Shown: positions 1-64,000 of the stretch, piece by piece
How the letters are laid out: every line of letters begins with the position of its first letter
Numbering within the stretch: position 1 is the stretch's first letter
Source: Haloferacalesvirus Serpecor1
Taxonomy: Duplodnaviria > Heunggongvirae > Uroviricota > Caudoviricetes > Thumleimavirales > Hafunaviridae
Length of the DNA stretch: 64,000 nt
Direction: 5' to 3' (one strand)
IMG/VR virus record: IMGVR_UViG_2974801466_000001
Location: 10,197 to 74,196 of that record
Notes under the pieces: generated by a model
What the model was told of the DNA's origin: nothing
What the model saw: only the letters and a program-made list of their open reading frames with translations
Database searches by the model: none
Made by a program: the position numbers and the translations under genes

Positions 1-2971
1 GCAAGCGTACTTCAACTACGAGGTCGCCAAAGGCTTCCGAATCATCGACGGGAAGGACAACCAAACCCAATCCAGCATTAAGCTCATTAACGAAGCCCGG
101 CACGCGGGGGCGCTCGATAAGGGCGTTCCGGCGGCAGAATACGCTGACGGCGGCCCTCCGGTTCAGGCTCTCCTTCCGTGGGTTCAGCGGAAGATGCAGA
201 GCTTCGACCTCGGTGGAAACGGTAGTGACGGTTCTACCGGCGGAGACGACCCCGACCCATCGGACGTGATTGATGAAGACCGGGCCGAAGACGAAGCGCC
301 CGAAATCATCAGCGACGAACGATTCGACTTCGAGAAGGAGGGCTTCGAGGAAGACATTTCGGCGTCCCGACTCGAAGAAGGAGACGTTCTCGCCCTTCGC
401 GGCGATGGGGTGAACGGTCGGTACGTGGTCACGCACATTACGGGTGACTACATCGACGCGACGAACTACCGAGAGACAATCAACGCCAATCTTGACCAGC
501 GGGTGTTCGGCGGCGGCTACCAGAACCTCCACGCCTACGGTCGTGTGGGCCGCGTCTCCGGCTCGGAGCTTTCCGAGGGGGATACGGTCTACAACAAGAA
601 CGGGCAGATTGGAGTTGTGACTCTGATTGACTCCGACGAGATAATCGTCGAGTTTGAAGATGATGTGGGTCGCTTCGAGAACGCGGTTAAGCGTCCCACC
701 AACGACTTCTACCTTGCCAACCCCGAGCAGGTCGTTGACGACGAAACCGACCCGTTCGACCGGGCGAGCCAGCTTTCCAGTATCACCCTCGATGGGGCGG
801 AGACTGACGGGCTGGACGAGGATACGGCAGAGGCCCTACTCCGGCAGTTCGACAAGGTGATTCGGCAGTACGGCTTCCCGCCCGTGTCGAAAATCGTGAC
901 GGACGATACTCTGGATACGATTGACGACGCGATGCGGCCCGGTGGCGATTCGAGCGTTCTCAGGATTCCGTCCCAACTCATCGAGGCGGGTGGCCGAATT
1001 GAGGGAATCGAGGAAGCAAACGAGAACGTCGATTGGGAGCAGTACCGGCGTGCCTACGGCGCGATGCGGGACAGGAGTGGCGCGGAGTACGCGCTTATGC
1101 ACCAGTACGGAGAGTACCTGTTCGATAATCTCTCCGACGACGCGAAGGCGTACCTCGCGGAGAACAGCAACACCATCAATCTCGTTGATGGAGAGCTTGT
1201 TCCCGACGATGATTCTGTCCCGAACATATGGGGTAAATACTCCCGAATCGCCGGAGAGAGCCTAAAGAGCTACTTCGGTGAGAACTTCGCGGCGCACATC
1301 ATGGACGACAACGAGGTGTTCCGCGAGGATACCTTTACTCGTCGTTCCCGGTTCTTCGAGGTCGCGCTCAGCAACCCCGAGCAGTATTTCGACGTGGACG
1401 TTCCGAGCGATTGGGAGCGACCCGACTACTACCTCGGAGTGGACTACGAAGGCGAGCCGCTACGGGAGTCTGACCTCCCCGATGGATACACTCTCGCGTT
1501 GGACAGGTCGTTCGGTGACATAGACGACTTCCGGCGGGGTGAGGACTTCATCGTTCAGACGAGCGACGGTGAGCTGGTTGAAGCATATGTGTTCGAGCGC
1601 CTTCGAGCGAGGGAACATTCACTTGACCGGCAAGAAGACCTCGTTCGGCTCGATGAGAGAGGTGGCGACCGGAAGTTCTACTACTACGGTGGCGGTGAGA
1701 ACTTCAAAATCGTCGGGCAGAAGACTGGCAACTACGAGTTCGCCCAAATCGACCAAGGTGACTTCGTGATTGTCAAACCGAAGGACGGCTACGACGGCCA
1801 AGGTGAGGTAATCGACACCCACTACGCTCGGGTCAGTAGTCGCCCCGGATACGACGACACGCTCGGTGACTACCTCGGTGAAGCGACCGACTTGGTGACT
1901 GGGGAGACTGTCCAGTTGGACAGATACAGCTTCTACGGTCGTCGTGACACCCACCTCGATGAGTGGATGCGCGACGTGGATACCCTCGAACACACCCCGG
2001 ACTCGGAAATCCCCGAGAGCCTAACGACGAACTTCGACCCGGAACACATCGACCTGAGTTGGCGGTACGCTCACGAAGACCGCGACGGGAACGGCCCTGT
2101 GGTCTACGTGAAAACCAACAACGGTGGAAACGTCTACCCGGCGAAGGTCACGGGTGGGGCCGGTGACAGGCTCGACCTCGAATCCACGGAGGTAGACGAG
2201 TTCGGTAAAACTCAGTCGTGGCGACGGAGAGACGACGGAAGTGGGGACGTTGAAATCTACGCCTACTCCCAAGACTACGAGAACTTCCGTAGCTTGGAGG
2301 AGGGAGACGACATTATCATCGACCCGTCACTTCTGGACGTTGAAGACCACCCGTTCCCCGAGGATACGCTGGCAAGGGCGACCATTTCCAGCGACTTCAA
2401 CGGTGTGTTCGCAAGGCCGTGGGCGACCTCCGGTAATGGAGTGAGAGTCAACCACGATGCGTTCGTGGATATTCGAGAGAACGTCCCCGGTTGGGATGCT
2501 TACAACATCGAGGACGGGTATCGAGTTGAGTTCACCGTCAACGGTGAGACTCATACCGGACTCGTTGACCTTGCTCCGTACAACAAGCGGTATCAGGTGT
2601 CTGAATACAGGGTCTACGACGAGACTGCTGGAACGACTGTTCGAGTGGATGCTCGTGACATTACGGGGTACGAAGATTCGGACTTCAAAAGCCGAGTTGA
2701 AGATGCTCCAAACTTCCTGATTGACGGGACTGATTACGTCAGCCCGCCCGATGAACCGGAACAGGCCGAGAAAGGTGACGAGTACCTGCTATGGTCTTAC
2801 CGGGAAGGGAAATTTGTGAGAGCGCGGGTTCGGTACGTATCCGACGTTCTTGGGGAAGTTAGGTTCGAGGTCATAGACGGCGACGACAAGCCATACGAAT
2901 GGACGGGGAAGAATCCCGAGTACGATAGCTCGCTGTTCCCCGTGAAGCCGATGGGGTACAAGCCGAACTAA
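1..2971 (+). CDS. Large acidic virion-associated protein, 5'-truncated at window edge (frame 2 open from nt 2; the ORF-table Met at 194 is internal)
   Basis: Frame 2 has no stop from nt 2 to 2971, giving >925 aa of acidic halophile-type composition. Lies directly upstream of the tail module. No catalytic motif recognised. Confidence 0.4.
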   Translation, partial: QAYFNYEVAKGFRIIDGKDNQTQSSIKLINEARHAGALDKGVPAAEYADGGPPVQALLPWVQRKMQSFDLGGNGSDGSTGGDDPDPSDVIDEDRAEDEAPEIISDERFDFEKEGFEEDISASRLEEGDVLALRGDGVNGRYVVTHITGDYIDATNYRETINANLDQRVFGGGYQNLHAYGRVGRVSGSELSEGDTVYNKNGQIGVVTLIDSDEIIVEFEDDVGRFENAVKRPTNDFYLANPEQVVDDETDPFDRASQLSSITLDGAETDGLDEDTAEALLRQFDKVIRQYGFPPVSKIVTDDTLDTIDDAMRPGGDSSVLRIPSQLIEAGGRIEGIEEANENVDWEQYRRAYGAMRDRSGAEYALMHQYGEYLFDNLSDDAKAYLAENSNTINLVDGELVPDDDSVPNIWGKYSRIAGESLKSYFGENFAAHIMDDNEVFREDTFTRRSRFFEVALSNPEQYFDVDVPSDWERPDYYLGVDYEGEPLRESDLPDGYTLALDRSFGDIDDFRRGEDFIVQTSDGELVEAYVFERLRAREHSLDRQEDLVRLDERGGDRKFYYYGGGENFKIVGQKTGNYEFAQIDQGDFVIVKPKDGYDGQGEVIDTHYARVSSRPGYDDTLGDYLGEATDLVTGETVQLDRYSFYGRRDTHLDEWMRDVDTLEHTPDSEIPESLTTNFDPEHIDLSWRYAHEDRDGNGPVVYVKTNNGGNVYPAKVTGGAGDRLDLESTEVDEFGKTQSWRRRDDGSGDVEIYAYSQDYENFRSLEEGDDIIIDPSLLDVEDHPFPEDTLARATISSDFNGVFARPWATSGNGVRVNHDAFVDIRENVPGWDAYNIEDGYRVEFTVNGETHTGLVDLAPYNKRYQVSEYRVYDETAGTTVRVDARDITGYEDSDFKSRVEDAPNFLIDGTDYVSPPDEPEQAEKGDEYLLWSYREGKFVRARVRYVSDVLGEVRFEVIDGDDKPYEWTGKNPEYDSSLFPVKPMGYKPN

Positions 2972-2972
2972 C

Positions 2973-3194
2973 ATGGCAAGCGACGAAATTGATTCCCTGA
3001 TGGAGAAGTGGGGCGAGGATAACGTCCGTAAGGCGTTTTGGCTCCAAAATCACATCAAGAATCACGGCGTGAAGGGGATTCACTTCATGCACCCCGGCCC
3101 GGACGGTGGCGATAACGCTGAATCCCATATGCGGCAAGTCGGGCCGATGATGGCGAAACGAATCATCGAGGGTGAGCTGGACGACGTTTACTGA
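2973..3194 (+). CDS. Hypothetical small protein (73 aa)
   Basis: ORF tightly packed after the upstream gene (1-nt spacer), same strand as the module. Confidence 0.3.
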   Translation: MASDEIDSLMEKWGEDNVRKAFWLQNHIKNHGVKGIHFMHPGPDGGDNAESHMRQVGPMMAKRIIEGELDDVY

Positions 3195-3738
3195 AGCGCC
3201 GTATCCCACCCTCTCCCCACTATTTTCTCCTATGTTTCCTAAAGAAGCAGTCACAACTCTAATCACGAAACTGAATGGTCGAATCCCCCCGCCTGTCCAT
3301 ACGGCAGGTATTCAGGAGGAACGCCCGGTTCCTGCGGTCTTAATCGACGGAGTAGACCTACGGAACCGAACTCATCACAACTCGAACTACGCGGGGTCTG
3401 AGTACGATTCGCAGGGACGCGAGACGACTCAAATCAACCGCTACTACTACTCGCTTCGGTTCGACCTCGTTGTTCGAGACGACTCCGAAACGGGAGCCTA
3501 CGAAAATCTCACTCATCTACAAACCGCACTTGCGGAGTTGAGTGACCGCCCGTGGGAATCGTTCCACCCGGACGTGAACGACGCCCGGCCTCTCAGCTCG
3601 GGTTCGGTGAACTACACGTTCAACGAGCCTGCTGAGACTGAAATACACCAAGCCTTCGAGCTTGACTCGTTCTACGAGACGAGCGATTCTGACCTCGATG
3701 TTATTGAATCGGTCGTTGACGCAATCGACATTTCCTAA
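3172..3738 (+). CDS. Hypothetical virion module protein (188 aa; alternative start near 3232, MFPKEAV)
   Basis: ORF in the co-directional structural cluster with acidic composition. Confidence 0.35.
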   Translation: MSWTTFTEAPYPTLSPLFSPMFPKEAVTTLITKLNGRIPPPVHTAGIQEERPVPAVLIDGVDLRNRTHHNSNYAGSEYDSQGRETTQINRYYYSLRFDLVVRDDSETGAYENLTHLQTALAELSDRPWESFHPDVNDARPLSSGSVNYTFNEPAETEIHQAFELDSFYETSDSDLDVIESVVDAIDIS

Positions 3739-3746
3739 ATCTATCT

Positions 3747-5039
3747 ATGGCTGACTACGGCAACACTATTGAACCCGGTATTGTTACGAACGTCAACTCG
3801 GCGCTGGCTGTCACTTCGAGTGGTGGCGCTCCCGCTGATGTTGGACTCGTTGGACAGGCCGACCTCGATGCGGGGACGGCTCAGACGAACGCTGTCTATC
3901 AGGTCACTCGTGCGACCAAGGCCCGCGAGTGGTTCGGTGAAGACAGTCCTCTCACCCGCAACGTTCTCGATGCTCTCACCGAGGGAGCCTACCCGGTCTA
4001 CGCGGTCGCGGTTGACCTCGTGGACGTAACGGGCGAAGACCTCTCCGGTCTTTCCTCGAACAACGGTACGCTGGCCGAGGGGCCGGTGAGCGAGGATGCT
4101 TCCGATGTGGTCTTCACCATCGACGGGGTGGCTCTGGACACCGTTCTCGTCTACGACGACGTGAGCGAGATGACCCCCGGCGCTGGCGAGGTCTACGTCA
4201 ACCCGGCAACGCGAGCGTTCAGCATCGACCCCGACGCGACCGTGGGCAACGCTGGCGACTCCGTGGACTACGCGACCGCCGACTACGACGCGGGCCACGC
4301 GGCTCTGGTTGACGGCGCTGGTGGCGCGGTTGACTTCTTCGTTCCGCTGACCGAGGACGTTTCGGTTACGGAGGATGCTCAGGCGTCCGTCAACGCGATG
4401 GCGGGCGAATACAACCTTGCGCTGGCTATCGTCGGCGCTGTCCCCGGCCTCGACCCGAGTGAGTACGACAACTCCTTCGATGATTCCCGCGTTCAGGTCG
4501 TCTACCCTGCTCGGGACGCCGAGGGTTACTCCACGCTCGGGGCCTACGCTGGCCTTCGCGCGAAGCTCGGTATCACGACTACGCCCATCAACAAGCGCCT
4601 CTCGTCCGTCAAGTCTCTCGGTGTTAGCCTGAACAAGGCACAGCGCGGTGAGCTGATTGACGAGCGCGTTGTTCCGCTCGCTGACGAGAGCGAGGGCGCT
4701 CGGATTGCTGACGACGTGAACTCCGTTAGCGACCAGAACAGCGAAGAAGCGGGTATCCGCTTCGGTTTCACCCGGCTCGTGATGGACTACGTTATCACGA
4801 CCATCCGAGTCAACGAACAGCCCTTCATCGGGCGTCTCAACAGCCGTGCGGTGCGTGCGTCCCTTGAGGGTCTTCTGAGCAACCAGCTCAACACGCTCAA
4901 GCGGTCGAACGCTATCGTGGACTACCGCGTGTCGGTGTCCCGCGTCGATGCGACGGCGGCGGCTGTTGAAATTCAGGTCAAGACCGCGAAGCCCCTCCGG
5001 TTCATCGAGAACACGGTTACGATTGGGACTTCGGCGTAA
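3747..5039 (+). CDS. Tail sheath-like protein (alternatively major capsid protein), 430 aa
   Basis: Sits immediately upstream of a 180-aa tube-like ORF, a chaperone pair and the tape-measure protein, matching the sheath-tube-chaperone-TMP order of contractile tails. No motif-level proof. Confidence 0.3.
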   Translation: MADYGNTIEPGIVTNVNSALAVTSSGGAPADVGLVGQADLDAGTAQTNAVYQVTRATKAREWFGEDSPLTRNVLDALTEGAYPVYAVAVDLVDVTGEDLSGLSSNNGTLAEGPVSEDASDVVFTIDGVALDTVLVYDDVSEMTPGAGEVYVNPATRAFSIDPDATVGNAGDSVDYATADYDAGHAALVDGAGGAVDFFVPLTEDVSVTEDAQASVNAMAGEYNLALAIVGAVPGLDPSEYDNSFDDSRVQVVYPARDAEGYSTLGAYAGLRAKLGITTTPINKRLSSVKSLGVSLNKAQRGELIDERVVPLADESEGARIADDVNSVSDQNSEEAGIRFGFTRLVMDYVITTIRVNEQPFIGRLNSRAVRASLEGLLSNQLNTLKRSNAIVDYRVSVSRVDATAAAVEIQVKTAKPLRFIENTVTIGTSA

Positions 5040-5067
5040 AGACTCAAAACACTTCTTTTAATTCATC

Positions 5068-5610
5068 ATGTCTGCTTCTAACGTTGACCGGATTGAGAGC
5101 GCGGCGAACATCACTCTGAACATCTCGAAGGGTGGCGAACAGGTTACTGAGGGCGACTTCGAGGATACTGACTTCGAGGAGACTGACGGCTTCGATGACG
5201 CGGCTGGCGCGGTCGATGCTGGCACTCTCCGCGTCCCCATCTCGCAGTTGGACACCACGAAGGACATTGAGATTTCCGAGATTCGGGAATCCTCGCTGAA
5301 GGCGACCGGCTATTCGGTCACTTCCATCAGCTACTCCGGCTCGATGATGTTCAAGGGCGAGCGTGTCCACGGCCCCGACAACGAGCCGGTTTCCATCGAG
5401 TCGCTTATCTACGACTCGGAGGGCGTCCCGGTTCCCTGCTCGATTACTCTCACCCACGAGCTGTCGGGCAAGACCGAGACGTTCGAGGACGTTCTCGTGA
5501 CGAGCGATTCCTACGAGGTTCAGGCGGAGTCCGAGACGGAGACGGCCTTCGACTGGATTGCGATGGACAAGTCCTCGAAAGACCCCGAGACGGACTCTCA
5601 GAGTTCGTAA
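5068..5610 (+). CDS. Tail tube-like protein, 180 aa
   Basis: Position between the sheath-like ORF and the chaperone/TMP genes; size typical of tube proteins. Confidence 0.3.
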   Translation: MSASNVDRIESAANITLNISKGGEQVTEGDFEDTDFEETDGFDDAAGAVDAGTLRVPISQLDTTKDIEISEIRESSLKATGYSVTSISYSGSMMFKGERVHGPDNEPVSIESLIYDSEGVPVPCSITLTHELSGKTETFEDVLVTSDSYEVQAESETETAFDWIAMDKSSKDPETDSQSS

Positions 5611-5665
5611 ACCCACCTCTCGCTGAATCGACTTTCGACTAAATTTATTTACACTTAAACCTATT

Positions 5666-6136
5666 ATGACTGAAGAAACCGACAACGACAGTAACGACGT
5701 TAACATCTCGAAGCTCCGCGAACTGGCCCTCCGGGGGAAGAACTACCGGGAGGAGTTTGAGACTACCTACCTCGGTGAGAGTCTGACTCTCTACCTCAAG
5801 CCGCTGACGGACATTGAGTTCCTGCCGATTGCGGCGTTCCTCGAAGAAAAGCTGGACATGGACGCCGACGAAGCGAAGGAACGCATCGAGGAGGAGCGAG
5901 AAGCCGGTGACGACGACTCGATTGACATGGCGAACTTCGACGCGGAGTTCGTCGGCATTATGCAGGAGGCCGCCGCGAAGGGCGTTGACACCACGCAGGG
6001 TGACGCCGAGGGTCTGGACGAGAACTTGGTTCTCGAAACTATCCGCGACCTGATTGGTGGGAAGTCCATCGAGATTGCTGAGAAGGTGTTGGACATTTCC
6101 AGCAACGCGGAGGACGCCAAAAAGTTTCGCAGATAG
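5666..6136 (+). CDS. Tail assembly chaperone-like protein (G-like), 156 aa acidic
   Basis: Small acidic ORF immediately upstream of the TMP. Its 3' end overlaps an alternative-frame ORF that runs up to the TMP start. Confidence 0.35.
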   Translation: MTEETDNDSNDVNISKLRELALRGKNYREEFETTYLGESLTLYLKPLTDIEFLPIAAFLEEKLDMDADEAKERIEEEREAGDDDSIDMANFDAEFVGIMQEAAAKGVDTTQGDAEGLDENLVLETIRDLIGGKSIEIAEKVLDISSNAEDAKKFRR

Positions 6137-6449
6137 CGGTGCGGCAGGCGTAATCTTCGGCCTGAAGTCTGAGATTGGTGCTGGATTCGTCGGTTCAGAC
6201 GACCAGCTTGAAATGACTCCGTTCCAGCGACAGGTGTTCGAGGCCGAGAAGGTACGGGAACACCGCGAGCAGGAACAGCAGATGGAAGCCGCCCGTGCCG
6301 GTAAGATGGGCGGTGGCGGTCGAACACCTAACGCGGCTCACCAAAGCGTTTCTTCGGCTGGTAACACTCGCTCTCGGAGCGAGACGGTACGGTATGTGAA
6401 CGACAGTTCCGACGAGAATCCAGAGGCGAACGTCACGTTCGTTGACTAA
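6054..6449 (+). CDS. Overlapping +1-frame ORF; candidate frameshift extension of the tail chaperone (GT-like)
   Basis: ORF in the +1 frame relative to 5666..6136. It overlaps 6054-6136 and ends 2 nt before the TMP start, the classic G/GT arrangement. Confidence 0.3.
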   Translation: MVGSPSRLLRRCWTFPATRRTPKSFADSGAAGVIFGLKSEIGAGFVGSDDQLEMTPFQRQVFEAEKVREHREQEQQMEAARAGKMGGGGRTPNAAHQSVSSAGNTRSRSETVRYVNDSSDENPEANVTFVD

Positions 6450-6451
6450 TC

Positions 6452-8272
6452 ATGTCTGTTACTATTGACCTCGACATTCGTGCCGAGGACGTAATTGCGA
6501 CTCTTGAAGGCGTTGAGGAACAACTCGACCGCCTCGAAAACGACTTCGACTTTTCGCTCGATGGCGACTTCAAGGCGCAGTTGGACGACATTATGGATTC
6601 GCTCGACAAGCTATCCGGTTCGCTTGTTGACGACCTCGATGAAGTTGCGTCCCGGCTCGAAGACCTCGAAATTGACGTTGGCGCTCCCGTAGGAGGGGGC
6701 GACTCTGGTGGCGACACCGGAAGTGATAGCGGAGATAAATACTTTGCCGACAGCTCCGGTTCCACGATGGGCTGGCGGGAGGTTTTCAACCGGATTGCCG
6801 ATTCCGACTACTCCGGCACGACGATGGACGACCTCTCGGACACGACCTTCGACTTCGAGGTTGACCGAGAGCGGAACATCAAGAAAATCAACGACGCGCT
6901 TTCTGAGACTCTTGGTGACGGTCTTCTCTCTAACTTTGTAACCAGTAACTCCCGGTGGGGTGGCGTTACCTCCGACCGGAGTAAGGGCGTTGCTACGCTT
7001 CTGGACGCGAAGGACATTAGCCCGGACAGTCTCCGCCTCGGTCGGATGGGGAAAATGACCAAGCGCGTTAGCGGTCGTGTCTCGAACCTTCGAGGCATTA
7101 TCCGTAGCGCGATTCCCTCTATGGCGAAGTGGTGGCAACTGATTGCTCTCGCGCTTCCGGCCCTGATTGCGTTCGCTGTTCAGGCGTCCGGGGTTGCTAC
7201 CTCGATGCTCGCTATGGCCGGTGCTGGTGCGGCGTTCATCGGCCTCGGTTTGGTCGGACACGGTAACAGCATGGCCGAGTCGTGGCGGAACGCTCAGCAA
7301 CAGCTCTCCCAACTCAAGGAAGACCTGTACGAGACGTTCCTCCCCTCGATGCAGACCTTCGCTCCGATTCAGGCCGCCTTCTTCGATATGCTCCCGAAGG
7401 AGCTTGGGAAGGTCAACGACGCTCTGAAATCGCTCGCTGGTAGCAGTTACCAGTACGCCCTGTTCGACGGGCTTCGGGGTGTCACGAATTGGGTCGCTGA
7501 ACTGATTTACTCGATGCGCGACCTCGATTCGATTGCCACGCAGGTCACGATGCGGTTCGGTGGCATCATCGGGACGAAGATTATCGAGTTCTTCGAGTGG
7601 GCGACGGTTGAAGCCTACCGGAATCAGGAGAGCCTGATTAAGCTCGGTGGCGTGATTATGTCCGTCATTGAGATTATCTACAATCTCTCCAAGATTTTCG
7701 CTCACCTCGTCCTGATGCTCAGTCCGGTGCTGGATGCGGTGGTTTGGCTGACTCAGGTTCTCAGCCAGCCGATGTACCGGGCGCTCGCGTCGGTTATCGT
7801 GCTGTTCGGAATCATCGGCGTAGTGCTGGCGAAGACGGTCGTGACTATTGCGAAGGTTCGCGTTGCGTTCACGATTCTCGGAATCACGGGTTCGGGCGCG
7901 ATGGCCGGACTCGCTTCGAGCGCGGTCGGTGCGATGGCGACCGTGAAGGCGGCAGTCATGTCGGCGGTCGCGTCTCTCGGTCTTCTCCAAGCGGCGCTAA
8001 TCGCCACGGGAATTGGCGCTCTGGTGGTCGGTGCTGGCTACCTCGCGTACAGCGTGATGAAGCCGGACGGCCCGCCGTCTACGGGAAGCGGCCCGAGTTA
8101 CGGGGGTACTGGTGCTGGTCAGACGGTTATCAACGAGGGAGATACCTACAACTTCAACGTTGACGGTTCGACTGACGGCCCGACGACTCAGAAGATGCTG
8201 GATGTTGCGAAGCTGAACAATTCGACCGATTCCACTCGGTCACTCTCTCTTAACGACGGCGAAGGAACCTAA
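6452..8272 (+). CDS. Tail tape measure protein, 606 aa
   Basis: N-terminal coiled-coil-like acidic heptads, long central Ala/Gly/Leu-rich hydrophobic segments (LIALALPALIAFAVQASGVATSMLAMAGAGAAFIGLGLVGHG) and a Gly-rich C-terminus. Position after the chaperone pair. Confidence 0.55.
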   Translation: MSVTIDLDIRAEDVIATLEGVEEQLDRLENDFDFSLDGDFKAQLDDIMDSLDKLSGSLVDDLDEVASRLEDLEIDVGAPVGGGDSGGDTGSDSGDKYFADSSGSTMGWREVFNRIADSDYSGTTMDDLSDTTFDFEVDRERNIKKINDALSETLGDGLLSNFVTSNSRWGGVTSDRSKGVATLLDAKDISPDSLRLGRMGKMTKRVSGRVSNLRGIIRSAIPSMAKWWQLIALALPALIAFAVQASGVATSMLAMAGAGAAFIGLGLVGHGNSMAESWRNAQQQLSQLKEDLYETFLPSMQTFAPIQAAFFDMLPKELGKVNDALKSLAGSSYQYALFDGLRGVTNWVAELIYSMRDLDSIATQVTMRFGGIIGTKIIEFFEWATVEAYRNQESLIKLGGVIMSVIEIIYNLSKIFAHLVLMLSPVLDAVVWLTQVLSQPMYRALASVIVLFGIIGVVLAKTVVTIAKVRVAFTILGITGSGAMAGLASSAVGAMATVKAAVMSAVASLGLLQAALIATGIGALVVGAGYLAYSVMKPDGPPSTGSGPSYGGTGAGQTVINEGDTYNFNVDGSTDGPTTQKMLDVAKLNNSTDSTRSLSLNDGEGT

Positions 8273-8806
8273 ATGAGTAGTTCTGAATTTAATTTCGATG
8301 AAGACCCAATCTCGGAGGGGCCGAACGAGGCACTCACATTCCGAGTCGTAGCCCTCGGGCATCCCGAGACTGACGATGAAGGCGGTGATGGGTCTGTGAA
8401 CCGTCCAGCTCTTTTCGAGTTCGCGCCGATGTTCTATCCCGACCGATTCACGCAGTCGTTCGACAAAGACCTCCGCCGCGAGGGTCAGCAATGTCGCGGT
8501 GAGGACGTTTCTATCAAGAATCTAAAGAACTCTGAGTTCCACGCTACCGGGGTCGTTCTTGAGGAAAATCTGCGCCGCGTTCAGGCGCTTGCGGAACACG
8601 ATGGCGTGGTCGATATGTTCACTCCGGTTTCCCCGAACGGGGGTATGGAGTGCTACATCAAGGGCGGCGACGTTGGCGAGATAGAGGGCTGGAATCCTGT
8701 TAAGAAACAATGGATGTTCAGCTACACGTTTGATTTCGTCTCTACTGGCCTCGATGAGTTTGGCAACGACACCGAGAACGATATTGTGACCGAGATTATC
8801 GAATGA
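8273..8806 (+). CDS. Tail protein following TMP (177 aa; P2 gpU-like or Mu gp41-like position)
   Basis: Synteny only. Confidence 0.3.
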   Translation: MSSSEFNFDEDPISEGPNEALTFRVVALGHPETDDEGGDGSVNRPALFEFAPMFYPDRFTQSFDKDLRREGQQCRGEDVSIKNLKNSEFHATGVVLEENLRRVQALAEHDGVVDMFTPVSPNGGMECYIKGGDVGEIEGWNPVKKQWMFSYTFDFVSTGLDEFGNDTENDIVTEIIE

Positions 8807-10245
8807 ATTGCGAAGACTCTGAGATTTCCTTTGCGTTCATCGGGGAGGATAATGACCTCAGCAATCCGATTGTTGAGATTCGTCCTCTCACGATGGACTT
8901 CCAGCGGAATATGGGTCAGTTCGATTTCGTTCGCTCGAAGTTCTCTCAGGGTGTGGCCGAACACATCGAGGGGGCTGTCCTCGATGATGATGGAATCCTG
9001 AATCGCCCACGTCCTGTCGTTATCAAGCTCGGCGGGAAGCCGATTCACCGGATGCTCTACCTCCCCGACGCGGTTATGTTCGGGGTGAATAACGTCCACA
9101 TCGAGCTTCACGACGTACAGAAATACCTCGATAGGGGAGTTGTGGACTACCAGCGGCAGAACGTCCGACTCGAAGAAGCGTACCGCTACGTGTTCAACCA
9201 GCGGGACACCTCGGACGGGGAGATGTTCTCCGGCATCCGGTTCTCTGTTCCAGAATCGGCTTTCGAGGAACTAAACAGTCGGTACACACCCGGCTTGGGG
9301 CCGATTACGCTGAAGAACCAGCGGTCTTGGGACAAGATTCGGCAGGCTCGGCGCGACCAAACGGGTGCGTTTGAGCCGAAGCAGGAGGAAGACGTTATCC
9401 GCGACCTCGAAGCTGAGAACGTTCACAACATCATCGACGGGCACTACGCCCTCGACTTCAAGCAGGTGTCTCCGTGGGAGGCTATCCTCGAAATGAACGA
9501 GAAGTTCGGTGTCACGACGTGGGTGGCCCCGGACGGATACCTGTGGGTCGGTAGCCGGGAAGCGACCGGCATCGACCACGTTACGGCTCCCGACGACCCC
9601 CGAGTGTGGAAGCTAATCGACTACAACATTACTCCACCGCGCGACCCGATTATGAAGGTCGTCGTCCGGGGAAAGCAGGTTCACGACCCGAAAGATAGTT
9701 TTGCTGATAACGTCGGGGAGTTCGTGAATCAGAGCCGGAACATCTTGGACTTCCGTATGGAGGGAGTCGCAGAACGTCCCGACCTGAACTACGGTCGGGT
9801 GATTACTCCCGAAGACCTCGATGCGGCGGCTGACGGTCTAAAGGAAATCGCCAAGCGGCGGCTAATCAACGAGCAGAAGAAGCAATGGAGCGGGAACATC
9901 GAGCTTCTTCCGTCCCACTCCGGCGACTCGTGGACTGATATTCGAGACGTTCAGATTGGTGACGGAATCGTAACTATCCCGCCCGAGAACGGCGGTGGGG
10001 AGTGCCGGAACAACATTCAGTTGGAGAAGTTCACGATTACCGGCGTTCACCACACGCTGACGGAAAATGGAGAATGGACGCTCCGCCTCGATGTGGTTCC
10101 GATTGCGGATGGAAGTCTCCACCCGGACAACGTGAAGACCTACAACCGCTACTTCGACCCGACGAGCAAGGAGTACGTGGACGAGGAAACGTATGAAGCT
10201 CGCAAGGAGGCAGACAAAGGCTTCCAACTGAACGACCTAATCTGA
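8803..10245 (+). CDS. Tail/baseplate protein, 480 aa (position of P2 gpD or Mu gpN DNA-circulation-like protein)
   Basis: Synteny after the TMP. Start codon overlaps the stop of the previous gene. Confidence 0.3.
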   Translation: MNCEDSEISFAFIGEDNDLSNPIVEIRPLTMDFQRNMGQFDFVRSKFSQGVAEHIEGAVLDDDGILNRPRPVVIKLGGKPIHRMLYLPDAVMFGVNNVHIELHDVQKYLDRGVVDYQRQNVRLEEAYRYVFNQRDTSDGEMFSGIRFSVPESAFEELNSRYTPGLGPITLKNQRSWDKIRQARRDQTGAFEPKQEEDVIRDLEAENVHNIIDGHYALDFKQVSPWEAILEMNEKFGVTTWVAPDGYLWVGSREATGIDHVTAPDDPRVWKLIDYNITPPRDPIMKVVVRGKQVHDPKDSFADNVGEFVNQSRNILDFRMEGVAERPDLNYGRVITPEDLDAAADGLKEIAKRRLINEQKKQWSGNIELLPSHSGDSWTDIRDVQIGDGIVTIPPENGGGECRNNIQLEKFTITGVHHTLTENGEWTLRLDVVPIADGSLHPDNVKTYNRYFDPTSKEYVDEETYEARKEADKGFQLNDLI

Positions 10246-10246
10246 T

Positions 10247-12130
10247 ATGATTCACGGTATTGTTACAAACACGACGACCAGCTCTGGTATTCTCATTGCG
10301 GATGTTCAGGTGGCACGCGCGGGGGTAACTTACAAAGAAGTGCCAGTTGCTCATCTCCACCCCGGCCACCTTCAGTCGATTACTGAGGGTTCGCGGGTTC
10401 TGATGGAGCGTACAGAGGACAATCTGTGGGTCATTATCGGCGTTCTCGAAACGAACGAGGAGCTTCTGCCCGACGACGTAAGTGGGTACGAGCAGGTTAT
10501 GGCGTTCGATGATGGAACGAAGCTTGAGTTCTCGAAGAACGAGGACGGTAGCTACGATACCCGCCTTACGGCTTCAGACGACCTAACTATCGAGTCGAAC
10601 GGGTGGGGTATGCGTACTGGCCGTGACGGGCATATCCAATTTAAGTCCAACTCGGTGGACTTTGACACGAGCGGGACTACCTTCGAGGATAGCTCGGACG
10701 GCGGTTCGACCTCGGACGGTTCGACTTCTGATGGGGATTCCGGCGGCTCTACCTCAGAGCCTACAAGCATCGAGGAGTCTGACCTCGCCTTCGATACGGC
10801 TACTCAGGCAGAACTTGATGCTCATGCGGGCGACGAAAGCGCACACCACGCCCGGTACACGGACTCGGAAGCTGTCTCGGCTATCGAGTCGGTTGCTGAG
10901 AAACTAAACGCGAGCATTTCCGGTGACGCGGATACGGTCGATGGGATGCACGCCGAAGACCTCGCTGGTGGTGGTGTTTCGAGCCACGGTGAGCTTACCG
11001 GCGTTTCAACCGACGACCACCACGCCCGATACACGGATTCGGAAGCGTTAGAGGCTCTTGAGTCGTTGGCTCGCTCTCTCGATGTGGACATTTCCGGTGA
11101 CGCTGACACAGTTGATGGGAAACACGCCGAGGACTTCGCAGAAGCGAATCACTCTCACAGCGAGTACGCTCCAACAGACCACAACCACGACGGTCGGTAC
11201 GCCGACCGCCAGCACCTACACTTCTCCTTCGATGGGTCGAACGGTTGGTATAGAATCGCCTCGAATGGCCCCGTGACGGATGGAGAACGGGGTGGCGATA
11301 GAGCATCCGGTCTATTTACCGTCTATGATACGGATGGTGGCGACCACCGGCACGTCACGTTCTACGCGAGCGTAGCGTACAACAAGAATCCGACTATCAC
11401 CGTTCTCAATTCTACCGTGTACGGTGGTGGGATTGTAGACCGTCTTCGTCTTGTTCACGGGAATACCTACGAAGGGACTGCCTTAGAGGTCTATCTCGGT
11501 AACGATGCCACCGGGATTGATGTCTATATGTGGCAAAATGTGTGGAGTGACGGATGGACGTTGGAAAATGGACAGGCAGGAAGCGTCCCTTCTGGATTCA
11601 ACACTACTAATTTCGACTTAGTTGGTACGAGCGCGTCCTTTGGGGTTGCGACCAATGGAAACGACAATTCGTTCGTTGTTGACCACTCAGGCCGCACCAC
11701 GGCGAATATCGACCAAATCTTCGTGGCAAACGGTTCAGGGTCTAACCTCAACAGTTCCTCTTGGAATACTATCTCGTGGAACAACACGGAGATTGAGGAC
11801 TCTGCGTACAATTTCAACGGCAGTACCGTCACGATTCAGGAAGACGGGACTTACGAAATTGTCGCGGAAGTAGATTTCAGCAGTACGGGCGCGACTCGGC
11901 AAAATCCGAACATAGGTATCCAAAAGAACGGCGATTGGGCAGGTGTTCTCGGTCGCTCCGGCTACATGAGGGACAGCGAAGGCCACAACAGTTCGAGTGC
12001 CCACGCCCGAGCGGTGATTACTGCGTCCTCTGGTGACACTATTCGCGCACAGGCGAGGGGGGATGGTGATACGAGCGGTAGTATCTCTCCCGCGAGAGGG
12101 CAGTTCTACATCAAGAAGCTCAACCGATGA
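10247..12130 (+). CDS. Baseplate central spike (gpV-like N-terminal OB domain) fused to fibre-like repeat region, 627 aa
   Basis: N-terminus MIHGIVTNT..ILIADVQVARAGVTYKEVPV resembles gpV/gp5 N-terminal domains. Internal duplicated segment DxHHARYTDSEAxxAxESxAxxLxxxISGDADTVDG(M/K)HAEDxA occurs twice. Central region is Ser/Asp/Gly-rich. Confidence 0.4.
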   Translation: MIHGIVTNTTTSSGILIADVQVARAGVTYKEVPVAHLHPGHLQSITEGSRVLMERTEDNLWVIIGVLETNEELLPDDVSGYEQVMAFDDGTKLEFSKNEDGSYDTRLTASDDLTIESNGWGMRTGRDGHIQFKSNSVDFDTSGTTFEDSSDGGSTSDGSTSDGDSGGSTSEPTSIEESDLAFDTATQAELDAHAGDESAHHARYTDSEAVSAIESVAEKLNASISGDADTVDGMHAEDLAGGGVSSHGELTGVSTDDHHARYTDSEALEALESLARSLDVDISGDADTVDGKHAEDFAEANHSHSEYAPTDHNHDGRYADRQHLHFSFDGSNGWYRIASNGPVTDGERGGDRASGLFTVYDTDGGDHRHVTFYASVAYNKNPTITVLNSTVYGGGIVDRLRLVHGNTYEGTALEVYLGNDATGIDVYMWQNVWSDGWTLENGQAGSVPSGFNTTNFDLVGTSASFGVATNGNDNSFVVDHSGRTTANIDQIFVANGSGSNLNSSSWNTISWNNTEIEDSAYNFNGSTVTIQEDGTYEIVAEVDFSSTGATRQNPNIGIQKNGDWAGVLGRSGYMRDSEGHNSSSAHARAVITASSGDTIRAQARGDGDTSGSISPARGQFYIKKLNR

Positions 12131-12498
12131 CTATTGAGATTGCTCTACACGGCTCTGCTTGCGAAGCTGACGGCCACCCGTCGAAGTGCCAATCCACCGT
12201 CTCCGGCGAGACGAAGGACGGTGACGGCGATACCTCCGTGACGATTAACGGAGTGCCTGTCACCGACCACAACGACTCGATGCACTTTCCCTCTCACGCT
12301 CACGCTTACGTTGAAACCGACGACGGCGGCTACTGCGACGACTTCTACTCTCACGACCTCGTTCCCGACCAGTCTCACTCGTTGACGGTGAACGGTCAGC
12401 CCGTCGTTCGGGAAGGTGACTCTACGAGTGACCCCGGAGCGGGAACGGCTACGGTTCTGGATAGCGGCGGGAACAGCGCGGTAACGCACACGGAATAG
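12127..12498 (+). CDS. Small His/Cys-rich protein after the spike (PAAR-like tip candidate)
   Basis: 123 aa with HGSACEADGH, SHAHAY and YCDDFYSHD metal-ligand-like clusters; position after the gpV-like gene. Confidence 0.25.
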   Translation: MTIEIALHGSACEADGHPSKCQSTVSGETKDGDGDTSVTINGVPVTDHNDSMHFPSHAHAYVETDDGGYCDDFYSHDLVPDQSHSLTVNGQPVVREGDSTSDPGAGTATVLDSGGNSAVTHTE

Positions 12499-12562
12499 CT
12501 CACATCATATATAAACCCTTTACCATTAATAGTATTAGAGAACGCCCTTCTCCTCCACTCCT

Positions 12563-12889
12563 ATGCTTGATTTAGCCCTAAATAGTGACTTCTCTGTTTT
12601 TCTGGACGAAAGCGGCGACCTTGCTTCGGTAAGTGGGCGCGAGGAGTTCGAGCAGGCGGTTGTTATTCTCTTGACCGAGTTGATGCGGGACGCCGCTATC
12701 GGTGAATTTGACGAGACGACCATCAAACAGAAGCTCAAGCTCGAAGCGTCCCGAGTCGCGCGAAAACACGATTATCTGTCCAGCGTGGACGGCATCGACG
12801 TTTCTCCGCACGACAGCGACCCGAACAAGTACGTCCTACGTATCAACTACAAATCAAATCACGTTTTCGAGGAAGCGATTAGCGAATGA
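12563..12889 (+). CDS. Baseplate wedge protein gpW/gp25-like, 108 aa
   Basis: N-terminus MLDLALNSDFSVFLDESGDLASVSGREEFEQAVVILLTELMRD matches the gpW/gp25 pattern (D-L-A-L..G-D-L..V.G.E...Q). Followed by a J-like gene. Confidence 0.45.
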   Translation: MLDLALNSDFSVFLDESGDLASVSGREEFEQAVVILLTELMRDAAIGEFDETTIKQKLKLEASRVARKHDYLSSVDGIDVSPHDSDPNKYVLRINYKSNHVFEEAISE

Positions 12890-14121
12890 CAATTAACGAA
12901 GACGGCTCTTTTGACGGCGATTCTGAGGAGGAAATCCTCGATGCGATGATTGCCGACGCGAAGCAGTTTTGGTCGGAGGACATTAAGGAATCTGACCTCG
13001 CTGTAATCCGGCAGTTCTACCGGCCTATCGCTCGGCGTCTTGCTCAGGCACAGAACGATATTGGACTTGTCCTTAGTTCGACTCAGATTGACAACGCAGA
13101 GGGTTCTGCCCTCGGACTACTGACGGCACTCATCGGAGTGACGAGACAGCCAGCGGCCCGCGCTCGCGGCGAGGTGACGTTCTATCGGGAAGACGTAGCC
13201 GAGATGGACTACCACGTTCCTGCGGGGACTGAGGTTCAGACTCGAAGCGACCCCCCGATTGAATACGTCACGACCGAGGGGACGGTTATCGCAGAGGGCA
13301 CTACATCAACCACGGCTCCGATAGTCGCGGTTGAACCCGGCGCTAACGCGAACGTCGGGGCCAATTCGATTACGGCTCTCCCGGTTCCGCTGGCAGGAAT
13401 CAATCGTGTCACGAACGAGCAGGAAACGACGGGCGGCGAGAACCGAGAGTCTGACGAAAATCTCCGTGAGCGAGCGAAGGAGGAGCTGGCCGAGGGTTCG
13501 AGCGCAACCGGCCCGGCTCTTGTGAGCGCGGTTCGGGGAGTGGAGGGAGTGTCCTCGGTTAGCATCCTCATCAACGACAAGAAGGAACACAACGGTCGGG
13601 GCCACAACCTTCCGGCTAACTCCGGCGAGCTTGTCGTGACGGGCGGCGAGGACGCGGATATTGCTCAGGCGATTTTGGAAACGAAGGGGATGGATTCGAC
13701 CCTCGTGGCGGGGGTGAACGGCGTTGCCGTGACGGGAACGCTCGCTGAACTTCCGAACGGTCAGACCCATCCGATTGACTTCTCGCGGGCGAACCCCGTG
13801 ACCATCTACATCGAGGCAGATGTTCAGGTCGATTCTACCTACGAGGACGACACCGAGGTTCTGAACAACATCATCAAATACGTCGGCGGAAAGGACATGG
13901 ACGGGTTCGAGAAGGACGGCGAGCTTGGCGTGACGGACGACGTTCTCCACGGCGAAATCGAGTACCGGATTCGAGAGATTCCCGGCGTCTACGACGTTAC
14001 GAGTCTCAAGATTGGTCGCACCGACCCGCCGACCGAGACGACGAACATCAGCATCGGCGGGATGGAAGAAGCACACACCGACGCTCAGACCGACATTACG
14101 CTCAACGTGAGCGAGGTGTAG
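12886..14121 (+). CDS. Baseplate J-like protein, 411 aa
   Basis: W-J-I order, size, overlapping start with the W-like gene. Confidence 0.4.
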   Translation: MTINEDGSFDGDSEEEILDAMIADAKQFWSEDIKESDLAVIRQFYRPIARRLAQAQNDIGLVLSSTQIDNAEGSALGLLTALIGVTRQPAARARGEVTFYREDVAEMDYHVPAGTEVQTRSDPPIEYVTTEGTVIAEGTTSTTAPIVAVEPGANANVGANSITALPVPLAGINRVTNEQETTGGENRESDENLRERAKEELAEGSSATGPALVSAVRGVEGVSSVSILINDKKEHNGRGHNLPANSGELVVTGGEDADIAQAILETKGMDSTLVAGVNGVAVTGTLAELPNGQTHPIDFSRANPVTIYIEADVQVDSTYEDDTEVLNNIIKYVGGKDMDGFEKDGELGVTDDVLHGEIEYRIREIPGVYDVTSLKIGRTDPPTETTNISIGGMEEAHTDAQTDITLNVSEV

Positions 14122-14125
14122 TCGC

Positions 14126-14776
14126 ATGGCGACGATTCACGAGGAGGTTGAAAAACTGGTCAACTCCCTCCCGTCGTACTACGCTGACGACGACGAGAGT
14201 GGGAATTGGAAACTGCTCGATGCGGTTGGTCGCCAAGTCGTAGACCTCGATGGAGACATTGAGACGCTGGACGACGAGACGACCGTTCAGGAAGCCCTCG
14301 ACGTTGATTCGCTTGAGGAACTTGCTGGTATGGTTCAACTCCGGCGGCGCTCCGGTGAAGGCCGCGACCACTATCGAGCGCGGATTATCGCGGAGTACCA
14401 GCTCAACACGAGTGAGGGAACTATCGAGGACGCTTTCAACTCGATGGCGACCATCCTCTCGTGCGAGGTTGAAGACCTCTGGTTTCAGGATTGGCGGTTC
14501 CTGTTCGGTGAAATCCACGACCGAACGGTATGCTTCCTCCTACCATACGACGACGTACAAAACCTCGACCTTTCGGGAGAGGAAATCTCGAAAATCGTCC
14601 AGAAGCTCGCGCCGGTCGGGACTACGGTAAAGTCTCAGTATAACGGCTCTCTCCGGTACAAGTCCAAGGAGGACTACGAGGAGACGAACTGGAACGGTTA
14701 CGATGGCGGCTATGATGCTCTTGACTCCGAGGGCAACCCGACCGGAGAGGGCGGGACAAAAGGAGGACTTATCTAA
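14126..14776 (+). CDS. Baseplate gpI-like protein, 216 aa
   Basis: Synteny following the J-like gene. Confidence 0.3.
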   Translation: MATIHEEVEKLVNSLPSYYADDDESGNWKLLDAVGRQVVDLDGDIETLDDETTVQEALDVDSLEELAGMVQLRRRSGEGRDHYRARIIAEYQLNTSEGTIEDAFNSMATILSCEVEDLWFQDWRFLFGEIHDRTVCFLLPYDDVQNLDLSGEEISKIVQKLAPVGTTVKSQYNGSLRYKSKEDYEETNWNGYDGGYDALDSEGNPTGEGGTKGGLI

Positions 14777-14779
14777 AAT

Positions 14780-16477
14780 ATGGCGTACACTTCTAAACTC
14801 AAGGAATGGGGAGCCGTCGCTGAGGAGCGGTCGGAGTTCCCCGATGGGTACAGGTACACGAAGGAAAACCCGCCCGTCACGCACTACGACAACTTCCTCG
14901 TTCACAATCTCATCGAGGACGTTCGACACCTCGTTGACCTTACGAACGCAATCGACCCGGACAATGATGGGCAGGTCGCTGACGCCGAGACGATTCAGGG
15001 GAAGTCCCCGTCTCAACTTGGTGGCTTCAAGTTCATTCAGTCGGATAACCCCGACGAGCTGACAAGCGGGACGACTTGGTTCAAGGACTCGAACCACCTC
15101 CTGTTCGTTGCTGACGGGGAGCAGTACGATATTTTCCCCGAGACGGGCTACGACGAGACGAGCGACTTCAGCGGCACGGAAGGCTTCTCGCTGACGCACG
15201 AAACTCCGGCAAGGACTCGCCTCGATGCGGGGAGTCTCAAACTCATCAACGAGCAGGTCGTCGCTGACTTCAACTCCGGTATCTCTCCCGACCACGGTGC
15301 GTGGACGTGGAGCGACACCTCGGGTATCAGTCACGAATCGACGAACGGACGAGCCGAGATTACGTCAACCGGAGACGCAACCACGCCTCAGCTTCAGCGG
15401 GACGTTCCCGTGGCTCAGGACATTGAGTTCTCGTTCGAGGTGGCCGAGGACACGTTGAACATCAACGACGAGTCTATCATCCGGCTGGACGACGAGAACG
15501 GGAATCGTGAGCTGGAAATCCAGTTCAACGACGGTGCGGGGAACGTCTCTCTGAGCGACGGTACGGAACTTCTCCCGTCGTGGACTGCCGGACAGACCTA
15601 CGTGTTCGAGGTTGACCCGGACTTCGACGCTGGAACCCTCGATGTGGTAATCAACGGTCAGACCATCATCGCGGGTCGCCCGATGGACGCTACCGCTATC
15701 TCGAACATCTGGTTCGGCTCGAAGACGATGGACTCCGGTTCTGTCCGTAGCGTGTTCGTGGACGATGTTCACACCGGAGCGCGGGAGTACGGCGAGGTCG
15801 TCGTGTCCTGCCCGGAACCGGATTCACGCATCGAGGGGTGGGACTTGCTCCGGTTCGACCGGACGCTGGCCGGAGAGAGCGTCGTTGTGGACGTGGAGGA
15901 CGAGACGGGTACTACGCTCATCTCTGACATAGACTCGAACGAAGACCTCTCGGCGGCTGTTGACGCGGCGACGAACCCACAGATTCGCGTGAAGTTCACT
16001 CGGGAGGATACGTCGAACAACCCGTCGTTCGATTCGCTGTACCGGCGGTGGGTTCTCCGCCCCGGTGACAACGGCGTGAACATCCGAGCCTTCGGCTCTG
16101 ACGGCGCGGATAACGTTCACGAAATCAACTTCACCGCGCCGGTCACGAAGGACGAGGATGGTCGCGTGACGGTTGACCTCGACCCGAGGTACGTCAACGA
16201 GACGGGCGACTCGATGAGTGGCGACCTCGATGTGAACGCGAGCGTCCAAGTTGGTGATGACCTCGTTCTGGACGATGAAGACGGAGAGCAGTTCGTAGTG
16301 GTCGGGAAGGATTCTGACACGCTCACGATTGCGGAAAAGGGCGGCTCTGCCTTCGAGCAGATGGATGTGAACGCTCGGCAGTTCACGAAGCAGGGACACG
16401 AAGTTTGGCACGAAGGGAATCGGGCCTATCAGGTTCGCAAAAACAACTTCATTAGCACGAAACTTTCGCGGAGATAA
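14780..16477 (+). CDS. Tail fibre protein, 565 aa
   Basis: Follows the baseplate genes; acidic beta-rich repeats and a C-terminal divergent domain. Confidence 0.4.
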   Translation: MAYTSKLKEWGAVAEERSEFPDGYRYTKENPPVTHYDNFLVHNLIEDVRHLVDLTNAIDPDNDGQVADAETIQGKSPSQLGGFKFIQSDNPDELTSGTTWFKDSNHLLFVADGEQYDIFPETGYDETSDFSGTEGFSLTHETPARTRLDAGSLKLINEQVVADFNSGISPDHGAWTWSDTSGISHESTNGRAEITSTGDATTPQLQRDVPVAQDIEFSFEVAEDTLNINDESIIRLDDENGNRELEIQFNDGAGNVSLSDGTELLPSWTAGQTYVFEVDPDFDAGTLDVVINGQTIIAGRPMDATAISNIWFGSKTMDSGSVRSVFVDDVHTGAREYGEVVVSCPEPDSRIEGWDLLRFDRTLAGESVVVDVEDETGTTLISDIDSNEDLSAAVDAATNPQIRVKFTREDTSNNPSFDSLYRRWVLRPGDNGVNIRAFGSDGADNVHEINFTAPVTKDEDGRVTVDLDPRYVNETGDSMSGDLDVNASVQVGDDLVLDDEDGEQFVVVGKDSDTLTIAEKGGSAFEQMDVNARQFTKQGHEVWHEGNRAYQVRKNNFISTKLSRR

Positions 16478-16483
16478 TTAAAA

Positions 16484-17521
16484 ATGAGCAATATTAACTA
16501 CGGTGCTGGTATCAGCGGAGATGTTACTTTCTCCTCTAACGGAACACTCAATCGGTTTTCGAGTTTCCGAAATCTGACTATCAACTCAGGAGTGACTGTT
16601 ACAGCTCCTTTTGGTGCTGTTATTCAGGTATCAGAAAAGCTAACTGTTAACGGGACTCTCAAAGTCAATCACCGCGTCGGTTCTGGTTCTAACGGCTCCG
16701 GTGCGAACGGTGGGGACGCTGGCGGGAGTGTGTTTATTCTCGCTAAGGAAGCAGACGGCGATGGTGTAATTCGAGCGAACGGACAAAACGGAGGGAGTAC
16801 GAACGGAAACGGGAACTCGTACAACAATAATAACAATAGGTCGTCCTCTGCCGCGCCCCCGGCTATTGTAGCCCGCGATACTCAGATGATTTCCAGCGGC
16901 GCTCAGGGAGGCCACGACGCAAGCGAAAATAGTGGAGGCGACAACGGAGGCTCCCGAGAGTCGATTGTGGAAGCAGACCTACTTCCCGTGTGGCTCGAAG
17001 ACTGGCTCGTTTCGGGTGGATATGTGACGCAGACCCCGATGGCGAAGCTCGTCTCGGGCGGCGGGGCCGCTGGTGGAGACGGCGGTTCTGACGATAATAA
17101 CAACAACAGTTACAACCGCCCCGGCGGTGGTGGCGGTGGTGGTGCTGGCGGCTCCTTCGGGGGTCGCGGTGGAAACGGAGGTAACGGCGGAAATGGGGGT
17201 GGCGACAGCAACTCCCACGGTAAAGACGGTGGTGGCGGTGCTGGCGCTGGTGGCCTCATCGTTCTGGTGAGCGAAACTATCAGCGGCAGTCTCACTACCG
17301 AGGCAAAGGGCGGTACGGGAGGTACTGGCGCAAACGCCAACGGTAACGAAGGCTCCGGCGGCTCCGGCGGCGGTGGTGGTGGTGGTGCGATTATCGTTGT
17401 CAGTCCCGGTGATATTCCCGCATCTTACGAAGTTGGCGGTGGGCCGACTGGAAACGTCAGAGGCGGAAACAGCGGCGAGGAAGGCATCTTCGTTCAGTTC
17501 CCACTCTCGGTGATTGGATAA
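16484..17521 (+). CDS. Gly/Asn-rich low-complexity fibre or receptor-binding protein, 345 aa
   Basis: Long runs GGGGGGGAGGSFGGRGGNGGNGGNGGG, NNNNN and SGGSGGGGGGG. Composition is atypical for the otherwise acidic proteome. Last gene of the tail module. Confidence 0.4.
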   Translation: MSNINYGAGISGDVTFSSNGTLNRFSSFRNLTINSGVTVTAPFGAVIQVSEKLTVNGTLKVNHRVGSGSNGSGANGGDAGGSVFILAKEADGDGVIRANGQNGGSTNGNGNSYNNNNNRSSSAAPPAIVARDTQMISSGAQGGHDASENSGGDNGGSRESIVEADLLPVWLEDWLVSGGYVTQTPMAKLVSGGGAAGGDGGSDDNNNNSYNRPGGGGGGGAGGSFGGRGGNGGNGGNGGGDSNSHGKDGGGGAGAGGLIVLVSETISGSLTTEAKGGTGGTGANANGNEGSGGSGGGGGGGAIIVVSPGDIPASYEVGGGPTGNVRGGNSGEEGIFVQFPLSVIG

Positions 17522-17907
17522 TGGCACGAGTAAAATACGTTCTTCACGTTCCTCCGGGCTACGACGGCCCGGTTGACCCGATTGTAGATGAAGTTGAAGT
17601 TGATGAAAGCGTCACAAAGCCCGGCGTAGAAGAAGTCGCCGTGGCTGAGGCCGGTGAGGGCGTTCTCGACCGGAACCTCGTCAACAACAACCGGAAGGCG
17701 CAAGTCTCCGAAGCAATCCAGCAGTACGAATTGGAGAGTGACAAGGCCGAGCCTGATGTTCAGGTTCAATTGGATGCTCTCGAAAAAGCAGTCTCCTATA
17801 TGTGGGACGTTGTGAGCGGCGAAGACATTGGTTCTGAGGCACTTCGTGAAGCAGAACTCGATGCGGCGGAAGCTGACGGCGGCGAAGACGACTCTACCTC
17901 GGCGTAA
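17521..17907 (+). CDS. Hypothetical acidic protein, 128 aa
   Basis: ORF with ATGG overlap to the previous stop. Confidence 0.35.
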   Translation: MARVKYVLHVPPGYDGPVDPIVDEVEVDESVTKPGVEEVAVAEAGEGVLDRNLVNNNRKAQVSEAIQQYELESDKAEPDVQVQLDALEKAVSYMWDVVSGEDIGSEALREAELDAAEADGGEDDSTSA

Positions 17908-17927
17908 GCCGGGGTTCTTTTTTTTCT

Positions 17928-18419
17928 ATGTTCCCGAGATTTCTACTCGATAGTGACGACGATTGGCAGGAGGGAGTACGTGCGTGGCTGTATCCACGTC
18001 TCCATCCGTTCCTAACCCCCTTCGGCGGCTACGGAGTCGGCCATACGGGGGTGAATCAGTACGTCGGTAAATTCTCCGAAGATGAGGAAAGCATCGAGGA
18101 GGAACTGGTCGATGGTGGTTTCCGGCGGAATCCGATTGCGTGCTTCAAGTCGCTCCCCGATGGACGCAAGAGCGAGGGGTCGTGGGTTCTCATTCCAGAG
18201 GACGCTCCCGACCACGTTGCTCCGGGGATGCAACTACACGTAACGATGTTCAAGCGAGCTGACGGGCAGAAAGGCCGCGAGATATACGCCCATTACGAAG
18301 ACGATTGGCGTTCGGCTCCGGTCGCTCATCTCCGAGCAAAGAACTTCAGCGCCGCCGCTGGCGTTGATATTGCTCAGGATTACTTGGACAAGGAAACGTT
18401 CCTTATCCGGCAAGAATAG
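17928..18419 (+). CDS. Hypothetical protein, 163 aa
   Basis: ORF preceded by an oligo-T tract. Confidence 0.35.
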   Translation: MFPRFLLDSDDDWQEGVRAWLYPRLHPFLTPFGGYGVGHTGVNQYVGKFSEDEESIEEELVDGGFRRNPIACFKSLPDGRKSEGSWVLIPEDAPDHVAPGMQLHVTMFKRADGQKGREIYAHYEDDWRSAPVAHLRAKNFSAAAGVDIAQDYLDKETFLIRQE

Positions 18420-18434
18420 TAGTTAATCAATCAG

Positions 18435-19265
18435 CTATTCGTCTACTTCGTTGGGTAGCATCCGCGACCCCTTCTTGTGTTGCCACCGACTGTCGCGGTA
18501 CATCGACTGGTGGGAACTAATCTCGTTCTTAGTTCTACGAATCTCCATGTCTTCTTCTTTGGTCATGGGCCGGGAGGTCGCGTCAGTAAGCATCGAATCT
18601 CGGCGGAACGGAATCACCTGAACGATAGGAGTCCCGGCATCGACAACTCCTTCAAAGTCACCGCCAGTCCACATGAACGGCGCGTTGATGTTGTTGAAGT
18701 AGCTGTCAACGTCAACGATTCCAGAGAACGGAGTGAACGGCTGGCCGGGTCGGTTCATCGGGTTCGTGACGAGTACCGAGTAGCCGTCTGGAACCTTTAT
18801 CGACCAATGGTTGATGAACTTCAGAACCGGCCACTTGTGGTTGGGGAACATATCCCCGCCGACCTGAGACAAGCTGTGGGGTGAAACAAGCTCCCGCTGG
18901 AACTCCCACTCGTACTGTACGTACCCATCTTCCGCATTGAAGTAGATTTCACCAGACAGGGGAACAATAAATCCCATCGTCATGGCCTCCATGAACGGAG
19001 CGCACCGCTTCACGGTTGAACGGGAAACTCCATTTCGCTCGTTAGTGGAGCCAAGCTCTCCCTCGGTGTATTGGCCGAGTTGCTTGTACCAATCCGGCAG
19101 TACCTTGTTCGCAGGAATTGGCTCGGGAATCGCTCCGTACAGTTCTTCTTCGGTCACGAACTCGATGAGCTGGTCTTCTTCCGGTTCTTCTTCTGCTGGT
19201 GAGCCGTCCGGTCGAACCTTCGTAGAGAGGTCACTAACGGCCTCAGTTACACTCGAAAAATCCAT
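18435..19265 (-). CDS. Hypothetical protein, 276 aa (possible cupin or dioxygenase-like fold, unverified)
   Basis: Convergent with the tail module; conserved promoter cassette immediately upstream. Confidence 0.4.
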   Translation of the reverse strand: MDFSSVTEAVSDLSTKVRPDGSPAEEEPEEDQLIEFVTEEELYGAIPEPIPANKVLPDWYKQLGQYTEGELGSTNERNGVSRSTVKRCAPFMEAMTMGFIVPLSGEIYFNAEDGYVQYEWEFQRELVSPHSLSQVGGDMFPNHKWPVLKFINHWSIKVPDGYSVLVTNPMNRPGQPFTPFSGIVDVDSYFNNINAPFMWTGGDFEGVVDAGTPIVQVIPFRRDSMLTDATSRPMTKEEDMEIRRTKNEISSHQSMYRDSRWQHKKGSRMLPNEVDE

Positions 19266-19268
19266 TTG

Positions 19269-19322
19269 TCCTCACCCTATTAGACGTGGGGCAACGACTT
19301 AAAGATTCCTCTTTGAGTCTTT
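19269..19322 (-). promoter_or_regulatory. Conserved promoter cassette copy 1 (leftward), drives 18435..19265
   Basis: Sequence ccTCACCCTATTAGACGtggggcaacGACTTAAAGATtcctcttTGAGTCTTT. Read on the minus strand it gives AAAGACTCA, 10 nt, TTTAAG, then conserved CGTCTAATAGGGTGAGG. Confidence 0.55.
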
Positions 19323-19467
19323 AACTTGAAAACTATATGATACCAGAACTCGCAAGCACCCCACCCCTCGTGGCGTGGATGCTCGGCTTTTTCATGGCAT
19401 TGGCACTCAAACGCGGTCGGGTTCAACAGATACTCGACCAATTCCTCCCGACAGACGACTAACTCCC

Positions 19468-19522
19468 TAAGACTTAATTCGGTATCTTTAAGTCCTTAGT
19501 GGCCGTCTAATAGAGTGAGGAG
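19468..19522 (+). promoter_or_regulatory. Conserved promoter cassette copy 2 (rightward), drives nrdJ
   Basis: TAAGACTTAattcggtatcTTTAAGtccttagtggcCGTCTAATAGAGTGAGGAG. Inverted relative to copy 1, forming a divergent promoter pair. Confidence 0.55.
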
Positions 19523-19561
19523 CTTCGTGACGAACGGAGTGACCCCACTCGAATATCCATA

Positions 19562-19602
19562 CCCCGTATTACCCACTTAGGGTAGTACGGGGTGTTTTTC
19601 AC
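19562..19602 (+). terminator. 13-bp hairpin followed by T5 tract in the nrdJ leader (attenuator or terminator-like)
   Basis: ccccgtattaccc-actta-gggtagtacgggg followed by tgtttttc. Confidence 0.3.
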
Positions 19603-19706
19603 TCTAAGTAAACCGCTTAGGAGAGGGTAGGATAGAAGACAAACCCCTCGATGTAGTGAATCACTCCGAGTAGTCCACCTACTATATTACTATACTATAC
19701 AGCAAA

Positions 19707-22127
19707 ATGTCCGTAGTCACAACTGAAGCAGACGAAACCGAACAGACTCTCGAAACCCCCATCAAGACCGTCAACGATTCTCTCTCCGTAGAAGAACGCC
19801 TGACCGACAACGCTCTCCACGGCATCCTCCCGGCCCGCTATCTCCGCAAAGACTCAGAGGGCAACATCACCGAGGACGCCGACGAGCTGTTCCGACGTGT
19901 CGCTGAGAACGTCGCGGGGGCCGAGGTATCCGACGAGGATTACGAAAAGTGGGCCGACGAGTTCCAGCACCAGATGGAAACCCTCCGGTTCATGCCGAAC
20001 AGCCCGACGCTGATGAACGCGGGAACCGACATGAACCAGCTCTCCGCGTGTTTCGTAATCGAGCCGCGAGACGATATGGAAGACATTTTTGAGACGGCTC
20101 AGCAGGCCGCTCTCATCTTCCAGAGCGGGGGTGGCGTCGGCTATGCCTTCTCCCACCTCCGACCGAAGGGCGCGTTCATCAACTCCACGGGTGGCGAAGC
20201 GAGCGGCCCTGTCTCCTTTATGCGGGTCTTTGACGAAACGTGTAATCAGGTGAAACAGGGCGGGAAGCGCCGGGGAGCGCAGATGGCGATTCTCCGCGCC
20301 GACCACCCCGACGTGGGCCGATTCATCGTGGCGAAGCGGAATGAGGGCGACCTCTCGAACTTCAACATCTCTGTCGCTACGACGGACAACTTCATCGAGG
20401 CAGTTGACGCTCAGGACTCCTACACTCTCCGCGACCCCGAGACGGACTACGACGAGCCGTACACGGTGCGAGAGGCATCCGCTCACTTCTACTCCCCCGA
20501 GTATCAGGACAACCCGCGAGACGCCTTTGACGACGGCGAGGGCGCAACCGTGGACGAGAACCTGTGGCGGGACTACGCCGACGAGATTGAGTGTGAGCTG
20601 TTCGGTGAGCGCGTCTCCCTCCGCGAGAAGTGGGAGGGCCACGAGGGTCTTCGCCTCGAAGTGGGTGAGCCGATGGAGCTTCCCGCCGCGTTCATTTGGG
20701 ACGTGATGATTGACGGCGCGTGGCGGAACGGTGAGCCGGGCCTGTTCAACTTCGAGGAATCCAACCGCCAGCACTCCTTCGACGTGGAGAAGTACCCCGA
20801 GTTCCGCATGAACGCGACTAACCCCTGCGCCGAGCAGATGCTCGTGGAGTACGAAGCGTGCAACCTCGGCCACATCAACCTCAGCCTGATGCTGAAGGAG
20901 GACGCGCCGACCTACGACGAGTTCCTTAGCGATAAGCTGGATTCAATCGCTACGGGCGACCTTTCCACCCGCGAAGTCGTGGAGTGGTACTTCGAGACGG
21001 CGACGAATTTTGAAGACCTGAATCGAACCATCGAGGCTGGTGTCCGATTCCTCGATAACGTGGTCACGCAGTCCGACTTCCCGATTCCCGAGATTACCGA
21101 GCGCGTCAACGGGATGCGGAAAATCGGACTCGGAATCATGGGCTTCGCTCAGATGCTTTTCCAGATGGGGATTCCCTACGGGACGCAGGACTCCTACGAG
21201 ATGGCCCGTGCGGTCATGCGGTACATCGACCGGAAGGGAACGTGGTCGTCGCACAATCTCGCCAAGGAGCGCGGCGTGTTCGACTACTGGGACAAGAGCA
21301 AGTACGCTGACCCGACCGAGTACCCCGAGTGGTTCGCGGCCCGCACCGGGCTTGACCCGAACGACCACGCTGGCGGGTTCTTCATCCGCAACCACAACAT
21401 CACGACTATCGCCCCGACCGGCACGACCTCGATGATTGGGAACACGACGGGCGGGTGCGAGCCTGCCTACAACGTGGCGAACTTCAAGAACGTCTCCGAG
21501 GACATTCAGGGCGACGACCTGCTCGTGGAGTTTGACGACTACTTCCTTCGGACGCTCGAAGCGAACGGCATCGACGTGGACGCCGTGAAGGAGGAAGCGG
21601 AGACGCTGATGCGGAACAACGAGTTTGAGGGAGTCAACGACCTGTCTATCCCCACCGAAATCGCGGAAATCTTTGTGACCACGCAGGACTTGTCCTCTGA
21701 ACAGCACGGGCTGATGCAGAGAGCGTTCCAAGAGTTCTGCGACTCGGGCATCAGCAAGACGGTGAACCTCCCGAACGAGGCGACACACGACGACGTGAGC
21801 GAAGCCTACCAGCTTGCCCTCGATGAAGACCGACGCGGCGCGGTTATCAAGGGCCTCACCGTGTACCGGGACGGCTCCCGTGACGTTCAGGTTCTCACGA
21901 CGCGCGTGGACAACAATCTGGACGACGAGGGCGACCGCGACGACGACCTGCTTGAGCTGTACCTCAAGGGAGAGGTGAGCGAGAAGGCGGCGGTTCAGCT
22001 CGGTATCGTTGGAGAGGACGACGTGGGTTCGGATACGCTCACTTGCCCGGAGTGTGGTGACGGTGAGCTTGAGAAGACGGACGACTGTGCGGTGTGTCCC
22101 GAGTGCTGGTACTCTCCGTGTAAGTAG
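19707..22127 (+). CDS. nrdJ: Ribonucleotide reductase, class II (adenosylcobalamin-dependent), 806 aa with C-terminal zinc ribbon
   Basis: Motifs NSPTLMNAGT, TNPCAEQ and CNLGHINL. C-terminal CPECGDGELEKTDDCAVCPECWYSPC. Confidence 0.9.
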   Translation: MSVVTTEADETEQTLETPIKTVNDSLSVEERLTDNALHGILPARYLRKDSEGNITEDADELFRRVAENVAGAEVSDEDYEKWADEFQHQMETLRFMPNSPTLMNAGTDMNQLSACFVIEPRDDMEDIFETAQQAALIFQSGGGVGYAFSHLRPKGAFINSTGGEASGPVSFMRVFDETCNQVKQGGKRRGAQMAILRADHPDVGRFIVAKRNEGDLSNFNISVATTDNFIEAVDAQDSYTLRDPETDYDEPYTVREASAHFYSPEYQDNPRDAFDDGEGATVDENLWRDYADEIECELFGERVSLREKWEGHEGLRLEVGEPMELPAAFIWDVMIDGAWRNGEPGLFNFEESNRQHSFDVEKYPEFRMNATNPCAEQMLVEYEACNLGHINLSLMLKEDAPTYDEFLSDKLDSIATGDLSTREVVEWYFETATNFEDLNRTIEAGVRFLDNVVTQSDFPIPEITERVNGMRKIGLGIMGFAQMLFQMGIPYGTQDSYEMARAVMRYIDRKGTWSSHNLAKERGVFDYWDKSKYADPTEYPEWFAARTGLDPNDHAGGFFIRNHNITTIAPTGTTSMIGNTTGGCEPAYNVANFKNVSEDIQGDDLLVEFDDYFLRTLEANGIDVDAVKEEAETLMRNNEFEGVNDLSIPTEIAEIFVTTQDLSSEQHGLMQRAFQEFCDSGISKTVNLPNEATHDDVSEAYQLALDEDRRGAVIKGLTVYRDGSRDVQVLTTRVDNNLDDEGDRDDDLLELYLKGEVSEKAAVQLGIVGEDDVGSDTLTCPECGDGELEKTDDCAVCPECWYSPCK

Positions 22128-22224
22128 ACTGAGTTAATCAGTTAGCAAGCTTCCCCATCGGGCTTCACCGCCCGGTGGGGATTTTTTGCGTTTCGGGAGG
22201 GAGAAAGAGCCTCGATGCGTCTGT

Positions 22225-22425
22225 TCACGAGAAGATTTCTTCAGCGGGGACGTTGCCGTTCTGGTGCTGTTGTTTCTCCCACTCGATTTCGCCGGAGACT
22301 TTCCCGTAGAGTTCGGCGGCGAGGTTTCGGTCTTCGTAGTCGCGGTTGGGGTCGTCCTTGATGTGTTCCATTTCGTGTTCGAGGAACGCGAGTTGTTGCG
22401 GGGTCAACTCCATATAAAGAACCAC
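22225..22425 (-). CDS. Hypothetical small protein, 66 aa
   Basis: Clean acidic ORF between nrdJ and the att region. Confidence 0.25.
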   Translation of the reverse strand: MVLYMELTPQQLAFLEHEMEHIKDDPNRDYEDRNLAAELYGKVSGEIEWEKQQHQNGNVPAEEIFS

Positions 22426-22638
22426 ACACCGTGGGTATATAAAACGGGGGGTGTCAGTCAGGGTTTTCTTTCAGCCAGCCCGATTGTGGAAACTTGGTGT
22501 TACAAGTGCGGCATACGGGGCTATACCCCCTATTTATTTATAAGTAGGATTGTTAGTAGGAGGTACAGAGGCACGCAGAAGGGGTTGTTCCCGGCAAGGT
22601 TAGCCGCTTTCAGGGCCGTAGGCCCTCTCGGTAAAGCG

Positions 22639-22685
22639 CGTCCTTGGTAAGGACGAGAGCGGGGGTTCAAATCCCCCCTCAGGCT
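22639..22685 (+). other. 3' portion of a tRNA-Thr(GGT)-like gene (anticodon stem-loop to acceptor 3' strand); candidate attP core
   Basis: cgtcc-ttGGTaa-ggacg anticodon arm, ggggg-ttcaaat-ccccc T arm, ctcaggc acceptor 3' strand. No matching 5' acceptor or D arm upstream. Lies directly upstream of the integrase. Confidence 0.45.
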
Positions 22686-22901
22686 TTCAGCCTTCACGGG
22701 GCTTCTCACCCCATTTTGCGTGCTTCTTGGACACGAAACAATGCGAACCAAGAAAGCACTCTACCCACAAACGGCCACCCCCGCGCCGTCTTGCGATTCC
22801 GTGAACTGTCAGGACACTATAACTCTGAACCCCACGCGAGCGCGTATCCTCAACGGTGGTGTCCCGGCTTGAACCGCAACGACCCACTCGACAGCGTGGA
22901 A

Positions 22902-24065
22902 ATGAGCGCGGCATCCGAGGATATACCACCTGCGCCCGAACCCATCGAGTTTGGCTTCCCCCTCGTCAGCAAACGGTCGCGCGAAGACCTCGAAGCGTTC
23001 GGCTTCAACATGGTAGACGACTACCACGACTTCAAAGAAGAACTACTGACGTGGCTCGGCAACTACGGGAAAAACCCCGAAAAGTACGAAGGACTCGCCC
23101 GCACCACGCTTGAGAGTACCCACTACAAGCTCGAAACAGTCTTCCGCTGGCTATGGAAGTACGAAGACCAATACACCACCAACTTCACGCCCGAACACGC
23201 GGATAAGTTCATCTCGCTGTTGAATCAAGCCGACTCGATGATTGACAGCACCGTACTTCACCACGCGAAGGACATACGCCGGTACTTCCGCTACTGTAAC
23301 CACACGAAGGGCAAGAACTACGATTGGGAACCCGACGTGGAACTAAGCCAATCGAACGGAGGAGACGAGCGAGACTACCTCCGACGCGCCGCGTTCGAGC
23401 CGCTGTATCAAGCCGCGCTCAACCACTCGTCGGTCAAAAGCTACTACTCCTGTTCACCAGAGGAACGCACCGAGCTGAAACGATACATCTCTCAGCTAAA
23501 GAAAATCCCAATGGAAAACATCGGGGCCGAGGAGTTCAAGAAAGCAAACTCGTGGAAGTACCCGTCCATGATAGCCGTGACCTTAGACACAGGACTCCGA
23601 CCCATCGAGGTCGGACGCGCCAAGGTGTCGTGGGTGAACCTCCAAGATAACGAACTGAACATCCCGAAGGACGAGTCCACGAAGAACGAGGGACATTGGA
23701 ACTGCTCGATTCAGGGAACAACCGCAAACGCACTCGAACGGTGGCTGAAAGAGCGAAAAGCGATAGACAAGTACGACGGTCGGGACGAGCTATGGCTCAC
23801 GCAGAAGGCCCGCCCCTACAACTCCGACTCGTGTAACGGCCTGCTTGACCGAATCATCGAGTCTGGGAACGTCCCGATTCCCGAACACCGGGAGGACGAA
23901 GTATCGTGGTACAGCATCCGCCACGGAGTCGCTACGTATTGGGCGAACCACGTCGGCCCCCACCACGCGAAAGAACAGCTCCGGCACAAGTCGGTCACGA
24001 CGACGATGAAATACCTCCACTCAGACCCCGACACCCGAGGGAGCGCGGTCGAACAAATCTGGTAG
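22902..24065 (+). CDS. int: Tyrosine recombinase / integrase (probable start MSAASED at 22902; the ORF-table start 22644 overlaps the tRNA fragment)
   Basis: Catalytic residues: R in GLRPIEVGRAK, R-H in YSIRHGVATYWANH, and RHKSVTTTMKYLH with the Tyr nucleophile. Confidence 0.85.
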   Translation: MSAASEDIPPAPEPIEFGFPLVSKRSREDLEAFGFNMVDDYHDFKEELLTWLGNYGKNPEKYEGLARTTLESTHYKLETVFRWLWKYEDQYTTNFTPEHADKFISLLNQADSMIDSTVLHHAKDIRRYFRYCNHTKGKNYDWEPDVELSQSNGGDERDYLRRAAFEPLYQAALNHSSVKSYYSCSPEERTELKRYISQLKKIPMENIGAEEFKKANSWKYPSMIAVTLDTGLRPIEVGRAKVSWVNLQDNELNIPKDESTKNEGHWNCSIQGTTANALERWLKERKAIDKYDGRDELWLTQKARPYNSDSCNGLLDRIIESGNVPIPEHREDEVSWYSIRHGVATYWANHVGPHHAKEQLRHKSVTTTMKYLHSDPDTRGSAVEQIW

Positions 24066-24067
24066 CG

Positions 24068-24550
24068 TTACGACGCAACCTCCGCGACCGACTTCAGCCC
24101 GCGCTCGTTCAAACGGTACTCCTTCTTTCGACCGTCCGTGTCGTGGGGTCGCTTCTCCATCACGCCCCTCTCCGAAAGCTCCCATAGGATTTGGCTCACG
24201 TCGTCCGGGTCTATCTCGGAGTCTTCATCCAACTCCGCTTTGATTTCCGTCGTCGTGTGCCACTCGTCGCCGTTGTTCTCGTAGAGGAACGTGGCGAGCT
24301 TCCGCGTCCGTGACCCTTCCTCGAAGGTGACTAAATCCATCCCACCCCCATCCGTCTCTCCATTCACCTCAATTTCCTCTCCGGTGATGTATTCCGTGAG
24401 GTCGATTGGGGACTCCGCCTCGATTGTCACCCTGATGTTCTCGATGGATTCGTTGAATCCGACTTCCTCCATGAACGTATTGAACGCATCGAGGGATTGG
24501 TCGCCCGACAGTTCCAGAGTCATAACTCCGTCTGATTGACTTGACGACAT
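24068..24550 (-). CDS. Acidic protein with C-terminal winged-helix DNA-binding domain (candidate lysogeny or transcription regulator), 160 aa
   Basis: C-terminus WHTTTEIKAELDE...ILWELSERGVMEKRPHDTDGRKKEYRLNERG resembles a wHTH. Convergent with the integrase. Confidence 0.4.
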   Translation of the reverse strand: MSSSQSDGVMTLELSGDQSLDAFNTFMEEVGFNESIENIRVTIEAESPIDLTEYITGEEIEVNGETDGGGMDLVTFEEGSRTRKLATFLYENNGDEWHTTTEIKAELDEDSEIDPDDVSQILWELSERGVMEKRPHDTDGRKKEYRLNERGLKSVAEVAS

Positions 24551-24669
24551 AATCCGAGGATTCGCCGCCCCATCTGAAAAAGTCCGTGGCTCGTCACCTT
24601 ACTAAAACAAAAAAGACCCCCGACCACGGGGGGTCGGGGGTGGCAAACACTACTGTATCTTTAGAACCG

Positions 24670-24960
24670 CTACGCCGACGCTGGCTTGTTCTGCTCGCTA
24701 TACTTCCAGAACTCAGTTTCCTCAGAGTGTAACCGAGCGTGGTCAGCCGCCGACATGAGACTCAGATTCGATGGTCGGTTGTCCCACCGAACTCCGTTGA
24801 GGTGGTGAACTTGATTCTGACACACAGCCTCGAAGCCATGCTCCGCGACCATGATTAACCGATGAATCGCAACCTCCTTCTGGACGCCCTCGTACTCGTT
24901 CGTCGCTATCTCGTAGCCGTGATGCCAGCAATGTCCTGCTGGACTTCTATCGGAGGACAC
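24670..24960 (-). CDS. HNH endonuclease, 96 aa
   Basis: HH-LNGVRWDNRPSNL...H-ARLH (HNH signature with the DNRxxNL core). Confidence 0.7.
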   Translation of the reverse strand: MSSDRSPAGHCWHHGYEIATNEYEGVQKEVAIHRLIMVAEHGFEAVCQNQVHHLNGVRWDNRPSNLSLMSAADHARLHSEETEFWKYSEQNKPASA

Positions 24961-24961
24961 G

Positions 24962-26326
24962 TCACTTCTTGAAGTTCATCACGGGCTTGAGGCGGTCAAC
25001 GACCCGCGCCGTGGGTTCCAGATTCTCCTCGATGAGTTCCATCGGCTTGTAGGCTTCCGGCACTTCGTCGCCGGGGACGACCGCCGAGTACGTCCCGTTG
25101 TCGTACATCCGCTTGCGGGTGGCGTCGGCGTCGAACTGCTCGTGCGCCCATCCACGGGAACCGAGTCGGCCCGCACCGTGGGGAGCCGAGTAGTTGTAGT
25201 CGGGGTTCCCGCGTCCCTGACAGAGCAGAGTACCGTCCTCCATGTTCATCGGGATGGCGAACAGCTCACCGTCCTGAGCGCGGGTGGAGCCTTTCCGAAT
25301 CACCATATCCTCGAAGTCCACGTAGTTGTGCGGGGAGTCGAGGAACTTGTTGATAGACGCATCGAGGGTTTCGGCCACCTCCTGAATCATCAGCAGGCGG
25401 TTGAAGCTCGCGTAAGTCTGAGCGAGCATCATATCGTAGTAGTACCCGTAGGCTTCGCGGCCTTCGAGGTAATCGAGGTCTTTGTTCCGGTCGGCGTCCG
25501 GGGAGTAGGACTCAATCTCGGAGCCGATACGTTCGATTTCCTCGCCGTCGTTGTAGAGGCGAATCTTCTCCCAATCCGGGGAGCCGTCGCGGTTCGTGTA
25601 GTGCTTCAACCGCTCGCCCATCTCGCCCCACTTCACGTCGGCGTCACGGTGTTCGGTCGCCTTCGCCTGCCAGTACGCCGCGACCTTCTGACCGAGGTTC
25701 CGCGACCCGGAGTGAACGACTACCCACAGGTCGCCGGACAGCTCGGACTCAGCAATCTCGATGAAGTGATTACCGGAACCGAGCGTGCCGAGGGAACGGA
25801 GCGCGTATCTCTTGCTGATTCCGACGCGCTTGCACATCTTCTCGAAGTAGTCCGGGCGGAACATCCCCTCGTCCCGGTTCTCGTAGTCGAAGTCCATCGC
25901 GTCGTAGAAGTAGAGTAGCTTCTCGTTCACCTTCCACCACGGGAACGACCACTCAAGTTCGACCGGCGGCTCCTTGTGAGCGCGACCCGTCCCCATCGGA
26001 ATCCGGTCGCGTACCTCCTTGTTCACCTCACGGAAGTCGTCTATATCGGATGGGTGGTCGGCGGTCGATACATCGAGGCGGGCCGCCGTCATACCGCACC
26101 CAATGTCGCCCCCGACCGTCTTCGGAATCACGCGGTCGGTCAGCGGCATCGAGAACCCGACGATACACGCAGGCCCGAGGCCCCCGTGACAGTCCGGCAT
26201 GAACTTCACCGGGTTCTGGAACGCCTCGTGGTCAACCATCTCCTGTATCTCGTCACGGAGTCCGTCTTCCACTTCTTCTTCTGGTAGGTGTACCTCTGCT
26301 GTCGTACTGTTTCCTTCTACAATCAT
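24962..26326 (-). CDS. rtcB: RtcB-family RNA 3'-phosphate ligase, 454 aa
   Basis: NYSAPHGAGRLGSRGWA, HNYVDFED, and metal-ligand Cys/His (CHGGLGPACIVGF, GNHFIE). Confidence 0.85.
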   Translation of the reverse strand: MIVEGNSTTAEVHLPEEEVEDGLRDEIQEMVDHEAFQNPVKFMPDCHGGLGPACIVGFSMPLTDRVIPKTVGGDIGCGMTAARLDVSTADHPSDIDDFREVNKEVRDRIPMGTGRAHKEPPVELEWSFPWWKVNEKLLYFYDAMDFDYENRDEGMFRPDYFEKMCKRVGISKRYALRSLGTLGSGNHFIEIAESELSGDLWVVVHSGSRNLGQKVAAYWQAKATEHRDADVKWGEMGERLKHYTNRDGSPDWEKIRLYNDGEEIERIGSEIESYSPDADRNKDLDYLEGREAYGYYYDMMLAQTYASFNRLLMIQEVAETLDASINKFLDSPHNYVDFEDMVIRKGSTRAQDGELFAIPMNMEDGTLLCQGRGNPDYNYSAPHGAGRLGSRGWAHEQFDADATRKRMYDNGTYSAVVPGDEVPEAYKPMELIEENLEPTARVVDRLKPVMNFKK

Positions 26327-26540
26327 TAGGTCTGTTTAGATAGAGTGTATAACTCTGAGTGTTCTACTACGGTACTGTCTTAGTTGAGTGAACAACCCTC
26401 GATGTGGTAAAACTCAAAGTAGGTAACTAACGGTAGTAAACTACTAAGAGTATATATCTAAGATAGATATTTCGCCCGCGTTATGCGCTCGCGCGAGCTA
26501 ATTCGGATGTTTCGTCGTATAGTACCAGACGGTACTATAT

Positions 26541-26567
26541 GACTTAAAGATGCCGATTTAAGTCTTT
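26541..26567 (-). promoter_or_regulatory. Promoter cassette copy 3 (core only), leftward toward rtcB
   Basis: GACTTAAAGATgccgatTTAAGTCTTT. Minus strand reads AAAGACTTA, 10 nt, TTTAAG. Confidence 0.45.
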
Positions 26568-26572
26568 AAGGA

Positions 26573-26785
26573 CTACTGTGGTGGCTTCAAGAACCGGAGC
26601 GGAACCGACCACGAACCCTTCAAGAACCACACGAAGAACCACGGATAGACGAACATCGTCGCCAGCATATTCAGAAGCGAAACCACCAGCACACCATAGA
26701 ACGCTACCTCCAAGAACAGAAGCAGGAACGCCTGAATCGTGAACCCGAGGTAGAACGAGTAGATGTAGGTGTTAGCTGTCTTCAT
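26573..26785 (-). CDS. Small membrane protein, 70 aa (two hydrophobic helices)
   Basis: Hydrophobic stretches FYLGFTIQAFLLLFLEVAFYGVLVVSLLNMLA. Confidence 0.4.
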   Translation of the reverse strand: MKTANTYIYSFYLGFTIQAFLLLFLEVAFYGVLVVSLLNMLATMFVYPWFFVWFLKGSWSVPLRFLKPPQ

Positions 26786-27039
26786 TTATTCCCGAAGTTG
26801 GTGTCGTTCATCGGAACGCAAGAGAGGCCGCCACCTTCGTAAGCGACCGAAGCGTAGCAGACGACACCAGCTTCCCGGTCGATGAATCGGTCAACCGACT
26901 TCTGATTATCCTCGTAGACCTCCGTAGCGTCAGAGGCGTTTGCTTTAATCGGGGACTCCTCAGGCTGTTCAGCAACACAGCCAGCGAGAGTAATAGTCGA
27001 TACAACCGCAAGTATCAGTAGAATCTTTCTAAAGTTCAT
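26782..27039 (-). CDS. Putative secreted lipoprotein, 85 aa
   Basis: Signal peptide MNFRKILLILAVVSTITLAGC with a lipobox-like LAGC. Start overlaps the stop of the upstream gene. Confidence 0.45.
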   Translation of the reverse strand: MNFRKILLILAVVSTITLAGCVAEQPEESPIKANASDATEVYEDNQKSVDRFIDREAGVVCYASVAYEGGGLSCVPMNDTNFGNK

Positions 27040-27218
27040 TCTTCGATTGGTCTGGTGTGGTAGTTAACGCCGTGGTAGCCGGTCGTCGGAATCGGCTGGT
27101 CGATACGCTCGATGAGCGGCCACGGAAGCTCGTACCGCCCGAACAGGTAGCCGCAGACGTTTCCGTTGTGGTCAGTTATCGCTCGAACCTTCGCGTCGTC
27201 GGGAACTTCCAATTCCAT
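27036..27218 (-). CDS. Hypothetical small protein, 60 aa
   Basis: Translationally coupled ORF. Confidence 0.3.
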   Translation of the reverse strand: MELEVPDDAKVRAITDHNGNVCGYLFGRYELPWPLIERIDQPIPTTGYHGVNYHTRPIEE

Positions 27219-27334
27219 CGGTAATCGTTTCGTCTCCGGGGTCTTCGGGGTTCACCGTCCCGAGGTATTCGCCGTTCAATACAACGTCCACCCACTCGTC
27301 GTGGGTTCCCATAACCGGGGGACTCTCTCCCACG

Positions 27335-27547
27335 TCACACCTCGATAACTCCGATTCCAACGTCCACGGTCGGCGGCCAATTGAAATTCTCGTCGTTCTT
27401 CAACCGGACGTAGTGGGCTACGTTGCCCTCTTTTGTCCAGTAAAAGTCCGTCACGTCGTAGTGGTATGACTGGTCTTGGAATAGAGGTGGAAACTCGAAG
27501 TCAGAATCAGACGGCTCCGTGACCACCTCGATGAGTCCTTTCGTCAC
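27335..27547 (-). CDS. Hypothetical small protein, 70 aa
   Basis: ORF, acidic. Confidence 0.3.
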   Translation of the reverse strand: MTKGLIEVVTEPSDSDFEFPPLFQDQSYHYDVTDFYWTKEGNVAHYVRLKNDENFNWPPTVDVGIGVIEV

Positions 27548-27978
27548 GGCTCAACCACGGCACGAGCAAGCCACTCCTTCGCCGTGTCCAGCGCGTCTTC
27601 GTAAGCCCGGTACTCCGACTCCGAGATGTTGAACCGAATCTTCGAGATTGGGTCGTAGGCATCGTAGGTCGTCAACGAACCGCCCAACTCCATCGAGTCA
27701 ACTTCACACCGAGCGAGAACATCCCGCCGGGCTTCGTCCTCCACCTCGTTGCGGATGTTGTAGAGTTCGTGGAACGTCTCCGGGCTGAAGGCGTCGTTGG
27801 GAATCTCCTGAAGGATAGCGTTCAGGTGGCGGGCAAGCCGAACGTCCCGAGAGGGTTCGACCTCAGGAACGAACTGCTTGAGCGTCCCGACCTCGCCGGA
27901 AACGCCGTCGCCGTACACCGCTTCGTCTCCGAGCTTCGTCTGTTCCAGAAGCTCGTGGACTTGCTCAAGCCGATTCAT
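27544..27978 (-). CDS. Hypothetical acidic protein, 144 aa
   Basis: ORF coupled to dcd. Confidence 0.4.
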   Translation of the reverse strand: MNRLEQVHELLEQTKLGDEAVYGDGVSGEVGTLKQFVPEVEPSRDVRLARHLNAILQEIPNDAFSPETFHELYNIRNEVEDEARRDVLARCEVDSMELGGSLTTYDAYDPISKIRFNISESEYRAYEDALDTAKEWLARAVVEP

Positions 27979-28522
27979 CGAAGTCCTCGTACAGCCGGGA
28001 GGGAGTCGCCCCGGTTTGGTCGCTGTATTTGTTCCCGTTCTCCTCCGAGTAGGCCACGTCCGGCGTCGTCTTCATATCGTGAAGTGCGAGCTGGCAAATC
28101 CGCATCCCGTCGCGGAGTCGAATCGGGTACGGGGCCGCGTTGAACAGTTCGAGCGTCACCTGCCCCCGGAAACCGGGGTCGATGAAGCCCGCGTTGTGGA
28201 TGAACAGGCCGAGTCGTCCGACCGAGCTACGCCCGTGGAGGATACCCACCTTGTCGTCGGGGACGGTGATGTTCTCCTCGGTGTGGGCAAGAGCGAACTT
28301 ACCGGGAGAGAGTGATAGCTCGCTCGTTCTTTCGTAGTGGGCCGGGTAGGTGTCGGCGTCGTCCACTTCGACCACTCCCGTAGCGGAAGGAATCCGAAGC
28401 TCCGACCCGAGGTGCAAATCCATCGAGGCGGGTTCGACGGAGAGTTGTTTCCCGTTCCCCCGAGTCGCCCCGAGGTCGCCCCGGCTAATCGCGTGCTGAA
28501 TATCGTGCTGAGACAGAATCAT
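27965..28522 (-). CDS. dcd: dCTP deaminase (likely start MILSQHDI at 28522; the ORF-table start 28594 would overlap thyX)
   Basis: N-terminal MILSQHDIQHAI and GFIDPGFRGQVTLELFN (dCTP deaminase/dUTPase fold motifs). Confidence 0.75.
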   Translation of the reverse strand: MILSQHDIQHAISRGDLGATRGNGKQLSVEPASMDLHLGSELRIPSATGVVEVDDADTYPAHYERTSELSLSPGKFALAHTEENITVPDDKVGILHGRSSVGRLGLFIHNAGFIDPGFRGQVTLELFNAAPYPIRLRDGMRICQLALHDMKTTPDVAYSEENGNKYSDQTGATPSRLYEDFDESA

Positions 28523-29223
28523 GGCGCGATGATGGAGTTGTTGTTCGTGACCTCCTCGTAGGCCGAGAAGACGAGCGGCGACCACTCCATACACTCATCG
28601 AGAACCTTCGTAGCGAACTCGCGGGCCTCCCATTGGGCCTTCATGTTCTTCCGAAGGTCGAAGAAGTGCATCAGCGTCCGAGCGTTCGCGGAGAACGTCA
28701 GGTCAACCTCAACGCCGATGGGGAGAACGAACCGGGCGTCCTCCTTCGCCATCCCCTGCTCGATGAGCCGTTCGTACAGCTCTACGGAGTTTACGAAGTG
28801 GCCCTCGAAGGCGTCCCGTCCGGTGAAGTCCTCAACGGCTCCGTCGTACTGTCCAAGCACCACGTCCTCCGCCGAGGGGTTGTTCTTATCGCCCGGAGGG
28901 ACGACGATGTTCTTCTCGGAGAAGTCGCAGTAGCGTTGGCTCTGAACGTCGAACGACATATGGCGGTGTCGCGTGACCTGAGCCATAGCCGACCGGCTGA
29001 GTCCTTCGACCGCGAAGAACGCTTGGATGTGTTCAAACGGCCCGAAGTGGCCGCGTCGGAGCAGTTCCTTGAGTAGTTCCTCCTGAGTCTTCGAGGTTCC
29101 AGCGAGGGCGTCCTCGACGGTCTTCCCGACGAGGGATTCGCTCATGTAGTCGCCACGAGCGGCCATAACGGGAACGTCGTCGGCGTTCGGGGTGCTGTAT
29201 TCAGTCTTCAGTTCGACTTTCAT
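28519..29223 (-). CDS. thyX: Flavin-dependent thymidylate synthase ThyX, 234 aa
   Basis: ThyX signature RHRHMSFDVQSQRY (RHRxxxxxxxSxR). Confidence 0.85.
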   Translation of the reverse strand: MKVELKTEYSTPNADDVPVMAARGDYMSESLVGKTVEDALAGTSKTQEELLKELLRRGHFGPFEHIQAFFAVEGLSRSAMAQVTRHRHMSFDVQSQRYCDFSEKNIVVPPGDKNNPSAEDVVLGQYDGAVEDFTGRDAFEGHFVNSVELYERLIEQGMAKEDARFVLPIGVEVDLTFSANARTLMHFFDLRKNMKAQWEAREFATKVLDECMEWSPLVFSAYEEVTNNNSIIAP

Positions 29224-29225
29224 TG

Positions 29226-29390
29226 GTGGTAGTAGGTGAGATTGAGGTCGATTTCGGTCATTTCCGGGTGGAAGTGATGGGTTTCGCTAAACCCCTCGAT
29301 GCGGCAGTCTTCTCGTAGTACGTCGCTGAGAACGTCAGCAAGTAGTGATGCAAGTTCGTCTTCGGTGACAGCTTGAAAGCGTCTCATAGA
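29226..29390 (-). CDS. Hypothetical small protein (about 54 aa; below the ORF-table cutoff)
   Basis: ATG at 29390 (minus strand). Reads MRRFQAVTEDELASLLADVLSDVLRE... and ends directly before thyX. Confidence 0.25.
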
Positions 29391-29430
29391 TGTGTCTCTC
29401 TGGTTTAGATTATCGCGCAGAACAGCGGCT

Positions 29431-29483
29431 CCTCACTCTAATAGACGTTGGGCAAGGACTTAAAGACTTCTATCTAAGTCTTT
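29431..29483 (-). promoter_or_regulatory. Promoter cassette copy 4 (leftward), drives the thyX-dcd operon; overlaps the polB 3' end
   Basis: cCTCACTCTAATAGACGttgggcaagGACTTAAAGActtctatctAAGTCTTT. Confidence 0.55.
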
Positions 29484-32073
29484 AGCAGAACGCGGCCAGC
29501 CCGGTCTGACTCTGACCTTCAATCGCGGCGTCCACGTCGATTCCAACGGCGTCCAGAATGTCCACCATCGGGTTCCGAACGAGCGTGTCCTGCATCCGCT
29601 TCACGTCCACGGTGAGGTCGTCTCGGAGGTCGTCCAGTTGCGCCCCCCGTTCGTATCCAATCACATCGAGCGTGTCTTCTCCGAGCGTCGTGTGCTTGAG
29701 GTAGACCCGCTTGACGGTGTTCCCCTTCCCGAAGTTACAGTCCTTGATGAACTTGTTACCGTAGTAGGCCGCTCGGGGCGAAGCGTCCTTCGGCGTCCCG
29801 TTTGTCCACGAGTAGTCTTCAAGCTCCTTGCCAAGACCACCGGGGATTCCGATAAGGTCGAAGTCGGGGTTAGAGGCGTCGATGCGACCGGCCCCTTCCC
29901 GAATAATCCGACGAATATCGTCGCTCGAACTTCCCCGAACGATTGCTTCCAGCGTCTCTCGCTGAACCTCCTTGGTGAGCTGAGCCGTGTTCGCCTTCTT
30001 ACACGGGTAGCCGGAGATAGAGAGCTTACCCTTCCCGTCCTTGATTTGGTCGGAGTAGTCCATCCCCTCATCCCACGTCTTCGTGTAGGCGTAGAACTTC
30101 TTTTGCCCGGACATGAAGAAGTGAGAGGCGTACATCTCAATCTCAATCTCGAACCGGCACGGGTCGGTCGGCATCCCGTACTCGGCGGCGAGGTCAACGT
30201 AGACCTCGTTGTTCAGCTCGCCCGTGATGGATTCGGCTTCGCGGAGGCACTTCTCCTGTCCCCACTCCGGGGGGAACTCGATGTAGTTCGAGTCCGTGTC
30301 GCCATATGCCACATTTGCGACAGTTTCCTCGTTGACGTGCTTTGCCGTGCGCTTGATTACTGCCTGCCCGGTGAGGGTGACAGCGGCGGCAATATCGTCG
30401 TCGTAGAGGAAGAAGCGAACCCATCCAAGAACGCCGTAAATCGAGTTAACTATCGTCTTCCTGACACTATACTCCTCGGCCCACTCAGCCTTCTCGTCGG
30501 CGCTGAGCGAGTCGTCCTTCTTCATTTCGCCCGCGTGTTCCTTGAGGCGGAGTGCTTCGTCCACCAGTTCGCGGAACACGCCGTCGAAGTCGAGCCGGAA
30601 GTAAACGTCGTTGGCCGCCTTCGCCACCGGAACGAGGTCGCCCCCTTCTTCGAGGACAGCGTAGAGGCCGTCGTCGTGTTCCTCCACGTAGAGCGGGTCA
30701 ACCTTCGTCTCCGGGCTGGCGTTCAGCATCCAGATAGCGTTCGGGTACAGCGAAGCGAGGTCGATACCGACCACGTTCTCCTTGAGGCCGTTGAACGCCG
30801 GGAACACGTAGGCTCCGTCGTACTTCTCGGTGTCTTCCGGCGGGTTCGCGGTCGGCCCGGCGTAGCCCTCCTTGTAGAGCTTCCGGCGAATCATCATCTC
30901 GATGAACTCGTTGTTCGCCGTCGTCTGCTCGAAGTCCAGACCGATGGTGTCTCGAAGCGCCTTCTTGAACGCGAGGACGTTCGCGGCTTCGTTGATACCC
31001 ACGGTGAGGGCAACGTCCTTCGTGTTGTAGTTGAGGAACTTTCGAGTGTTCTCCGAGTATAGCTCGTAGAAGCCCTTATCGGAGTGTTCGATTTTCGCGT
31101 CCTCCAACTCCATCTCGGCGGCGTTGTCCAGCGACCCGCTGACCTTCGTGAACTTGGTGTCCTTCCAAGCGTCCATCAGGTCGTAGCAGGTGCGTCCCTG
31201 AATCGTCGGGCCGCCGTATCCGGTGTAGGTGTTCCCGGTGCGAGAGAGGCGGTCGGCGTTGACACCGCGCTCTTTCATCCGCTCGATAACGAACGGGGTG
31301 TCGAACCCGTTGCTGTTCCAGCCAACCACGAGGTCGCTGTCCATCTCGTTGACGTACTTGGCGAACTCCGTGAGCATCTTCCGCTCGCTCGGCTCGAACT
31401 TGAGCTGGTCGAGGTGTTCAAGGCCGAGGTCGCTCGGGTGGCTCACCGCATCGAGGTCGGCGTCGGGGAAGCGGTCGCCAAGGCCGTGACCGTCGAGGTC
31501 GATGAATCCCACGTACTCGTCGGTGTAGTTGTCGTGAGCGACGATGCTCAGGATTCGGGCCTTCCCGTAGTCGGGGAAGCCCTCGCCCCGGTCGTCAGTC
31601 TCAATGTCGAACGTCAGAACGCGGGGCGGCGCGTCCAACTCCACCGGCTCAAGCTCGTCGGGGCTGACCCGACCAGACGGGGCGCGAACGCCGGTCTTAA
31701 TGTTGTAGTCGATTCGGAGCCGGTCGGTGTAGTCCACGTCGGCTTCCCACGACTTCGAGAAGAACGAGGCGACCTCGCCCATCTTCTTCGGGTTGTTGAC
31801 GATTACCTTCGCCAGCTCGTCTCCGTCCACGAGGCCGGTGAAGTCGGTGTCGTCATACCCCTCGATGTAGTCATTATCGAACGGGTCTACCTTCCCTTTC
31901 TCCTCAGCGGGGATGTAGAAGTAGGACGGGAAGTTTTCGACCACGATTGAGTCGTGCTTCCCGGCCTCGGTTCGCCCGAACAGTTCGACTTTCGGGGTGT
32001 AGTCTTCGTAAATCAGTTCGGTGTTCGTGACGTAGATTTCCTTCATTTTAAACGAGACAGGCGCTCCATCCAC
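29482..32073 (-). CDS. polB: Family B DNA polymerase with 3'-5' exonuclease domain, 863 aa
   Basis: Exo I FDIETD, motif A DLASLYPNAI, motif C YGDTDS, and KKRY-like downstream. Confidence 0.9.
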   Translation of the reverse strand: MDGAPVSFKMKEIYVTNTELIYEDYTPKVELFGRTEAGKHDSIVVENFPSYFYIPAEEKGKVDPFDNDYIEGYDDTDFTGLVDGDELAKVIVNNPKKMGEVASFFSKSWEADVDYTDRLRIDYNIKTGVRAPSGRVSPDELEPVELDAPPRVLTFDIETDDRGEGFPDYGKARILSIVAHDNYTDEYVGFIDLDGHGLGDRFPDADLDAVSHPSDLGLEHLDQLKFEPSERKMLTEFAKYVNEMDSDLVVGWNSNGFDTPFVIERMKERGVNADRLSRTGNTYTGYGGPTIQGRTCYDLMDAWKDTKFTKVSGSLDNAAEMELEDAKIEHSDKGFYELYSENTRKFLNYNTKDVALTVGINEAANVLAFKKALRDTIGLDFEQTTANNEFIEMMIRRKLYKEGYAGPTANPPEDTEKYDGAYVFPAFNGLKENVVGIDLASLYPNAIWMLNASPETKVDPLYVEEHDDGLYAVLEEGGDLVPVAKAANDVYFRLDFDGVFRELVDEALRLKEHAGEMKKDDSLSADEKAEWAEEYSVRKTIVNSIYGVLGWVRFFLYDDDIAAAVTLTGQAVIKRTAKHVNEETVANVAYGDTDSNYIEFPPEWGQEKCLREAESITGELNNEVYVDLAAEYGMPTDPCRFEIEIEMYASHFFMSGQKKFYAYTKTWDEGMDYSDQIKDGKGKLSISGYPCKKANTAQLTKEVQRETLEAIVRGSSSDDIRRIIREGAGRIDASNPDFDLIGIPGGLGKELEDYSWTNGTPKDASPRAAYYGNKFIKDCNFGKGNTVKRVYLKHTTLGEDTLDVIGYERGAQLDDLRDDLTVDVKRMQDTLVRNPMVDILDAVGIDVDAAIEGQSQTGLAAFC

Positions 32074-32163
32074 AGTTCAGGCAGGTTCGGCATCCGCCCT
32101 GCGGGGCGATTCGGGGGTTGTTACATCCACACGGTGCGGCTTGCTGGTGACTCTGGTTCTTAC

Positions 32164-32637
32164 TCATCGCTGTTTGGTGATTTTAACCTCAGAACGATTC
32201 CACGTCGTTTTCGCCGTCGCTTCCGGTGCGACGTACTGTATGTCCTCGAAGCCGTCGCGGTTCCGCTCGATGCGGCCCTTTCCTTCGATGATTGTGTTCG
32301 CTTCGGGGTCGTAGGCGACGACCTCTCCATCGGTGAACGCCACCGGGTCGTACTCTACAATCCGAGTGTCGTCTCGCTCCAAGATGAAGATGGAATTGAC
32401 GCCCATCCCGCGAACTTGATTCAGAATGTCCTCGGAGATTGCGTACCCCGCGTATTTGCGGAAGTAGTGCTGGTCGGCTTCGCCCTTCCCGTGACGGTTC
32501 CGAGGGAAGGCGGCAATCCGACCACGGTGAGCATCCTCTCCGAAGTGGCCGATTACTACGTCCGATTTACGTATCGGAGCAACGAGTGTCGTCTTCGGTG
32601 CTGGTGTTTCTGCGTAGTCGTGTAGTGTGCTACTCAT
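32164..32637 (-). CDS. Hypothetical protein, 157 aa
   Basis: ORF downstream of polB on the same strand. Confidence 0.4.
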   Translation of the reverse strand: MSSTLHDYAETPAPKTTLVAPIRKSDVVIGHFGEDAHRGRIAAFPRNRHGKGEADQHYFRKYAGYAISEDILNQVRGMGVNSIFILERDDTRIVEYDPVAFTDGEVVAYDPEANTIIEGKGRIERNRDGFEDIQYVAPEATAKTTWNRSEVKITKQR

Positions 32638-32818
32638 TATCTCGTTGCCGTTCCCTCATTGTCGCGTTCTTTGCTATCTCCAAACAGAAATGGCAGAGCG
32701 ACTTGCCGGGAACAGGCTCTCTATTTTCGCATTTTCGGCATTTGGTCATGTCTCTGGATTCGTGCCGCACCGCCAGCGGATGCTGACGGTGTTTCGACCG
32801 AAACAGAGATACAGAGAA

Positions 32819-33733
32819 TTAGAGATACGCCGGGGACTCGCCCCGGTATTCCTCCTTCCACTCAGGGTAGGAGAGCGTGTCATCGCGGTAGAAATATGCC
32901 CGACCGGGGAACGGATGTTCGTCGTCGGGATGTAGACAAAGCTCGTCACGAGAAGGCGGTCGGGCCTTCCGTTCGTCTTCGAGAAGTGGCGGGGTTTGTG
33001 GGTGTTCGACCTCCCGCCGTCGTCGGTTCAGGAACGCGGAGTCAACGCGGTCGTCCTTGTTCCAAGAGAGTAGAACGTTCTCCATCGACCGCTCGATGCG
33101 GTCGTAGTAGTTGTGGCCGCTCTCACCCCACTTATCGCCCTGCCACACACTCCCGAATTGAGCCGCCTTCAACGGTGAGGCGGTGTCAACGGAGTGGACG
33201 GGGACGTAGTGGGATAACTCGAACTGTCGGTGGGGGCTTCCGCCGAGGATATGAACGCTTCGGCAGTTGCGGTACTCCCATACAGGCCACGGTACACCAC
33301 CAAAGCGGTCTTGAGCGGGGAGTCCGACACGGAAGCGAGAGGGAACGCGGTCGGGCTTGACGCCCTTCGGAACCACGATAACCACCTCTGCGTGGCGACC
33401 GAGACGGTCAGCCTTAGCAAGAGTAGAATCGAGGGAAGACTCGTCTGTAATATCAGGCGCAACAGCATATTTCGGCTGTTCGCGTTTCACCACATCGAGG
33501 TGGGCTTCCCACTTCTGGTCGAACGGAATATCATCTTGAAGGAACGGCCAATCGACGAACTCCACCGGAATTTCCCTCGGTGGTCGGGCTTTCGTACTTT
33601 CCATCCCCACGAGCGAGCCACTACGGTAGGCCGCTCGGGGCATATCTTCTCCGCCGCAGGACGTTACTATAACATCAATTCGGTCGGGTGAGCTGGTGCT
33701 GTCGCTGGTCGATGCGTACTCGGTGAGACTCAT
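32819..33733 (-). CDS. Hypothetical protein, 304 aa (conserved-looking core VIVVPKGVKPDRVP...ILGGSPHRQ; function unknown)
   Basis: Long ORF with non-repetitive sequence, co-oriented within the replication module. Confidence 0.4.
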   Translation of the reverse strand: MSLTEYASTSDSTSSPDRIDVIVTSCGGEDMPRAAYRSGSLVGMESTKARPPREIPVEFVDWPFLQDDIPFDQKWEAHLDVVKREQPKYAVAPDITDESSLDSTLAKADRLGRHAEVVIVVPKGVKPDRVPSRFRVGLPAQDRFGGVPWPVWEYRNCRSVHILGGSPHRQFELSHYVPVHSVDTASPLKAAQFGSVWQGDKWGESGHNYYDRIERSMENVLLSWNKDDRVDSAFLNRRRREVEHPQTPPLLEDERKARPPSRDELCLHPDDEHPFPGRAYFYRDDTLSYPEWKEEYRGESPAYL

Positions 33734-33916
33734 TAGGAATTATCGGCTACTTCAGGGAGTGAGCGTGCTGTGCGTACAGGGAGTTGCGGATTACCTCCGC
33801 GTTCTCCGCTTGGTCGTGCTGTCTCACAACACGCTTCATTTGAGCGTACTCGGTGAGAATCGAGGCGAGGTCATCGAACGATTCGTTGTGTAGGACGAAG
33901 CTGAGGTTTTCTTCGG

Positions 33917-34117
33917 TCATTTTCGGTTATTGTAGATTTGTCGCAGGTAGTCGTAGACGGCTCCAAGCCCGAAGCTCAGGACGAGAACGCCGAGAGGTAT
34001 CAGGCAGAGGCGGAGGAACACTTCCCCGTCACTCATCGAGGCCGAGTTGAGAGGGGATTTTCGTGTTCCCGAACGGGGCGCACCCCTTACAGTAAACGAC
34101 CGAGGCGGTCGCCCCAC
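33917..34117 (-). CDS. Small membrane peptide, 66 aa
   Basis: C-terminal hydrophobic segment LIPLGVLVLSFGLGAVYDYL. Confidence 0.25.
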   Translation of the reverse strand: MGRPPRSFTVRGAPRSGTRKSPLNSASMSDGEVFLRLCLIPLGVLVLSFGLGAVYDYLRQIYNNRK

Positions 34118-34229
34118 GGTAGCGGGCGCTTCTTTTCTGAACCACGTAGTAATCGTCGTTCGACTCGGGGTTCAGGTAGTTGAACTCTTTACCGCATTTC
34201 GTACAGTTGTGAGGTAGATTGAAGTCCAT
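34029..34229 (-). CDS. Small zinc-ribbon protein (start MDFNLPHNCTKCGKEF; about 66 aa)
   Basis: CTKCGK...CKGCAPFG Cys pairs. ATG overlaps the TAA stop of the upstream peptide (TAATG). Confidence 0.35.
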   Translation of the reverse strand: MDFNLPHNCTKCGKEFNYLNPESNDDYYVVQKRSARYRGATASVVYCKGCAPFGNTKIPSQLGLDE

Positions 34230-34231
34230 TA

Positions 34232-34357
34232 GTGAATCCGAACGAGGCCCCAACAGTTGCGGCACTTCGTCGCCCACGTCTCTCCATCGTGGTGAGAGGG
34301 GCTGATTTCCTCCTTGTAGTAGTCTTGCTCCTCCGGGGAGCAGTCGCAATGACTCAT
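34232..34357 (-). CDS. Small Cys-rich peptide (MSHCDCSPEEQ...CRNCWG; about 41 aa)
   Basis: Internal Met of ORF 34229..34483. Its start codon abuts the Cas4-like stop at 34357. Confidence 0.3.
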
Positions 34358-35373
34358 CAGTAGGGATACCAGTTCTTCGTTCGCTTGTGGTTCGTTATCT
34401 CGTCCTTCGGCTTCGTGGAGCCGTCCGGTTCCGCGAATCCGTGGTAGCCTTCGCCGCCCTTCTTCCCCCACGTCGAGGCACACTCATCGTAGAAGAAGCA
34501 CTTGCCGTGACCGTAGTGGCAGAGCGGGCCGGTGTTCAGGTCGTAGTTTTCCTCGGTCGGTTCCATCTGCATCCCGAGGACGGCCTTTCGGATGATGTGT
34601 CGGCGGTCTTCGTCCGGGTAGGGACTGACGACCAGCTCATCCTCTTGCGGATAGTACCCGGCGACCCCGGCGATTTCGTAGTCGAGGTCGTTCTCGAACA
34701 GCCACCCGTAGAACTCACCTTCGAGGTAGATTCCCTTGTGGCGGTACTTCGGGTCTTGAACCTTCCCGGTCTTGTAGTCAACTATGACCACACCTTCGTT
34801 AGCCTCGATGCCGGGGACGGTCGCGGCGTGAAGCAGGGCGTCGGCGTACCCCATCCACGGAAGCTTCCCGATGGGAATATCGTCGCCTTCGAGCCGACCT
34901 TCGACCTCCACCCCGAGGGGGAGCCACGCATCGAGGGCGTACTCCATCACGGTCTTCCCGTCACGGGGGTCGTCCAGAGCGCGGAACTTCGCGGCGGCGT
35001 AGTCGCAGGCCAACTCCCACCGCTTATCCTCGAACTTCCAGAAGTTCGCAATATGGGGGTGGAGCCATTGCGCCCAATCCTCCCACGGCCCCATCAACTC
35101 GGCATACGTCTCGGGACGCTCGCCGTGTTCTTCGACGTACTCGATGAGGTTCAGGTGGAACGTCTCATACGCCCGGTGAATCTGACTCCCCTTCTCCGTG
35201 TGGTAGGAACCGGGCGTCCGGTTGTCCATCCAGTAGGAATATAGAAACTTCCTTGGACATTGGAGGTACGTCTTGACGCGGGACTTCGAGATGTGTTCGA
35301 GGCCGTTCTCAGCGTTCTCGTCGGGAACGGTCAGGTCGATTTCTCGCCCGTCGTCAGTTAGTGCCTTGCTCAT
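34357..35373 (-). CDS. Cas4-like / RecB-family PD-(D/E)XK exonuclease with FeS-type Cys cluster, 338 aa
   Basis: N-terminal LQCPRKFLYSYW, catalytic VVIVDYKTGKV, and C-terminal CHYGHGKCFFYDEC. Confidence 0.75.
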   Translation of the reverse strand: MSKALTDDGREIDLTVPDENAENGLEHISKSRVKTYLQCPRKFLYSYWMDNRTPGSYHTEKGSQIHRAYETFHLNLIEYVEEHGERPETYAELMGPWEDWAQWLHPHIANFWKFEDKRWELACDYAAAKFRALDDPRDGKTVMEYALDAWLPLGVEVEGRLEGDDIPIGKLPWMGYADALLHAATVPGIEANEGVVIVDYKTGKVQDPKYRHKGIYLEGEFYGWLFENDLDYEIAGVAGYYPQEDELVVSPYPDEDRRHIIRKAVLGMQMEPTEENYDLNTGPLCHYGHGKCFFYDECASTWGKKGGEGYHGFAEPDGSTKPKDEITNHKRTKNWYPY

Positions 35374-35587
35374 CTTCCAGTACCTCGACGTGTTCGGTTA
35401 TGTCCATCGCGTGAAGCTCTCCATCTCGTGTTTTGAACTCGATTACCGCGCGGTCTTCCCCGGCGGCCCGGCGGAGAATATCCATCAGAATATCCTTCGT
35501 TTCCTGAGGGAGTCCGACGCTCACGAGAACAGCGCCTCCGCTTGGTTTTTCATCTGACGGGGTTCCGGGCTGAACACCCCCTCCCAT
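35354..35587 (-). CDS. Hypothetical small protein, 77 aa
   Basis: ORF overlapping the Cas4-like start by 20 nt. Confidence 0.3.
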   Translation of the reverse strand: MGGGVQPGTPSDEKPSGGAVLVSVGLPQETKDILMDILRRAAGEDRAVIEFKTRDGELHAMDITEHVEVLEDEQGTN

Positions 35588-35678
35588 TTCTTGTTCGTCG
35601 CTTTCGCTTCCTGTATTGACCGCTCGATTTCGAGTGCGAGCGCGTCAATCTCGTCGTGTAGGTCTTGGTCTTCTTCGT

Positions 35679-36053
35679 TCATCGTAGATTGCTGGCGAGA
35701 TTGACGTAGCCGAGACGGTCACGGTAGTCGTCCTCGTTGTAGTCACCGCCCTGCGCTCGGGCGAGTTTGAACAACGCCATCATCTCCGCCACGTCAGAGG
35801 CGGTTAGTTCCCATTCGAGTCCGTACTGAATCGAGAGGTAGGTTGACCAGTACGCGGCGATTCTATCGAAGGAATCCTCGGGAGCGCCGTGGGTTTCCGA
35901 ACGCCCCTCGATGATTTCCTTCGCTTCTTCGAGCAAGTCTCCGTTATTTATCTCGTCCATGTCGTACCCGGTCGTATTTGATTTCGTCCACGTCCATTCG
36001 AGCGTGGTCGGTCGGTTCTTCACAAACCGGACACTCCATCTCGGTCTGTTCAC
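35679..36053 (-). CDS. Hypothetical acidic protein (likely start at internal MDEINNG, about 93 aa)
   Basis: ORF. The N-terminal part overlaps the upstream gene's 3' end. Confidence 0.35.
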   Translation of the reverse strand: MNRPRWSVRFVKNRPTTLEWTWTKSNTTGYDMDEINNGDLLEEAKEIIEGRSETHGAPEDSFDRIAAYWSTYLSIQYGLEWELTASDVAEMMALFKLARAQGGDYNEDDYRDRLGYVNLASNLR

Positions 36054-36330
36054 CCCTGTCTCGCTGGCTGATTACGTCCGTCTCGAACGCTTGGCACTTG
36101 GAACACCGATACCGGAAGGCGTCCTTGATACCGCGAACTTGTGACCGGACGATTCGACCGCCCTGAATCTGCTTGAGGCCGTTCTCGTAGTAGAACTTGA
36201 CCGTCCCATCAGGGAGGTTCATCACATCGAGGACGTTCTCGTACTCTTTGAAGTTCGAGAGATTGCCGTCGTCGTCAACCTGAGCGAGATGGATGTTATG
36301 GCTGATTCCGTCTGTTCCGAAACTCATCAT
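35944..36330 (-). CDS. Zinc-ribbon protein, 128 aa
   Basis: CSKCQ...CPVCEE Cys pairs. Confidence 0.4.
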   Translation of the reverse strand: MMSFGTDGISHNIHLAQVDDDGNLSNFKEYENVLDVMNLPDGTVKFYYENGLKQIQGGRIVRSQVRGIKDAFRYRCSKCQAFETDVISQRDRGEQTEMECPVCEEPTDHARMDVDEIKYDRVRHGRDK

Positions 36331-36345
36331 TATGGTGGAGGGCGC

Positions 36346-36696
36346 TTACTCGTCGTCCTGTGCGAAGTACCCGGAGTGCTTGCCGTCGCGTTCTCCGAGC
36401 AGTTCGAGGTCGCCGCGCTGAAGTCTGAGGTAGACGCCGAAAGCAGACTCCTTGAGTCCTTCCAGAATCTCGATGAGCTGTTCGTCCTCGTCGCCTTTCG
36501 CCATGAGAATCCGCTCATCGAGGGCGTTGCTCAGCTTGAGTGCCCCCGACTTGTAGGCGTCCAACTCCTGATGGGCCGTCTTAATGTCGCCCACGAGGTC
36601 TGCCAGCGACTCCTCCTCACCGCCGATTTCCACGGTCGTCTCGTTCATCAGGCGTTTCAACTCGGCAGTCTTCTCTGTTGGGTCAGTCATGTCCAT
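36346..36696 (-). CDS. Hypothetical coiled-coil acidic protein, 116 aa
   Basis: ORF. Confidence 0.4.
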   Translation of the reverse strand: MDMTDPTEKTAELKRLMNETTVEIGGEEESLADLVGDIKTAHQELDAYKSGALKLSNALDERILMAKGDEDEQLIEILEGLKESAFGVYLRLQRGDLELLGERDGKHSGYFAQDDE

Positions 36697-36697
36697 A

Positions 36698-37123
36698 TTA
36701 GATACCTCCCGCTTCAGCGTTGACGCGACCCGCCGCTTTGGGGTCGTTCACGATTTCGTATGTCGGTCGCCCTTCGTCGCAGATAAGACCGCACTCGGGA
36801 CACACCGGCTCTCCGGTGTCAATCTTCTTCGCGGCTTCCTCACAGTCCGGGCAGGTGAGGGTTTCCTCCGTCACCTTCTTCTTGAGAACTCGGCCTCTCG
36901 GAGCGTCGTGGGCTACGGGAATGAACTCGTCGTAGTAGCCCTCCATCAGCTCGCCGTTAATCATCCGTCCGGGGTGGTAACAGCGGAGGTGAGTGGGCAT
37001 CCAGTCGTACTCGGTTTCGAGTGCGAACTTGTGAAGCGCCCAGTAGTCGTGGATTTCAGGGCCGCTTTCGATGGTAGTGGTGTCAGCTCTTGGCTTGCCG
37101 AAGAACTCGTCTTTGTTGTCCAT
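36698..37123 (-). CDS. Zinc-ribbon protein, 141 aa
   Basis: CPDCEE...CPECG Cys pairs. Confidence 0.4.
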   Translation of the reverse strand: MDNKDEFFGKPRADTTTIESGPEIHDYWALHKFALETEYDWMPTHLRCYHPGRMINGELMEGYYDEFIPVAHDAPRGRVLKKKVTEETLTCPDCEEAAKKIDTGEPVCPECGLICDEGRPTYEIVNDPKAAGRVNAEAGGI

Positions 37124-37208
37124 TTAATTTCCTGCTGGTGTTACTGCTAAGACTCGTCGGACTATGCTTAACTCTTTGTAAAAGACTCGGCGCTAAGTCT
37201 TCGAGTCT

Positions 37209-38387
37209 TTACGGCTGATACTGAACGTCGTAGAGCCACGTCAGCGGCAGAGAGTCAGAGACGCCGTGAATCGTCGCACCCGGCATCGACCACTCGCTGA
37301 TGGATTCCTCGAAGTCGCCCGGCGGCTTGATGGAACCGGAGCGAATCACGGGAACGTTCATCACGCGGTCAACGCCCTGCGTGTGGTAGTGCCCGGCGTA
37401 GGCAATCTCGAAGTTGTGCTGAAGGAGCCATCCTCTCCAATCTCGCTTCGCCGCCGCCGTCCCGATGTGTTCCGCCGCGTTCTGTCCGTGGCGGATGTGA
37501 GCGCGGTGTCCCCGAATCTCGAAGTTCGTGAACCCGGTGCGCTCGTTGCGGATGAAGGTGATGTTGTCGTACTCCGACGCCCGAACCACCGCATCGAGCA
37601 TCCGGTACACAATATCGTCGCCGTTCGCCTTCTGACTCGAACCGTTAATCCGAATCTCGCCGTGGTTGCCGGTCTGACACACGACCTGAACGGCGTCGAA
37701 GTTCTCCGCGAGCGTCCGAATCTGCTCGAAGTGGACTTGGGCCGCGAGGTCTACCTGCTCGTTGAAGTTCAGTTCGACCTCCCACGCCTGTCCCCAGTAG
37801 ATACCGGAGCCGGTGATAATGTCGCCGCCCATCACGTAGTGAACCGTGTGGAAGTCCCACCCGGCCTTCCGCTGGCGCTCAATCAGTTCGAGCGTCTTCT
37901 GCGTCCGGTAGCGAATCCGCTCAAGAGCGATTTCGGTGTTGAAGACCTCGTTCCCGAACTCGTCTTCGAGAACGTCGCCAATGTGGTCGTCCGTGACGTG
38001 AATCACCACGTCTTCCTCACCACCCTCGGAGAGCGGGACGGCGCTGATAGCGGGTTCCGTGTTGTTCAAGACTTTATCGAGGCGCTTCGAGAGCGACCCG
38101 GCGGCCTTGTTCAGCCGCTTCGTCTTCGTTGCCTTCGTGGTCGAACCGTACTCGCGGGTCTTGTTCTGGTTCGTGGGGTGTTCCTTCTCCGTGTCCCGCA
38201 TATACGCCTCGACCTTCCCCTCGATGCGTCTTTTCGCAAGGGGAGCGCCCTTGCGCTCGATACTGCTGATGTGGTCGCGGGCGGTAGACTCGGAGAAGCC
38301 AAACTCCTCGGAGAGCTGAGCGTAGCCAGCGGGCAGGTGGTCGATGATTTCCAGTTCAGTAGGTGTGAGGTTCTGTTCGTAGTTCAT
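37209..38387 (-). CDS. N-terminal wHTH fused to Mre11/SbcD-like calcineurin-type phosphoesterase, 392 aa
   Basis: Metallophosphatase motifs VIHVTDDHIGD, YVMGGDIITG, CQTGNHGE and YAGHYHTQG. N-terminal LTPTELEIIDHL...STARDHISSIERKG HTH-like segment. Confidence 0.75.
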   Translation of the reverse strand: MNYEQNLTPTELEIIDHLPAGYAQLSEEFGFSESTARDHISSIERKGAPLAKRRIEGKVEAYMRDTEKEHPTNQNKTREYGSTTKATKTKRLNKAAGSLSKRLDKVLNNTEPAISAVPLSEGGEEDVVIHVTDDHIGDVLEDEFGNEVFNTEIALERIRYRTQKTLELIERQRKAGWDFHTVHYVMGGDIITGSGIYWGQAWEVELNFNEQVDLAAQVHFEQIRTLAENFDAVQVVCQTGNHGEIRINGSSQKANGDDIVYRMLDAVVRASEYDNITFIRNERTGFTNFEIRGHRAHIRHGQNAAEHIGTAAAKRDWRGWLLQHNFEIAYAGHYHTQGVDRVMNVPVIRSGSIKPPGDFEESISEWSMPGATIHGVSDSLPLTWLYDVQYQP

Positions 38388-39622
38388 TGAGGTACGTATT
38401 CTTCGTCGTAGATTCGGCAGGATTCGTCCGAGCGGTCATTCATTCCGACACAGAACTCGCCGCCTGCGTCCCATACGTTCTGACAAACGAACGGGCCTTC
38501 GTAGCGAGAGATGAGGTCTTCAACCAGAGAGCGCGTCGTGGACTCGTTATACCCCTCGATGGGGCGAAAGAAGTTCACGATAACTTCGATTGGAACCTTC
38601 TTCTGAATCAGCTCCTTCATCACGTTAATCTCCATCACGCGGCTCTCAGAACCGTAGGAGTAGGAGTCGTCACGCTTGATGAACTCCATGATACAGGGCT
38701 TGTTAGCGACGAGAAGCGGAATGTCGCTGACCTTGATTCGGTCGTTCGATTCTTCCCGGTATTTCTTCACGGCTTTCGGGTCTTTGACCGACCCACGGCG
38801 CTCGCTGTACGTGCCTTCGCCACCGCTGGCGTTCCGCACTTCGAGGGCCACTTCCCGGCGTCCCGCCGCTGAAGGCGACCGTGCCTTGTGGGGAACGGGC
38901 CGGGGGCCGCTGGTAAGTTCGAGATAGTCGTCCGGGGTGAGGTCTACCAGTTCCTCGATTCCAACCGGGACACACCAACTCGTTTCCTCCCGGTGTTCAG
39001 CGCCGGGGTGGGGCGTGTTGGGATGCCGGACGAGTCGGGCGAGGTCGCTTGAGTCAACGTCAACCCACGGGTCGATGTTGATTCCACCAGCGATTTCGTC
39101 CAACTGCTCTATCATCTGGTTGCCGTACTTTTCGAGTCCACGCTTGAACTGAGTGTACGACCCGTTGGCTACGTCCACTTCCTCGAAGTCGAAGAATAGG
39201 TGGATTCCTTTGTGACCGGAGAGGGACGCTCGCCAATGCTGTTCTTTGCCGCCTTCGAGGATTGCCTCAGCGACCAACTGAACGCGAATCAGGAGGTCAC
39301 TCATCGAGCGTTTCCACGCATCGAGGGTTCGGTTCCGTTCGCGGTACTCGGAGTCAGCGGGAACGTCGAAGTCAATGAAGATAGTGTCTATCTTCGGGAT
39401 GTTGTCCCCGTCGTCCGTGTGACCCCGAGGGAAGGAGTAGGTGGATACGAACCCGTCCTTTCCTGCGCGACCGGCCTCAAGAAGACTGCTTACCAACTCT
39501 ACTCGATTGTTCGCCGGTTCCTGTATCCTAAACCGGGTGCTTACCCGACGTGGAGCGTCCGGCCCCACGTCGGGACACCACACTTTCGATGCTTCCCATA
39601 GAAGCTTCTCGTGATTTCCCAT
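38384..39622 (-). CDS. Archaeo-eukaryotic primase (AEP / PriS-like) superfamily protein, 412 aa
   Basis: Motif I IFIDFDVP, motif II SGHKGIHLFFDF, acidic motif III region. Confidence 0.65.
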   Translation of the reverse strand: MGNHEKLLWEASKVWCPDVGPDAPRRVSTRFRIQEPANNRVELVSSLLEAGRAGKDGFVSTYSFPRGHTDDGDNIPKIDTIFIDFDVPADSEYRERNRTLDAWKRSMSDLLIRVQLVAEAILEGGKEQHWRASLSGHKGIHLFFDFEEVDVANGSYTQFKRGLEKYGNQMIEQLDEIAGGINIDPWVDVDSSDLARLVRHPNTPHPGAEHREETSWCVPVGIEELVDLTPDDYLELTSGPRPVPHKARSPSAAGRREVALEVRNASGGEGTYSERRGSVKDPKAVKKYREESNDRIKVSDIPLLVANKPCIMEFIKRDDSYSYGSESRVMEINVMKELIQKKVPIEVIVNFFRPIEGYNESTTRSLVEDLISRYEGPFVCQNVWDAGGEFCVGMNDRSDESCRIYDEEYVPQ

Positions 39623-39637
39623 GTGTTTGAGTGGTCA

Positions 39638-39751
39638 TTAGGTACACCTCTCGGTGAAGCTCGTACAGCCCGCACTCTGACAGCCCGGACAGTATTCTGC
39701 TACGCCGCCGGTACTGGTTTCACAGCACCGGCACGTCCAGCGACCGTTCAT
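39638..39751 (-). CDS. 37-aa Cys-rich zinc-ribbon peptide (MNGRWTCRCCETSTGGVAEYCPGCQSAGCTSFTERCT)
   Basis: ATG overlaps the TGA stop of the upstream 498-aa gene (ATGA). Eight Cys residues. Confidence 0.35.
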   Translation of the reverse strand: MNGRWTCRCCETSTGGVAEYCPGCQSAGCTSFTERCT

Positions 39752-41244
39752 CCGAGCGTGCCACCAGCGAAGGCTTGCTCCGCGCCAGCATCGTCGGTGT
39801 CGTCGGCGTCGTCGGACTCATCGGCGTCGTCGCCTCCGCCGTAGAGGTCTTGGGAGAACACGTCTTCCTCCTGCTCGGTCGCTTCTTCGACCTTTTCTTC
39901 GAGGATGTTGTATTTCGTGATGTTCAGCTTCTCCCCGGTGAAGGGGTGGGTCACGAACAGGCCGTCGCCTTCGCAGTACCGCTCGATGTATTCCTCCGCA
40001 ATGTCGTCGGGGAGGGCCTTTCGAGCGGTTTCCTTCGTGTCCTCCACGATTTCCTCCCAATTGAGGCTCACGTCACGCTTCGCCTGAGCCGCGAACTCGG
40101 ATGCCTTCCACATCACGGGGTTCTCGTTCTGGTCTTTGCGAACGTAGCCCTTCGTGAGCATATTGTTCAGCGCGGAGTGAACGTCCCGGTTCGTGATGTT
40201 GAAGCCACGGTCGCGCATCTCCATCTGAATCTCGGCCTTCGAGTACCCGCTGTTGGATTCTCGAAGCATCGACAGCATCTCGAAGTCAATCTCGCGGAGA
40301 TTGAGCGCCGAGAGAATCATCTGCTCACCGAAGATTCGCATGGCGTACCACACGTCGGCGGGCGTGATTAGGAGAGTCGCCGTCTCCTTCCGGTCAGGAA
40401 GGGCGGGAGTCATGCGGTCTTTGTAGTGGAACAGAGCCACAGACCGGCAGAAGTCCAGCAGGCGCGGGAAGTCCTGTCGGGCCTCGGTGAAGTGCTGAGG
40501 GAGCGGGTTCTGGTTGTTCAGCGCAACCGACACCGGGTTCAGCGTTCCACCGTTCGGGCCGTCGTCGGACGAGAACATCTTGACGGGGATGCCGGAGACG
40601 TACCGGCGAATCTCGTCGCGCTCATCCTCGGTGAAGTTATACTCGACGAGGCCAGCTTCCTGCCGGGCCTGCCGCTCGTTCACCTCCTTGGTCAGCTCCT
40701 CGCTGGCGTCGATGGAGACGACGAGAGCGCGGTTCCGAAGTTCGGGGTAGTCGTTGAGGTCAACCTGCTGGTTGTCCGAAGCGACGAACAGCACGAAGGC
40801 GTCCGGCGGCTTCAGCTCGAACGACTCGGTTTGACCGCTCGTACCGAGAGCGCGAGAGTGGGTAGCCGACTTGCCCTCTCCGTGTCGCTTCATAATCTCC
40901 TCCAAGTGCTGTTTGTCTTGAAGGGTCGCAATGTCCGGGTAACGGTGGACACGGGCCGAGTTCATCTGGTCTTCTTTCATGTAGAGGTCGGTCTTACTGG
41001 TCGAGTCGGGAACCTTGAACACGAAGTCCCCCATCGTACAGTAGTCAGCCGCATCCACCACCATGTCCTTGCCACCTCGTGAGAGGCCGGTCATAGCGAC
41101 GAACCCTCCGTTGAACCACGAGAGGAACACGGTCTGAAGGGTGTCTTCTTCCCCCATCAGCCCGAAATCCTCTTTCATCAGCGTCAGGTCGTACAGGTTC
41201 GGAATGTAGGTTTCTTCCATCTGGTTGAGAACGGGTATGTGCAT
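39748..41244 (-). CDS. P-loop-like NTPase with C-terminal winged-helix and poly-acidic tail, 498 aa (candidate replication initiator or helicase loader)
   Basis: Deviant Walker A TGLSRGGKD, hhhhD stretches (FVLFVASDN, LVVSIDASEE), wH-like EIQMEMRDRGFNITNRDVHSALNNMLTKGYVRK. Positioned upstream of the primase. Confidence 0.45.
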   Translation of the reverse strand: MHIPVLNQMEETYIPNLYDLTLMKEDFGLMGEEDTLQTVFLSWFNGGFVAMTGLSRGGKDMVVDAADYCTMGDFVFKVPDSTSKTDLYMKEDQMNSARVHRYPDIATLQDKQHLEEIMKRHGEGKSATHSRALGTSGQTESFELKPPDAFVLFVASDNQQVDLNDYPELRNRALVVSIDASEELTKEVNERQARQEAGLVEYNFTEDERDEIRRYVSGIPVKMFSSDDGPNGGTLNPVSVALNNQNPLPQHFTEARQDFPRLLDFCRSVALFHYKDRMTPALPDRKETATLLITPADVWYAMRIFGEQMILSALNLREIDFEMLSMLRESNSGYSKAEIQMEMRDRGFNITNRDVHSALNNMLTKGYVRKDQNENPVMWKASEFAAQAKRDVSLNWEEIVEDTKETARKALPDDIAEEYIERYCEGDGLFVTHPFTGEKLNITKYNILEEKVEEATEQEEDVFSQDLYGGGDDADESDDADDTDDAGAEQAFAGGTLG

Positions 41245-41321
41245 TGCGAGCGTAATTTCAGGAACCTATTTCATGGCCTAAGCTCGGGACTATACTACTT
41301 CATCGAGCGGGAGAACAGAGC

Positions 41322-41567
41322 CTACTCGTCCTTTCGGACGTGCTTCTCCCACCGCTCCATGATGCTCCTCTCCGTCGCTTCCCACGCAAGGTCTTCCAGA
41401 GCCTCGATGACTTCCTCCGGGTCGTCAACAGGCTCGCCGTCCTCGTGGGGAATCTCGGCGGTTAGGAACGTGTGGGCCGTCGCAGGTTCGTACTGCCCGA
41501 GTTGTTTCTTCTTGTCCGTACCGACCTGTACCTCCGTCACGTACTGCTTGGCGTCGTCCTTGTCCAT
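41322..41567 (-). CDS. Hypothetical small protein, 81 aa
   Basis: ORF. Confidence 0.35.
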   Translation of the reverse strand: MDKDDAKQYVTEVQVGTDKKKQLGQYEPATAHTFLTAEIPHEDGEPVDDPEEVIEALEDLAWEATERSIMERWEKHVRKDE

Positions 41568-41598
41568 CTTTAAGAGTTAGGGGTGCGTCTCCGAGTCT

Positions 41599-42552
41599 TT
41601 ACATCCGGTTCTCGATTTCCGCAACCACCGCATCGAGGTCGTAGTCGGCGTCACCGACTTCGCCGTTCACGAGCTGTTCGACGTTCTCCGGGTTCGTCTC
41701 GCCCGTGTTCGCCATGAAGTCGATAATCTGGTCGGCGGCCTGCGGGACACCCTCGGGAAGCCCCTCGTCGTCGGAGCCGTCGCCGCCGAGCGAACCACCG
41801 GAGTCACCGGAGGACTCGTCGGCGTCGTCGCTGTCACCGCCGCCGTTGTTGGCGATGGTGATACCGGCCAGCGTCTCGGCGTCGAGAACCTTCGCGTCCG
41901 TGTATTCCACGTAGTCGTCTTCGCTCTCCGCGTCGTCCGGCAGGAAGCCGTCCTTGTAGTAGGAGAGAATCACGCGGCGGCCTTCGAGGTCGTCTCGAAG
42001 TTCGAGAGCATCCTCGTTCAGCCAGTTGTAGTTGTCGTCCTTGTCGTCAACCACGTCGTGACCGGCGGGCGTGATGACCTTGGCGAAGGTGCGGTTCTTC
42101 GTCCCGTTGCTGAGCCACAGCGTACAGTTGCCGAGGCTCACCGGGTCGTCGCCCTCCTTCACCGCCTCGGAGAGTTTGTACGTGAAGTCGTTGCTACCGA
42201 ACTGCTCGTTGTGCCGGGAAGGAACGTCGTCGGCGTCCACATCCTCCGCAAGTGCGCCGTTGTCGTCGGTGGCGAACCAAGTGTCCCACCCGAAGACCTT
42301 GACCGTATCATCGTCCGGGTCGCCGGGCGACCGCTCCATCACGATTCCGTCGATTACCTCCACGTCGTCGGCGTCCACGATGAGGGACTGCCCGTAGGAC
42401 GACCCGGTGTATTCACCGAGACGACCAATCGTGAACGAGATGAAGGCGTAGTTGTTCATCTTGAGCGACAGGCGCTCCTCGAAGTCGCCGCCCGCGCCGC
42501 TGTTGCTGTTGTTGCTACCGCCGCTGTTGTAGTCGGTGTCGAAAAGGCTCAT
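41599..42552 (-). CDS. Hypothetical acidic protein with Gly/Ser/Asp-rich termini (SSB-like acidic tail?), 317 aa
   Basis: First gene of the leftward replication operon. C-terminal GGGDSDDADESSGDSGGSLGGDGSDDEG. Confidence 0.4.
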   Translation of the reverse strand: MSLFDTDYNSGGSNNSNSGAGGDFEERLSLKMNNYAFISFTIGRLGEYTGSSYGQSLIVDADDVEVIDGIVMERSPGDPDDDTVKVFGWDTWFATDDNGALAEDVDADDVPSRHNEQFGSNDFTYKLSEAVKEGDDPVSLGNCTLWLSNGTKNRTFAKVITPAGHDVVDDKDDNYNWLNEDALELRDDLEGRRVILSYYKDGFLPDDAESEDDYVEYTDAKVLDAETLAGITIANNGGGDSDDADESSGDSGGSLGGDGSDDEGLPEGVPQAADQIIDFMANTGETNPENVEQLVNGEVGDADYDLDAVVAEIENRM

Positions 42553-42783
42553 TTGTTGTAGTTGGGTTTCTCTGGTTCTGGTTATCGGTCGGTACGAAGC
42601 CAGCTACGGCATAGGTATTTGCGCCGTAGAAAGTCTGGACGGGCGGAATCGAACCGCCCTTGGGAGGTTTACAGCCTCCGCGTTCGCCTTGAACACGTCC
42701 AGAAATGGCCTATGATTGGGGGTGTCCACACCGCGTGAACGGGAGTGGCTACAAAGGTACGGCCAGCACCTCGCGTAGCCAAG

Positions 42784-42856
42784 CGCCGAGGACAGGACTC
42801 GAACCTGTGACTACGTGGTTAACAGCCACGCGCTCTACCAACTGAGCTACCTCGGC
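42784..42856 (-). tRNA. tRNA-Asn (anticodon GTT)
   Basis: The reverse complement folds canonically: acceptor gccgagg/cctcggc, D arm gctc-agttggta-gagc, anticodon arm cgtgg-ctGTTaa-ccacg, T arm acagg-ttcgagt-cctgt, discriminator g. Confidence 0.9.
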
Positions 42857-42883
42857 AAGAGAAAGGAAGGATTGGGTGCTTGT

Positions 42884-42934
42884 CCCCACTCTATTAGATG
42901 TGGGACTAAGACTTAAAGATACCTATATGAGTCT
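42884..42934 (-). promoter_or_regulatory. Promoter cassette copy 5 (leftward), drives tRNA-Asn
   Basis: cCCCACTCTATTAGATGtgggactaaGACTTAAAGATACCtatatGAGTCTTA. Confidence 0.55.
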
Positions 42935-43019
42935 TAGAAGTCGTCGGGAGGGATACCCCGCTCGATGAAGTTAGTAGCAAGTGGAGAACCACGACCGGGA
43001 GAGATAGACGTAGGAGACA

Positions 43020-43229
43020 TTACTTATCGAGACGGTTAACCCACGTAGAGAGATTCTTCACGGAGAGGCCGTCAGACCGAATATCGTCAGCGAGAGAGTT
43101 GAGAGAATCGAGTAGAGCAGAATCGTTGAGAGAGACGGGATATTCGATAGAGATGATGTCCACCTCGTCTCCGTCACCGAACGGTTCAAGAGTCACTTCG
43201 AGGTCGCCGGAGGTCTGAGTGTAGCTCAC
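43020..43229 (-). CDS. Hypothetical small acidic protein, 69 aa
   Basis: ORF. Confidence 0.35.
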   Translation of the reverse strand: MSYTQTSGDLEVTLEPFGDGDEVDIISIEYPVSLNDSALLDSLNSLADDIRSDGLSVKNLSTWVNRLDK

Positions 43230-43676
43230 TTACTCCTCCGAGAGCGCGTCGAAGTTCGGAACGACCGTGCCGTTCACGCGGTTGCCGGGAACGCTCATCC
43301 CGGTCAGCTCGAACACGTCGGCCACCTTCTCGATACCGAACGCATCGAGTAGGTCGAAGAACTCGGCGGAAGCGTCCTCGATACCATCGGGGAGGTCGAA
43401 CTCCAAGTCAGCCGGGTCGGGGCCGTTCTCCGTGTACGTGGGAATGACCACGTACAGGTCTTCGGTCAGCTCACCCCGGTCGATGAGTCTCGGCTCACCG
43501 AACTGAATCTGAACCTCGAAGCCGGAGTCCGTGCGTTCCGTGATTGCGTTGAAGACCGCCTCCGCCCCGCCGAGGTCGAGGTAGTCGTATTCGTTGTCGT
43601 TACTGCCGAACAGTAGGTTTCGGATGAATCCAAACATAGTTCTCTCTGGTTTCCAGCAGATAACCGTCGCTGGCAC
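43230..43676 (-). CDS. Hypothetical acidic protein, 148 aa
   Basis: ORF coupled to the downstream gene. Confidence 0.4.
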   Translation of the reverse strand: MPATVICWKPERTMFGFIRNLLFGSNDNEYDYLDLGGAEAVFNAITERTDSGFEVQIQFGEPRLIDRGELTEDLYVVIPTYTENGPDPADLEFDLPDGIEDASAEFFDLLDAFGIEKVADVFELTGMSVPGNRVNGTVVPNFDALSEE

Positions 43677-43718
43677 GGCTTAGGTAGCGTAGTACCGAAT
43701 CCCCAATGACTAAGGGGA

Positions 43719-43799
43719 AGCGACCGGCGGGAATCGAACCTCGCCTTGACCCTACCCACGCCCGTCGAGGGGCATGGTCATAGGGCCACCATTGGTCGC
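43719..43799 (-). ncRNA. tRNA-like element (acceptor 6 bp, D-like arm, irregular anticodon arm with 6-nt loop, T-like arm with 8-nt loop GTTCGATT and an A-C mismatch)
   Basis: Reverse complement gcgacc..tggt-ggccctatg-acca..ggcgag-gttcgatt-cccgcc-ggtcgc. Does not satisfy canonical tRNA rules. Confidence 0.3.
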
Positions 43800-43818
43800 A
43801 AAACGCAGAACGAGTGTG

Positions 43819-43953
43819 CTACTCGTTCTTCATTTCGTACATCGTCTCCTCGTGTTCCAACTCAGCCTTTCGTCGGAAGTATCCGAACGCGGCCACCGTG
43901 ATAACCGCCACGAGGAACAGCCACAGAATAATCAAGAAGACGACTTTGAACAT
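43819..43953 (-). CDS. 44-aa single-pass membrane peptide (MFKVVFLIILWLFLVAVITVAAFGYFRRKAELEHEETMYEMKNE), partner of the SPFH protein
   Basis: ATG is 1 nt after the SPFH gene stop. Below the ORF-table cutoff. Confidence 0.35.
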   Translation of the reverse strand: MFKVVFLIILWLFLVAVITVAAFGYFRRKAELEHEETMYEMKNE

Positions 43954-43954
43954 C

Positions 43955-44830
43955 CTACTCGCCTTCTTCGTCAGTCTCCGTCACGAGCGAGGGGGTTTCG
44001 TCACTCGGGAGGTAGATGGTCTTACCATCCGAGTTCTTGATTGCCTCGATGTAGCGAATCTGGATGAGTTCCGGGTTGTTACGAACGGACTGAGCGACAA
44101 TCTCGTTCGACTTCGCCTCACCACGAGCCTTCTCGATTTGGGCACGGGCTTCCTGCTTCGCCACTTCAACCTCGGCCTCAGCCTTCAGCTCTCTCTGTTG
44201 GGCGACCTCCTTCTCCGTAATTGAACGCTCGTAAGACTCGGGGAAGTTCACCTTCGTAATCTGAACGGAGTCCAGAACGAGGCCGGTCTGAGCGAACTTC
44301 TCCTCAAGCTGGCTCCGAGCATCCATCGTGATTTCCGTCTGACCGGCGGAGGTGTAGACCTCGCTCGTCTTCATGCTACCCGTCGTAACGAGCATCTGCT
44401 TGGCGAGCGTCGTCCGAATCATCCGCTTCTCGGCGTTCTCAAGAGTGCGGTAGTCGGTGTAGAAGTCAGTCACCGCCTCCGGGTCGTTCGGAAGCTGGTA
44501 GCGAACGGTCACGTCGAACGTCGCCTCCACACCATCGGCGGTCTTCACCACGATGGGGTCAGCGTATTCTTTCGCTCCCTCTCCGGGGTTCGAGGTCATG
44601 GTGTACGCCTGCTGGCGAGTAGAGAGCGTCACAACGTCGTTCTGGACAGGAGTAATCCAGTTCGCACCGGGCTGAAGAACCTCACCGCTTGCGTCACCCC
44701 ACTCGGTGACGACGCCGACGTTTCCTTCATCAACGGGATTCCATGCCATCGCACCGAGCGAACCGGCGGTGAGAAGCATGAAAGCCATAACAACTCCGAC
44801 AGCTTTCAGTTTGAATGTAGTTAGTTCCAT
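43955..44830 (-). CDS. SPFH / band-7 (stomatin-prohibitin-flotillin-HflK/C) family membrane protein, 291 aa
   Basis: N-terminal TM anchor, then the SPFH core (GNVGVVTEWG...VTLSTRQQ...ADGVEATFDVTVRYQL), then a C-terminal coiled coil (QQRELKAEAEVEVAKQEARAQIEKARGEA). Confidence 0.8.
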   Translation of the reverse strand: MELTTFKLKAVGVVMAFMLLTAGSLGAMAWNPVDEGNVGVVTEWGDASGEVLQPGANWITPVQNDVVTLSTRQQAYTMTSNPGEGAKEYADPIVVKTADGVEATFDVTVRYQLPNDPEAVTDFYTDYRTLENAEKRMIRTTLAKQMLVTTGSMKTSEVYTSAGQTEITMDARSQLEEKFAQTGLVLDSVQITKVNFPESYERSITEKEVAQQRELKAEAEVEVAKQEARAQIEKARGEAKSNEIVAQSVRNNPELIQIRYIEAIKNSDGKTIYLPSDETPSLVTETDEEGE

Positions 44831-44874
44831 TTAGTAGATTTCTCTGGTCTGTTTAATAGAGCGGTACACCGCAT

Positions 44875-44943
44875 CGAGTTGGGAGGAATCGAACCTACCC
44901 ACTACGCTAACCAGCAACTCGGAAAAGCCACCGTAGAGGTGGC
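44875..44943 (-). ncRNA. tRNA-like minihelix (7-bp acceptor-like stem cgagttg/caactcg enclosing a T-arm-like hairpin gtagg-ttcgatt-cctcc) plus adjacent 6-bp hairpin gccacc-gtaga-ggtggc
   Basis: Lacks D and anticodon arms. Located in the leader between promoter cassette 6 and the SPFH gene. Confidence 0.3.
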
Positions 44944-45009
44944 TGGACACCAACGAGTAACAATGGCAGGACTCAGCCAAGCAAACGAGTCAAGGGGGCC
45001 ACCGCGACC

Positions 45010-45063
45010 TCCTCACTCTATTAGACGCGATACTATGACTTAAAGATACCGCTTTGAGTCTTT
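45010..45063 (-). promoter_or_regulatory. Promoter cassette copy 6 (leftward), drives the tRNA-like/SPFH operon
   Basis: cCTCACTCTATTAGACGcgatactatGACTTAAAGATACCgcttTGAGTCTTT. Confidence 0.55.
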
Positions 45064-45119
45064 ACTCCGTGCTACTCAGATAGCAAAGACTTAAGCGAAG
45101 CAACTCCGTCTTTGTAGCT

Positions 45120-45671
45120 ATGGCGAAGACGAAACATAAGAATCAGGAAAAGGTCGTCAAGTGCCCCGTTGAGGGTTGCGACCACGAGGGGTTATCCCGA
45201 GGGATGCACCTTCACGTTCGTCAGTCCAGCGGCAACGGACACGGGCCGAACGGGGATGTACCCGAACACTTAGACTTTAGTAATCTGGAAGTTGTGGGTA
45301 CACGGGAAGTTGAAATGGATTACCCGTCTGAACGCAAAGGCGAGGACGTTGCCCGTCTCTGTCCCTTCTGCCGACGCCCATTCAGCGGGTATCAGGGAGT
45401 TATGATTCACCTCGGTCAGATTCAGGGGAAGGAGAACCACCCTGAGGATGCTACCGATATGGTGGAGAAGGGTGACTGTCCGGTTGCTCACGTCGATGAG
45501 AACCGCAACGTTGTAGAAGTGATTGAGGAAGGCGACCCCGACCTCATGCCGTCCACGGAAGACCGTCGTGAAGGCTCTGTGCCGCGAGCCGACGTGATTG
45601 CCTACATCGAGTGGGCTGAATCCAACGACCACCTCACGGCGGCCAACAAAGCCCGAGAGATGCTACTCTAA
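45120..45671 (+). CDS. Zinc-finger protein, 183 aa
   Basis: KCPVEGCDHEG and CPFCRRPFSG Cys/His pairs. Confidence 0.45.
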   Translation: MAKTKHKNQEKVVKCPVEGCDHEGLSRGMHLHVRQSSGNGHGPNGDVPEHLDFSNLEVVGTREVEMDYPSERKGEDVARLCPFCRRPFSGYQGVMIHLGQIQGKENHPEDATDMVEKGDCPVAHVDENRNVVEVIEEGDPDLMPSTEDRREGSVPRADVIAYIEWAESNDHLTAANKAREMLL

Positions 45672-46189
45672 ATCTCGATTTCGTCACGCCACTTTTCCGA
45701 GAAGAACTCGGGTTCGTACTTCCACTTATTTATCGACGGGTCGTTACGGTACAGTTCGTTTGTGAGCTTCACCATCTCGTAGAACCCCTGTTTCGTCAGG
45801 TAGTCCTTCTCCCGATACGCCGGGAGGATTTCTCCCATGAAGATGGACGCCAGCTCACTCTGCTGAATCAGGTACGGAGCCAGCGGCCCGTAGAATCGCT
45901 CAATTGATTCAGCGTCCGAGATTTTGAACAGCATCGTCGTTCCGCTATCCTTGATTTCCCACCGGACTCCCTGCTCGGAACAGTATTCCTCGAATAGCCC
46001 GAACACGGCGGTCTGTGGGTCGCTACGACTGATTTGAACGTATGGTTCTATCTTGTATCCGGTCTTGAAGTCATCATCCTCGCTGATTTCCACTCGGAAC
46101 CGACCGAGTGAATCGACTACTCCGGCGATGTACGCTACGTCGTCCTCTTTCATACCACCCAGTTTCGGGGTGGCCTGTGATAATGTCAT
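45668..46189 (-). CDS. LAGLIDADG-type homing endonuclease-like protein (single motif, I-CreI-sized), 173 aa
   Basis: N-terminal DVAYIAGVVDSLGRF matches the LAGLIDADG core pattern. Free-standing between two inverted promoter cassettes. Confidence 0.4.
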   Translation of the reverse strand: MTLSQATPKLGGMKEDDVAYIAGVVDSLGRFRVEISEDDDFKTGYKIEPYVQISRSDPQTAVFGLFEEYCSEQGVRWEIKDSGTTMLFKISDAESIERFYGPLAPYLIQQSELASIFMGEILPAYREKDYLTKQGFYEMVKLTNELYRNDPSINKWKYEPEFFSEKWRDEIEI

Positions 46190-46205
46190 TCATTGTTCTG
46201 CTGTC

Positions 46206-46262
46206 AAAGACTTAGAATCGGTATCTTTAAGTCCTTAGTTGCCGTCTATTAGAGTGAGGAGT
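46206..46262 (+). promoter_or_regulatory. Promoter cassette copy 7 (rightward), drives 46443..47383
   Basis: AAAGACTTAgaatcggtatcTTTAAGtccttagttgCCGTCTATTAGAGTGAGGAG. Confidence 0.55.
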
Positions 46263-46442
46263 TCTTCCGGCTCTACTACACAGTATAGTACCTACTACTC
46301 TACTCTAACTACTCTGATAACACCCTGTTAGCTAAAGAGACTCGATGTAGTAAACTACTCTTAGTAATACACTTAGTAGTTATACTCTTAGTTATACTGT
46401 TAGGTCAGTTATCGGGGAACTCTACCTCTGAGATGATTCTAA

Positions 46443-46922
46443 ATGGAAACCCTAACCGAGAAGCAACCACCTGAAGTCATTACTCCCGATACCGAGAACG
46501 CAACGTACTTCGACCCGAGCGAACGAAACACCAATTCTGACAAGTTCAAGCGGCTGATGCTCTACAACCGGGGAACTTGGCTCGGCCCCGGCGAGGAAAA
46601 CAAGAAGGTCACGCACCGACAGGACAACCTCGCTATCCTCGATTCCCTCAGCGGCCAACTCGAACTAACGCCCTTCCAGAAGGGCAAAGCACGACGAATC
46701 TATGACGCTCTCGACCTACAAGACCTCGGTAAACCTGCTTGCCTCGTTGCTTTCGGTGTTTGCGCTCTCGTTGCTAACGACGACGTTCACGACGGGACTC
46801 GCTACTGGCCGACTGCCAACGACACCTGCGACCTGTTCGAGAACATCGCTGGCAACCTCGGGTTCACGGAGAATCAACAGCTCAGCATCATTCTCACTAT
46901 CGACCACCGGAGGCCGGAATGA
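46443..46922 (+). CDS. Hypothetical protein, 159 aa
   Basis: ORF preceded by a long leader carrying the conserved CTCGATGTAGTAAACTAC motif. Confidence 0.45.
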   Translation: METLTEKQPPEVITPDTENATYFDPSERNTNSDKFKRLMLYNRGTWLGPGEENKKVTHRQDNLAILDSLSGQLELTPFQKGKARRIYDALDLQDLGKPACLVAFGVCALVANDDVHDGTRYWPTANDTCDLFENIAGNLGFTENQQLSIILTIDHRRPE

Positions 46923-47383
46923 GCGAGTTTACGATTCTCCGCGACACTCGGGAACACGAGGGCCACGGTTACTGGTTCGAGGACTACCCCGTGGAAGTGA
47001 AGGAGACGAAGCTCCGTACCGGCGACTACGCCGTACAGGAACCGGGCTACTACGGCAAGCACGGAACCTACGTCCCTCCGTTCGCAGTTGAACGCAAGGC
47101 GAAGGGTGACTTCCTTAACTCCATCACTCACGAACGCGACCGCTTCGAGCGGGAGCTGAAGCGAGCCGACGATTGGGAAGCCCCGATGCCGGTCGTGGTC
47201 GAAGCCCCGTGGCTTGACTTCACGCAGGGCAACTACTGGCGGAATATCAATCCCAACTCGATTATTGGGACGGTCGAAAAGTGGCCGGGCTACTACAACG
47301 TTGACTTCTTCTTCAAGCCAACTGTATCCGACTCAGAGAAGTTCACTTACGAGTTCCTCAAGTGGTGGAACAATCGAGAGTGA
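46919..47383 (+). CDS. PD-(D/E)XK nuclease-like protein (possible Holliday-junction resolvase / VRR-NUC-like), 154 aa
   Basis: TGDYAV ... FAVERKAKGD (D ... E-x-K arrangement). Confidence 0.35.
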   Translation: MSEFTILRDTREHEGHGYWFEDYPVEVKETKLRTGDYAVQEPGYYGKHGTYVPPFAVERKAKGDFLNSITHERDRFERELKRADDWEAPMPVVVEAPWLDFTQGNYWRNINPNSIIGTVEKWPGYYNVDFFFKPTVSDSEKFTYEFLKWWNNRE

Positions 47384-47677
47384 ACGCCAACACCTCTGCC
47401 GACGAACTTCTGTTCGAGCGTAATCGAGTTTCGGTGCTGTAAAAGTCGTGTTTGACACTCTATACTACTGTTCGTAACCGTCGATGTGTTTTTCATGGGT
47501 GGATAATTCGACGACTTTCCCAATGTGCAAGATTAGTCGGTCGGTCGAACTCAACTTCTTCGGGAGGTAGAAAAGGGACTGCTTGGGGACTTTCTGGTTC
47601 GTTCCTACTCGGTACTCCTGTCTCACGTTGAACATAGACATTTGGTAATTATTCGTTCTATTCTGAGTGCTGTACCC

Positions 47678-47893
47678 CTACGCTCGAAGAACGTCCGACT
47701 GCGCGGCTTCGAGCGCAGAGACAGCTTCATCGAGATAATCTTCGGCGGCATAACCGGCTACATCATCGTCGTCTCTCGCAAGTTCGAGAGCGTCAATAAC
47801 GTCTGAGAAGAAATCCGCTATGTTTTCAGTATCCTGTTCATCCGCATCGAGTCCTGTGATTTTTGCCTTAACTTCCATTACGACTTCCTTCAA
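47678..47893 (-). CDS. Hypothetical acidic protein, 71 aa
   Basis: ORF. Confidence 0.35.
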   Translation of the reverse strand: MKEVVMEVKAKITGLDADEQDTENIADFFSDVIDALELARDDDDVAGYAAEDYLDEAVSALEAAQSDVLRA

Positions 47894-48051
47894 AGACGCC
47901 TCTCATTTTCGAGTTGCATCTCAAGCTTCTGCTTTTGGTCTTTGGTGCGCTTCTCCGAGATTTCCTTCTGAAGAAGGAACACGGGAAGGAGTACGATAGT
48001 CGAGAGGAATATCACGCCGAAGACGGCGAGGCCGTCCAGTAGGGCGCTCAT
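47890..48051 (-). CDS. Small membrane peptide (MSALLDGLAVFGVIFLSTIVLLPVFLLQKE..., about 53 aa)
   Basis: C-terminal in-frame part of ORF 47890..48444. The remainder of that ORF is Arg/Gly-rich, looks like a GC artefact and overlaps 48048..48386. Confidence 0.3.
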   Translation of the reverse strand: MSALLDGLAVFGVIFLSTIVLLPVFLLQKEISEKRTKDQKQKLEMQLENERRL

Positions 48052-48386
48052 CGGTTTTCCTCCACCCACGAGATTGCCGTAGCGAGGGCGCTCATCATCT
48101 CGATGTACCACGGCCCGGCATACAGAGAGTAGACCGGGTAGCCGTCCTCGATATACTCGTCGGGAGTATCCTCGTTGACTATCTCGAACTCTCGAACGAC
48201 TATGTTGTACCCCTGTTCGGGGTCGTCGTTCTCCGGGTAGACCTCCACCTCCACGCACTTTTCGTAATTGTAGAGCCGGAAGTCCCGAGCGTTCGCTCCG
48301 ATGGGGCAGTATTCCCAATCGTACTTCGTGAGGTCGGGGCCAACGTGGTTGCCGCTCTTGTCGGTTTTGACACCCACTACAACCAC
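48048..48386 (-). CDS. Hypothetical acidic protein, 112 aa
   Basis: ORF. Confidence 0.4.
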   Translation of the reverse strand: MVVVGVKTDKSGNHVGPDLTKYDWEYCPIGANARDFRLYNYEKCVEVEVYPENDDPEQGYNIVVREFEIVNEDTPDEYIEDGYPVYSLYAGPWYIEMMSALATAISWVEENR

Positions 48387-48673
48387 CCGAGGTCTTCCGC
48401 AATATCTCGCCCGACCCTTGACTTTCGTTCAGCGGCGTACTCATCCTCCTCGATGCTTTCGACCGCCGCGAGCCACGCTTGGCGGGCTTTCTCCTCGGGG
48501 ATTACTGAGTGAGCGTTCCCCAAGTCCAGCTCCCGAACGTAGTAGTCGTAAGTCTCTGCTATCTCGGTGGACTCGTCGCCCGTGTTCGGAGCGAAGCCCG
48601 CCGCGACCGCCGGGCAACAGCATCCACCAATCTCGTCCTTTCCGTAAGCGAAGTTCTTGCTTTGCGTACTCAT
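48377..48673 (-). CDS. Hypothetical protein, 98 aa (CCCP motif)
   Basis: ORF. Confidence 0.35.
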   Translation of the reverse strand: MSTQSKNFAYGKDEIGGCCCPAVAAGFAPNTGDESTEIAETYDYYVRELDLGNAHSVIPEEKARQAWLAAVESIEEDEYAAERKSRVGRDIAEDLGWL

Positions 48674-49122
48674 TGTTCGTAGACGACCTCGTATTTGTCA
48701 CCGACCCGAACCCGAACGTATCCGTCACCGTACTCGTTCGGCGGGTCGCAGTCCAGAATCTCGATTTCCTCGAAGTCCGTGATTTCCACGGACACCAGAG
48801 CGTCTTCGTACAACCGCTCGATGAAGCCCCACTCGTTGTGGTAGTCTTCTTCCGACGCGAGGTAGGCCACGTCCGGCTCACCGTCGCGGAGAAGCACGAC
48901 GCGCTCCACGTCGCACCGGAACGACCGCATTTCCTCACATTGCCAGCCCTCCCCGTAACGGCCCTCAGCGTAGTGGCACGACTCGATGAAGACAGCCGCT
49001 CCATCCTCGAAGATGGGGTAGTCGGGGTCACACGGCATCCACTCGTGGTCGTGAGAGCGGTCGGGAGCGTTCCACGGCGCTCGTGGGTCGCCAGCCGACG
49101 TTCCCGGCGGGTAGTTGCTCAC
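48670..49122 (-). CDS. Hypothetical acidic protein, 150 aa
   Basis: ORF. Confidence 0.4.
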   Translation of the reverse strand: MSNYPPGTSAGDPRAPWNAPDRSHDHEWMPCDPDYPIFEDGAAVFIESCHYAEGRYGEGWQCEEMRSFRCDVERVVLLRDGEPDVAYLASEEDYHNEWGFIERLYEDALVSVEITDFEEIEILDCDPPNEYGDGYVRVRVGDKYEVVYEQ

Positions 49123-49454
49123 GCTTCCACCTCCGGTCGCCGGGAAGACGACGGCCCGTAGCTCAGGATAGCCGAGAACGAGAGCGTCTTCCGCTCGCTA
49201 CGGTTCAGGTCGTGTTCTTCGGCGTGCTTTTCCACGATTGCCGCCTGCCTGTCCCCATCGAGGTAGTGGTCGGAGTACCAACCACTCCCGTAGTCGTCGG
49301 GGTTTTCCAGCACATCATCGAAGTCGAGAGGCGGTTCTGCTTCCGCGTACATCTCGCGGAGAACGTCGTTGAGGATTTCTTGTATATTTATCATAGGCTG
49401 AATCGCTCGTTCCACCGGGGGTTGTCCATGAACGTCGTGCCACAGTCGGGACAC
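49119..49454 (-). CDS. Hypothetical acidic protein, 111 aa
   Basis: ORF. Confidence 0.35.
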   Translation of the reverse strand: MSRLWHDVHGQPPVERAIQPMINIQEILNDVLREMYAEAEPPLDFDDVLENPDDYGSGWYSDHYLDGDRQAAIVEKHAEEHDLNRSERKTLSFSAILSYGPSSSRRPEVEA

Positions 49455-49528
49455 TCGAACGTCGTCTCACGTCCGTTCTGTAAGACGGCTGTTCCGGGGC
49501 ACTCCACGCAGTTTCGAGTCTCCGGCAT
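49391..49528 (-). CDS. 45-aa zinc-ribbon peptide (MPETRNCVECPG...FECPDCGTTF)
   Basis: Internal Met of ORF 49391..49804. Its ATG abuts the stop of 49528..49959. Two CxxC pairs. Confidence 0.3.
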   Translation of the reverse strand: MPETRNCVECPGTAVLQNGRETTFECPDCGTTFMDNPRWNERFSL

Positions 49529-49959
49529 CACTCGTCTCCGTGGACGACCGGGGCGATTGCGAGGTACTGCTCGGAGTCCTCGGGCTTCACCACGAGAATG
49601 AAGTTCCACTCGGGGTGGATGAACAGCGCCTCGGGGTTCTCCCGAAGGTTCACGTCGAAGAACTCCTCGGCGTGGTCGAAGTAGGAGAACTGAACGCGGG
49701 TCTTCTTCCCCTCCGCTCCCTCCTCGGGGTAGAGGTCTACGTAGTGCCCGTCGTCCGTTCGCTGAACGTCCACCGGGTGTTCCGACGCGAGCTGGTAGTC
49801 CCACGTAATCCGCTTGTTCTTCTTCCTCAGGTCGTCGCCGTAGGTTCCGAGGCAGACCGTGTTTTCGTCGTTCTCTATCGCTCCTTCGAGAGTGTCGGTG
49901 TTGACGCTCCCGAACAGTTCCTCGAACATCTCCTCATCTGTTGTAGTGGTAACACTCAT
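49528..49959 (-). CDS. Hypothetical acidic protein, 143 aa
   Basis: ORF. Confidence 0.4.
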   Translation of the reverse strand: MSVTTTTDEEMFEELFGSVNTDTLEGAIENDENTVCLGTYGDDLRKKNKRITWDYQLASEHPVDVQRTDDGHYVDLYPEEGAEGKKTRVQFSYFDHAEEFFDVNLRENPEALFIHPEWNFILVVKPEDSEQYLAIAPVVHGDE

Positions 49960-50384
49960 TATTGGTTCTCTGAGTCTTTGCCGTGAATTTCGTACAGCGC
50001 CTCCATGAAATCCGACATTTCATCGAAGCTACTCCGGTCAACCGTCTCGCCGTCGTAGTAGGCTGACTGATTAAGCCGAGCGAGGTCGAGACACCTATCA
50101 CACAGCCCGTTTCGAGGGCCGGGAGTCTCGTTGCCGCAAACCCCGTAGTATTCGCACTCCCAATCCTCCGGCTGAGGTTCAGCCCGAGTGTTGTGGGAGG
50201 TGTGGGTTGTATCGACGCCGAGCTTGTCCATCCAGTAGGAGATTGTCCCGGCGGAACAGCCGAGTTCGTCGCCCATCTCGGACTGGTCAAGCCCTTCGTC
50301 GTGATACAGCTCACGGAGCGTTTCTTTGTCCTTCCACGGGTCTTTGTCGGGGATTTCCGCCCCGAAGTCAGCGAGGGTACTCAT
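49959..50384 (-). CDS. HTH DNA-binding protein (sigma-70 region-4-like / LuxR-like HTH), 141 aa
   Basis: KETLRELYHDEGLDQSEMGDELGCSAGTISYWMDKLGV. Confidence 0.4.
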   Translation of the reverse strand: MSTLADFGAEIPDKDPWKDKETLRELYHDEGLDQSEMGDELGCSAGTISYWMDKLGVDTTHTSHNTRAEPQPEDWECEYYGVCGNETPGPRNGLCDRCLDLARLNQSAYYDGETVDRSSFDEMSDFMEALYEIHGKDSENQ

Positions 50385-50560
50385 TAGTGAATCCTCCGCT
50401 CTTTGAACTCCTCGATGTGGATTTCCTCGAACTGTTCTTCGCCGTCTTCATATCCCACAGAACACCACACGTAGGGATGTTCAGGGGACGGCCCGGCCTT
50501 AACCAGAACGCGACCGTAGCCTTCGAGCGAATACCCGCTACCTTTTGCTGGTGCTTTCAT
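50384..50560 (-). CDS. Hypothetical small protein (start MKAPAKGSGY; the ORF-table N-terminal extension is likely spurious)
   Basis: ATG overlaps the TGA of the upstream zinc-ribbon peptide. Confidence 0.3.
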   Translation of the reverse strand: MKAPAKGSGYSLEGYGRVLVKAGPSPEHPYVWCSVGYEDGEEQFEEIHIEEFKERRIH

Positions 50561-50691
50561 TCTTTTATCGCCTTCATCCCGCATTTGAAGCAGATGTATC
50601 TCGCTTCGCCGTCTTCGTCGTAGCGAAGACCGAACACGACTCCCGCCGAGCCGTTCTCCCGAGCCGATTCTCCGCACTCGTTACACGGCAT
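50557..50691 (-). CDS. 44-aa zinc-ribbon peptide (MPCNECGESARENG...YICFKCGMKAIKE)
   Basis: Two CxxC pairs; ATGA overlap with the downstream gene. Confidence 0.3.
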   Translation of the reverse strand: MPCNECGESARENGSAGVVFGLRYDEDGEARYICFKCGMKAIKE

Positions 50692-50841
50692 TAGTCTAAG
50701 ACGCCGTGTTCATCGGGTTCATCCCCTCGTTCCCCTCCATCCAGTAGATAGGGAAGGGGTGAATCGGGAGTAACAATTCGCCCGGACATACCGAAGCTAA
50801 TTGCTCGGGGTTGATTGCCCGGTCTTTCGGAACGCACCGCC

Positions 50842-51108
50842 TCACCACCAGCCATCGAATCCCATTACCTGCCGGGCGAGGTTGTCTATCGAGTCCCGAC
50901 CGCTCAGGAACAGGACGTTCGACACCATCTGCTTGATAGCATCGAGGCGGGGGAACCGGGCTTCCCGAACCTCCATCCACTTGTTCACCACTTCCCGAAG
51001 GGAGCGGGCCTTGTCGTAGAACGCCGTCACCAGTTCAGCCGAGAACTGTCGGGCGAGGTTCCACGCTTCGAGCTGTTCGAGGTATCGTCCGTGTAGTCCA
51101 TTATCCAT
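50842..51108 (-). CDS. Hypothetical protein, 88 aa
   Basis: ORF. Confidence 0.4.
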   Translation of the reverse strand: MDNGLHGRYLEQLEAWNLARQFSAELVTAFYDKARSLREVVNKWMEVREARFPRLDAIKQMVSNVLFLSGRDSIDNLARQVMGFDGWW

Positions 51109-51506
51109 TATACAGTCACCTCAGCGGCGTGAGCCGGTCGGGTCGAATTGATGCGCCGAACGTCGAACACTTCCAGCATGATTGCCTTGTTGTTGTAGTC
51201 GGCTCGGGTGTACGCTTCGTAGAGGTCGCCGTCCCATAGCGCCGAGAAGAAGTGACCGCCGTAGTGGTCGAAATCCTCAGCGTTCTCCTCCGTCAGCGAC
51301 TCCCACTCGCGGGTGTATTTCTTGACCTCCACGAGAGCGGAGTTGCGGGTGACGGCCTTTCCGTCGCCGCGCTTCCTCTCCATCGAAGTCACGTCGAACG
51401 AGCAGACCTCGATGAGTCGTTCGTCAGCTCCGACCCACCGGAGTAGGCGTCGTTCGTGGTCGGTCAGGTCGGGCGTCGGGTCGGTGAAGTTGGTAAGTTC
51501 TGTCAT
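51108..51506 (-). CDS. Hypothetical protein, 132 aa
   Basis: ORF coupled to the downstream gene. Confidence 0.4.
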   Translation of the reverse strand: MTELTNFTDPTPDLTDHERRLLRWVGADERLIEVCSFDVTSMERKRGDGKAVTRNSALVEVKKYTREWESLTEENAEDFDHYGGHFFSALWDGDLYEAYTRADYNNKAIMLEVFDVRRINSTRPAHAAEVTV

Positions 51507-51556
51507 AGTTTTGTGTTCCTCTAAGACTCGGAGTGATAACTATAAGTCTTTATCGG

Positions 51557-53353
51557 TTATCGCCACGGTGCGGCTTCCGGGTCGCTCCAATGCTCCGGCG
51601 GTTCGTCCCGAATCGCCTCGGTGAACCATCCCGGCGGCTTCGTCCGGTTCATCAGCTTGTTGAACGCCCCGTCGATGACGTAGTACGACGCGGCTTCACT
51701 CGGTTCAGGGCCACGGACGGCTCGCCCCACGGACTGCTGAACGTCGAGGGAGGCCGACTCCATATACCACGTCCAGTCGTTCCGCTCATCGAGCAGGTAG
51801 GACACTCGACTGTCCCCGAGGTACGGGTAGGGAACCTTCAGGAGAACCTGCCAGCGGCAACGGTCGCCGTGGAGGTCAACTCCCTCCATCATCGACGGGG
51901 AGATGAGAATGTCCTTGTCGGAGTTAACCCACTCCTCAATCATCTCCACCTTGTCTTTCTCTTGGTCTTGAACGATAGCGTTCGCGCTCCCAAGAGACTC
52001 CCCAAGCTTCTCTGCTCGCTTGTAGGAGTTGGTGTGAATCAGCCCCTTCTCGCCTTTGTGGTGGCTGTTAATCTCGCGGATGGTGTTCACGACCTTGTTC
52101 CAGTTGCGTTCCTCTCCGTCGCCGCTCATCGAGCCGACGATAGTGTTCGTGTGAATCAGTCGGTGTTCCTCGGGGAACGGCATCGTCCGGCTAATGAGCT
52201 TCGTAGAACCTTCGAGGCCAATCCGGTCGGCCCACTCTGCGATGTTCTCCCGGTAGGGAATCGTAGCCGACGAGATAACGCGCTTCCGGCCACGGCTCCA
52301 AATGAACCGTTCGAGGAACTTGTCCACGTCAACGGGACTGACGACCATCTTCTTCTGCCCGGACTTCCCGAACTTGCTGACGGTGACAGTCCACGGTCGG
52401 TCTTCCTTCACCTCTTGGTGACAGTATTCGACCTTCTTGATGAAGTCCTTACATTGGTCAACCTCGGCCTGCCGGTTCGGGTCTTCGTCGTGGCGGTCAA
52501 CGAAGTTCGTCGCTCGGTCGTAGAGGCTGTTGAGGATGGGCGTAATGTCCTCGAACCGCTCGAAGTCCCACGAGATTCGGTCGCCCGTGTTCCGGTAGAC
52601 CTCGTTCGGGAGAACCCACGGCGAGATAGTGAACCCCGCGAACAACGAGGCGACTTGGCTTTCGAGGCCGTGTCCCTCGTCCACAATCACGAGGTCGCGG
52701 TCGTCAAAGGAAATCTGTTCTTCCTGAACGTCGTTCACCATTATCTTCGTTGGGAGGTAGTTGTCCACGACGAGCATTGCGAACGTGAGCGCCGCCATAT
52801 CGTCGCTCATCGCCCGGTCTTTCGCTCGCCAGTAGGTACATCCCGCAATCGTTCGGCAGGATTCTCCCTCCGTTTCGTCGGCCAGCGTACAGTCCTTACA
52901 GTTGTCGCCGCTGGCTCCGCAGATGTAGTCCTGCCGGGACTTGAGCATCGTGAGATACGCCTGAAGGTCTACGTCCTCGGCAAGCTGATTCCGAAGCTGT
53001 TTCTGAGGGGTCGTGTAGAAGGACTTGCCCGACTCGATGCCGTAAAGCTTGTAGTTGAAATGGTCTTCAAGACGACGCTTGTTCTTTGCGAGGTGAGAGA
53101 AAACGCGACCGAGAGTGACGTTGATAGGAGACTTGCCAATCCCGGTCGGCCCGTCGATTACGACGTTCGTGTGACCCTCGATGAACAGGGCTTCGAGAGC
53201 ATCCTTGAGGATTTCATCTTGGTACTCTCGGTAGCCGGGGAACGGGAACAGTTCGTCAGCGAGGTCGAAAAGGTACTCGCGGAGTCCGTCCCTGTTCTGT
53301 GAGTAGTTGGCTAACGGTTCGACTCTCTGGTTTTGTATTGCTGTTGTTGACAT
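51557..53353 (-). CDS. SF2 helicase of the XPD/Rad3/DinG type with 4-Cys FeS insertion, 598 aa
   Basis: Walker A GPTGIGKSP, 4-Cys cluster CGASGDNCKDCT...CRTIAGC between Walker A and B, DEGH box LVIVDEGHGLE, C-terminal helicase motifs (QSVGRAVRG). Confidence 0.7.
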   Translation of the reverse strand: MSTTAIQNQRVEPLANYSQNRDGLREYLFDLADELFPFPGYREYQDEILKDALEALFIEGHTNVVIDGPTGIGKSPINVTLGRVFSHLAKNKRRLEDHFNYKLYGIESGKSFYTTPQKQLRNQLAEDVDLQAYLTMLKSRQDYICGASGDNCKDCTLADETEGESCRTIAGCTYWRAKDRAMSDDMAALTFAMLVVDNYLPTKIMVNDVQEEQISFDDRDLVIVDEGHGLESQVASLFAGFTISPWVLPNEVYRNTGDRISWDFERFEDITPILNSLYDRATNFVDRHDEDPNRQAEVDQCKDFIKKVEYCHQEVKEDRPWTVTVSKFGKSGQKKMVVSPVDVDKFLERFIWSRGRKRVISSATIPYRENIAEWADRIGLEGSTKLISRTMPFPEEHRLIHTNTIVGSMSGDGEERNWNKVVNTIREINSHHKGEKGLIHTNSYKRAEKLGESLGSANAIVQDQEKDKVEMIEEWVNSDKDILISPSMMEGVDLHGDRCRWQVLLKVPYPYLGDSRVSYLLDERNDWTWYMESASLDVQQSVGRAVRGPEPSEAASYYVIDGAFNKLMNRTKPPGWFTEAIRDEPPEHWSDPEAAPWR

Positions 53354-53618
53354 TTCTTAGAAGGTTCTGGTCAGCTCGTCAATAGCCGGGGCGACCAACT
53401 CCCGACGACGCCCCACCGTAGGGCGTTTCGCCGTTATTCTCGCCACTCCCGCCGCTCTATGTCGATTATCTCAGACACGTCACGGCGGGGCTTCGTCTTT
53501 CCACGACGACGCCAACACGCCTTCCTCCGAAGGGAGTAGAAGTAGTCGTAGTCAGATTGCTCTATCTTCTCAATATCTTCTTCCATAATACCGTAGTGAC
53601 ACCGCAGGATGTTCGCCG

Positions 53619-53828
53619 CTATCGAGTCGTGTAGATTTCTTCGCCCCGTTCTCGGTCGTAGAGTGAGACAATCCCTCGATGGATGTGAACGCCGAGTTGA
53701 TACTCGGTTCCATCCGCCTCGAAGTCCATCTGGAACCAATCACCCTCTGTCTGAGTGTAGAAGGTGGAACGGTTCGGGATTGCGTCCAGAATATCCAGTA
53801 CGTCTCGGGCTTGTAGTTCGTTACTCAT
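53619..53828 (-). CDS. Hypothetical small protein, 69 aa
   Basis: ORF. Confidence 0.35.
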   Translation of the reverse strand: MSNELQARDVLDILDAIPNRSTFYTQTEGDWFQMDFEADGTEYQLGVHIHRGIVSLYDRERGEEIYTTR

Positions 53829-54126
53829 CTTCAGGTTCCTCGTTCGTGATTAGCAGTTCTTCTTCCGTCGCTGTTACCCACACCCACCCGTCTTCCTCGG
53901 TCGGCGTGACCGTCACGGCTTCCTCGTCACCTACCATCACTTCGAGGCCGCCGATACGAACTGAACCGGGCGGAGCTTCGTAGGTGGTTGTGTCGTCTCC
54001 CATATACGTCCCGAGAACACGAACCTTCTCGCCCTCTCGAAAGATACTGACGTGCTGGAAGGTTGCTTTTCCAGTTATCGTCCCGATTGTGTCGTCACCC
54101 ATTAACCGGGTCTTCCACCTCTCCAC
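53821..54126 (-). CDS. Hypothetical protein, 101 aa
   Basis: ORF. Confidence 0.35.
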   Translation of the reverse strand: MERWKTRLMGDDTIGTITGKATFQHVSIFREGEKVRVLGTYMGDDTTTYEAPPGSVRIGGLEVMVGDEEAVTVTPTEEDGWVWVTATEEELLITNEEPEDE

Positions 54127-54469
54127 CTATCAAGGCTTCCTCTGAGACGGCCTCGAACCAGAACTTCACACCAACTCCCTTCCCGGTGAGAGTAGAGAAG
54201 GCGAACTTGAATCCGAACTCCTCCATCGTCTTCCGCTCGCTGTTCATCACGAGGTGGGAACACGGGTCGCCACTACTGTCTACGTAGGGGTGGAACGGAA
54301 TCAGGAGCATCTGAACGTCCCCATCGTTCCCAATTCGGATGTGGCTCAGCTCACGGAACCGCTCGGGAAGCTCATCGAGGATTCGTTCTTCGAGAACATC
54401 GTAGTCCACTTCTTCGGTCGTCGGTTCTTCGGTGCTGGTGCTGTCGCTGGTGCTGGTGGTCGTACTCAT
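54095..54469 (-). CDS. Hypothetical acidic protein, 124 aa
   Basis: ORF. Confidence 0.35.
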   Translation of the reverse strand: MSTTTSTSDSTSTEEPTTEEVDYDVLEERILDELPERFRELSHIRIGNDGDVQMLLIPFHPYVDSSGDPCSHLVMNSERKTMEEFGFKFAFSTLTGKGVGVKFWFEAVSEEALIGGEVEDPVNG

Positions 54470-54476
54470 TTGAGGA

Positions 54477-55130
54477 TTACTCGCTGGTTTCTCGCTCTCG
54501 TTCTCGCCGGGCGCAGATGTTACTGAGGAACAGCTTGAGGGAATACTCGGGAATCTGTCGGTCGGCGTTCCGAACCGCGACTCGTGGGCTGATTACCTCG
54601 AACGGCTCACCGTCCGGGTCGTACATCCGCCACTCTCCTTGCCCGATTGATTCGAGAGTGTACGTCACCGGCTCTTTCGCAGATAGGTTGATGTAGTAGT
54701 CGTACTCGAACCGGACACCACCATCGTAGATGGGGCCTTCGAGCAGGTTTATCGCTTCACCGAGGTCTTCTCGTGTCTCCTCGATAAAGCGAACCCAATT
54801 GAGAACGTCGTTATACAACCCGGCGTGAGCAAGGTCGCTCACCGCATCTTGCTGGTCTTCCGGGTCGTCGTAGTACCGCTCGCCGCCTTCGTTATAGAAG
54901 CCATTATCGCAATGGTAGATGACACACCGCTGGTAATACTGAACCAGCTCGTGATTCTCCACGGCGGCTTCAACGATAGCCCACATCGGAACGTCGTCGG
55001 GAATCTCGTTGGGATTGAACGCAGAGCTTCGGATTTCCTCGGCTCCCTCCATCCCCCAATCGTAGTATTTCTTTGCCGTTGCCTGTACCTCGTTGTTGTA
55101 ACTCTCGAAGGAGTCGTATTTGTTTGTCAT
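54477..55130 (-). CDS. Hypothetical protein, 217 aa
   Basis: ORF. Confidence 0.45.
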   Translation of the reverse strand: MTNKYDSFESYNNEVQATAKKYYDWGMEGAEEIRSSAFNPNEIPDDVPMWAIVEAAVENHELVQYYQRCVIYHCDNGFYNEGGERYYDDPEDQQDAVSDLAHAGLYNDVLNWVRFIEETREDLGEAINLLEGPIYDGGVRFEYDYYINLSAKEPVTYTLESIGQGEWRMYDPDGEPFEVISPRVAVRNADRQIPEYSLKLFLSNICARRERERETSE

Positions 55131-55200
55131 AGGTGGTAGACCTCCGCTCCGATAATCGCCGCGAAAATTAACACCGCACAGAGAAATACAAGAAAGAGGC

Positions 55201-55683
55201 TCACGGTTTCAGCCCCGGAGTATCCACGTACAGCGGGCCGATTAGTTCGGCTACGTCGCTGAAGTTCTCCGGTTCCACGATGAAGCCCCGCCACGCGAGG
55301 CTGAACTTCCCGAGGTCGCGCTCTTTCAGCTCATCGTCAATCACTCGGCAGATGTGTTCGTTGTAGAGTCGGGGAACCACGAAGAACCCCTGAGGGAACT
55401 GCTTAATCTCGAACGTCGTCGGCTTCTCCTTCACCAGCGACCCCCACAAGTGGGACTTCTCCGGGTCGCTCCCGTGTTGGGACACCCACATCTGAGTCAC
55501 GAGGCTACGGTAGCGTTCGTGGAGGTGGAGAGCTTCGAGATTACTCGGTTCCATCAACACATCGAGGCTGTCTATCTCATCGAGGTGGTGCTTGAGGTCG
55601 TCCACCACGAGGGCCTTTGCGATGTTCTGGTTCAACTCCCTCATCGTCCCGTAGAGGGTGTCCGAAGCCCATCCATCCTCCAC
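55201..55683 (-). CDS. Hypothetical protein, 160 aa
   Basis: ORF. Confidence 0.4.
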   Translation of the reverse strand: MEDGWASDTLYGTMRELNQNIAKALVVDDLKHHLDEIDSLDVLMEPSNLEALHLHERYRSLVTQMWVSQHGSDPEKSHLWGSLVKEKPTTFEIKQFPQGFFVVPRLYNEHICRVIDDELKERDLGKFSLAWRGFIVEPENFSDVAELIGPLYVDTPGLKP

Positions 55684-55731
55684 GGTCTGTTCGATTGTCT
55701 CCGGGTCGAGAACGAACCGCCGGTAGTAGGC

Positions 55732-56049
55732 TCACACCGACCCACCGACCGACTCGTAATACTGCTCGATGCGTCCGAACTCCGTCTCCCACACCTTCGG
55801 GTCGTCGTTGGCGGCCTCGAAGTCGGGGCGGTTCTCGGAAATCGTCTTGCTCTTTCCGTTGAAGATTTCCCGAATCCAGAAGTCGTCGTGGAGAGGCTTC
55901 GGGTCGTCCGGGTCGGTTAGTTGGGCCGCCTTCCACACCGGGCTAACCGGGTCGTCGGGCTTCAGTCGGGTTGTCCCGACGTGTTTGTTCTTCTTTAGTT
56001 CGACCAGCGATTCTCCGGCCTTCGTCTCGATAGCAGTTGGAACGCTCAT
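55732..56049 (-). CDS. Hypothetical protein, 105 aa
   Basis: ORF; AAAGACTCAAA immediately precedes the ATG. Confidence 0.4.
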   Translation of the reverse strand: MSVPTAIETKAGESLVELKKNKHVGTTRLKPDDPVSPVWKAAQLTDPDDPKPLHDDFWIREIFNGKSKTISENRPDFEAANDDPKVWETEFGRIEQYYESVGGSV

Positions 56050-56065
56050 TTTGAGTCTTTAGGAG

Positions 56066-56338
56066 TTACCGAACCATTCGCCGCGCCGCCATTCCACCAA
56101 CGAACTTCTGGTGGTGCTGTCCACAGAGGATGAACCGCGCCGTGTCGTCCTCCGCAATCTGACTCCCCTGATACGGGCAGGGGTCGTCGTCGGTCGCTAC
56201 TTCTCGTCCGTGGTGACACATCTCGTCGCCGTGGTAGTGTTCAAAGTCAACCATTAGTGAGTCTCCGCGTAGTGTTGTTCGTGAGTCTTTGCGCTGAACA
56301 TCGGGAGCTTGTCCTGCCACCACCGCTTCCAAAGGCAA
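56066..56338 (-). CDS. Cys/His-rich small protein(s) (may be two coupled peptides: 56257..56430 zinc ribbon and 56066..56255 starting MVDFEHYHG)
   Basis: Table ORF plus an overlapping alternative-frame zinc-ribbon ORF (MEPHDNYPKNCPVCEST...) joined by TAATG. Confidence 0.25.
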   Translation of the reverse strand: MPLEAVVAGQAPDVQRKDSRTTLRGDSLMVDFEHYHGDEMCHHGREVATDDDPCPYQGSQIAEDDTARFILCGQHHQKFVGGMAARRMVR

Positions 56339-56711
56339 CGGAAGTTGCTACACCGGACGCCGTAGGAGCGTTCTTCGACGGTCGATTCACAGACAGGACA
56401 GTTCTTCGGGTAGTTATCGTGGGGTTCCATTACTGAGTCACCTCAATCACACAACTCCGGCAGAAGTATTCCTTCGAGGCTTCCCCGTCGTTCAAGGTCG
56501 CCAGCCGGTATTCACCGTCTTCTTTCACCACCGGAGCGCCGTTCAACCGAAGGCCGCCACACCGCTCACAGTTCACGGCCAAGTTCCTCCCAAGAACTCG
56601 ATGAAGCGGTCTTCGTTGTGGTCGTAGTAGCCCCGAATCTCTCGGTGACAGTCGTTACACCGCCACTTCGCTCGCTTTCCCCGACCGACCAGCCAGCGGC
56701 GGTCTTTATGC

Positions 56712-56981
56712 TCACACATTAATGGTAAGCTCCTGAATCTCGCTGGTTCGGAACGGCTTGCTCGGGTCTTGTCCCTGAACCGTGGACTCGATAACGACCT
56801 CCGCGACCTTCTCGTAAGGGTAGTCCTTGGCGTACACTCCGGCTTCTTCAAGCCTCGATGCGACTTCCCGCCGAGTTTCCAGCGGGAGCTTGTTTGGTCG
56901 GAGGTAGAACATATGTCCACCTCGGGAGTCGTTCTTCGGCCCTGCTCGAACGTCGTGGGTCTTGGTATGGGTTACACTCAT
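56712..56981 (-). CDS. Hypothetical protein, 89 aa
   Basis: ORF. Confidence 0.3.
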   Translation of the reverse strand: MSVTHTKTHDVRAGPKNDSRGGHMFYLRPNKLPLETRREVASRLEEAGVYAKDYPYEKVAEVVIESTVQGQDPSKPFRTSEIQELTINV

Positions 56982-57346
56982 CGGTTCTTGGGGTGGAAGA
57001 TGTGGTTCTCAGGGTAGTCCCGGTCAGCCGACCAGCCGAAGGACTTGAGCCAAACGCTCAGACAGCTCTCACAGAGGTAGACTGTCATATAGCCCCCGGC
57101 GAGTCCTCCGGTGTAGTCGCTCAGCACGCCTTTGTCTCGACCTCCCCGGTTACACTCCGGGCAATGGTTGTCGTGGTGGTATCCCTCGAAGTGAATCCCC
57201 GAAGGCATCGACCGGAAGGGGTTGTCGTCCGAAGCGTGAGGCATCTCGAAGACCTCCGTATCCACGCCCCACGTTTCCACGAGGGCTTCGCGGCGTTCGA
57301 TTCCGATTAACTCTCTATCACCGTCGTCGTTTGTTTCAACACTCAT
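56978..57346 (-). CDS. Zinc-ribbon protein, 122 aa
   Basis: HCPECNRG...CESC Cys pairs. Confidence 0.4.
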   Translation of the reverse strand: MSVETNDDGDRELIGIERREALVETWGVDTEVFEMPHASDDNPFRSMPSGIHFEGYHHDNHCPECNRGGRDKGVLSDYTGGLAGGYMTVYLCESCLSVWLKSFGWSADRDYPENHIFHPKNR

Positions 57347-57364
57347 TATTGTATCTCCGAGTCT

Positions 57365-58033
57365 TTAGACCGAACCAACCAGAGTCAGCTCGTCGTTCAG
57401 GTATTCCTCCTGAAACTCCATCTCGTCCTCCCAATCCTTCTGACAGTCCTCGCAGTAAGCGAAGGGGAAGCTCCGGCCCTTGACCTTCACAACGTGGTCG
57501 TGGTCACAGACCTCGTTCTGATACCGCGCTTCCTCCTCGCGGAGTTCGTCGATGCGCTCCTCGACGGCCCAATGAAGGCCATTTCGGATGGAATCCTCGA
57601 TTTCAGCCTCGTTGACGCCGTTCTCGTAAGCCTCTCGAATCTCCTTCGGGGTTGCCTCGACGGTGAACTCGACAGTCACCGTTCCCCACTTCTCCCCGGT
57701 GTATTCTTCACACCGGAGCTTCGAGCCGCCCCGAGAGCCGTGCTTCATCTCCCACTTCCCTCGGGAGTAGGGAACCACCTGCCAGTTCGGGGAGCAGGAA
57801 TACTTCGCCATCCCCTCGATGTGTCCCTTATGGTCGTAGGTCTTGAGGGTGACGTGGGGAAGCTTCACCCGGAGATGCTTCATATCCCTCGGGTACAGCT
57901 CGAACCAGCGACCCATCCAGCGGGCCTTCCGAACCCGCTTCCACGCTTCTTCGTCGTTAGCGTGGAATCGGTAGTGGTAGTCTCTGCCGTCCGGGTTTCC
58001 CATCCAGTCCTCGGGATAGTCTCTCCACGTCAT
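57365..58033 (-). CDS. Hypothetical protein with C-terminal Cys/His cluster, 222 aa
   Basis: CDHDH...CEDCQ Cys/His cluster. Confidence 0.45.
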   Translation of the reverse strand: MTWRDYPEDWMGNPDGRDYHYRFHANDEEAWKRVRKARWMGRWFELYPRDMKHLRVKLPHVTLKTYDHKGHIEGMAKYSCSPNWQVVPYSRGKWEMKHGSRGGSKLRCEEYTGEKWGTVTVEFTVEATPKEIREAYENGVNEAEIEDSIRNGLHWAVEERIDELREEEARYQNEVCDHDHVVKVKGRSFPFAYCEDCQKDWEDEMEFQEEYLNDELTLVGSV

Positions 58034-58148
58034 TCGTCGTCCTCCGGTAAGAGGTCGCCGTACTTCGTCTTGCTACGCTTGCTCTTTCGCTCGGCTTTCT
58101 CGATGTTGTCCTTCTCGTCGTCGGTGAGGGTATCTTCCAGAGTTGTCA

Positions 58149-58397
58149 TTAGTGTTCGACCTCCTCGATGGGGAGAATCAGCGGCTCGTTCTCGGTGTCA
58201 ATCGGGTCTTCCGACCAGAAGAACACACCAAACGTCTCCGAATCGTATTGGTGAACGTCGTATGCTTCGGTGTAGTTCTCCTCATCATCGAACGACTCAT
58301 CGAAGGTCGTGACTGCCTCAACATCCGACTCGGCAGTAACGATGATTTCGTAGCGGTACTCTCTCATCCCTTGGTCGCTGAGTCCTATTACTGACAT
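58149..58397 (-). CDS. Hypothetical acidic protein, 82 aa
   Basis: ORF flanked by unlisted about 36-47-aa acidic mini-ORFs at 58036..58152, 58400..58510, 58786..58929 and 59117..59260. Confidence 0.35.
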   Translation of the reverse strand: MSVIGLSDQGMREYRYEIIVTAESDVEAVTTFDESFDDEENYTEAYDVHQYDSETFGVFFWSEDPIDTENEPLILPIEEVEH

Positions 58398-58507
58398 TTC
58401 TCACTCCACGATGTAGTGGCCGTTCGGCGTTTCGTAGACCGTTCCGGGCTTCACGTAGTCGTCGTCTTCTGTCATTACCTCGTCAATCGCCATTTCGAGA
58501 ATGTTCA

Positions 58508-58786
58508 TTAGTATCCTGCCTCGTAGACCGCTTCAGCTTGCTCGAACTCCGATTCATCGGCGTCTGTGAATACCTCGATTTCCACTACGGAGCGAGGGTA
58601 TCCCTCGGTATCCACGATGAAGTTCTCGTAGACAATCCACCGCTCACCGAGTCCGAGGTCTTCTTCCAGCAACTCGGTCGCCGCGAAAATCGCATCGAGT
58701 TCGTTCTCCTCATCCACCGCATACTCTGCGGCGAAAACATCCAATCCAGCCTTCAACTCCTCGATGATGTGTTCTTCCAAGCTCAT
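58508..58786 (-). CDS. Hypothetical acidic protein, 92 aa
   Basis: ORF. Confidence 0.35.
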   Translation of the reverse strand: MSLEEHIIEELKAGLDVFAAEYAVDEENELDAIFAATELLEEDLGLGERWIVYENFIVDTEGYPRSVVEIEVFTDADESEFEQAEAVYEAGY

Positions 58787-58922
58787 CCCTTGATGATTTG
58801 GAGTCCACGGTTCGCTTCGAGGACGTGTTCCGCCGCTTCCTTCGAGGGGAACGACTCGATAATCTCGAATATCGCTTCCCCGTTGTCTATCACCGGCTCT
58901 GTCGGGTCGATTAGGTGGTATC

Positions 58923-59117
58923 TCATACTGTTAGGGCCTCAGGCTTCACTTCGTGGCTCGGCTCTCCCGTAGGAGCCATCGAGAGGGTCGGGCCTTCCGG
59001 TTCCTCGTTCACCACCATTACGGCTCCCGCCGCTGGTGGTTCGTCGTCGTCGCTTCCGTCCCTCGGTCGAATCTTCAGGAGAGGATTCGCGTTGCTTTCG
59101 TCGTCGTCGCCGCTCAT
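58923..59117 (-). CDS. Hypothetical small protein, 64 aa
   Basis: ORF. Confidence 0.3.
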   Translation of the reverse strand: MSGDDDESNANPLLKIRPRDGSDDDEPPAAGAVMVVNEEPEGPTLSMAPTGEPSHEVKPEALTV

Positions 59118-59260
59118 AGGTGAGCGACTTTCTCCATCGGGTCGTTGAAACCGTCCAGCTCGTCCATATCGAAGCCGGGAACGTCCCGGTCGTCGTAGCT
59201 TGCTTCGTCGTTCATCTCCGGGTCGTGGAAGTCAGGGTAGTAGTTGTCGTACATCGTTCT

Positions 59261-59617
59261 CTAAAGGGCGTTCAGGGCGTCTTCCAGCTCTCGGTCGAAC
59301 AGCGCCACCAGTTGCTCGATGGACTGTTCCTCTCGCTCGATTGCGTTGAAGGGCCTCCCGTCAACATCGTAGATGATGTAATCAGCCTCGGTCGGCTCAA
59401 TCGCAATCGAACCCCACTCGATTTGCTCGTCGTAGAACTTCGCTACGGAAGCTCGGCGGAGTCGGTACAGGTAGTCTCCGACCTTCAGTTCGAGGTCGGC
59501 TTCGCTTAGGTCGATACGTCGGTCGTCGGTTGGTGATTCTGCTACTGCCATCGGTGTCACTCGGTAGTATGGGCTACCGAAGGCTCTGCTACGGAGTCGA
59601 ACCGTAGTTACCGCCAC
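59261..59617 (-). CDS. Hypothetical acidic protein, 118 aa (start may be MAVAESPTDD at about 59551)
   Basis: ORF. Upstream leader carries the tRNA-like minihelix. Confidence 0.35.
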   Translation of the reverse strand: MAVTTVRLRSRAFGSPYYRVTPMAVAESPTDDRRIDLSEADLELKVGDYLYRLRRASVAKFYDEQIEWGSIAIEPTEADYIIYDVDGRPFNAIEREEQSIEQLVALFDRELEDALNAL

Positions 59618-59655
59618 TCAGAGCAAAGGGTTAAAGTTGCTTACTTGAGTCTTTA
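59563..59655 (-). promoter_or_regulatory. Paralogous leader A: AAAGACTCA, 11 nt, TTTAAC promoter, then tRNA-like minihelix (gctctg-[ctacgg-TTCGACT-ccgtag]-cagagc), then second hairpin, then GTGACACCgATG
   Basis: Minus-strand reading. Minihelix at 59583..59624, second hairpin at 59563..59578. Confidence 0.4.
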
Positions 59656-60072
59656 GGCCGGAGATAGTGCGACTTTCCTCCCGTTCCTCACGTCGGCATC
59701 GAGGTGAACGTGGTTGTGCTGAGTCTCGTTCTTCGTCCCGTCGTCTCGAAGCTCCACGTAGTCAGCGTCGGTTACTGTCCCGGTGTCGTATTCCATCGTG
59801 AAGGCTTCCCTCTCTCGAATCCACGAGAGACAGTCTCCGGTGTCCCACAGGTAGAACAGTCCAGCCTCAATCCGGTCGTCGGGGGCCTCGGAGTCTTCGC
59901 TTAGGTGAAGGACTGTCTCACCATACCCGTCGATGAGTTTGACCTCCCATTCTCCGTAAGCGTTCTTCCAGCTTTTGTACGTCTCGTAGCTCGGTATGTC
60001 GTGGTAGTCCATTATCAGAACCTCAGGTGTCCTTTGCGTCGGTCGGCTCTCTCGGCTCGTTCGAGGTCGCAA
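59653..60072 (-). CDS. Hypothetical protein, 139 aa
   Basis: ORF. Confidence 0.4.
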   Translation of the reverse strand: MRPRTSRESRPTQRTPEVLIMDYHDIPSYETYKSWKNAYGEWEVKLIDGYGETVLHLSEDSEAPDDRIEAGLFYLWDTGDCLSWIREREAFTMEYDTGTVTDADYVELRDDGTKNETQHNHVHLDADVRNGRKVALSPA

Positions 60073-60333
60073 TAGAAGCAGTTACAATCCGGGTTGAAGG
60101 AGTGTGGTCGCTTCATAGGCAATCGCTGTAACCACAGGCTTTACAGCCGAAGGCTGTCAGCGAAGCACCTCCGATGTGTGTTGGCTCATCCTCCCAATAC
60201 GATTCCTCTCCGGCTTCACAGTCGTCGTTGAAGTGGCACATTTGAGTTTAGTGGTTACTCACATCGAGTCGGTGTTACCTCCGAGAAGTTCCTCACTCTC
60301 AAAGACAACGTTTGAGTATTAAGTCTTTGCTGT

Positions 60334-60690
60334 TTACATCCAAGCTCCGGTGTAAGCCGCTCCCGACTTACTCCGAACCTTTCGCTCTCGCTTCTCTCGG
60401 CGGCTCTCTTGCTCTTTGAGCGTCTTGAGCTTCTTCCCGGTTCCCCAGTAAGTCGAAACGATATACTCGGTCTTCGGGTCAATCACTACCGTCATTACAG
60501 CTCCGCTCCATCTCGTTTCCAGCAGGACGTTTCCGCTATGTCCCTGAAAGGCGTCACCTTCCTCGATAGCTTGGTCTATCGCTTCCATCGGTATCCGTCG
60601 CTCTCGTCGCCGGTTCCCACCGTGGGAACGGGGATTGTAGTCGTAGCTCGATGCGTCTCGGCTGAATTGAATCTCGCTCATAGTTGTCAC
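60334..60690 (-). CDS. Hypothetical basic protein, 118 aa
   Basis: ORF. Confidence 0.35.
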   Translation of the reverse strand: MTTMSEIQFSRDASSYDYNPRSHGGNRRRERRIPMEAIDQAIEEGDAFQGHSGNVLLETRWSGAVMTVVIDPKTEYIVSTYWGTGKKLKTLKEQESRREKRERKVRSKSGAAYTGAWM

Positions 60691-61025
60691 TCGCTGTCGT
60701 GGTATTCGGAGTAGCGCCGCCGGTACTTCGCGGCCTTCTTCTTGGCCTCGATTTCCTCGTCAGTTAGGCCGGAGCCTTCGTATTCCTCAGGCTCCGACGT
60801 TTTCTCGTGATGGGGATGAATCTCACTTGGGTCGGGAGTCCATCCCATATACTCGGCCAGCTCCTCTCCTGTAAGGAGTTCTCCCTCGCGTCGTTCCTCA
60901 ACTACCGCTCCGAAGGCTCGATGCCTCTGGTCGATTTTGAGGTCGGCTCGGTGGCTCCATTGGTTTTGCTTCTCGCTGTCGGACTGGGTTACAGTCCCGA
61001 GTTTTGGCGAAAACATTGGTGTCAC
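60687..61025 (-). CDS. Hypothetical protein, 112 aa
   Basis: ORF. Confidence 0.4.
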   Translation of the reverse strand: MTPMFSPKLGTVTQSDSEKQNQWSHRADLKIDQRHRAFGAVVEERREGELLTGEELAEYMGWTPDPSEIHPHHEKTSEPEEYEGSGLTDEEIEAKKKAAKYRRRYSEYHDSE

Positions 61026-61028
61026 TTG

Positions 61029-61112
61029 CCAGTAGCTTACGCTACTGAGGCCCTTCCGGGGAGTCGAACCCCGGAGCCGCCGCTAAGGGTTAAAGTTGCT
61101 TAGATGAGTCTT
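61029..61112 (-). promoter_or_regulatory. Paralogous leader B: AAAGACTCA, 11 nt, TTTAAC promoter, then T-arm-like hairpin ccgggg-TTCGACT-ccccgg, then hairpin cagtagc-gtaa-gctactg, then GTGACACCaATG
   Basis: Same architecture and about 60% identity with leader A. Confidence 0.4.
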
Positions 61113-61119
61113 TGCGTCG

Positions 61120-62109
61120 TTACTCGGAGTTTTCGAGCAACTGCTGAAGGAGTGCGTCCTTCTCGCGCTGGCTCATCTCACTCACGTCGGGAACCTCCGG
61201 CTCGGGAAGCTCGACGTGTTCCTCGTAGTCTTCCCAGTTGAGACTAATCTGGTTCTCCACGATGTGAACCAGAAGTGCCTCACCGTACTTGTTCCCGATA
61301 CCCTTCACTTCCGTAGGGTCGAAAAGGTCGTCGGGAAGACCGAGGCCGGTGTCACTCTCGCCGTCGCTACCGCTACCGTCGCTGTTGTTCGTATCGCTCG
61401 TTTCCACCGTCTCATCGACTTCGATTTCTCCGAAGTAGTCACTCAGTAGCGTCTCAAGGCGGGCCTTTGCTTCCTCGTAAGTCGGGACACTCCCGACCTC
61501 GAAGCCTTCCGTAGCCTCTTGGCGGCCTTCACTTGCCACTACCGGGACAATCGGCTCCCCGTCGCTGTTGATGGGAACCATCACGGTGTCACTTGCCTCG
61601 ATGATTTCCTGCGAGAGCAGTAGCTCACGCTGGAAGTCGTCGGCTTCCGCGAGAGGCATCACACCAAATCCGCCGTTCTCCTCCTTTAAGGAGTCGTACT
61701 TACCAGTAAACTGGTTGTATTCGCTGGCGGTGAAGTCGGTAGCCTTCCAGAAGGCCCGACCAATAGAGCCGTCGCTATCGTTAGCGTCAGTCGGCTCGAT
61801 GATGTTGACCTCTCTCGGAGCTTCACACCACTTAGCGATGTCACTCTCTCCGCCCTTCTTCACAGAATCCTCTCCGAACGCCTTGCGAACTTCGTGGGCA
61901 AGGCTCATCACGGAGTGGTCGTCCTTCTGAAGAAGGTCGTAAAGGTCGCTAACGTGGTTAGCGCCGAGGGTAGTCACCGTGTTCTCAACGAAATCGCCGT
62001 CGCTGTTGACTTTCACAGACATAGTTCGTTGGGTGTCACTTAGTGCTACTTTCCGAGGGGGAAGCACCAAACCCCCCATTCCGACAGATAGGAGGGAGAT
62101 AATTCTCAC
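61120..62109 (-). CDS. Acidic protein with helix-hairpin-helix (GIG) DNA-binding motif, 329 aa (likely start MSVKVNSDGD near 62022); first gene of the long leftward early array
   Basis: HhH motif PTEVKGIGNKYGEALLVHI. Confidence 0.45.
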   Translation of the reverse strand: MRIISLLSVGMGGLVLPPRKVALSDTQRTMSVKVNSDGDFVENTVTTLGANHVSDLYDLLQKDDHSVMSLAHEVRKAFGEDSVKKGGESDIAKWCEAPREVNIIEPTDANDSDGSIGRAFWKATDFTASEYNQFTGKYDSLKEENGGFGVMPLAEADDFQRELLLSQEIIEASDTVMVPINSDGEPIVPVVASEGRQEATEGFEVGSVPTYEEAKARLETLLSDYFGEIEVDETVETSDTNNSDGSGSDGESDTGLGLPDDLFDPTEVKGIGNKYGEALLVHIVENQISLNWEDYEEHVELPEPEVPDVSEMSQREKDALLQQLLENSE

Positions 62110-62629
62110 TCACTACTGTCGTGGTTTACTTAGCGAGGGTCTTAGACCCTCAAAGCATCAATCCTCGTTAATTCGAGGTAGCTTACGCTGGAACCTTTCT
62201 GTCTATCCTTCCCCGCCCCTTACGGGACGGGCCGAACATACTAACGAGCGTTTTAAACGTGACACACATCCCTTTAGGCCGACTGCTATACGCGCCGCTA
62301 TGTGACTGATTCACTATGCGGAACTTCAAGTCTCAAAGAGTCTTTCGCGTTAATCGCTATGAGCTAAGCTCTTGACTACTACGTTCGTCTCCCTACGAAC
62401 CTGTTTATGGCATAGACTTTCGTACCATAGGCTAAGCACCTATTGTTTTAACCGCAACCGCAACCGAAAGTGGGTGGGATTCACGTTTCCATAGATGTAT
62501 CTAATACATCCGGTTCGACAGCTTCGAGACATTAATGCTCGATGCGTCTATTTTCGTCACTCTTTGCCCTAAGGGTCGCTCTTTGTTCGGGCCATACTCC
62601 CCCTGTAACCTGAAAATACACACCGTGGG

Positions 62630-63520
62630 GCCGCCCCACGGTTTCGGGCCAACATACCGGGAAACCGCCCCCACTTTCGCGGGGTTTCCCGTTCGGGCCG
62701 TACTTCAAACGTAACACCGGGAAACACGTATCGGGGCCGGGCAGGGTTTTCACTTAGGGTCACAAACCCTAATGTGCCTAACTACCCGGTGTGTTTCCTT
62801 TGTCGTATCAGGGGCGGGGCCGGGTTTCACGGTTACAAACCGTTTCGCCCGACCGCCCCCTCTTTCCCGCCCCGGCCCCTAAGGGCCGGTAAATCTCCCC
62901 CGTACTAAGACGGGCCTATGTGGTCTTTGGGCCGTTTCGGGACGTTTCCCGGTTATCTCCCCGACCGTGGGGAATTGTCGGTTAATCCGACGTTTCCGTA
63001 CTAACGAACCTACTAAGAATCCCGGCCCCGGTATCCACACCGGGGTTTCCGGCCCCTAAGGGCCGTTTCGCCGTGAAAGACGGGCCGTTTCCGGCCCCGT
63101 CTCCTACATTCCGTAAGGGTCAATTCGGCGTTTGTTCCGTCTCTCGGGGCGGCCCGTAACAGGGGCCGAAACCCGAGAGAACTACCAAACACGTACTTAC
63201 CCGCCCCCGACCGTTCGGGGGGAGATTAGCGGTAATTCCGTTTGAAGGTGGTATCGTACTACGGAAACAGCCAACGGGGGACGCATATGACAACGCCCCC
63301 GGAAAGTGGGAATTAAACCACTTTTCCGGTGTTTCCGGGCCTTTTACGCCGGGGAGTGTATCCCCCGGCCCGTTTCAGGGGGCCGACCGCCCCGGTTAAC
63401 ATCAAACCGGGGCGGGCCGCCTTTCGCCGGGCGACATTCAACCAGAATACCCGGTTTCATATAAACCCGTCGATTCGAGATAGTATATAAAGACGGGAAA
63501 CCCCGGAAACGCCGAACGTG
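62630..63520. repeat. Non-coding array of at least 10 short GTTTCC(C/G)GG / CCGGGAAAC-type repeats with G- and C-strings (ORB/iteron-like), plus two copies of GGCCCCTAAGGGCCG
   Basis: Examples: ACCGGGAAACcgCCCCC, GGGGTTTCCCG, CCGGGAAACacgtatcGGGG, cGTTTCCCGGtt, GGGGTTTCCGGCCCC, GCCGTTTCCGGCCCC, GTGTTTCCGGGCC. No credible ORF. Confidence 0.5.
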
Positions 63521-63620
63521 AAGGGTACAAGCCTCGATGCGGTAAAACACGGTAAACGGAAAAGAGGCAGATATACCGGAATATGGGTAAGGGTAGGGGG
63601 GCGGGGAGACGGGCCGGGAC

Positions 63621-63663
63621 TGGGAGAGACGGGGAGAGACGGACGGACGGGGAGAGACGGACG
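63621..63663. repeat. Tandem GGGAGAGACGG(-ACGG) microsatellite
   Basis: tgggagagacggggagagacggacggacggggagagacggacg. Confidence 0.6.
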
Positions 63664-63790
63664 CATAACGGCCCGTACTTACCGAAACCGGCGTTTTCAG
63701 GGGCCATAGGATACCGGATAACGGCCCGTATGGACGGGCAGGGGGAGACGGCCCGCGCGGGACGAGAGACGGGACGGGCCGGTATCTGGA

Positions 63791-63866
63791 CGGGACGGGA
63801 CGGGACGGGACGGGACACACCGGGGCCGACCGGGGCCGGGGCCGGGACGGGGGCCGACCGGGACAC
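63791..63866. repeat. Tandem (CGGGA)5 followed by (CCGGGG/CCGAC) GC-rich repeats
   Basis: cgggacgggacgggacgggacgggac...ccggggccgaccggggccggggccgggacgggggccgaccgggac. Confidence 0.6.
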
Positions 63867-64000
63867 ACCGAACGGGGACGCGGGCCGCCCGCGCGTAGGG
63901 CGAGCAACAACGCCAATATCCGAGGGTACAAGCCCGAGCGAGGGGGCCGACCGAGGGGCCGGTTAGAACATTGAGTGTCTTTCCGCACGCAGGCTTTAGT

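Follow-up and report, generated by a model that had tools for sequence, protein, structure and literature searches.

Seven intergenic repeats in the genome of Halorubrum virus Serpecor1 correspond to the class I promoter repeats of HF2

We analyzed a 64,000-nucleotide stretch of viral DNA (hereafter, the window) that is 100% identical to the genome of Halorubrum virus Serpecor1 (MN901521.1); a position in the window plus 10196 gives the position in that record. Seven copies of a conserved cassette are found in it, all of them intergenic. Alignment of the seven copies gives the consensus AAAGACTYA, 9-10 nt (often CGGTATC), TTTAAGTC, 9 nt, CGTCTWWTAGAGTGAGGAG, which reproduces the consensus of the original prediction. 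The copies also lie where they had been placed, with coordinates shifted by no more than 1-2 nt, and they are far too numerous for chance. The 19-nt downstream block CGTCTAATAGAGTGAGGAG, with up to three mismatches allowed, matches at six sites, namely 19268(-), 19504(+), 29429(-), 42882(-), 45009(-) and 46243(+); shuffled sequences contain 0.04 matches on average, and none of 100 shuffles contains six. The 8-mer CTTTAAGT has exactly seven matches in the 64 kb, one per cassette and none elsewhere. The family was additionally found by an unguided repeat search (groups D2, D12 and I1-I5).

The cassettes, all in the early/middle arm, pair one-to-one with the repeats IR1c, IR2, IR3, IR4, IR4.5, IR5c and IR6 of the related virus HF2; order, orientation and downstream genes agree. 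The genes that flank them in turn are those of the ERCC4 side, SPFH, tRNA-Asn, polB/thyX, rtcB, nrdJ and HrrSp1_185. The orthologue of IR1c occupies 46206..46261 on the plus strand (upstream block 46206-46214, TATA block 46225-46232, downstream block 46243-46261); it has a predicted start site at G46256 and faces HrrSp1_425, the ATG of which is at 46443. The IR2 orthologue (45009..45063, minus strand, predicted start site G45014) precedes a prohibitin/SPFH gene that starts at 44830. The IR3 orthologue (42882..42936, minus strand) has its predicted start site at G42887, 31 nt 5' of tRNA-Asn (42856..42783); tRNA-Tyr comes next. The IR4 orthologue (29429..29483, minus strand, predicted start site G29434) is followed by HrrSp1_270, thyX and dcd, and the polB stop codon (TAA) overlaps the beginning of its upstream block.

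The copy of the IR4.5 type lies at 26516..26567 on the minus strand, with a predicted start site at G26516 and a 190-nt leader before rtcB (start at 26326). A core-only copy had been proposed at 26541-26567. This core is present, on the minus strand: the upstream and TATA blocks and CGTCT are retained, and the 9-bp inverted repeat TATAGTACC / GGTACTATA (26518-26539) replaces the remaining part of the downstream block. The last two copies are the IR5c orthologue (19468..19522, plus strand, predicted start site G19517), separated by a 190-nt leader from the nrdJ ATG at 19707, and the IR6 orthologue (19268..19322, minus strand), whose predicted start site G19273 is only 8 nt before the HrrSp1_185 ATG (19265). 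Two divergent pairs had been described. The 19.3/19.5 kb pair is indeed compact and back-to-back; its upstream blocks are 145 bp apart, and the gap holds a small annotated ORF. The 45.0/46.2 kb copies do face outward, but they are 1.14 kb apart, with the convergent genes HrrSp1_415 and HrrSp1_420 in between.

The seven cassettes are thus the already known, published class I repeats. Class I intergenic repeats of HF1/HF2-type viruses were first described by Tang et al. 2002, and the HF2 record AF222060.2 annotates them with the words "intergenic repeat ... contain promoter motifs"; the Serpecor1 GenBank record leaves them without annotation. Serpecor1 has been stated to carry class I repeats (PMC7230728), and its copies have been compared with those of HF2 in published supplements (PMC7230728, PMC8707807). 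All defining features are seen in the window: the alpha block AAAGACTYA, the beta block TCTTTAAGTC with the TATA box inside and the gamma block CGTCTNNTAGAGTGAGGAG follow each other in fixed order and spacing within 56-58 bp. Six of the seven copies have the complete alpha-beta-gamma arrangement, and the seventh is the published IR4.5 variant, in which gamma is swapped for the 9-bp inverted repeat. The beta sub-strings CTTTAAGT and TCTTTAAGTC are confined to the repeats (the former by its count in the 64-kb window). The repeats of HF2 and HF1 are like the Serpecor1 copies in the 56-58 bp unit, the three blocks, their spacing and the seven positions, and HF2 IR4.5 has the same inverted-repeat variant. 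The Serpecor1 and HF2 copies differ by a few point changes and not in kind; among these are TAGGGTG for TAGAGTG in IR6, and CATCT and GTGGGGAC in IR3.

Experiments with the HF2 repeats support the view that the cassettes are promoters marking the starts of transcription units. In uninfected Haloferax volcanii, with no viral gene present, every class I repeat of HF2 drove expression of a bgaH reporter, and the repeats are strong promoters there (PMC8707807). Primer extension placed the start at one and the same G within the downstream block, and in IR4.5 two bases further 3' (PMC8707807). These start sites were apparently mapped on reporter-plasmid RNA from Hfx. volcanii, since a bgaH primer is listed in the supplement, while the methods allow either reporter or infected-cell RNA (PMC8707807). 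In scanning mutagenesis, for which IR4 was used, mutations of the TATA box or of the start region abolished activity, and mutations of the upstream AAAGACT block or the BRE had no effect (PMC8707807). IR3 heads the 18-kb F52 transcript (PMC8707807). The HF2 work agrees with the original prediction in placing TTTAAG within the TATA box, AAAGACTYA upstream of the BRE and the transcription start inside the downstream block (PMC8707807). As far as basal activity is concerned, the function of the HF2 repeats in uninfected Haloferax volcanii contradicts the further suggestion of a dedicated, virus-specific initiator in place of a generic promoter.

In the HF2 paper the TATA box is counted from -26 and the BRE from -33 to -37, with the IR4.5 start G lying two bases 3' (PMC8707807). 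The exact start register was inferred from these text positions. The sole register that fits them is TAGAGT[G]AGGAG, with the start base in brackets; in it the downstream block would run from about -13 to about +6. A G is retained in the Serpecor1 copies at the positions that match the published starts, and a published HF2 start site outside the repeats, T-4384, has the same GAGT[G] context.

We consider it highly probable (roughly 0.9) that the seven cassettes, as Haloferacalesvirus class I repeats, are strong promoters for the host TBP, TFB and RNA polymerase that also contain putative operator sites for timing. By analogy, the Serpecor1 copies are expected to behave like their HF2 orthologues. 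Their sequence has what an archaeal TBP/TFB promoter needs: TCTTTAA at -32 to -26, a CGGTA-like element at -37 to -33, T at -1 and G at +1, the last two in agreement with the archaeal initiator rule. The host machinery would read each repeat as a strong archaeal promoter, with a BRE of about CGGTA, TCTTTAA as the TATA box, and an AT-rich proximal element and an initiator within the downstream block. Transcription would start at the G of TAGAGT[G]AGG, and the repeats would launch early-to-middle units with genes for tRNAs, replication, nucleotide metabolism and RNA repair. Two conserved parts that basal activity does not need, namely the upstream AAAGACTYA block and the sequence flanking the TATA box, would be operators through which a virus-encoded regulator times the promoters.

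One form of such regulation is compatible with the promoter explanation and would extend it. The upstream block repeats the TATA half-site in inverted orientation, and the resulting dyad GACTYA-N12/13-TAAGTC is present in all seven copies and nowhere else in the window. The arms are perfect over 8 bp in the IR4.5 copy; in the IR3 copy the alpha side is the reverse complement of the TATA side across 8 consecutive bases. A dimeric viral protein might bind GACTYA-N12-TAAGTC over the BRE and TATA box and switch the class I promoters jointly; candidates include HrrSp1_475, a CxxC-HTH protein, and HrrSp1_220 (24068..24550), a protein of the winged-helix type. HrrSp1_475 (49959..50384), the HTH candidate of the original prediction, is the orthologue of HrrHF2_165, which the HF2 authors named as a regulator candidate (PMC8707807). 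The upstream block is kept across the genus and is dispensable for basal activity, as is expected of an operator. The motif is also abundant outside the repeats: AAAGACT occurs 21 times in the window, [AT]AAGACTYA is observed 18 times versus 1.3 expected, and about 12 non-repeat AAAGACT sites, located in the early arm, are positionally conserved among Serpecor1, HF2 and HJTV-1. "A common regulatory motif" is also what the HF2 authors suggested for the upstream block (PMC8707807).

Several facts count against a dimer at the dyad. The half-site centres are 18 bp (about 1.7 helical turns) apart, a spacing poorly suited to a symmetric dimer on one face of the DNA, and the TATA half-site is already constrained by TBP. 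The copies are paralogues, so their seven dyads are not seven independent observations. Mutation of the upstream block had no effect in the HF2 reporter assay (PMC8707807). The dyad may instead be a second, inverted TATA-like box, either a relic or a weak bidirectional promoter; in reverse orientation, IR1c and IR3 have low activity, and that of the other class I repeats is negligible (PMC8707807). Taken together, we regard the dimeric operator as possible, with the odds somewhat against it. A viral regulator bound to the upstream and downstream blocks is putative both here and in the literature, where it has the standing of a conjecture.

A broader version seems distinctly unlikely to us: that AAAGACTYA is the operator of a genus-wide viral regulon, with a viral repressor or activator at the dyad and antitermination or attenuation in the leaders setting the early-to-middle timing. 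Apart from the "common regulatory motif" remark, it goes beyond the published description. The leaders do have features of interest. The 190-nt nrdJ leader contains a conserved, covarying hairpin followed by five T (19559-19600, the T run at 19596-19600), and the 184-nt IR2 leader contains a hairpin with a T run at about 44925 together with a truncated tRNA-Arg remnant. The latter is the "tRNA-like" element noted earlier 3' of the 45.0 kb copy; the tRNA-Arg is intact in HF2, and the score of the remnant is below detection. Transcripts from the nrdJ and SPFH repeats may not simply read through into the gene, because a hairpin and a T run follow soon after the start. An alignment of four leaders of about 187 nt revealed no common 5'-proximal sequence. 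A distal block, CTCGATGTAGTGAA.CACTC.GAGTA, has a close match only between the nrdJ and HrrSp1_425 leaders.

The cassette could, in principle, act as RNA on read-through transcripts: its upstream and TATA blocks would pair into a hairpin at which processing or termination takes place, giving the shorter RNAs of Northern blots. The two blocks can pair (9 bp in IR4), some copies fold better than shuffled sequences (z = -2.7, -4.1 and -2.2), and long primary transcripts of HF2 cross IR4 and IR4.5, for which the authors propose processing (PMC8707807). However, three of the seven show no folding advantage over shuffled sequences (z from +0.03 to +0.35), the pairing register varies among copies, and no U tract of at least 5 follows the hairpin. 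Moreover, the z of -4.1 belongs to IR4.5 and is due to its own 9-bp inverted repeat rather than to pairing of the upstream and TATA blocks. We therefore rejected a conserved RNA structure inside the cassette (folding z from -4.1 to +0.35, inconsistent registers) and give the RNA role little credence. We also discarded another apparent hairpin, in which the spacer would pair with the downstream block: its register shifts among copies, and its 5' arm is upstream of the start site. Searches of Rfam found no RNA family over any cassette in the whole window at the gathering threshold, and no known family overlapping the cassette in a search of the IR2 leader at E <= 1.

Least probable is that the downstream block gives the early and middle transcripts a shared tag of about 20 nt at their 5' ends that is recognised as RNA, a reading that is largely refuted already. 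The block is as conserved as the TATA box, and all transcripts would start with GAGGA(G/C), similar to a Shine-Dalgarno core. The original prediction had the block extend over the start site and the first 20 or so transcribed nucleotides, which it does not: in the register given above it would span about -13 to +6, and the published start leaves just 5-6 nt of it transcribed. In 43 unique repeats from relatives, conservation extends from -49 to about +5/+6 and then drops sharply, so that information content is at background from +6/+7; a shared tag could be GAGGA at most. In addition, IR4.5 is an active promoter entirely without the block, reporter activity is lost when the block is mutated (PMC8707807), as a promoter or initiator element would behave, and the first start codon lies between 8 and 190 nt beyond the start site.

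Returning to the host-read promoters, the class I repeats can be compared with three other systems. Generic haloarchaeal BRE-TATA-PPE-INR promoters share with them the TATA box about 26-32 nt before the start, the adjacent 5' BRE, the AT-rich region around -10 and the pyrimidine/purine initiator. Unlike the class I repeats, generic host promoters are not conserved over about 55 bp, and an exact-pattern scan of haloarchaeal species-representative genomes did not find the cassette. The class II repeats of HF2 (IR11c and IR12c; 29 bp; late promoters) are likewise conserved intergenic promoters of the same viruses that are active in Hfx. volcanii. They differ in having the unrelated sequence ATATAAACCCCTTTACCATTAATAG, a location in the late (morphogenesis) arm, a start at A and substantial activity in reverse orientation. 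None of the seven cassettes contains the 29-bp AT/C-rich class II unit with CCCTTTAC. Elsewhere in the window there is one class II-like site, near 12513-12529.

Promoters of the T7 type are long, near-identical repeats that begin 5' of the start and end a few bases into the transcript, and they order temporal transcription classes in a linear genome with terminal repeats. The likeness to the class I repeats is that of a genome-wide, near-identical promoter that organises temporal classes, and the comparison was also drawn in PMC8707807. However, T7 promoters are read by a phage RNA polymerase, whereas Haloferacalesviruses encode none, and their repeats use the host TBP, TFB and RNA polymerase alone (PMC8707807). 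The repeats bear on how a tailed archaeal virus that lacks an RNA polymerase programmes early, middle and late transcription via the host machinery. For HF2 this significance is already recognised, and experiments have worked out part of it; the Serpecor1 copies figure in published comparisons. Our analysis adds independent confirmation that the original prediction, made from raw sequence, had found all of the published repeats. It also corrects the RNA-tag idea and offers several leads towards a putative regulator: the dyad, the extra sites of the upstream motif and the leader hairpins.

The element was detected in 41 of 50,697 phage records, all of them Haloferacalesvirus, at 4-6 places per genome. 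A strict exact-pattern scan of 185,579 species-representative genomes gave no haloarchaeal match and no host counterpart or provirus; its 11 single matches are in unrelated bacteria and look like chance. True matches in IMG/VR are Haloferacalesvirus isolates or short metagenomic contigs with the same repeats. Four further IMG/VR loci (L003, L005, L011 and L020) were rejected as chance matches that do not have the rest of the cassette. The only rearrangement noted between relatives is the presence or absence of a methylase gene, which is located beside the integrase and not at a repeat.

Each of the seven repeated cassettes of about 55 nt that the original prediction had placed between 19269 and 46262 contains one copy of the 8-mer CTTTAAGT, which is found nowhere else in the 64-kb window. 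Six matches to the 19-nt downstream block with at most three mismatches were found against 0.04 expected, a number reached in none of 100 shuffles, and the family was also recovered by an unsupervised repeat search (D2, D12, I1-I5). The existence of the seven cassettes is thus borne out. Alignment of the copies in the direction of transcription reproduces the proposed consensus: AAAGACTYA (the upstream block, alpha), 9-10 nt, TCTTTAAGTC (the TATA block, beta), 9 nt, and CGTCTWWTAGAGTGAGGAG (the downstream block, gamma). All seven copies are intergenic, the first bases of the 29.4 kb copy overlapping the TAA stop codon of polB; none is annotated in the Serpecor1 GenBank record MN901521.1. In the minus-strand copy at 26541-26567 the upstream block, the TATA block, and CGTCT are preserved, but the remainder of the downstream block is replaced by a 9-bp inverted repeat (26518-26539).

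Across an 8-kb piece, the window matches Halorubrum virus Serpecor1 at 100% identity (MN901521.1, genus Haloferacalesvirus; record coordinate = window + 10196). Its cassettes are the intergenic repeats (IRs) known as class I in the HF1/HF2 group. The record of the related halovirus HF2 (AF222060.2) annotates IR1c, IR2, IR3, IR4, IR5c, and IR6 as “AT-rich intergenic repeats that contain promoter motifs”. Pairwise alignment matches the window copies to the HF2 repeats one-to-one in order, orientation, and downstream sequence: 46206 (+) to IR1c, 45063 (-) to IR2, 42936 (-) to IR3, 29483 (-) to IR4, 26567 (-) to IR4.5, 19468 (+) to IR5c, and 19322 (-) to IR6. The names alpha, beta, and gamma are those of Russ, Pfeiffer and Dyall-Smith 2021, who report that class I repeats keep their position and sequence throughout the genus, including Serpecor1 (PMC8707807); the Serpecor1 paper likewise states that this virus carries them and sets them against HF2 in its Figure S3 (PMC7230728). 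The class I element is therefore already known: it has a published description, experiments have characterised it in HF2, and its presence in the Serpecor1 genome has been stated explicitly. The cassettes are not class II repeats (the 29-bp late type): their sequence differs, and the sole class II-like site in the window lies at 12513-12529 (+; AAACCCTTTACCATTAA), presumably the counterpart of the HF2 late promoter IR11c.

The best supported reading of the cassette is a host-dependent archaeal promoter (BRE, TATA box, PPE, and INR) launching early-middle transcription units. IR3 would start the tRNA-Asn and tRNA-Tyr genes and then a long replication operon, IR4 thyX and dcd, IR4.5 rtcB, IR5c nrdJ, IR2 the SPFH gene, IR6 a near-leaderless mRNA of HrrSp1_185, and IR1c HrrSp1_425 with an ERCC4-type endonuclease gene. 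The prediction of promoters is largely correct, since all seven HF2 class I IRs in native orientation drive a bgaH reporter in Haloferax volcanii, with low or negligible activity in reverse (PMC8707807). The further claim that the cassette is something other than a generic promoter is contradicted, because basal activity occurs without any viral factor. Alpha and the flank of beta, which are conserved and dispensable in the reporter, are natural candidate sites for a viral regulator, as the authors of PMC8707807 and we conjecture.

Primer extension mapped the HF2 class I starts to one shared G of gamma, and that of IR4.5 two bases further 3', with the TATA box from -26 and the BRE at -33 to -37 (PMC8707807). 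A bgaH primer for primer extension on reporter transcripts is listed in the supplement of that paper, the methods permit reporter or infected-cell RNA, and we saw no statement there that IR starts were mapped in infected cells. We derived the start register from three statements in the published text: the TATA box ends at -26 and is immediately preceded by the BRE at -33 to -37, transcription begins at a G, and in IR4.5 it begins at a G two bases further 3'. TAGAGT[G]AGGAG is the only register that agrees with all three statements, and the GAGT[G] context also surrounds T-4384, a published non-IR start of HF2. The Serpecor1 starts predicted in this register are 19273(-), 19517(+), 26516(-), 29434(-), 42887(-), 45014(-), and 46256(+). 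With these starts, the downstream block would extend from about -13 to +6. In a set of 43 unique full repeats, drawn from the window and IMG/VR contigs, information content stays high between -49 and +5 and is at background from +6/+7; several columns of this profile are fixed by the search pattern, while -32, -21, +4, and +5 are free. The ideas that the block covers the first 20 or so transcribed nucleotides and that it may be a common 5' RNA tag are therefore unsupported. A conserved RNA hairpin inside the cassette was rejected, as the folds are inconsistent among copies; no Rfam family overlaps any cassette.

A blastn search with one cassette found matches in 41 of 50,697 phage records, with 4-6 places per matching record at the sensitivity of such a search. 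Tallied by organism and host, these records coincide with those that share the 8-kb region of Serpecor1; their hosts are Halorubrum, Haloarcula, and Haloferax. When 185,579 species-representative genomes were scanned with a strict pattern, 11 scattered bacterial matches and none in haloarchaea were obtained. Since the phage records match and haloarchaeal genomes do not, the cassette is, judging by these searches, confined to this virus lineage rather than a type of host promoter.

The pattern GACTYA-N12/13-TAAGTC is present in all seven cassettes and nowhere else in the window, so that the alpha core repeats the 3' half of the TATA block in inverted orientation; we found no mention of this dyad in PMC8707807. 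[AT]AAGACTYA occurs 18 times versus 1.3 expected. Outside the repeats, about 12 AAAGACT sites keep their positions across Serpecor1, HF2, and HJTV-1, all on the local gene strand and often directly 3' of a stop codon. AAAGACT(Y) sites lie, mostly on the minus strand, at 5038, 37210, 41600, 45085, 49979, 51551, 56060, 56290, 57366, 59654, 60328, 61113, and 62345. Most of the non-repeat sites are at gene junctions, and several are followed 12-17 nt later by an inverted partner; of such sites the published HF2 work notes only T-4384 (PMC8707807). The element at 60288-60328 (-) is a compact class I relative, with the upstream block and a downstream-block-like GTCTTTGAGAGTGAGGAAC about 13 nt apart. 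It lacks the TCTTTAAGTC block and, measured from the GAGT[G] start context, the upstream block itself occupies the place of the TATA box. Its HF2 equivalent, 3666-3706, is named only as primer pair “IRB” in Table S1 (PMC8707807).

The nrdJ leader contains a 16-pair terminator-like hairpin followed by T5 at 19559-19600 (+), 42-83 nt past the predicted start at 19517 and before the ATG at 19707. It is kept in seven relatives, with two compensatory pair changes in the stem (GC<->AU, UA<->CG), and might serve as an attenuator or mark where a short leader RNA ends; no mention of it was found in PMC7230728 or PMC8707807. The SPFH leader (44840-44930 (-)) has a similar hairpin, GCCACC/GGTGGC with TTTT, followed by a tRNA-Arg remnant. 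This tRNA is intact in HF2 (18509-18583) and HJTV-1; about 27 nt, the anticodon arm among them, are missing from the Serpecor1 version. The remnant, which lies after the 45.0 kb repeat and ahead of the SPFH gene, explains the “tRNA-like” label of the original prediction. The dyad, the extra AAAGACT sites, and the leader hairpins would be compatible with operator-plus-attenuation regulation; they fit it and prove nothing.

The block CTCGATGTAGTGAAyCACTCnGAGTA is common to the nrdJ (19647-19672 (+)) and HrrSp1_425 (46341-46366 (+)) leaders, about 85-130 nt past the predicted starts, and weaker versions are found in the rtcB and SPFH leaders; all four leaders are 184-190 nt long. An AT-rich TATA-like sequence follows the block near the ATG, and the block may mark second, gene-proximal promoters. 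At 46.3 kb it corresponds to the region of the published HF2 bidirectional promoter T-17064/T-17022.

Two tRNA-like minihelices, each an acceptor-like stem and a T arm with loop UUCGACU, lie at 61050-61090 (-) and about 59575-59625 (-). Both are just downstream of a AAAGACTCA...TTTAAC element and are kept in HF2 and HJTV-1; a possible role is as RNase P / tRNase Z processing signals in the long early transcripts. Rfam matches the first only weakly to mascRNA-menRNA (22 bits, E = 0.18, under threshold). At 53366-53433 (-), directly upstream of a Rad3-like helicase gene, there is a type II hammerhead ribozyme (Rfam RF02276; 39.1 bits against a gathering score of 37), which is already annotated as HrrSp1_510 in MN901521.1 and HrrHF2_135 in HF2.

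Follow-up and report, generated by a model that had tools for sequence, protein, structure and literature searches.

The 57-nt segment at positions 22629-22685 of the Serpecor1 DNA analyzed here (a stretch of 64,000 nt, hereafter the window) is very probably the core of the attP site of this virus, with the gene at 22869-24065 encoding its tyrosine integrase and with integration proceeding by the mechanism proposed below; we hold this explanation as a whole with high confidence. That the tRNA-Thr fragment beside the integrase is an attP for insertion into a host tRNA gene has already been annotated and published for the same virus. The window is 100% identical over the query to Halorubrum virus Serpecor1 (MN901521.1), whose GenBank annotation labels 22629-22685 “tRNA-Thr ... 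probable attP of virus,” and a partial tRNA-Thr(GGT) with an integrase has been described as the attP module of all HF1-group viruses, with two proviruses as support (PMC7230728, PMC8707807); Hdep-prov1 and ELPmg-prov1 are the published proviruses of the group (PMC7230728). Thus, the preliminary description, which took the 3' part of a tRNA-Thr(GGT) beside a tyrosine integrase for an attP site, agrees with the annotation and both papers, and this identification in itself adds nothing to the record. A further 39 records match the query at 81-89% nucleotide identity, and genome-level identity, the synteny of HF1-group myoviruses, and the taxonomy line of the record place the virus in the genus Haloferacalesvirus (family Hafunaviridae). 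The window comprises positions 10197-74196 of 74196 of a linear virion genome and is therefore not an integrated form, as had been surmised. The features relevant to the argument are the following, in coordinates of the window.

22537-22543, plus strand: TATA-like box (TTTATAA) of the promoter of attP, the small ORF, and int, predicted by homology with HF2
22567-22587, plus strand: left arm (21 nt, P arm) of an inverted repeat; candidate arm-type site for Int, start of the int leader RNA, or both
22606-22613, plus strand: first copy of GCTTTCAG, not conserved in relatives
22615-22628, plus strand: degenerate, non-functional remnant, placed by the tRNA model at the 5' acceptor strand and the beginning of the D arm (model alignment, fold)
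22629-22685, plus strand: attP core, 57 nt, the 3' four-fifths of a haloarchaeal tRNA-Thr(GGU) from D loop to discriminator (tRNA match, conservation, annotation)
22639-22655, plus strand: anticodon arm CGTCC-TTGGTAA-GGACG, with the anticodon GGT at 22646-22648
22639-22643 and 22651-22655, plus strand: inverted anticodon-stem strands around the loop
22644-22650, plus strand: anticodon loop TTGGTAA, candidate strand-exchange (overlap) region and core-type sites
22656-22660, plus strand: variable loop
22659, plus strand: G in the variable loop, the sole mismatch to every matching cellular tRNA (tRNA comparison)
22661-22677, plus strand: T arm GGGGG-TTCAAAT-CCCCC
22678-22684, plus strand: acceptor 3' strand CTCAGGC
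22683-22690, plus strand: second copy of GCTTTCAG, lying across the boundary between the 3' end of the tRNA segment and the P' arm
22685, plus strand: discriminator T
22707-22727, plus strand: right arm (21 nt, P' arm) of the inverted repeat, overlapping the annotated GTG of the small ORF at 22720
22741-22872, plus strand: small conserved ORF, 43 aa from ATG 22741 (annotated as HrrSp1_210, 50 aa from GTG 22720)
22869-24065, plus strand: tyrosine-type site-specific integrase, 398 aa (Pfam, catalytic residues)
24068-24550, minus strand: winged-helix (PadR-like) protein gene, convergent with int (synteny)

The anticodon arm, the T arm, and the 7-nt acceptor 3' strand lie just where they had been placed on first inspection. 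Of the limits then given for the fragment (22639-22685), the 3' end holds; the 5' end does not, since identity with the host tRNA-Thr(GGU) starts 10 nt further 5', at 22629. Identity from this point means that the attP segment includes some of the D loop as well as the D-stem 3' strand, which amends the otherwise essentially correct remark that it lacks a 5' acceptor strand and a D arm. Matching host genes are readily found: the core is identical at 56/57 nt to the tRNA-Thr(GGU) of seven Halorubrum genomes, Halobellus ordinarius, and a Haloferacaceae metagenome-assembled genome (MAG), so the expectation of a predictable host target in Halorubrum and its relatives is upheld. All nine of these matches have C at the equivalent of 22659, and no exact match to the G-22659 variant of Serpecor1 was found among the scanned species-representative genomes. 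The variant is common to Serpecor1 and HRTV-8, -14, -18, and -26, whereas HF1 and HF2 have C; in other respects nothing essential sets the Serpecor1 attP apart from the HF1-group module, of which it is an instance.

That the locus instead encodes a functional viral tRNA-Thr, either aberrant or interrupted by a non-canonical intron in the D loop, strikes us as exceedingly improbable. The Rfam tRNA model does align end to end with 22615-22685, at 31.9 bits just exceeding the gathering score of 29, and several GenBank records of relatives annotate full- or intron-length features (71, 83, 89, or 132 nt). In addition, a D stem around a 24-nt insertion could form between GCTT (22606-22609) and AAGC (22634-22637), and removal of 22610-22628 could restore the D arm. 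However, the true tRNA-Asn of the window scores 75.8 bits with the same model, ARAGORN finds no tRNA at the attP locus, and the model alignment has non-standard pairs at 2/7 acceptor and 2/4 D-stem positions and lacks nucleotides 8-9. By inspection, no 5' strand pairs fully with CTCAGGC, the best candidates reaching 5/7 and 4/7 positions, the latter being the alternative strand at 22598-22604. The minimum-energy fold of the 71-nt sequence contains no cloverleaf, whereas the host tRNA folds as one, and the 14 nt 5' of the core (22615-22628) differ freely between isolates, while the core does not. Thus, the complete cloverleaf with a 7-bp acceptor stem, D arm, and normal finder score of a functional tRNA gene is not seen here, and the locus, judged by strand pairing, does not conform to an intron-containing archaeal tRNA either; on the grounds of the ARAGORN result, the broken model stems, the fold, and inspection, we reject a complete or D-loop-intron tRNA, as the authors of the genome had likewise concluded. 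The absence of a functional complete tRNA is what the reading of the segment as attP had predicted.

A flanking 8-nt direct repeat had also been reported, at 22604-22611 and 22684-22691. The repeat exists, at 22606-22613 and 22683-22690, but carries no apparent significance: GCTTTCAG occurs 3 times in the window against an expected 1.37, a count reached in 16/100 shuffles, and its first copy reads CCTTTCAG in HRTV-8 and HF2 and is disrupted in HRTV-5. We therefore reject it as a meaningful flanking repeat.

The integrase is intact and matches the Pfam Phage_integrase family (PF00589) with E = 4e-15. It has 418 homologues at E <= 1e-20, and the residues R244, K272, Y348 (at the His-I position), R351, H373, and Y382 are invariant across 13 homologues, down to 39% identity, marking it as a tyrosine recombinase with its catalytic residues in place. 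Its likely start is the TTG at 22869, as against 22644 in the mechanically called ORF that also ends at 24065. Overlapping this start by 4 nt is the small ORF, whose peptide, with the motif TPAPSCDxxxCQDTIT, is conserved in viruses and cellular islands; it is degenerate in integrase-less mini-elements (see below) and has an in-frame stop in one reading of the Hrr. trapanicum copy. It is possible that this peptide is an Int cofactor. Gene order is constant across HF1-group viruses, in the form of a 66-aa ORF, attP, the small ORF, int, and the winged-helix gene, the last of which is syntenic in all virus relatives and missing from the cellular islands.

The temperate lifestyle ascribed to the virus from its attP stands as a capacity of the virus group and falls as a description of observed behavior: in the literature, Serpecor1, whose stocks are no longer viable, formed clear plaques on its isolation host, Hrr. 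coriense, and no provirus is known for this virus itself. The temperance of Serpecor1 is thus a genetic capacity, not an observed behavior. These clear plaques could also suggest an inactive relic, i.e., that an ancestor captured a host tRNA fragment and that the strictly lytic Serpecor1 now leaves int and attP in disuse. The same may be said of the G-22659 variant with its lack of an exact cellular match and of HF1 and HF2, for which lytic behavior is reported and no provirus forms of these isolates have been detected. Against this, the 57-nt core is 98-100% conserved in most of about 40 isolate records, which span several continents and three host genera, while the surrounding 2.6 kb are 81-89% identical. 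In the HRTV-24 group and VOLN27B, which have a different T arm, both stem strands have changed with pairing preserved. The catalytic residues of Int are all kept, and integrated relatives exist. Taken together, these observations make disuse very unlikely and favor a working attP. For Hrr. coriense, the literature on the virus group reports no matching tRNA. A 40-nt scan of species-representative genomes returned no Hrr. coriense contig, and a search for its tRNA-Thr locus by way of the conserved neighboring DUF7114 gene identified no Hrr. coriense protein or contig; the attB status of this host hence rests on the published statement and its absence from the 40-nt scan.

The attP reading anticipates integrated copies with a full tRNA at one end and a partial 3' copy at the other, and the search for these was positive in related elements. 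Intact tRNAs at attL and partial duplicates at attR are seen across five of them (L007, L004, L016, L028, and L034), not for Serpecor1 itself. On the attL side, the IMG/VR contig L028 combines a full tRNA with the P' arm, an Int 81% identical to that of Serpecor1, and 9 kb of Serpecor1 synteny; on the attR side, L034 runs from a 66-aa-ORF homologue through a virus-type P arm into a partial tRNA with a different T arm and from there into non-viral DNA. In genomes, a full-length int lies beside tRNA-Thr. The 8-kb locus on contig NZ_JAVQKJ010000009.1 (Halobellus ordinarius ZY16) includes part of a second Int, 70% identical over that stretch. Of 10 metagenome matches to the junction of P arm and core, nine have the HF1-type P arm, and none has the GGGGG T arm of Serpecor1 or a viral P' arm following. 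A scan of IMG/VR with a 30-nt core pattern gave 6 matches, all single-copy (five isolates and one 9.6-kb contig); two-copy proviruses in IMG/VR were accordingly rejected, as no contig among these matches has both provirus ends.

The junctions of related elements also bear on the point of exchange. In Hrr. trapanicum and the MAG, attL and attR of one element have different, internally complementary T arms, which places the exchange point 5' of the T arm. In Hrr. trapanicum, the two junctions differ on both sides of the equivalent of 22640-22660, and the identity blocks of 3'-type and 5'-type junctions overlap solely in CTTGGTAAGGAC, the equivalent of 22643-22654. By these comparisons, crossover probably takes place in the anticodon loop. 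Since the junction pairs differ in their T arms, identity over the full 57 nt seems unnecessary, and the survey of junctions suggests that the required identity is shorter than assumed, with the anticodon loop as the exchange point. These inferences on crossover and relaxed identity, like those on the inverted repeat that follows, draw on related elements with integrases 67-81% identical to that of Serpecor1.

The 21-nt arms of this inverted repeat are 81% complementary, and it is centered on 22647, the second of the three anticodon bases. Measured against the anticodon, the center of the best inverted repeat has an offset of 0.0 in Serpecor1, HRTV-24, and HCTV-7 and of 0.5 in VOLN27B, and the repeat is retained in 13/13 distinct virus sequences; none was found at 16/21 matches in the reconstituted attP of mini-elements and 5'-type elements. 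We infer that it probably supplies symmetric arm-type contacts for Int. The same region is transcribed in HF2, where attP, the small ORF, and int form one transcription unit. Transcription in HF2 starts at T-40936, 63 nt before the 57-nt core, corresponding to about 22566 in the window, with the TATA-like box about 26 nt upstream of this equivalent. The HF2 promoter is active in the opposite direction too. As a minor reading that does not exclude the first, the repeat might additionally act in RNA: the first ~20 nt of an int transcript from ~22566 would pair with 22707-22727, enclosing the tRNA-like part in a long helix and masking the start of the small ORF, and might so control stability, processing, or translation. 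The HF2 start indeed maps to base 1 of the left arm; for the 165-nt leader, the predicted folding energy is -86.7 kcal/mol (z = -6.15), a stability reached by 0/200 shuffles; and the outer helix is predicted in 13/13 distinct virus sequences, with 97.7% of helix cells paired, variation consisting mostly of A/G opposite U, and one AU-to-GC compensation. Yet, the reverse strand is nearly as foldable (z = -5.49) and folds better than the forward strand in several relatives, 11/17 pairs are invariant with covariation measures not clearly above controls, and the inner part of the fold is not conserved. Moreover, exact symmetry about the anticodon is expected of protein sites in DNA and not of an RNA helix. 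We consider such an RNA-level role unlikely and favor protein contacts with the DNA.

With attP and Int so delimited, the family and the published proviruses suggest that the linear genome would circularize, after which Int would pair attP with the host tRNA-Thr(GGU) gene. Going by the junction comparisons, strands would be exchanged in or beside the anticodon loop at 22644-22650, with the anticodon-stem strands serving as inverted core sites and the repeat at 22567-22587 and 22707-22727 probably providing the symmetric outer contacts. The resulting attL would join the host 5' part to the viral 3' part, giving a chimeric but intact tRNA with the small ORF and int after it, while attR would consist of the viral P arm and a partial tRNA copy with the host 3' part; both junction types occur in relatives. 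As the int promoter lies in the P arm, to judge from the HF2 transcription start, integration would separate it from int. A match to the host would be needed only up to about the variable loop, and the conserved viral T arm and acceptor strand would rebuild a working tRNA. On the isolation host, the virus behaves lytically.

Attachment sites that target tRNA genes are used by the tyrosine integrases of bacterial temperate phages and islands of the lambdoid, P4, and L5 types. As in those systems, Serpecor1 carries the 3' part of the tRNA, so that the tRNA gene is rebuilt at attL; int adjoins the intact tRNA after integration; and the identity block begins 5' of the anticodon stem and continues to the tRNA 3' end. 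Its symmetric anticodon stem-loop, as the probable exchange site, resembles a sublocation class of tRNA integration sites, “anticodon-loop,” that K. P. Williams reportedly distinguished in Nucleic Acids Res. in 2002. In contrast to the bacterial systems, this is an archaeal virus of an archaeal host, its linear virion genome has terminal direct repeats, and the integrase has Tyr in place of the first catalytic His and no sequence match at E <= 0.01 to solved structures, those of recombinases included. The SSV-type integrases of fuselloviruses are likewise tyrosine integrases of archaeal viruses that target a tRNA gene. In these, attP lies inside the int gene, whereas that of Serpecor1 lies ~180 nt upstream of it; int beside tRNA-Thr being full-length in genomes, it remains intact after integration and works like the non-partitioning type.

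The Serpecor1-type Int/attP module may be less demanding and more widely shared than published, a reading that we put forward tentatively and rate as less likely than not. One part of it is that the T-arm differences within junction pairs suggest that ~12-31 nt around the anticodon arm suffice as a match. In that case, lytic growth on Hrr. coriense may not be due to the missing exact 57-nt match, and some “exactly matching” host tRNAs would have arisen as attL when resident elements integrated, that of Hrr. trapanicum DSM 12287 among them. In practical terms, the module predicts which haloarchaea could be lysogenized by these model viruses, lytic as they otherwise look, namely, any with a tRNA-Thr(GGU) sharing the anticodon-arm segment, and it could be turned into a means of integration for the genetics of Halorubrum and Haloferax.

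The other part concerns further occupants of the site. At tRNA-Thr of Hrr. trapanicum and the Haloferacaceae MAG lie mini-elements of 1.3-1.7 kb with HF1-type P and P' arms and no int; those of the MAG form a tandem array. They might be satellite-like, moved in trans by the viral Int, though they may also be mere deletion remnants, in view of the degenerate small ORF that they carry. A parallel is offered by the CIMEs described for streptococcal ICEs, elements that lack an integrase, have att sites on either side, and accrete in tandem with integrative elements. The mini-elements resemble these in keeping both arms without int and, in the MAG, in their tandem arrangement; they differ in being archaeal. 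The site also appears to hold defense islands and a sister integrase lineage whose tRNA portion seems to be the 5' instead of the 3' one, which suggests that the tRNA-Thr locus is a busy integration hot-spot for viruses, defense islands, and remnants. A candidate integrase island 3' of tRNA-Thr in Hrr. sodomense, Hrr. distributum, and Hrr. xinjiangense was rejected, as it is a TnpB (IS605-family) gene followed by host genes; from their sequence, the tRNA-Thr sites of these three species look like unoccupied attB.

The 2.6-kb region around the attP matches Halorubrum virus Serpecor1 (MN901521.1; Hafunaviridae, Haloferacalesvirus) at 100% identity and 39 more halovirus records of the HF1 group at 81-89%; the window and the linear Serpecor1 genome (74,196 bp) share their right end, and record positions convert to window positions by subtracting 10196. 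The record's own annotation includes a tRNA feature at 32825-32881 (window 22629-22685), described there as a tRNAscan prediction with a low score and poor secondary structure and as the "probable attP of virus", followed by a small ORF and a "site-specific integrase Int". A partial tRNA-Thr(GGT) adjoining the integrase is present in all HF1-group viruses, its attP role being evidenced by two proviruses, one in Hrr. depositum (Hdep-prov1) and the other on a contig from a metagenome (ELPmg-prov1), according to Dyall-Smith et al. (2020, PMC7230728). Both the observation and its interpretation are in the database and literature for Serpecor1 itself. Our additions are modest, putative increments: an inferred exchange site, a centred inverted repeat, a relaxed identity requirement, and a crowded tRNA-Thr hot-spot that includes mini-elements and a 5'-type sister lineage.

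The preliminary description of an attP next to an integrase is supported and was essentially right. The anticodon GGT (22646-48) and its arm (22639-22655), the T arm at 22661-22677, and the acceptor 3' strand (22678-84) lie exactly where it put them, with the discriminator at 22685. However, true tRNA identity starts earlier, at 22629, which adds the 3' D-stem strand and a portion of the D loop; the claim that the 5' acceptor and D arm are absent holds in that no functional tRNA was found. The Rfam tRNA model aligns end to end with 22615-22685 at 31.9 bits (gathering score 29; the genuine tRNA-Asn in the window scores 75.8 bits), and in its 5' 14 nt two of seven acceptor and two of four D-stem pairs are non-standard and nucleotides 8-9 are missing. 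ARAGORN finds no tRNA at the site, and on folding these 71 nt form no cloverleaf, whereas the host tRNA does. The 8-nt repeat GCTTTCAG said to flank the fragment exists, but at 22606-13 and 22683-90 rather than where it had been placed; it has three copies in the window against 1.37 expected (three were reached in 16 of 100 shuffles), and the first copy is not kept in relatives.

The 57-nt core is 100% identical in five viruses (7 records), 98.2% identical in 27 more records, some from viruses isolated on Haloarcula and Haloferax, 96.1% over 51 nt in six records, and 92.3% over 52 nt in VOLN27B. The surrounding DNA is just 81-89% identical and diverges directly upstream of 22629. In the HRTV-24 group and VOLN27B both T-stem strands are altered with pairing preserved, and their type of T arm recurs in the full tRNA of an IMG/VR contig (L028). 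The pattern fits selection for rebuilding a working tRNA and speaks against the attP being a dead relic.

The integrase matches Pfam Phage_integrase (E = 4e-15) and has 418 homologues at E <= 1e-20. R244, K272, R351, H373, and Y382 are invariant in the alignment, down to 39% identity, with Y348 where the first catalytic His would be; the R-to-H and H-to-Y spacings are 22 and 9, as in lambda Int. Its start is placed at the TTG at 22869 because the N-terminus is conserved; a comparison of its sequence with solved structures gave no match. The preceding 43-aa ORF (22741-22872) encodes a peptide conserved in viruses and cellular islands alike, with the motif TPAPSCDxxxCQDTIT. Two to three genes downstream of int lie:

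24962-26326, minus strand: RtcB RNA ligase gene, absent from both published proviruses (PMC7230728)
24670-24960, minus strand: HNH endonuclease gene

The 3' 40 nt, with G or C permitted at the variable-loop position, were scanned against a single genome for each species and matched nine contigs, seven from Halorubrum (including trapanicum, sodomense, distributum, xinjiangense, and glutamatedens), one from Halobellus ordinarius, and one from a Haloferacaceae MAG. A matching host tRNA-Thr, as predicted, does exist, seven of the nine matches sitting within this gene:

72 nt, host tRNA-Thr(GGU) gene: GCCTGGGTAGCTTAGCGGTAAAGCGCGTCCTTGGTAAGGACGAGACCGGGGGTTCAAATCCCCCCTCAGGCT

The other two, in Hrr. 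glutamatedens and the MAG, are junction copies with a partial tRNA. Position 22659, G in Serpecor1, is C in all nine contigs, and the match is therefore 56/57. Exact matches to the terminal 57 nt were reported in Hrr. trapanicum and Hrr. sodomense in a 2021 paper on HF2 intergenic repeats (PMC8707807). Hrr. coriense, on which Serpecor1 forms clear plaques according to the literature, has no contig among the scan matches, in agreement with its reported lack of a matching tRNA (PMC8707807). The tRNA-Thr sites of Hrr. sodomense, distributum, and xinjiangense look unoccupied, since a TnpB gene and then host genes come after the tRNA. This TnpB (IS605 OrfB / Cas12f-like) gene is nearly identical across the three loci (L008, L010, and L011, respectively) and lies directly 3' of the tRNA.

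Integrated copies with a duplicated 3' tRNA segment are seen in relatives, for example in Hrr. trapanicum, among elements without an integrase:

NZ_JAGGKE010000007.1 (L007), 4419-5886, minus strand: Hrr. trapanicum DSM 12287 mini-element, ~1.3 kb
JAZKRX010000001.1 (L004), ~4570-7960, minus strand: two tandem mini-elements of the Haloferacaceae MAG

In Hrr. trapanicum, attL is a full tRNA-Thr with the viral-type T arm GGGGG/CCCCC, and attR is a partial tRNA with T arm CCGAG/CTCGG and acceptor strand CCTAGGC behind an HF1-type P arm 77% identical to that of Serpecor1. The strain's "exactly matching" tRNA thus looks, from its junctions, like an integration product. The element codes for a small membrane protein and for a microprotein with a CxxCxGxG zinc finger. 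The MAG has three tRNA-Thr copies (one full, two partial) around its two elements, the first of which carries RHH antitoxin-like and ParE toxin-like genes (Pfam E = 1.4e-3 and 1.1e-4).

Virus-like junctions are also found. L028 starts with a full tRNA-Thr, followed by the same P' arm as in HJTV-2, an Int with 81% identity to that of Serpecor1, and 9 kb in synteny with the Serpecor1 genome. On the metagenome contig L034, a homologue of the 66-aa ORF (69% identity, E = 7e-36) is accompanied by a P arm of virus type; a partial tRNA whose T arm differs comes next, and then non-viral sequence. An HF1-type P arm is present in nine of ten metagenome matches to the P-arm/core junction; none of the ten has the GGGGG T arm of Serpecor1 or a viral P' arm afterwards, and they look like attR junctions or remnants.

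The junctions of these relatives, rather than of Serpecor1, also bear on where strands are exchanged. The two Hrr. trapanicum copies differ at the equivalents of 22638-39 as well as in their T arms, placing exchange within the equivalent of 22640-22660. Identity in other elements (Hrr. glutamatedens, MAG copy 3, Haloferax copy 3) starts at CTTGGTAAGG, and the sole overlap of all junction-type identity blocks is CTTGGTAAGGAC (equivalent to 22643-22654), which holds the anticodon loop. Independently of these junctions, the region's longest inverted repeat (22567-87 / 22707-27, Watson-Crick pairing at 17 of 21 positions) has its centre exactly at 22647; in HRTV-24 and HCTV-7 the centre is at the equivalent base, and in VOLN27B the offset is 0.5. 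We infer that the anticodon loop is the exchange site, with symmetric arm contacts; identity over the full 57 nt does not appear necessary.

There is a minor possibility that the region also acts at the RNA level. In HF2, attP is transcribed together with the gene for the small CxxC protein and int as one unit, which has a single promoter and its start at T-40936 (PMC8707807). This start corresponds to about window position 22566, where the left repeat arm begins; the 165-nt leader has a folding energy of -86.7 kcal/mol (z = -6.15), and the outer helix is found in 13 of 13 distinct virus sequences with 97.7% of cells paired. Yet the reverse strand is almost as stable, 11 of 17 pairs are invariant with just one compensatory change, the inner fold is not conserved, and the exact symmetry about the anticodon favours a role at the DNA level. 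With the promoter in the P arm, integration would leave it at attR, facing host DNA, and int at attL, behind the host tRNA gene. A second, 19-nt inverted repeat (22630-22648 / 22747-22765, 79% complementary), also in HF2, has one arm in the D and anticodon 5' part of the core and the other inside the small ORF.

The closest cellular integrases (72-73% identity; L013, L015, L018-L023), in Halolamina salifodinae, Hrr. ezzemoulense, and several saltern metagenome bins, each lie directly 3' of both a full tRNA-Thr and DUF7114, a conserved host gene. They head islands with defence-type cargo (ApeA-HEPN, UDG, MmeI-type RM, DUF4365, AAA_15/21, PLD) and no virus genes; the integration module is thus common to viruses and non-viral islands. 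A sister integrase lineage, 67-68% identical to Serpecor1's, is found at:

Haloferax (L016/L017), ~9780-15820
Halobellus ordinarius (L005), ~1084-4550

Here the host promoter is followed by no more than the 5' 42-45 nt of tRNA-Thr, cut off behind GGAC or GGACGAG, and then by the integrase gene; the cargo is a SIR2-like gene or a long ORF (>500 aa), with a complete tRNA-Thr and then a second element at its far end. In this lineage, the attP therefore seems to contain the tRNA's 5' part.

Two further RNA features were noted in the window:

42633-42702, minus strand: 70-nt tRNA-Tyr(GTA) according to ARAGORN, below the gathering score of the Rfam tRNA model
53366-53433, minus strand: type II hammerhead ribozyme match, 39.1 bits (gathering score 37)

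The former is probably the partial tRNA-Arg(TCT) with a 28-nt deletion, adjoining the tRNA-Asn, described for Serpecor1 in the genome paper, which also mentions a conserved hammerhead ribozyme in HF1-group viruses.

Follow-up and report, generated by a model that had tools for sequence, protein, structure and literature searches.

The rtcB unit of Halorubrum virus Serpecor1: a predicted RNA ligase gene with a conserved leader and a putative selfish HNH endonuclease insert

The closest described counterparts of the locus analyzed here are the rtcB genes of the HF1-group haloviruses (HF2 HrrHF2_430, HRTV-5 gene 47 and HRTV-8 gene 44), which have been annotated and discussed (PMC7230728, PMC8707807, PMC8651126). 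A fragment lying upstream of the HF2 gene (37273–37330, named IR4J or IR4.5) is reported to have promoter activity and a mapped transcription start site when tested with a reporter plasmid in Hfx. volcanii (PMC8707807), and in this element a 9-bp inverted repeat replaces the gamma motif (Russ, Pfeiffer and Dyall-Smith 2021, PMC8707807). According to the same paper, HF2 rtcB is also carried by an 18-kb transcript that starts at IR3, and therefore the rtcB unit is not strictly autonomous. With regard to function, phage RtcB proteins have been read as RNA repair enzymes (PMC7824862), and viral tRNA repair has been suggested for RtcB (PMC8651126).

The DNA that we analyzed (the window) is a stretch of 64,000 nucleotides of Halorubrum virus Serpecor1, corresponding to nt 10197–74196 of MN901521.1. 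Its RtcB, HNH protein, promoter repeat, hammerhead and tRNAs were already annotated in GenBank and published. The HF1-group viruses have this gene at an identical genomic position, with 88–100% amino acid identity, and those loci show no essential difference from Serpecor1 in promoter repeat, leader and terminator; the HNH insert is an extra that Serpecor1, HRTV-8, HRTV-14 and HRTV-17 have over the other HF1-group rtcB loci. We consider it likely that the region forms one self-contained unit, made of an IR4.5-type promoter, a conserved leader, rtcB for RNA upkeep, a terminator and a selfish HNH insert. This unit is largely ordinary and known, with a leader that is unusually conserved but apparently unstructured. 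The features are listed in Table 1.

Table 1. Position of the features discussed in the text (coordinates of the window).
Feature	Position	Strand	Remarks
Terminator-like hairpin	24606..24641	-	10-bp GC hairpin followed by T6GT4; closes the RtcB(-HNH) unit
HNH_3 endonuclease gene (HrrSp1_225)	24670..24960	-	96 aa, free-standing; Pfam and PHROG matches
rtcB (HrrSp1_230)	24962..26326	-	454 aa, 3'-phosphate/5'-hydroxyl RNA ligase; annotated in MN901521.1
Predicted 5' untranslated leader	26327..26521	-	~195 nt, nearly invariant throughout the genus
Repeated motif GTTTTACCACATCGAG (CTCGATGTGGTAAAAC on the + strand)	26398..26413	-	Copy within the rtcB leader
AT-rich CTTAGTAG/GTTAGTTA boxes	26421..26450	-	Resemble the direct repeats in the bidirectional promoter region that precedes HrrSp1_425
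Palindrome GTCATATAGTACC-GTCT-GGTACTATACGAC	26514..26543	.	In place of the usual gamma motif
Class I intergenic repeat, alpha and beta motifs	26541..26572	-	Homologue of HF2 IR4.5
Hammerhead_II	53366-53433	-	39.1 bits, gathering score 37; annotated in MN901521.1

The product of the long ORF matched the Pfam RtcB profile (PF01139) over its full length, with an E-value of 2.3e-55 and 189 bits (cut-off 27), residues 32–453 covering profile positions 7–425 of 426, and it also matched phrog_1075 (406 bits, E 3.5e-121). A profile-to-PDB alignment placed Asp74, Cys77, His187, His205 and His333 on the metal ligands D95, C98, H203, H234 and H329 of the Pyrococcus horikoshii enzyme, and His383, the predicted nucleophile within the APHGAGR motif, on H404, the His of the HGAGR motif that accepts GMP covalently. 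These six residues were invariant in an alignment of 20 sequences. The AlphaFold (AF2) model of the protein (pLDDT 88.1, pTM 0.87) recovered 16 significant matches in a Foldseek search of the PDB, every one of them RtcB or RTCB, the best being 4DWQ (E 4.7e-21, TM 0.67). The intact APHGAGR motif and metal-binding His and Cys residues described in the initial annotation are thus borne out by the profile, the residue alignment and the model, and the mutated catalytic residues that it had named as grounds for doubt did not appear, every catalytic residue being kept. We therefore take the ORF to be a genuine RtcB with a complete predicted GTP/Mn2+-dependent active site. It shares its fold, all the metal ligands and the His nucleophile with the canonical enzymes (P. 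horikoshii PH1602, human RTCB), but its sequence identity to them is only ~20% (phmmer, 40 bits) and it belongs to a divergent subfamily common to the chromosomal RtcBs of haloarchaea and to many bacterial and phage RtcBs. Its score stayed under the cut-off of each NCBIfam RtcB model (108 bits against NF007153, cut-off 407; 72.6 bits against TIGR03073 release_rtcB, cut-off 271.8); the protein is a member of the RtcB family that falls outside the named NCBIfam equivalog subfamilies.

Each of the 41 haloferacalesvirus records compared has the gene in a syntenic location, and the gene order PolB-ThyX-Dcd-RtcB-[variable]-integrase-Rnr was found in these records as well as in metagenomic relatives, whose RtcB proteins are 57–63% identical to that of Serpecor1. 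The Hafunaviridae-like RtcBs form a clade of their own. A homologue was detected in 623 of 50,697 phage records, a scan of GTDB genomes gave homologues that are mostly bacterial among the matches listed, and a scan of IMG/VR found no relatives beyond the genomes already compared. The viral protein is only 39% identical to the chromosomal RtcB of Halorubrum luteum, a housekeeping enzyme, while the housekeeping orthologues of haloarchaea are 70–84% identical among themselves, even across genera. Because of this low identity, we take viral rtcB to be an old viral gene and no recent pick-up from a host. Together with the complete synteny, this answers the concern, voiced when the locus was first annotated, that the gene might be a recent host acquisition lacking conservation.

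The most likely role of RtcB, to which we give a roughly even chance, would be to preserve the integrity of tRNAs and of other RNA components of the translation apparatus while infection proceeds. Such upkeep would consist in mending RNAs cleaved by metal-independent host RNases, in the manner of T4 Pnkp/Rnl1, or in backing up the host RtcB. RNA repair or tRNA maintenance by the viral enzyme is plausible, and the analogy with T4 Pnkp/Rnl1, together with the literature on phages (PMC7824862), makes a role in counter-defence a reasonable proposal. As in the case of T4 Pnkp/Rnl1 facing the PrrC anticodon nuclease, and of the phage RtcB and Rnl ligases (PMC7824862), a viral RNA ligase occurs alongside viral tRNA genes, and the expected logic, the repair of nuclease-cut tRNAs, would be common to T4 and Serpecor1. 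The chemistry differs, since RtcB seals 3'-P and 5'-OH ends directly via GMP, with no end-healing enzyme. For Halorubrum, we know of no cognate host nuclease, and the analysis revealed neither such a nuclease nor an RNA target of the ligase. Archease, RtcA or other RNA-repair partners were not found among 30 larger uncharacterized proteins of the early and middle regions (the scan covered those of about 100 aa or more), and PADLOC, in which neither RtcB nor the wHTH protein encoded at 24068–24550 nor the metallophosphatase had a match, returned only a weak, generic one for the HNH protein.

A second explanation, which we regard as unlikely although it has the most in its favor after the one just given, is that RtcB is an auxiliary housekeeping gene and not a counter-defence gene. 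It would then supplement or replace the host RtcB in the splicing of intron-containing tRNAs and in rRNA maturation while host expression declines. The divergent subfamily to which the viral protein belongs also includes the chromosomal RtcB of Halobacteria, which is inherited vertically and a representative of which (P0096, one of the orthologues compared above) lies in a housekeeping context. Moreover, Serpecor1 and its kin carry tRNA genes, some relatives encode the ribosomal protein L21e (PMC8651126), and two HF1-group proviruses have no rtcB (PMC7230728), suggesting that a host able to supply the function makes the gene dispensable. On the other hand, no intron-containing viral RNA was seen, and both viral tRNAs are of normal length. 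Repair and housekeeping rely on one and the same chemistry and cannot be told apart from sequence alone; as the viral enzyme shares the divergent subfamily of the housekeeping haloarchaeal RtcB with only ~39% identity, either repair or housekeeping back-up is possible.

Expression of rtcB would begin when the host RNA polymerase starts at the class I repeat of the IR4.5 subtype, whose beta motif TCTTTAAGTC (26541–26550) contains the TATA box. A BRE lies just upstream of this motif and the alpha motif TTAAAGACTTAAATCGG further upstream. The exact beta motif occurs seven times in the window, in seven class I repeats; when these were aligned, alpha, beta and gamma were found in common, and the alpha motif of the rtcB copy aligned with the others. 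The standard gamma motif CGTCTNNTAGAG is absent at the rtcB promoter, where a palindrome takes its place. The HF2 fragment 37273–37330 is the homologue of this promoter and has a near-identical sequence, with alpha and beta motifs, an inverted repeat instead of gamma, and the same site upstream of rtcB; activity and start site were measured for HF2 only, and the Serpecor1 promoter is predicted from its sequence. Transferring by homology the start site of the HF2 reporter construct gave a predicted start at about 26512–26527, a placement no better than about ±8 nt, which the palindrome overlaps. This palindrome has 13-nt arms that are 92% complementary, its hairpin has a z-score of −4.76, and in relatives the loop alone varies while the arms are retained or lengthened. 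It is probably an operator, standing where the gamma or initiator motif would be, and probably binds a dimeric regulator. The GTACC..GGTAC palindrome that the initial annotation had assigned to the leader is present, but it belongs to the published promoter element IR4.5 (PMC8707807).

From this promoter, transcription would cross the leader and rtcB and end at a GC hairpin followed by a T-run. This hairpin was detected by a scan for terminators, and its folding gave an MFE of −24.2 kcal/mol and a z-score of −3.99. It is kept in all the relatives, and in viruses that have no insert it lies directly 3' of the RtcB stop codon.

Upstream of rtcB there is a non-coding stretch of 246 bp (26327–26572), most of which would be transcribed as the leader. 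A leader of ~195 nt is plausible given the homology with the mapped start site of HF2 IR4.5; the available text of the report on that element (PMC8707807) does not discuss the ~195 nt downstream of the repeat. Among 11 viruses, the leader had a mean pairwise identity of 95.9%, with 88% invariant columns, and in the same comparison the RtcB gene had 95.0% identity at codon positions 1 and 2 and 81.9% at position 3. By this measure, the predicted leader is about as conserved as RtcB codon positions 1 and 2. A long leader with palindromes and a repeated motif had been noted before, and the non-coding stretch, the palindromes listed and the motif are indeed there; that the leader is structured did not hold up. 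The MFE of the whole leader had a z-score of −0.64, and 47 of 200 shuffled sequences folded at least as well. RNAalifold, run on nine sequences, gave a covariation term of +1.11, a value to be read knowing that with 88% invariant columns the variation is too low for a firm negative, and the positions that do vary disrupt both the GC and the ATATCTA hairpins. When the palindromes were folded one by one, only that at 26514–26543 and the terminator exceeded their shuffles, and the former overlaps the promoter and start site, outside the leader body. Rfam had nothing for the leader when the whole window was searched at the gathering threshold, and gave only a chance hit (E 1.9) for 26250–26650 at E ≤ 10. 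Thus, the leader is not demonstrably structured. A bulge-helix-bulge splice site that would make the leader a substrate of RtcB was also considered and rejected, because the predicted 3x3 internal loop, inspected by eye, is not of this kind.

These results bear on the idea that the conserved leader is a cis-regulatory RNA adjusting the translation of RtcB, be it as a riboswitch-like element, as an attenuator or through an upstream ORF; we think this rather improbable. Long 5' UTRs are unusual in haloarchaea, and the conservation of this one, close to that of codon positions 1 and 2, would fit such a function. A long-range helix of ACUUUGAGUUUUAC with GUAGAACACUCAGAGU is possible, and the distant relative L013 has an apparent compensating change (GTAAAAC with GTGTTAC); this was seen by eye in an uncertain alignment, and we do not claim the helix. 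Reading of the sequence also revealed a 19-codon ORF initiated by TTG inside the leader, where no sense-strand ORF of at least 20 aa was found. Against this idea stand the z-score and the lack of an Rfam match, as well as the positive covariation term, with few substitutions that break the predicted pairs. In addition, the leader motif recurs in three other intergenic regions beside unrelated genes, the AT-rich boxes resemble a promoter region with a reported mapped start, which favors a function at the DNA level, and some distant relatives have no long leader at all. It seems most likely that, instead of a folded RNA, this segment, conserved at the level of the primary sequence, provides DNA or RNA sites for protein binding and perhaps a second promoter.

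The repeated motif matched eight places of the window with at most three mismatches, against 0.43 expected. Four copies are intergenic (19647, 26398, 46341 and 63533), and each reads GTTTTAC.. on the minus strand. In four distant relatives (L012, L013, L033 and L034), a related core, CAYYGAGG(G)KTKT, lies upstream of RtcB. The HF2 homologue of the copy at 46341 occupies positions +12 to +26 relative to the start site reported at T-17064; as to a possible role of the motif as a second initiator, this start site, the one mapped near a copy, sits 11 nt upstream of it and not inside. A local alignment of the RtcB leader with the leader at 46.2–46.4 kb had a score of 40. The notion of a repeated leader module was discarded: apart from the IR, the AT-rich boxes and the short motif, the three leaders of ~190 nt (those of Rnr, RtcB and HrrSp1_425) have nothing in common. 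The HF2 segment 37361–37444, which covers the AT-rich boxes, was cloned as a candidate promoter of the complementary strand, 'IRKc' (Russ et al., Table S1), for which the available text of Russ et al. gives no result.

A GTG located 1 nt past the RtcB stop codon starts the HNH gene, and a single terminator hairpin with its T-run follows the two genes. The initial annotation placed the HNH gene directly downstream of rtcB and in the same operon, and this spacing and the common terminator agree with that; the HNH gene is predicted to be co-transcribed with rtcB. Its product matched Pfam HNH_3 at residues 31–76 (E 7.8e-11, 41.9 bits, cut-off 24.8) and phrog_7545 (E 2.9e-25), and the His-His...Asn...His motif is legible in the translation (VHHLNG...DNRPSNL...DHARLH); the profile searches proposed earlier recovered the named family for both this protein and RtcB. 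Alignment of 11 viruses showed that the gene is the cargo of an insertion of ~300 bp, at about 24652–24961, which has clean edges and lies between the RtcB stop codon on one side and the conserved terminator on the other. Full-length copies occur only in Serpecor1, HRTV-8, HRTV-14 and HRTV-17 (six records), and the other 35 of the 41 related records lack them; as to whether related haloviruses conserve RtcB next to HNH, RtcB is conserved in all of them but the HNH neighbor is not. In the relatives, the slot that follows the rtcB stop codon is empty or holds unrelated small ORFs or a LAGLIDADG gene, and a GIY-YIG gene is found one small ORF beyond it. The nearest homologues of the HNH protein, in HCTV-5 and HVTV-1, belong to a Que gene cluster away from RtcB. 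Because of this patchy distribution, the insertion site, the other occupants of the slot and the homologues elsewhere, we consider the HNH gene to be a putative selfish, free-standing homing endonuclease insert and no functional partner of RtcB. The cassette would have slipped in behind the rtcB stop codon and ahead of the terminator, borrowing the promoter and terminator of rtcB, and would be dispensable for RtcB function.

The free-standing homing endonucleases of phages (T4 seg/mob, HNH_3 enzymes of the I-HmuI type) resemble this gene in being small, promoterless ORFs wedged between conserved genes, patchy among close relatives, in a slot also taken by other endonuclease families. The Serpecor1 protein differs in being very short and in having no recognizable DNA-binding domain, unlike HSTV-3 gp55, which combines an HTH with HNH_3; homing is predicted from the genes. 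The slot enclosed by the stop codon of rtcB and its terminator is a hot spot for cargo, having received HNH, LAGLIDADG and two unrelated small ORFs.

It had been proposed that RtcB, HNH and a structured leader constitute one RNA-repair counter-defence module, with, for example, DNA of the host or of competitors as the target of the HNH protein, RNA mended by RtcB, and the leader RNA as a damage sensor. The 1-nt spacing, the common promoter and terminator, the strong conservation of the leader among the 11 viruses and the existence in jumbo phages of Rnl2 ligases fused to HNH domains (Iyer et al., PMC7824862) are in line with this proposal. Nevertheless, we consider it very unlikely, and it is largely refuted by the distribution of HNH: the 35 records that have no HNH gene do have RtcB, the leader and the terminator, and the HNH gene, an insertion found in four viruses, occupies a slot whose contents vary. 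Neither do its closest homologues adjoin RtcB, nor does the leader give a signal of structure.

Equally hard to credit is that the leader and the GTTTTACCACATCGAGG element of four minus-strand intergenic regions represent an undescribed regulatory device, RNA or operator array, through which the state of the RNA in the cell sets the expression of RtcB, or, in a related version, that viral RtcB acts on hammerhead-cut transcripts. The least probable of all, and purely speculative, is that RtcB religates or circularizes the hammerhead-cut transcripts of the virus as a means of regulation: the type II hammerhead detected in this virus, upstream of the helicase gene, would yield 2',3'-cyclic-phosphate and 5'-OH ends, a chemistry that fits RtcB substrates, but hammerhead and rtcB are 27 kb apart, in separate transcription units, with no genomic linkage. 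In HF1 and HF2, 13 nt separate the hammerhead from the start codon of the helicase downstream, and no more than 3 nt separate its cleavage site from a mapped transcript 5' end (PMC3088659).

Returning to the self-contained rtcB unit, the cargo hot spot, the conservation of the leader and the placement of RtcB in its subfamily are three modest observations that do not appear in the available text of the literature cited here. If the knockout of a halovirus rtcB gave host-dependent defects, this would be functional evidence for RNA repair in an archaeal virus, of which we know no earlier case. A leader about as conserved as codon positions 1 and 2 stands out as a candidate regulatory region worth mutating. 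Finally, the hot spot behind rtcB suggests that this gene is a likely homing target, as well as a useful marker of recombination among hafunaviruses.

The stretch from 24000 to 27500 matched Halorubrum virus Serpecor1 (MN901521.1; Hafunaviridae, genus Haloferacalesvirus, HF1 group) with 100% identity at 34196-37696 in a megablast search, so a window position equals the MN901521.1 position minus 10196; the window reaches the right end of this 74,196-bp genome. The record annotates rtcB and the HNH gene as well as a partial tRNA (attP), two tRNA genes and a type II hammerhead ribozyme. The rtcB gene of HF1-group viruses is mentioned in three papers: the Serpecor1 genome paper (PMC7230728), the HF2 promoter paper, which refers to "tRNA repair" (PMC8707807), and PMC8651126, which suggests repair of viral tRNAs. 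The core of the initial annotation, which had recognized a virus-encoded RtcB ligase, is real, yet already annotated and published.

Features of the rtcB region and related elements (window positions)
Feature	Position	Strand	Remark
HrrSp1_230, "RNA-splicing ligase RtcB"	24962-26326	-	annotated in MN901521.1
HrrSp1_225, "HNH endonuclease"	24670-24960	-	annotated in MN901521.1
Slot downstream of rtcB	24652-24961		equivalents in compared rtcB loci L002-L015
Terminator hairpin, then T6GT4	24616-24641	-	terminator scan
Winged-helix protein	24068-24550	-	phrog_20636; weak PadR and MarR-like matches
Longest mechanical ORF with tyrosine integrase	22644-24065	+	overlaps partial tRNA
Partial tRNA-like sequence	22615-22685	+	Rfam tRNA, 31.9 bits; just upstream of tyrosine integrase
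IR4.5 palindrome arms	26514-26526, 26531-26543		13 nt each
Alpha/beta motif pair	26543-26550, 26563-26570		
Class I repeat and leader, Rnr	19485-19706	+	
Class I repeat and leader, RtcB	26327-26550	-	
Class I repeat and leader, HrrSp1_425	46224-46442	+	
GTTTTACCACATCGAG, intergenic copies	19647, 26398, 46341, 63533		one orientation
Stretch without annotated gene	62023-63680		about 1.66 kb; last annotated CDS (HrrSp1_655) to terminal direct repeat
Near-perfect motif copy	63533-63548		1 mismatch; about 130 nt inside terminal repeat boundary
tRNA-Tyr (GTA)	42633-42702	-	under Rfam gathering threshold
tRNA-Asn (GTT)	42783-42856	-	
Type II hammerhead (RF02276)	53366-53433	-	39.1 bits, Rfam gathering score 37; annotated in MN901521.1
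Rad3-like helicase gene	51557-53353		12 nt downstream of hammerhead

Along its full length, the 454-aa RtcB matched the Pfam RtcB profile (E = 2.3e-55), and it also matched the phage family phrog_1075 (E = 3.5e-121). Structurally characterised enzymes are only distantly related to it (about 40 bits for P. horikoshii RtcB), and with none of the NCBIfam RtcB models does it reach the cut-off; a profile built from 20 homologues aligned with PH1602 across both halves (E = 3e-27). In this alignment every functional residue could be assigned, and none varies within the family: the metal ligands D74, C77, H187, H205 and H333 (D95, C98, H203, H234 and H329 in P. horikoshii), N186 and E190 (N202 and E206, to which GTP binding is attributed), the guanylylated nucleophile H383 in APHGAGR (H404) and the C-terminal lysine K453 (K480). 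No catalytic residue is mutated, in agreement with the motifs having been described as intact. The AlphaFold model (pLDDT 88.1, pTM 0.87) had no PDB matches other than RtcB/RTCB structures; 4DWQ (RtcB-GMP/Mn2+) ranked first (E = 4.7e-21, TM 0.67).

We observed rtcB at the same position in 41/41 related phage records, with 88-100% amino-acid identity among the 11 viruses compared in detail. Metagenomic relatives (57-63% identity) retain the synteny PolB-ThyX-Dcd-RtcB-[variable]-integrase-Rnr, and in a rough NJ tree they form, together with the group of the 41 records, a separate clade. A homologue from this divergent subfamily is also encoded on haloarchaeal chromosomes; the one from Halalkaliarchaeum (P0096) lies in a housekeeping gene neighbourhood, and its orthologues share 70-84% identity across Halorubrum, Haloarcula, Halomicrobium, Halorhabdus, Halosimplex and other genera, a pattern that marks the cellular enzyme as vertically inherited. 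With the Halorubrum luteum protein, Serpecor1 RtcB shares only 39% identity. Viral rtcB has therefore long belonged to the virus lineage and was not captured recently from a host. RtcB homologues were found in 623 of 50,697 phage records, mostly from Mycobacterium, Bacillus and Listeria phages, and phage RtcBs are regarded as RNA-repair ligases (PMC7824862).

The HNH ORF encodes a bona fide HNH_3 domain protein of 96 aa (Pfam and PHROG matches). Its GTG start codon lies one base past the RtcB stop codon and a single terminator follows both genes, which agrees with the proposed shared operon; the hairpin (-24.2 kcal/mol, z = -3.99) is far stabler than its shuffles. We aligned the region downstream of rtcB from 11 viruses. 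HF2, HRTV-5, HSTV-3, HJTV-1, HRTV-13 and HCTV-7 carry a conserved hairpin and T-run, GTTTGCCACCCCCGACCCCCCGTGGTCGGGGGTCTTTTTT, at most about 10 nt past the rtcB stop, and Serpecor1 and HRTV-8 have about 300 additional bp with the HNH gene exactly between the stop codon and this hairpin. HRTV-18 and HRTV-19 hold another insert in this slot (a 57-aa treble-clef zinc protein), and VOLN27B and the metagenomic locus L012 an unrelated ORF of 53-57 aa. Full-length copies of the HNH protein were detected by tblastn only in Serpecor1, HRTV-8, HRTV-14 and HRTV-17; the next-best matches (HVTV-1 and HCTV-5, 53-57% identity) belong to a longer HNH protein, which in HCTV-5, the one inspected, belongs to a queuosine-type gene cluster rather than neighbouring that virus's RtcB. 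The HNH gene therefore shares a transcript with rtcB, yet it is a mobile cassette that most relatives lack, and this distribution, with unrelated cargo or none in the same slot elsewhere, does not support the RtcB-HNH functional module that had been proposed; nor is the pairing conserved in related haloviruses. In locus L015, a LAGLIDADG endonuclease abuts rtcB (37.8 bits), and in the distant relative L013 a GIY-YIG protein lies one small ORF beyond the slot (27.6 bits); with three homing-endonuclease families at or next to it, the slot stands out as a homing hot spot. All insert-bearing slots have A(C/G)AGTAGTGTTTGCC as their right junction, and the insert-free junction differs. Other homing-type endonucleases stud the replication/nucleotide-metabolism module of relatives: an HNH_3 protein with an HTH domain after PolB in HSTV-3 (L005 5642-6070), a LAGLIDADG protein between Dcd and ThyX in VOLN27B (L011 4679-5188) and a 243-aa HNH protein after PolB in L012 (1046-1777).

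Upstream of rtcB lies a class I intergenic repeat, whose beta motif has seven exact copies in the window. According to the HF2 study (Russ et al., PMC8707807), all HF2 class I repeats are promoters with mapped start sites, and the TATA box begins at -26 inside the beta motif; IR4.5 is atypical, with an inverted repeat instead of the gamma/initiator motif and a start site shifted by two bases. The IR4.5 fragment of its primer table, HF2 37273-37330, is directly upstream of HF2 rtcB and almost identical to Serpecor1 26512-26572; the palindrome GTACC-AGAC-GGTAC, assigned to the leader in the initial annotation, is therefore the IR4.5 inverted repeat. Its full arms are 92% complementary (z = -4.76), and in relatives only the loop varies (GTCT or GTATC), the arms being retained or longer. 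Since the palindrome adjoins the TATA box and the start site is expected to fall within it, the transcript probably lacks one or other arm, and a candidate operator for a dimeric regulator would be a more natural reading than an RNA hairpin. Directly downstream of the rtcB terminator, a winged-helix protein conserved in all relatives is an obvious candidate for the palindrome-binding factor. The integrase converges on this winged-helix/RtcB block, and the partial tRNA upstream of it is attP according to MN901521.1 and PMC8707807. In each class I repeat the alpha motif CTTAAAGA and the beta/TATA motif TCTTTAAG are exact reverse complements, so that the repeat is palindromic around a 12-nt spacer. 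This may be why some HF2 repeats are reported to have weak promoter activity in reverse orientation. In HF2, rtcB is additionally covered by an 18-kb transcript from IR3 (PMC8707807), and IR4.5 thus adds to read-through transcription.

Transferring the start site from the HF2 reporter (about 26512-26527) predicts a leader of about 185-200 nt to the ATG at 26326, close to the 200 nt initially estimated. From TATA box to ATG, mean pairwise identity among the 11 viruses is 95.9% (88% invariant columns), against 95.0% for RtcB codon positions 1+2, 81.9% for RtcB position 3 and 78.8% for position 3 of the upstream TM-protein gene; the spacer past the terminator is scarcely alignable. This comparison shows strong constraint on the leader. 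The evidence does not favour the folded RNA first suggested: the minimum free energy is no better than that of shuffles (z = -0.64), neither the AT palindrome ATATCTA/TAGATAT (z = -0.11), which HF2 disrupts, nor the GC palindrome (z = +1.0), which HSTV-3 and VOLN27B disrupt, stands out, the RNAalifold covariation term is positive, and the leader had no Rfam match and no sense-strand ORF of at least 20 aa. It does hold AT-rich CTTAGTAG-type boxes resembling the region upstream of HrrSp1_425, whose HF2 counterpart has mapped bidirectional promoters (T-17064 and T-17022) within direct repeats (PMC8707807), and, as initially noticed, a copy of the repeated motif GTTTTACCACATCGAG, which is enriched in the window (8 matches, 0.43 expected). 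The HF2 homologue of the copy at 46341 occupies +12 to +26 of T-17064, and a related core, CAYYGAGG(G)KTKT, occurs after the class I repeat that precedes rtcB in the distant relatives L012, L013, L033 and L034; some other relatives have no long leader before rtcB. HF2 37361-37444, inside the leader, was cloned as a candidate complementary-strand promoter, "IRKc" (Russ et al., PMC8707807). Most economically, the leader is read as a dense region of transcriptional control that comprises an operator and possibly extra promoters and resembles other early/middle control regions of the virus in style. An action at the RNA level is still conceivable, because the leaders vary too little for a proper covariation test.

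At three class I repeats (Rnr, RtcB and HrrSp1_425), a leader of about 190 nt with one CTCGATGTRGTRAA motif copy separates the repeat from the first gene; the other four have a short leader or none, and the one at 19296(-) starts about 12 nt upstream of its ATG. The near-perfect motif copy in the terminal repeat lies where the earliest leftward transcription is expected to begin.

Serpecor1 RtcB thus has an intact catalytic apparatus, its own promoter type, a terminator and deep conservation in the virus lineage. By analogy with T4 Pnkp/Rnl1-PrrC, and because RtcB co-occurs with viral tRNA genes (here tRNA-Tyr and tRNA-Asn), it would repair breaks that metal-independent RNases make in tRNAs or other RNAs. 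Both viral tRNAs have GUN anticodons, the class attacked by some bacterial anticodon nucleases such as colicin E5, which could bear on this repair hypothesis. Among 30 larger viral proteins of uncharacterised function, none was identified as Archease, RtcA or another repair partner, and PADLOC gave no match for RtcB. A housekeeping role, in which viral RtcB would back up the host enzyme of the same subfamily, fits the data as well as repair and is consistent with two HF1-group proviruses without rtcB. Hammerhead cleavage leaves a 2',3'-cyclic phosphate and a 5'-OH, exactly the ends that RtcB joins, so a connection with the viral ribozyme, whose HF1/HF2 counterpart is published with a transcript 5' end at most 3 nt from the cleavage site (PMC3088659), could exist; it is chemically attractive but speculative. 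Three minor observations that we did not find in the examined literature on this virus group are that the leader is as conserved as codon positions 1 and 2, that an endonuclease hot spot lies behind rtcB and that viral RtcB is related to the housekeeping RtcB subfamily of haloarchaea.
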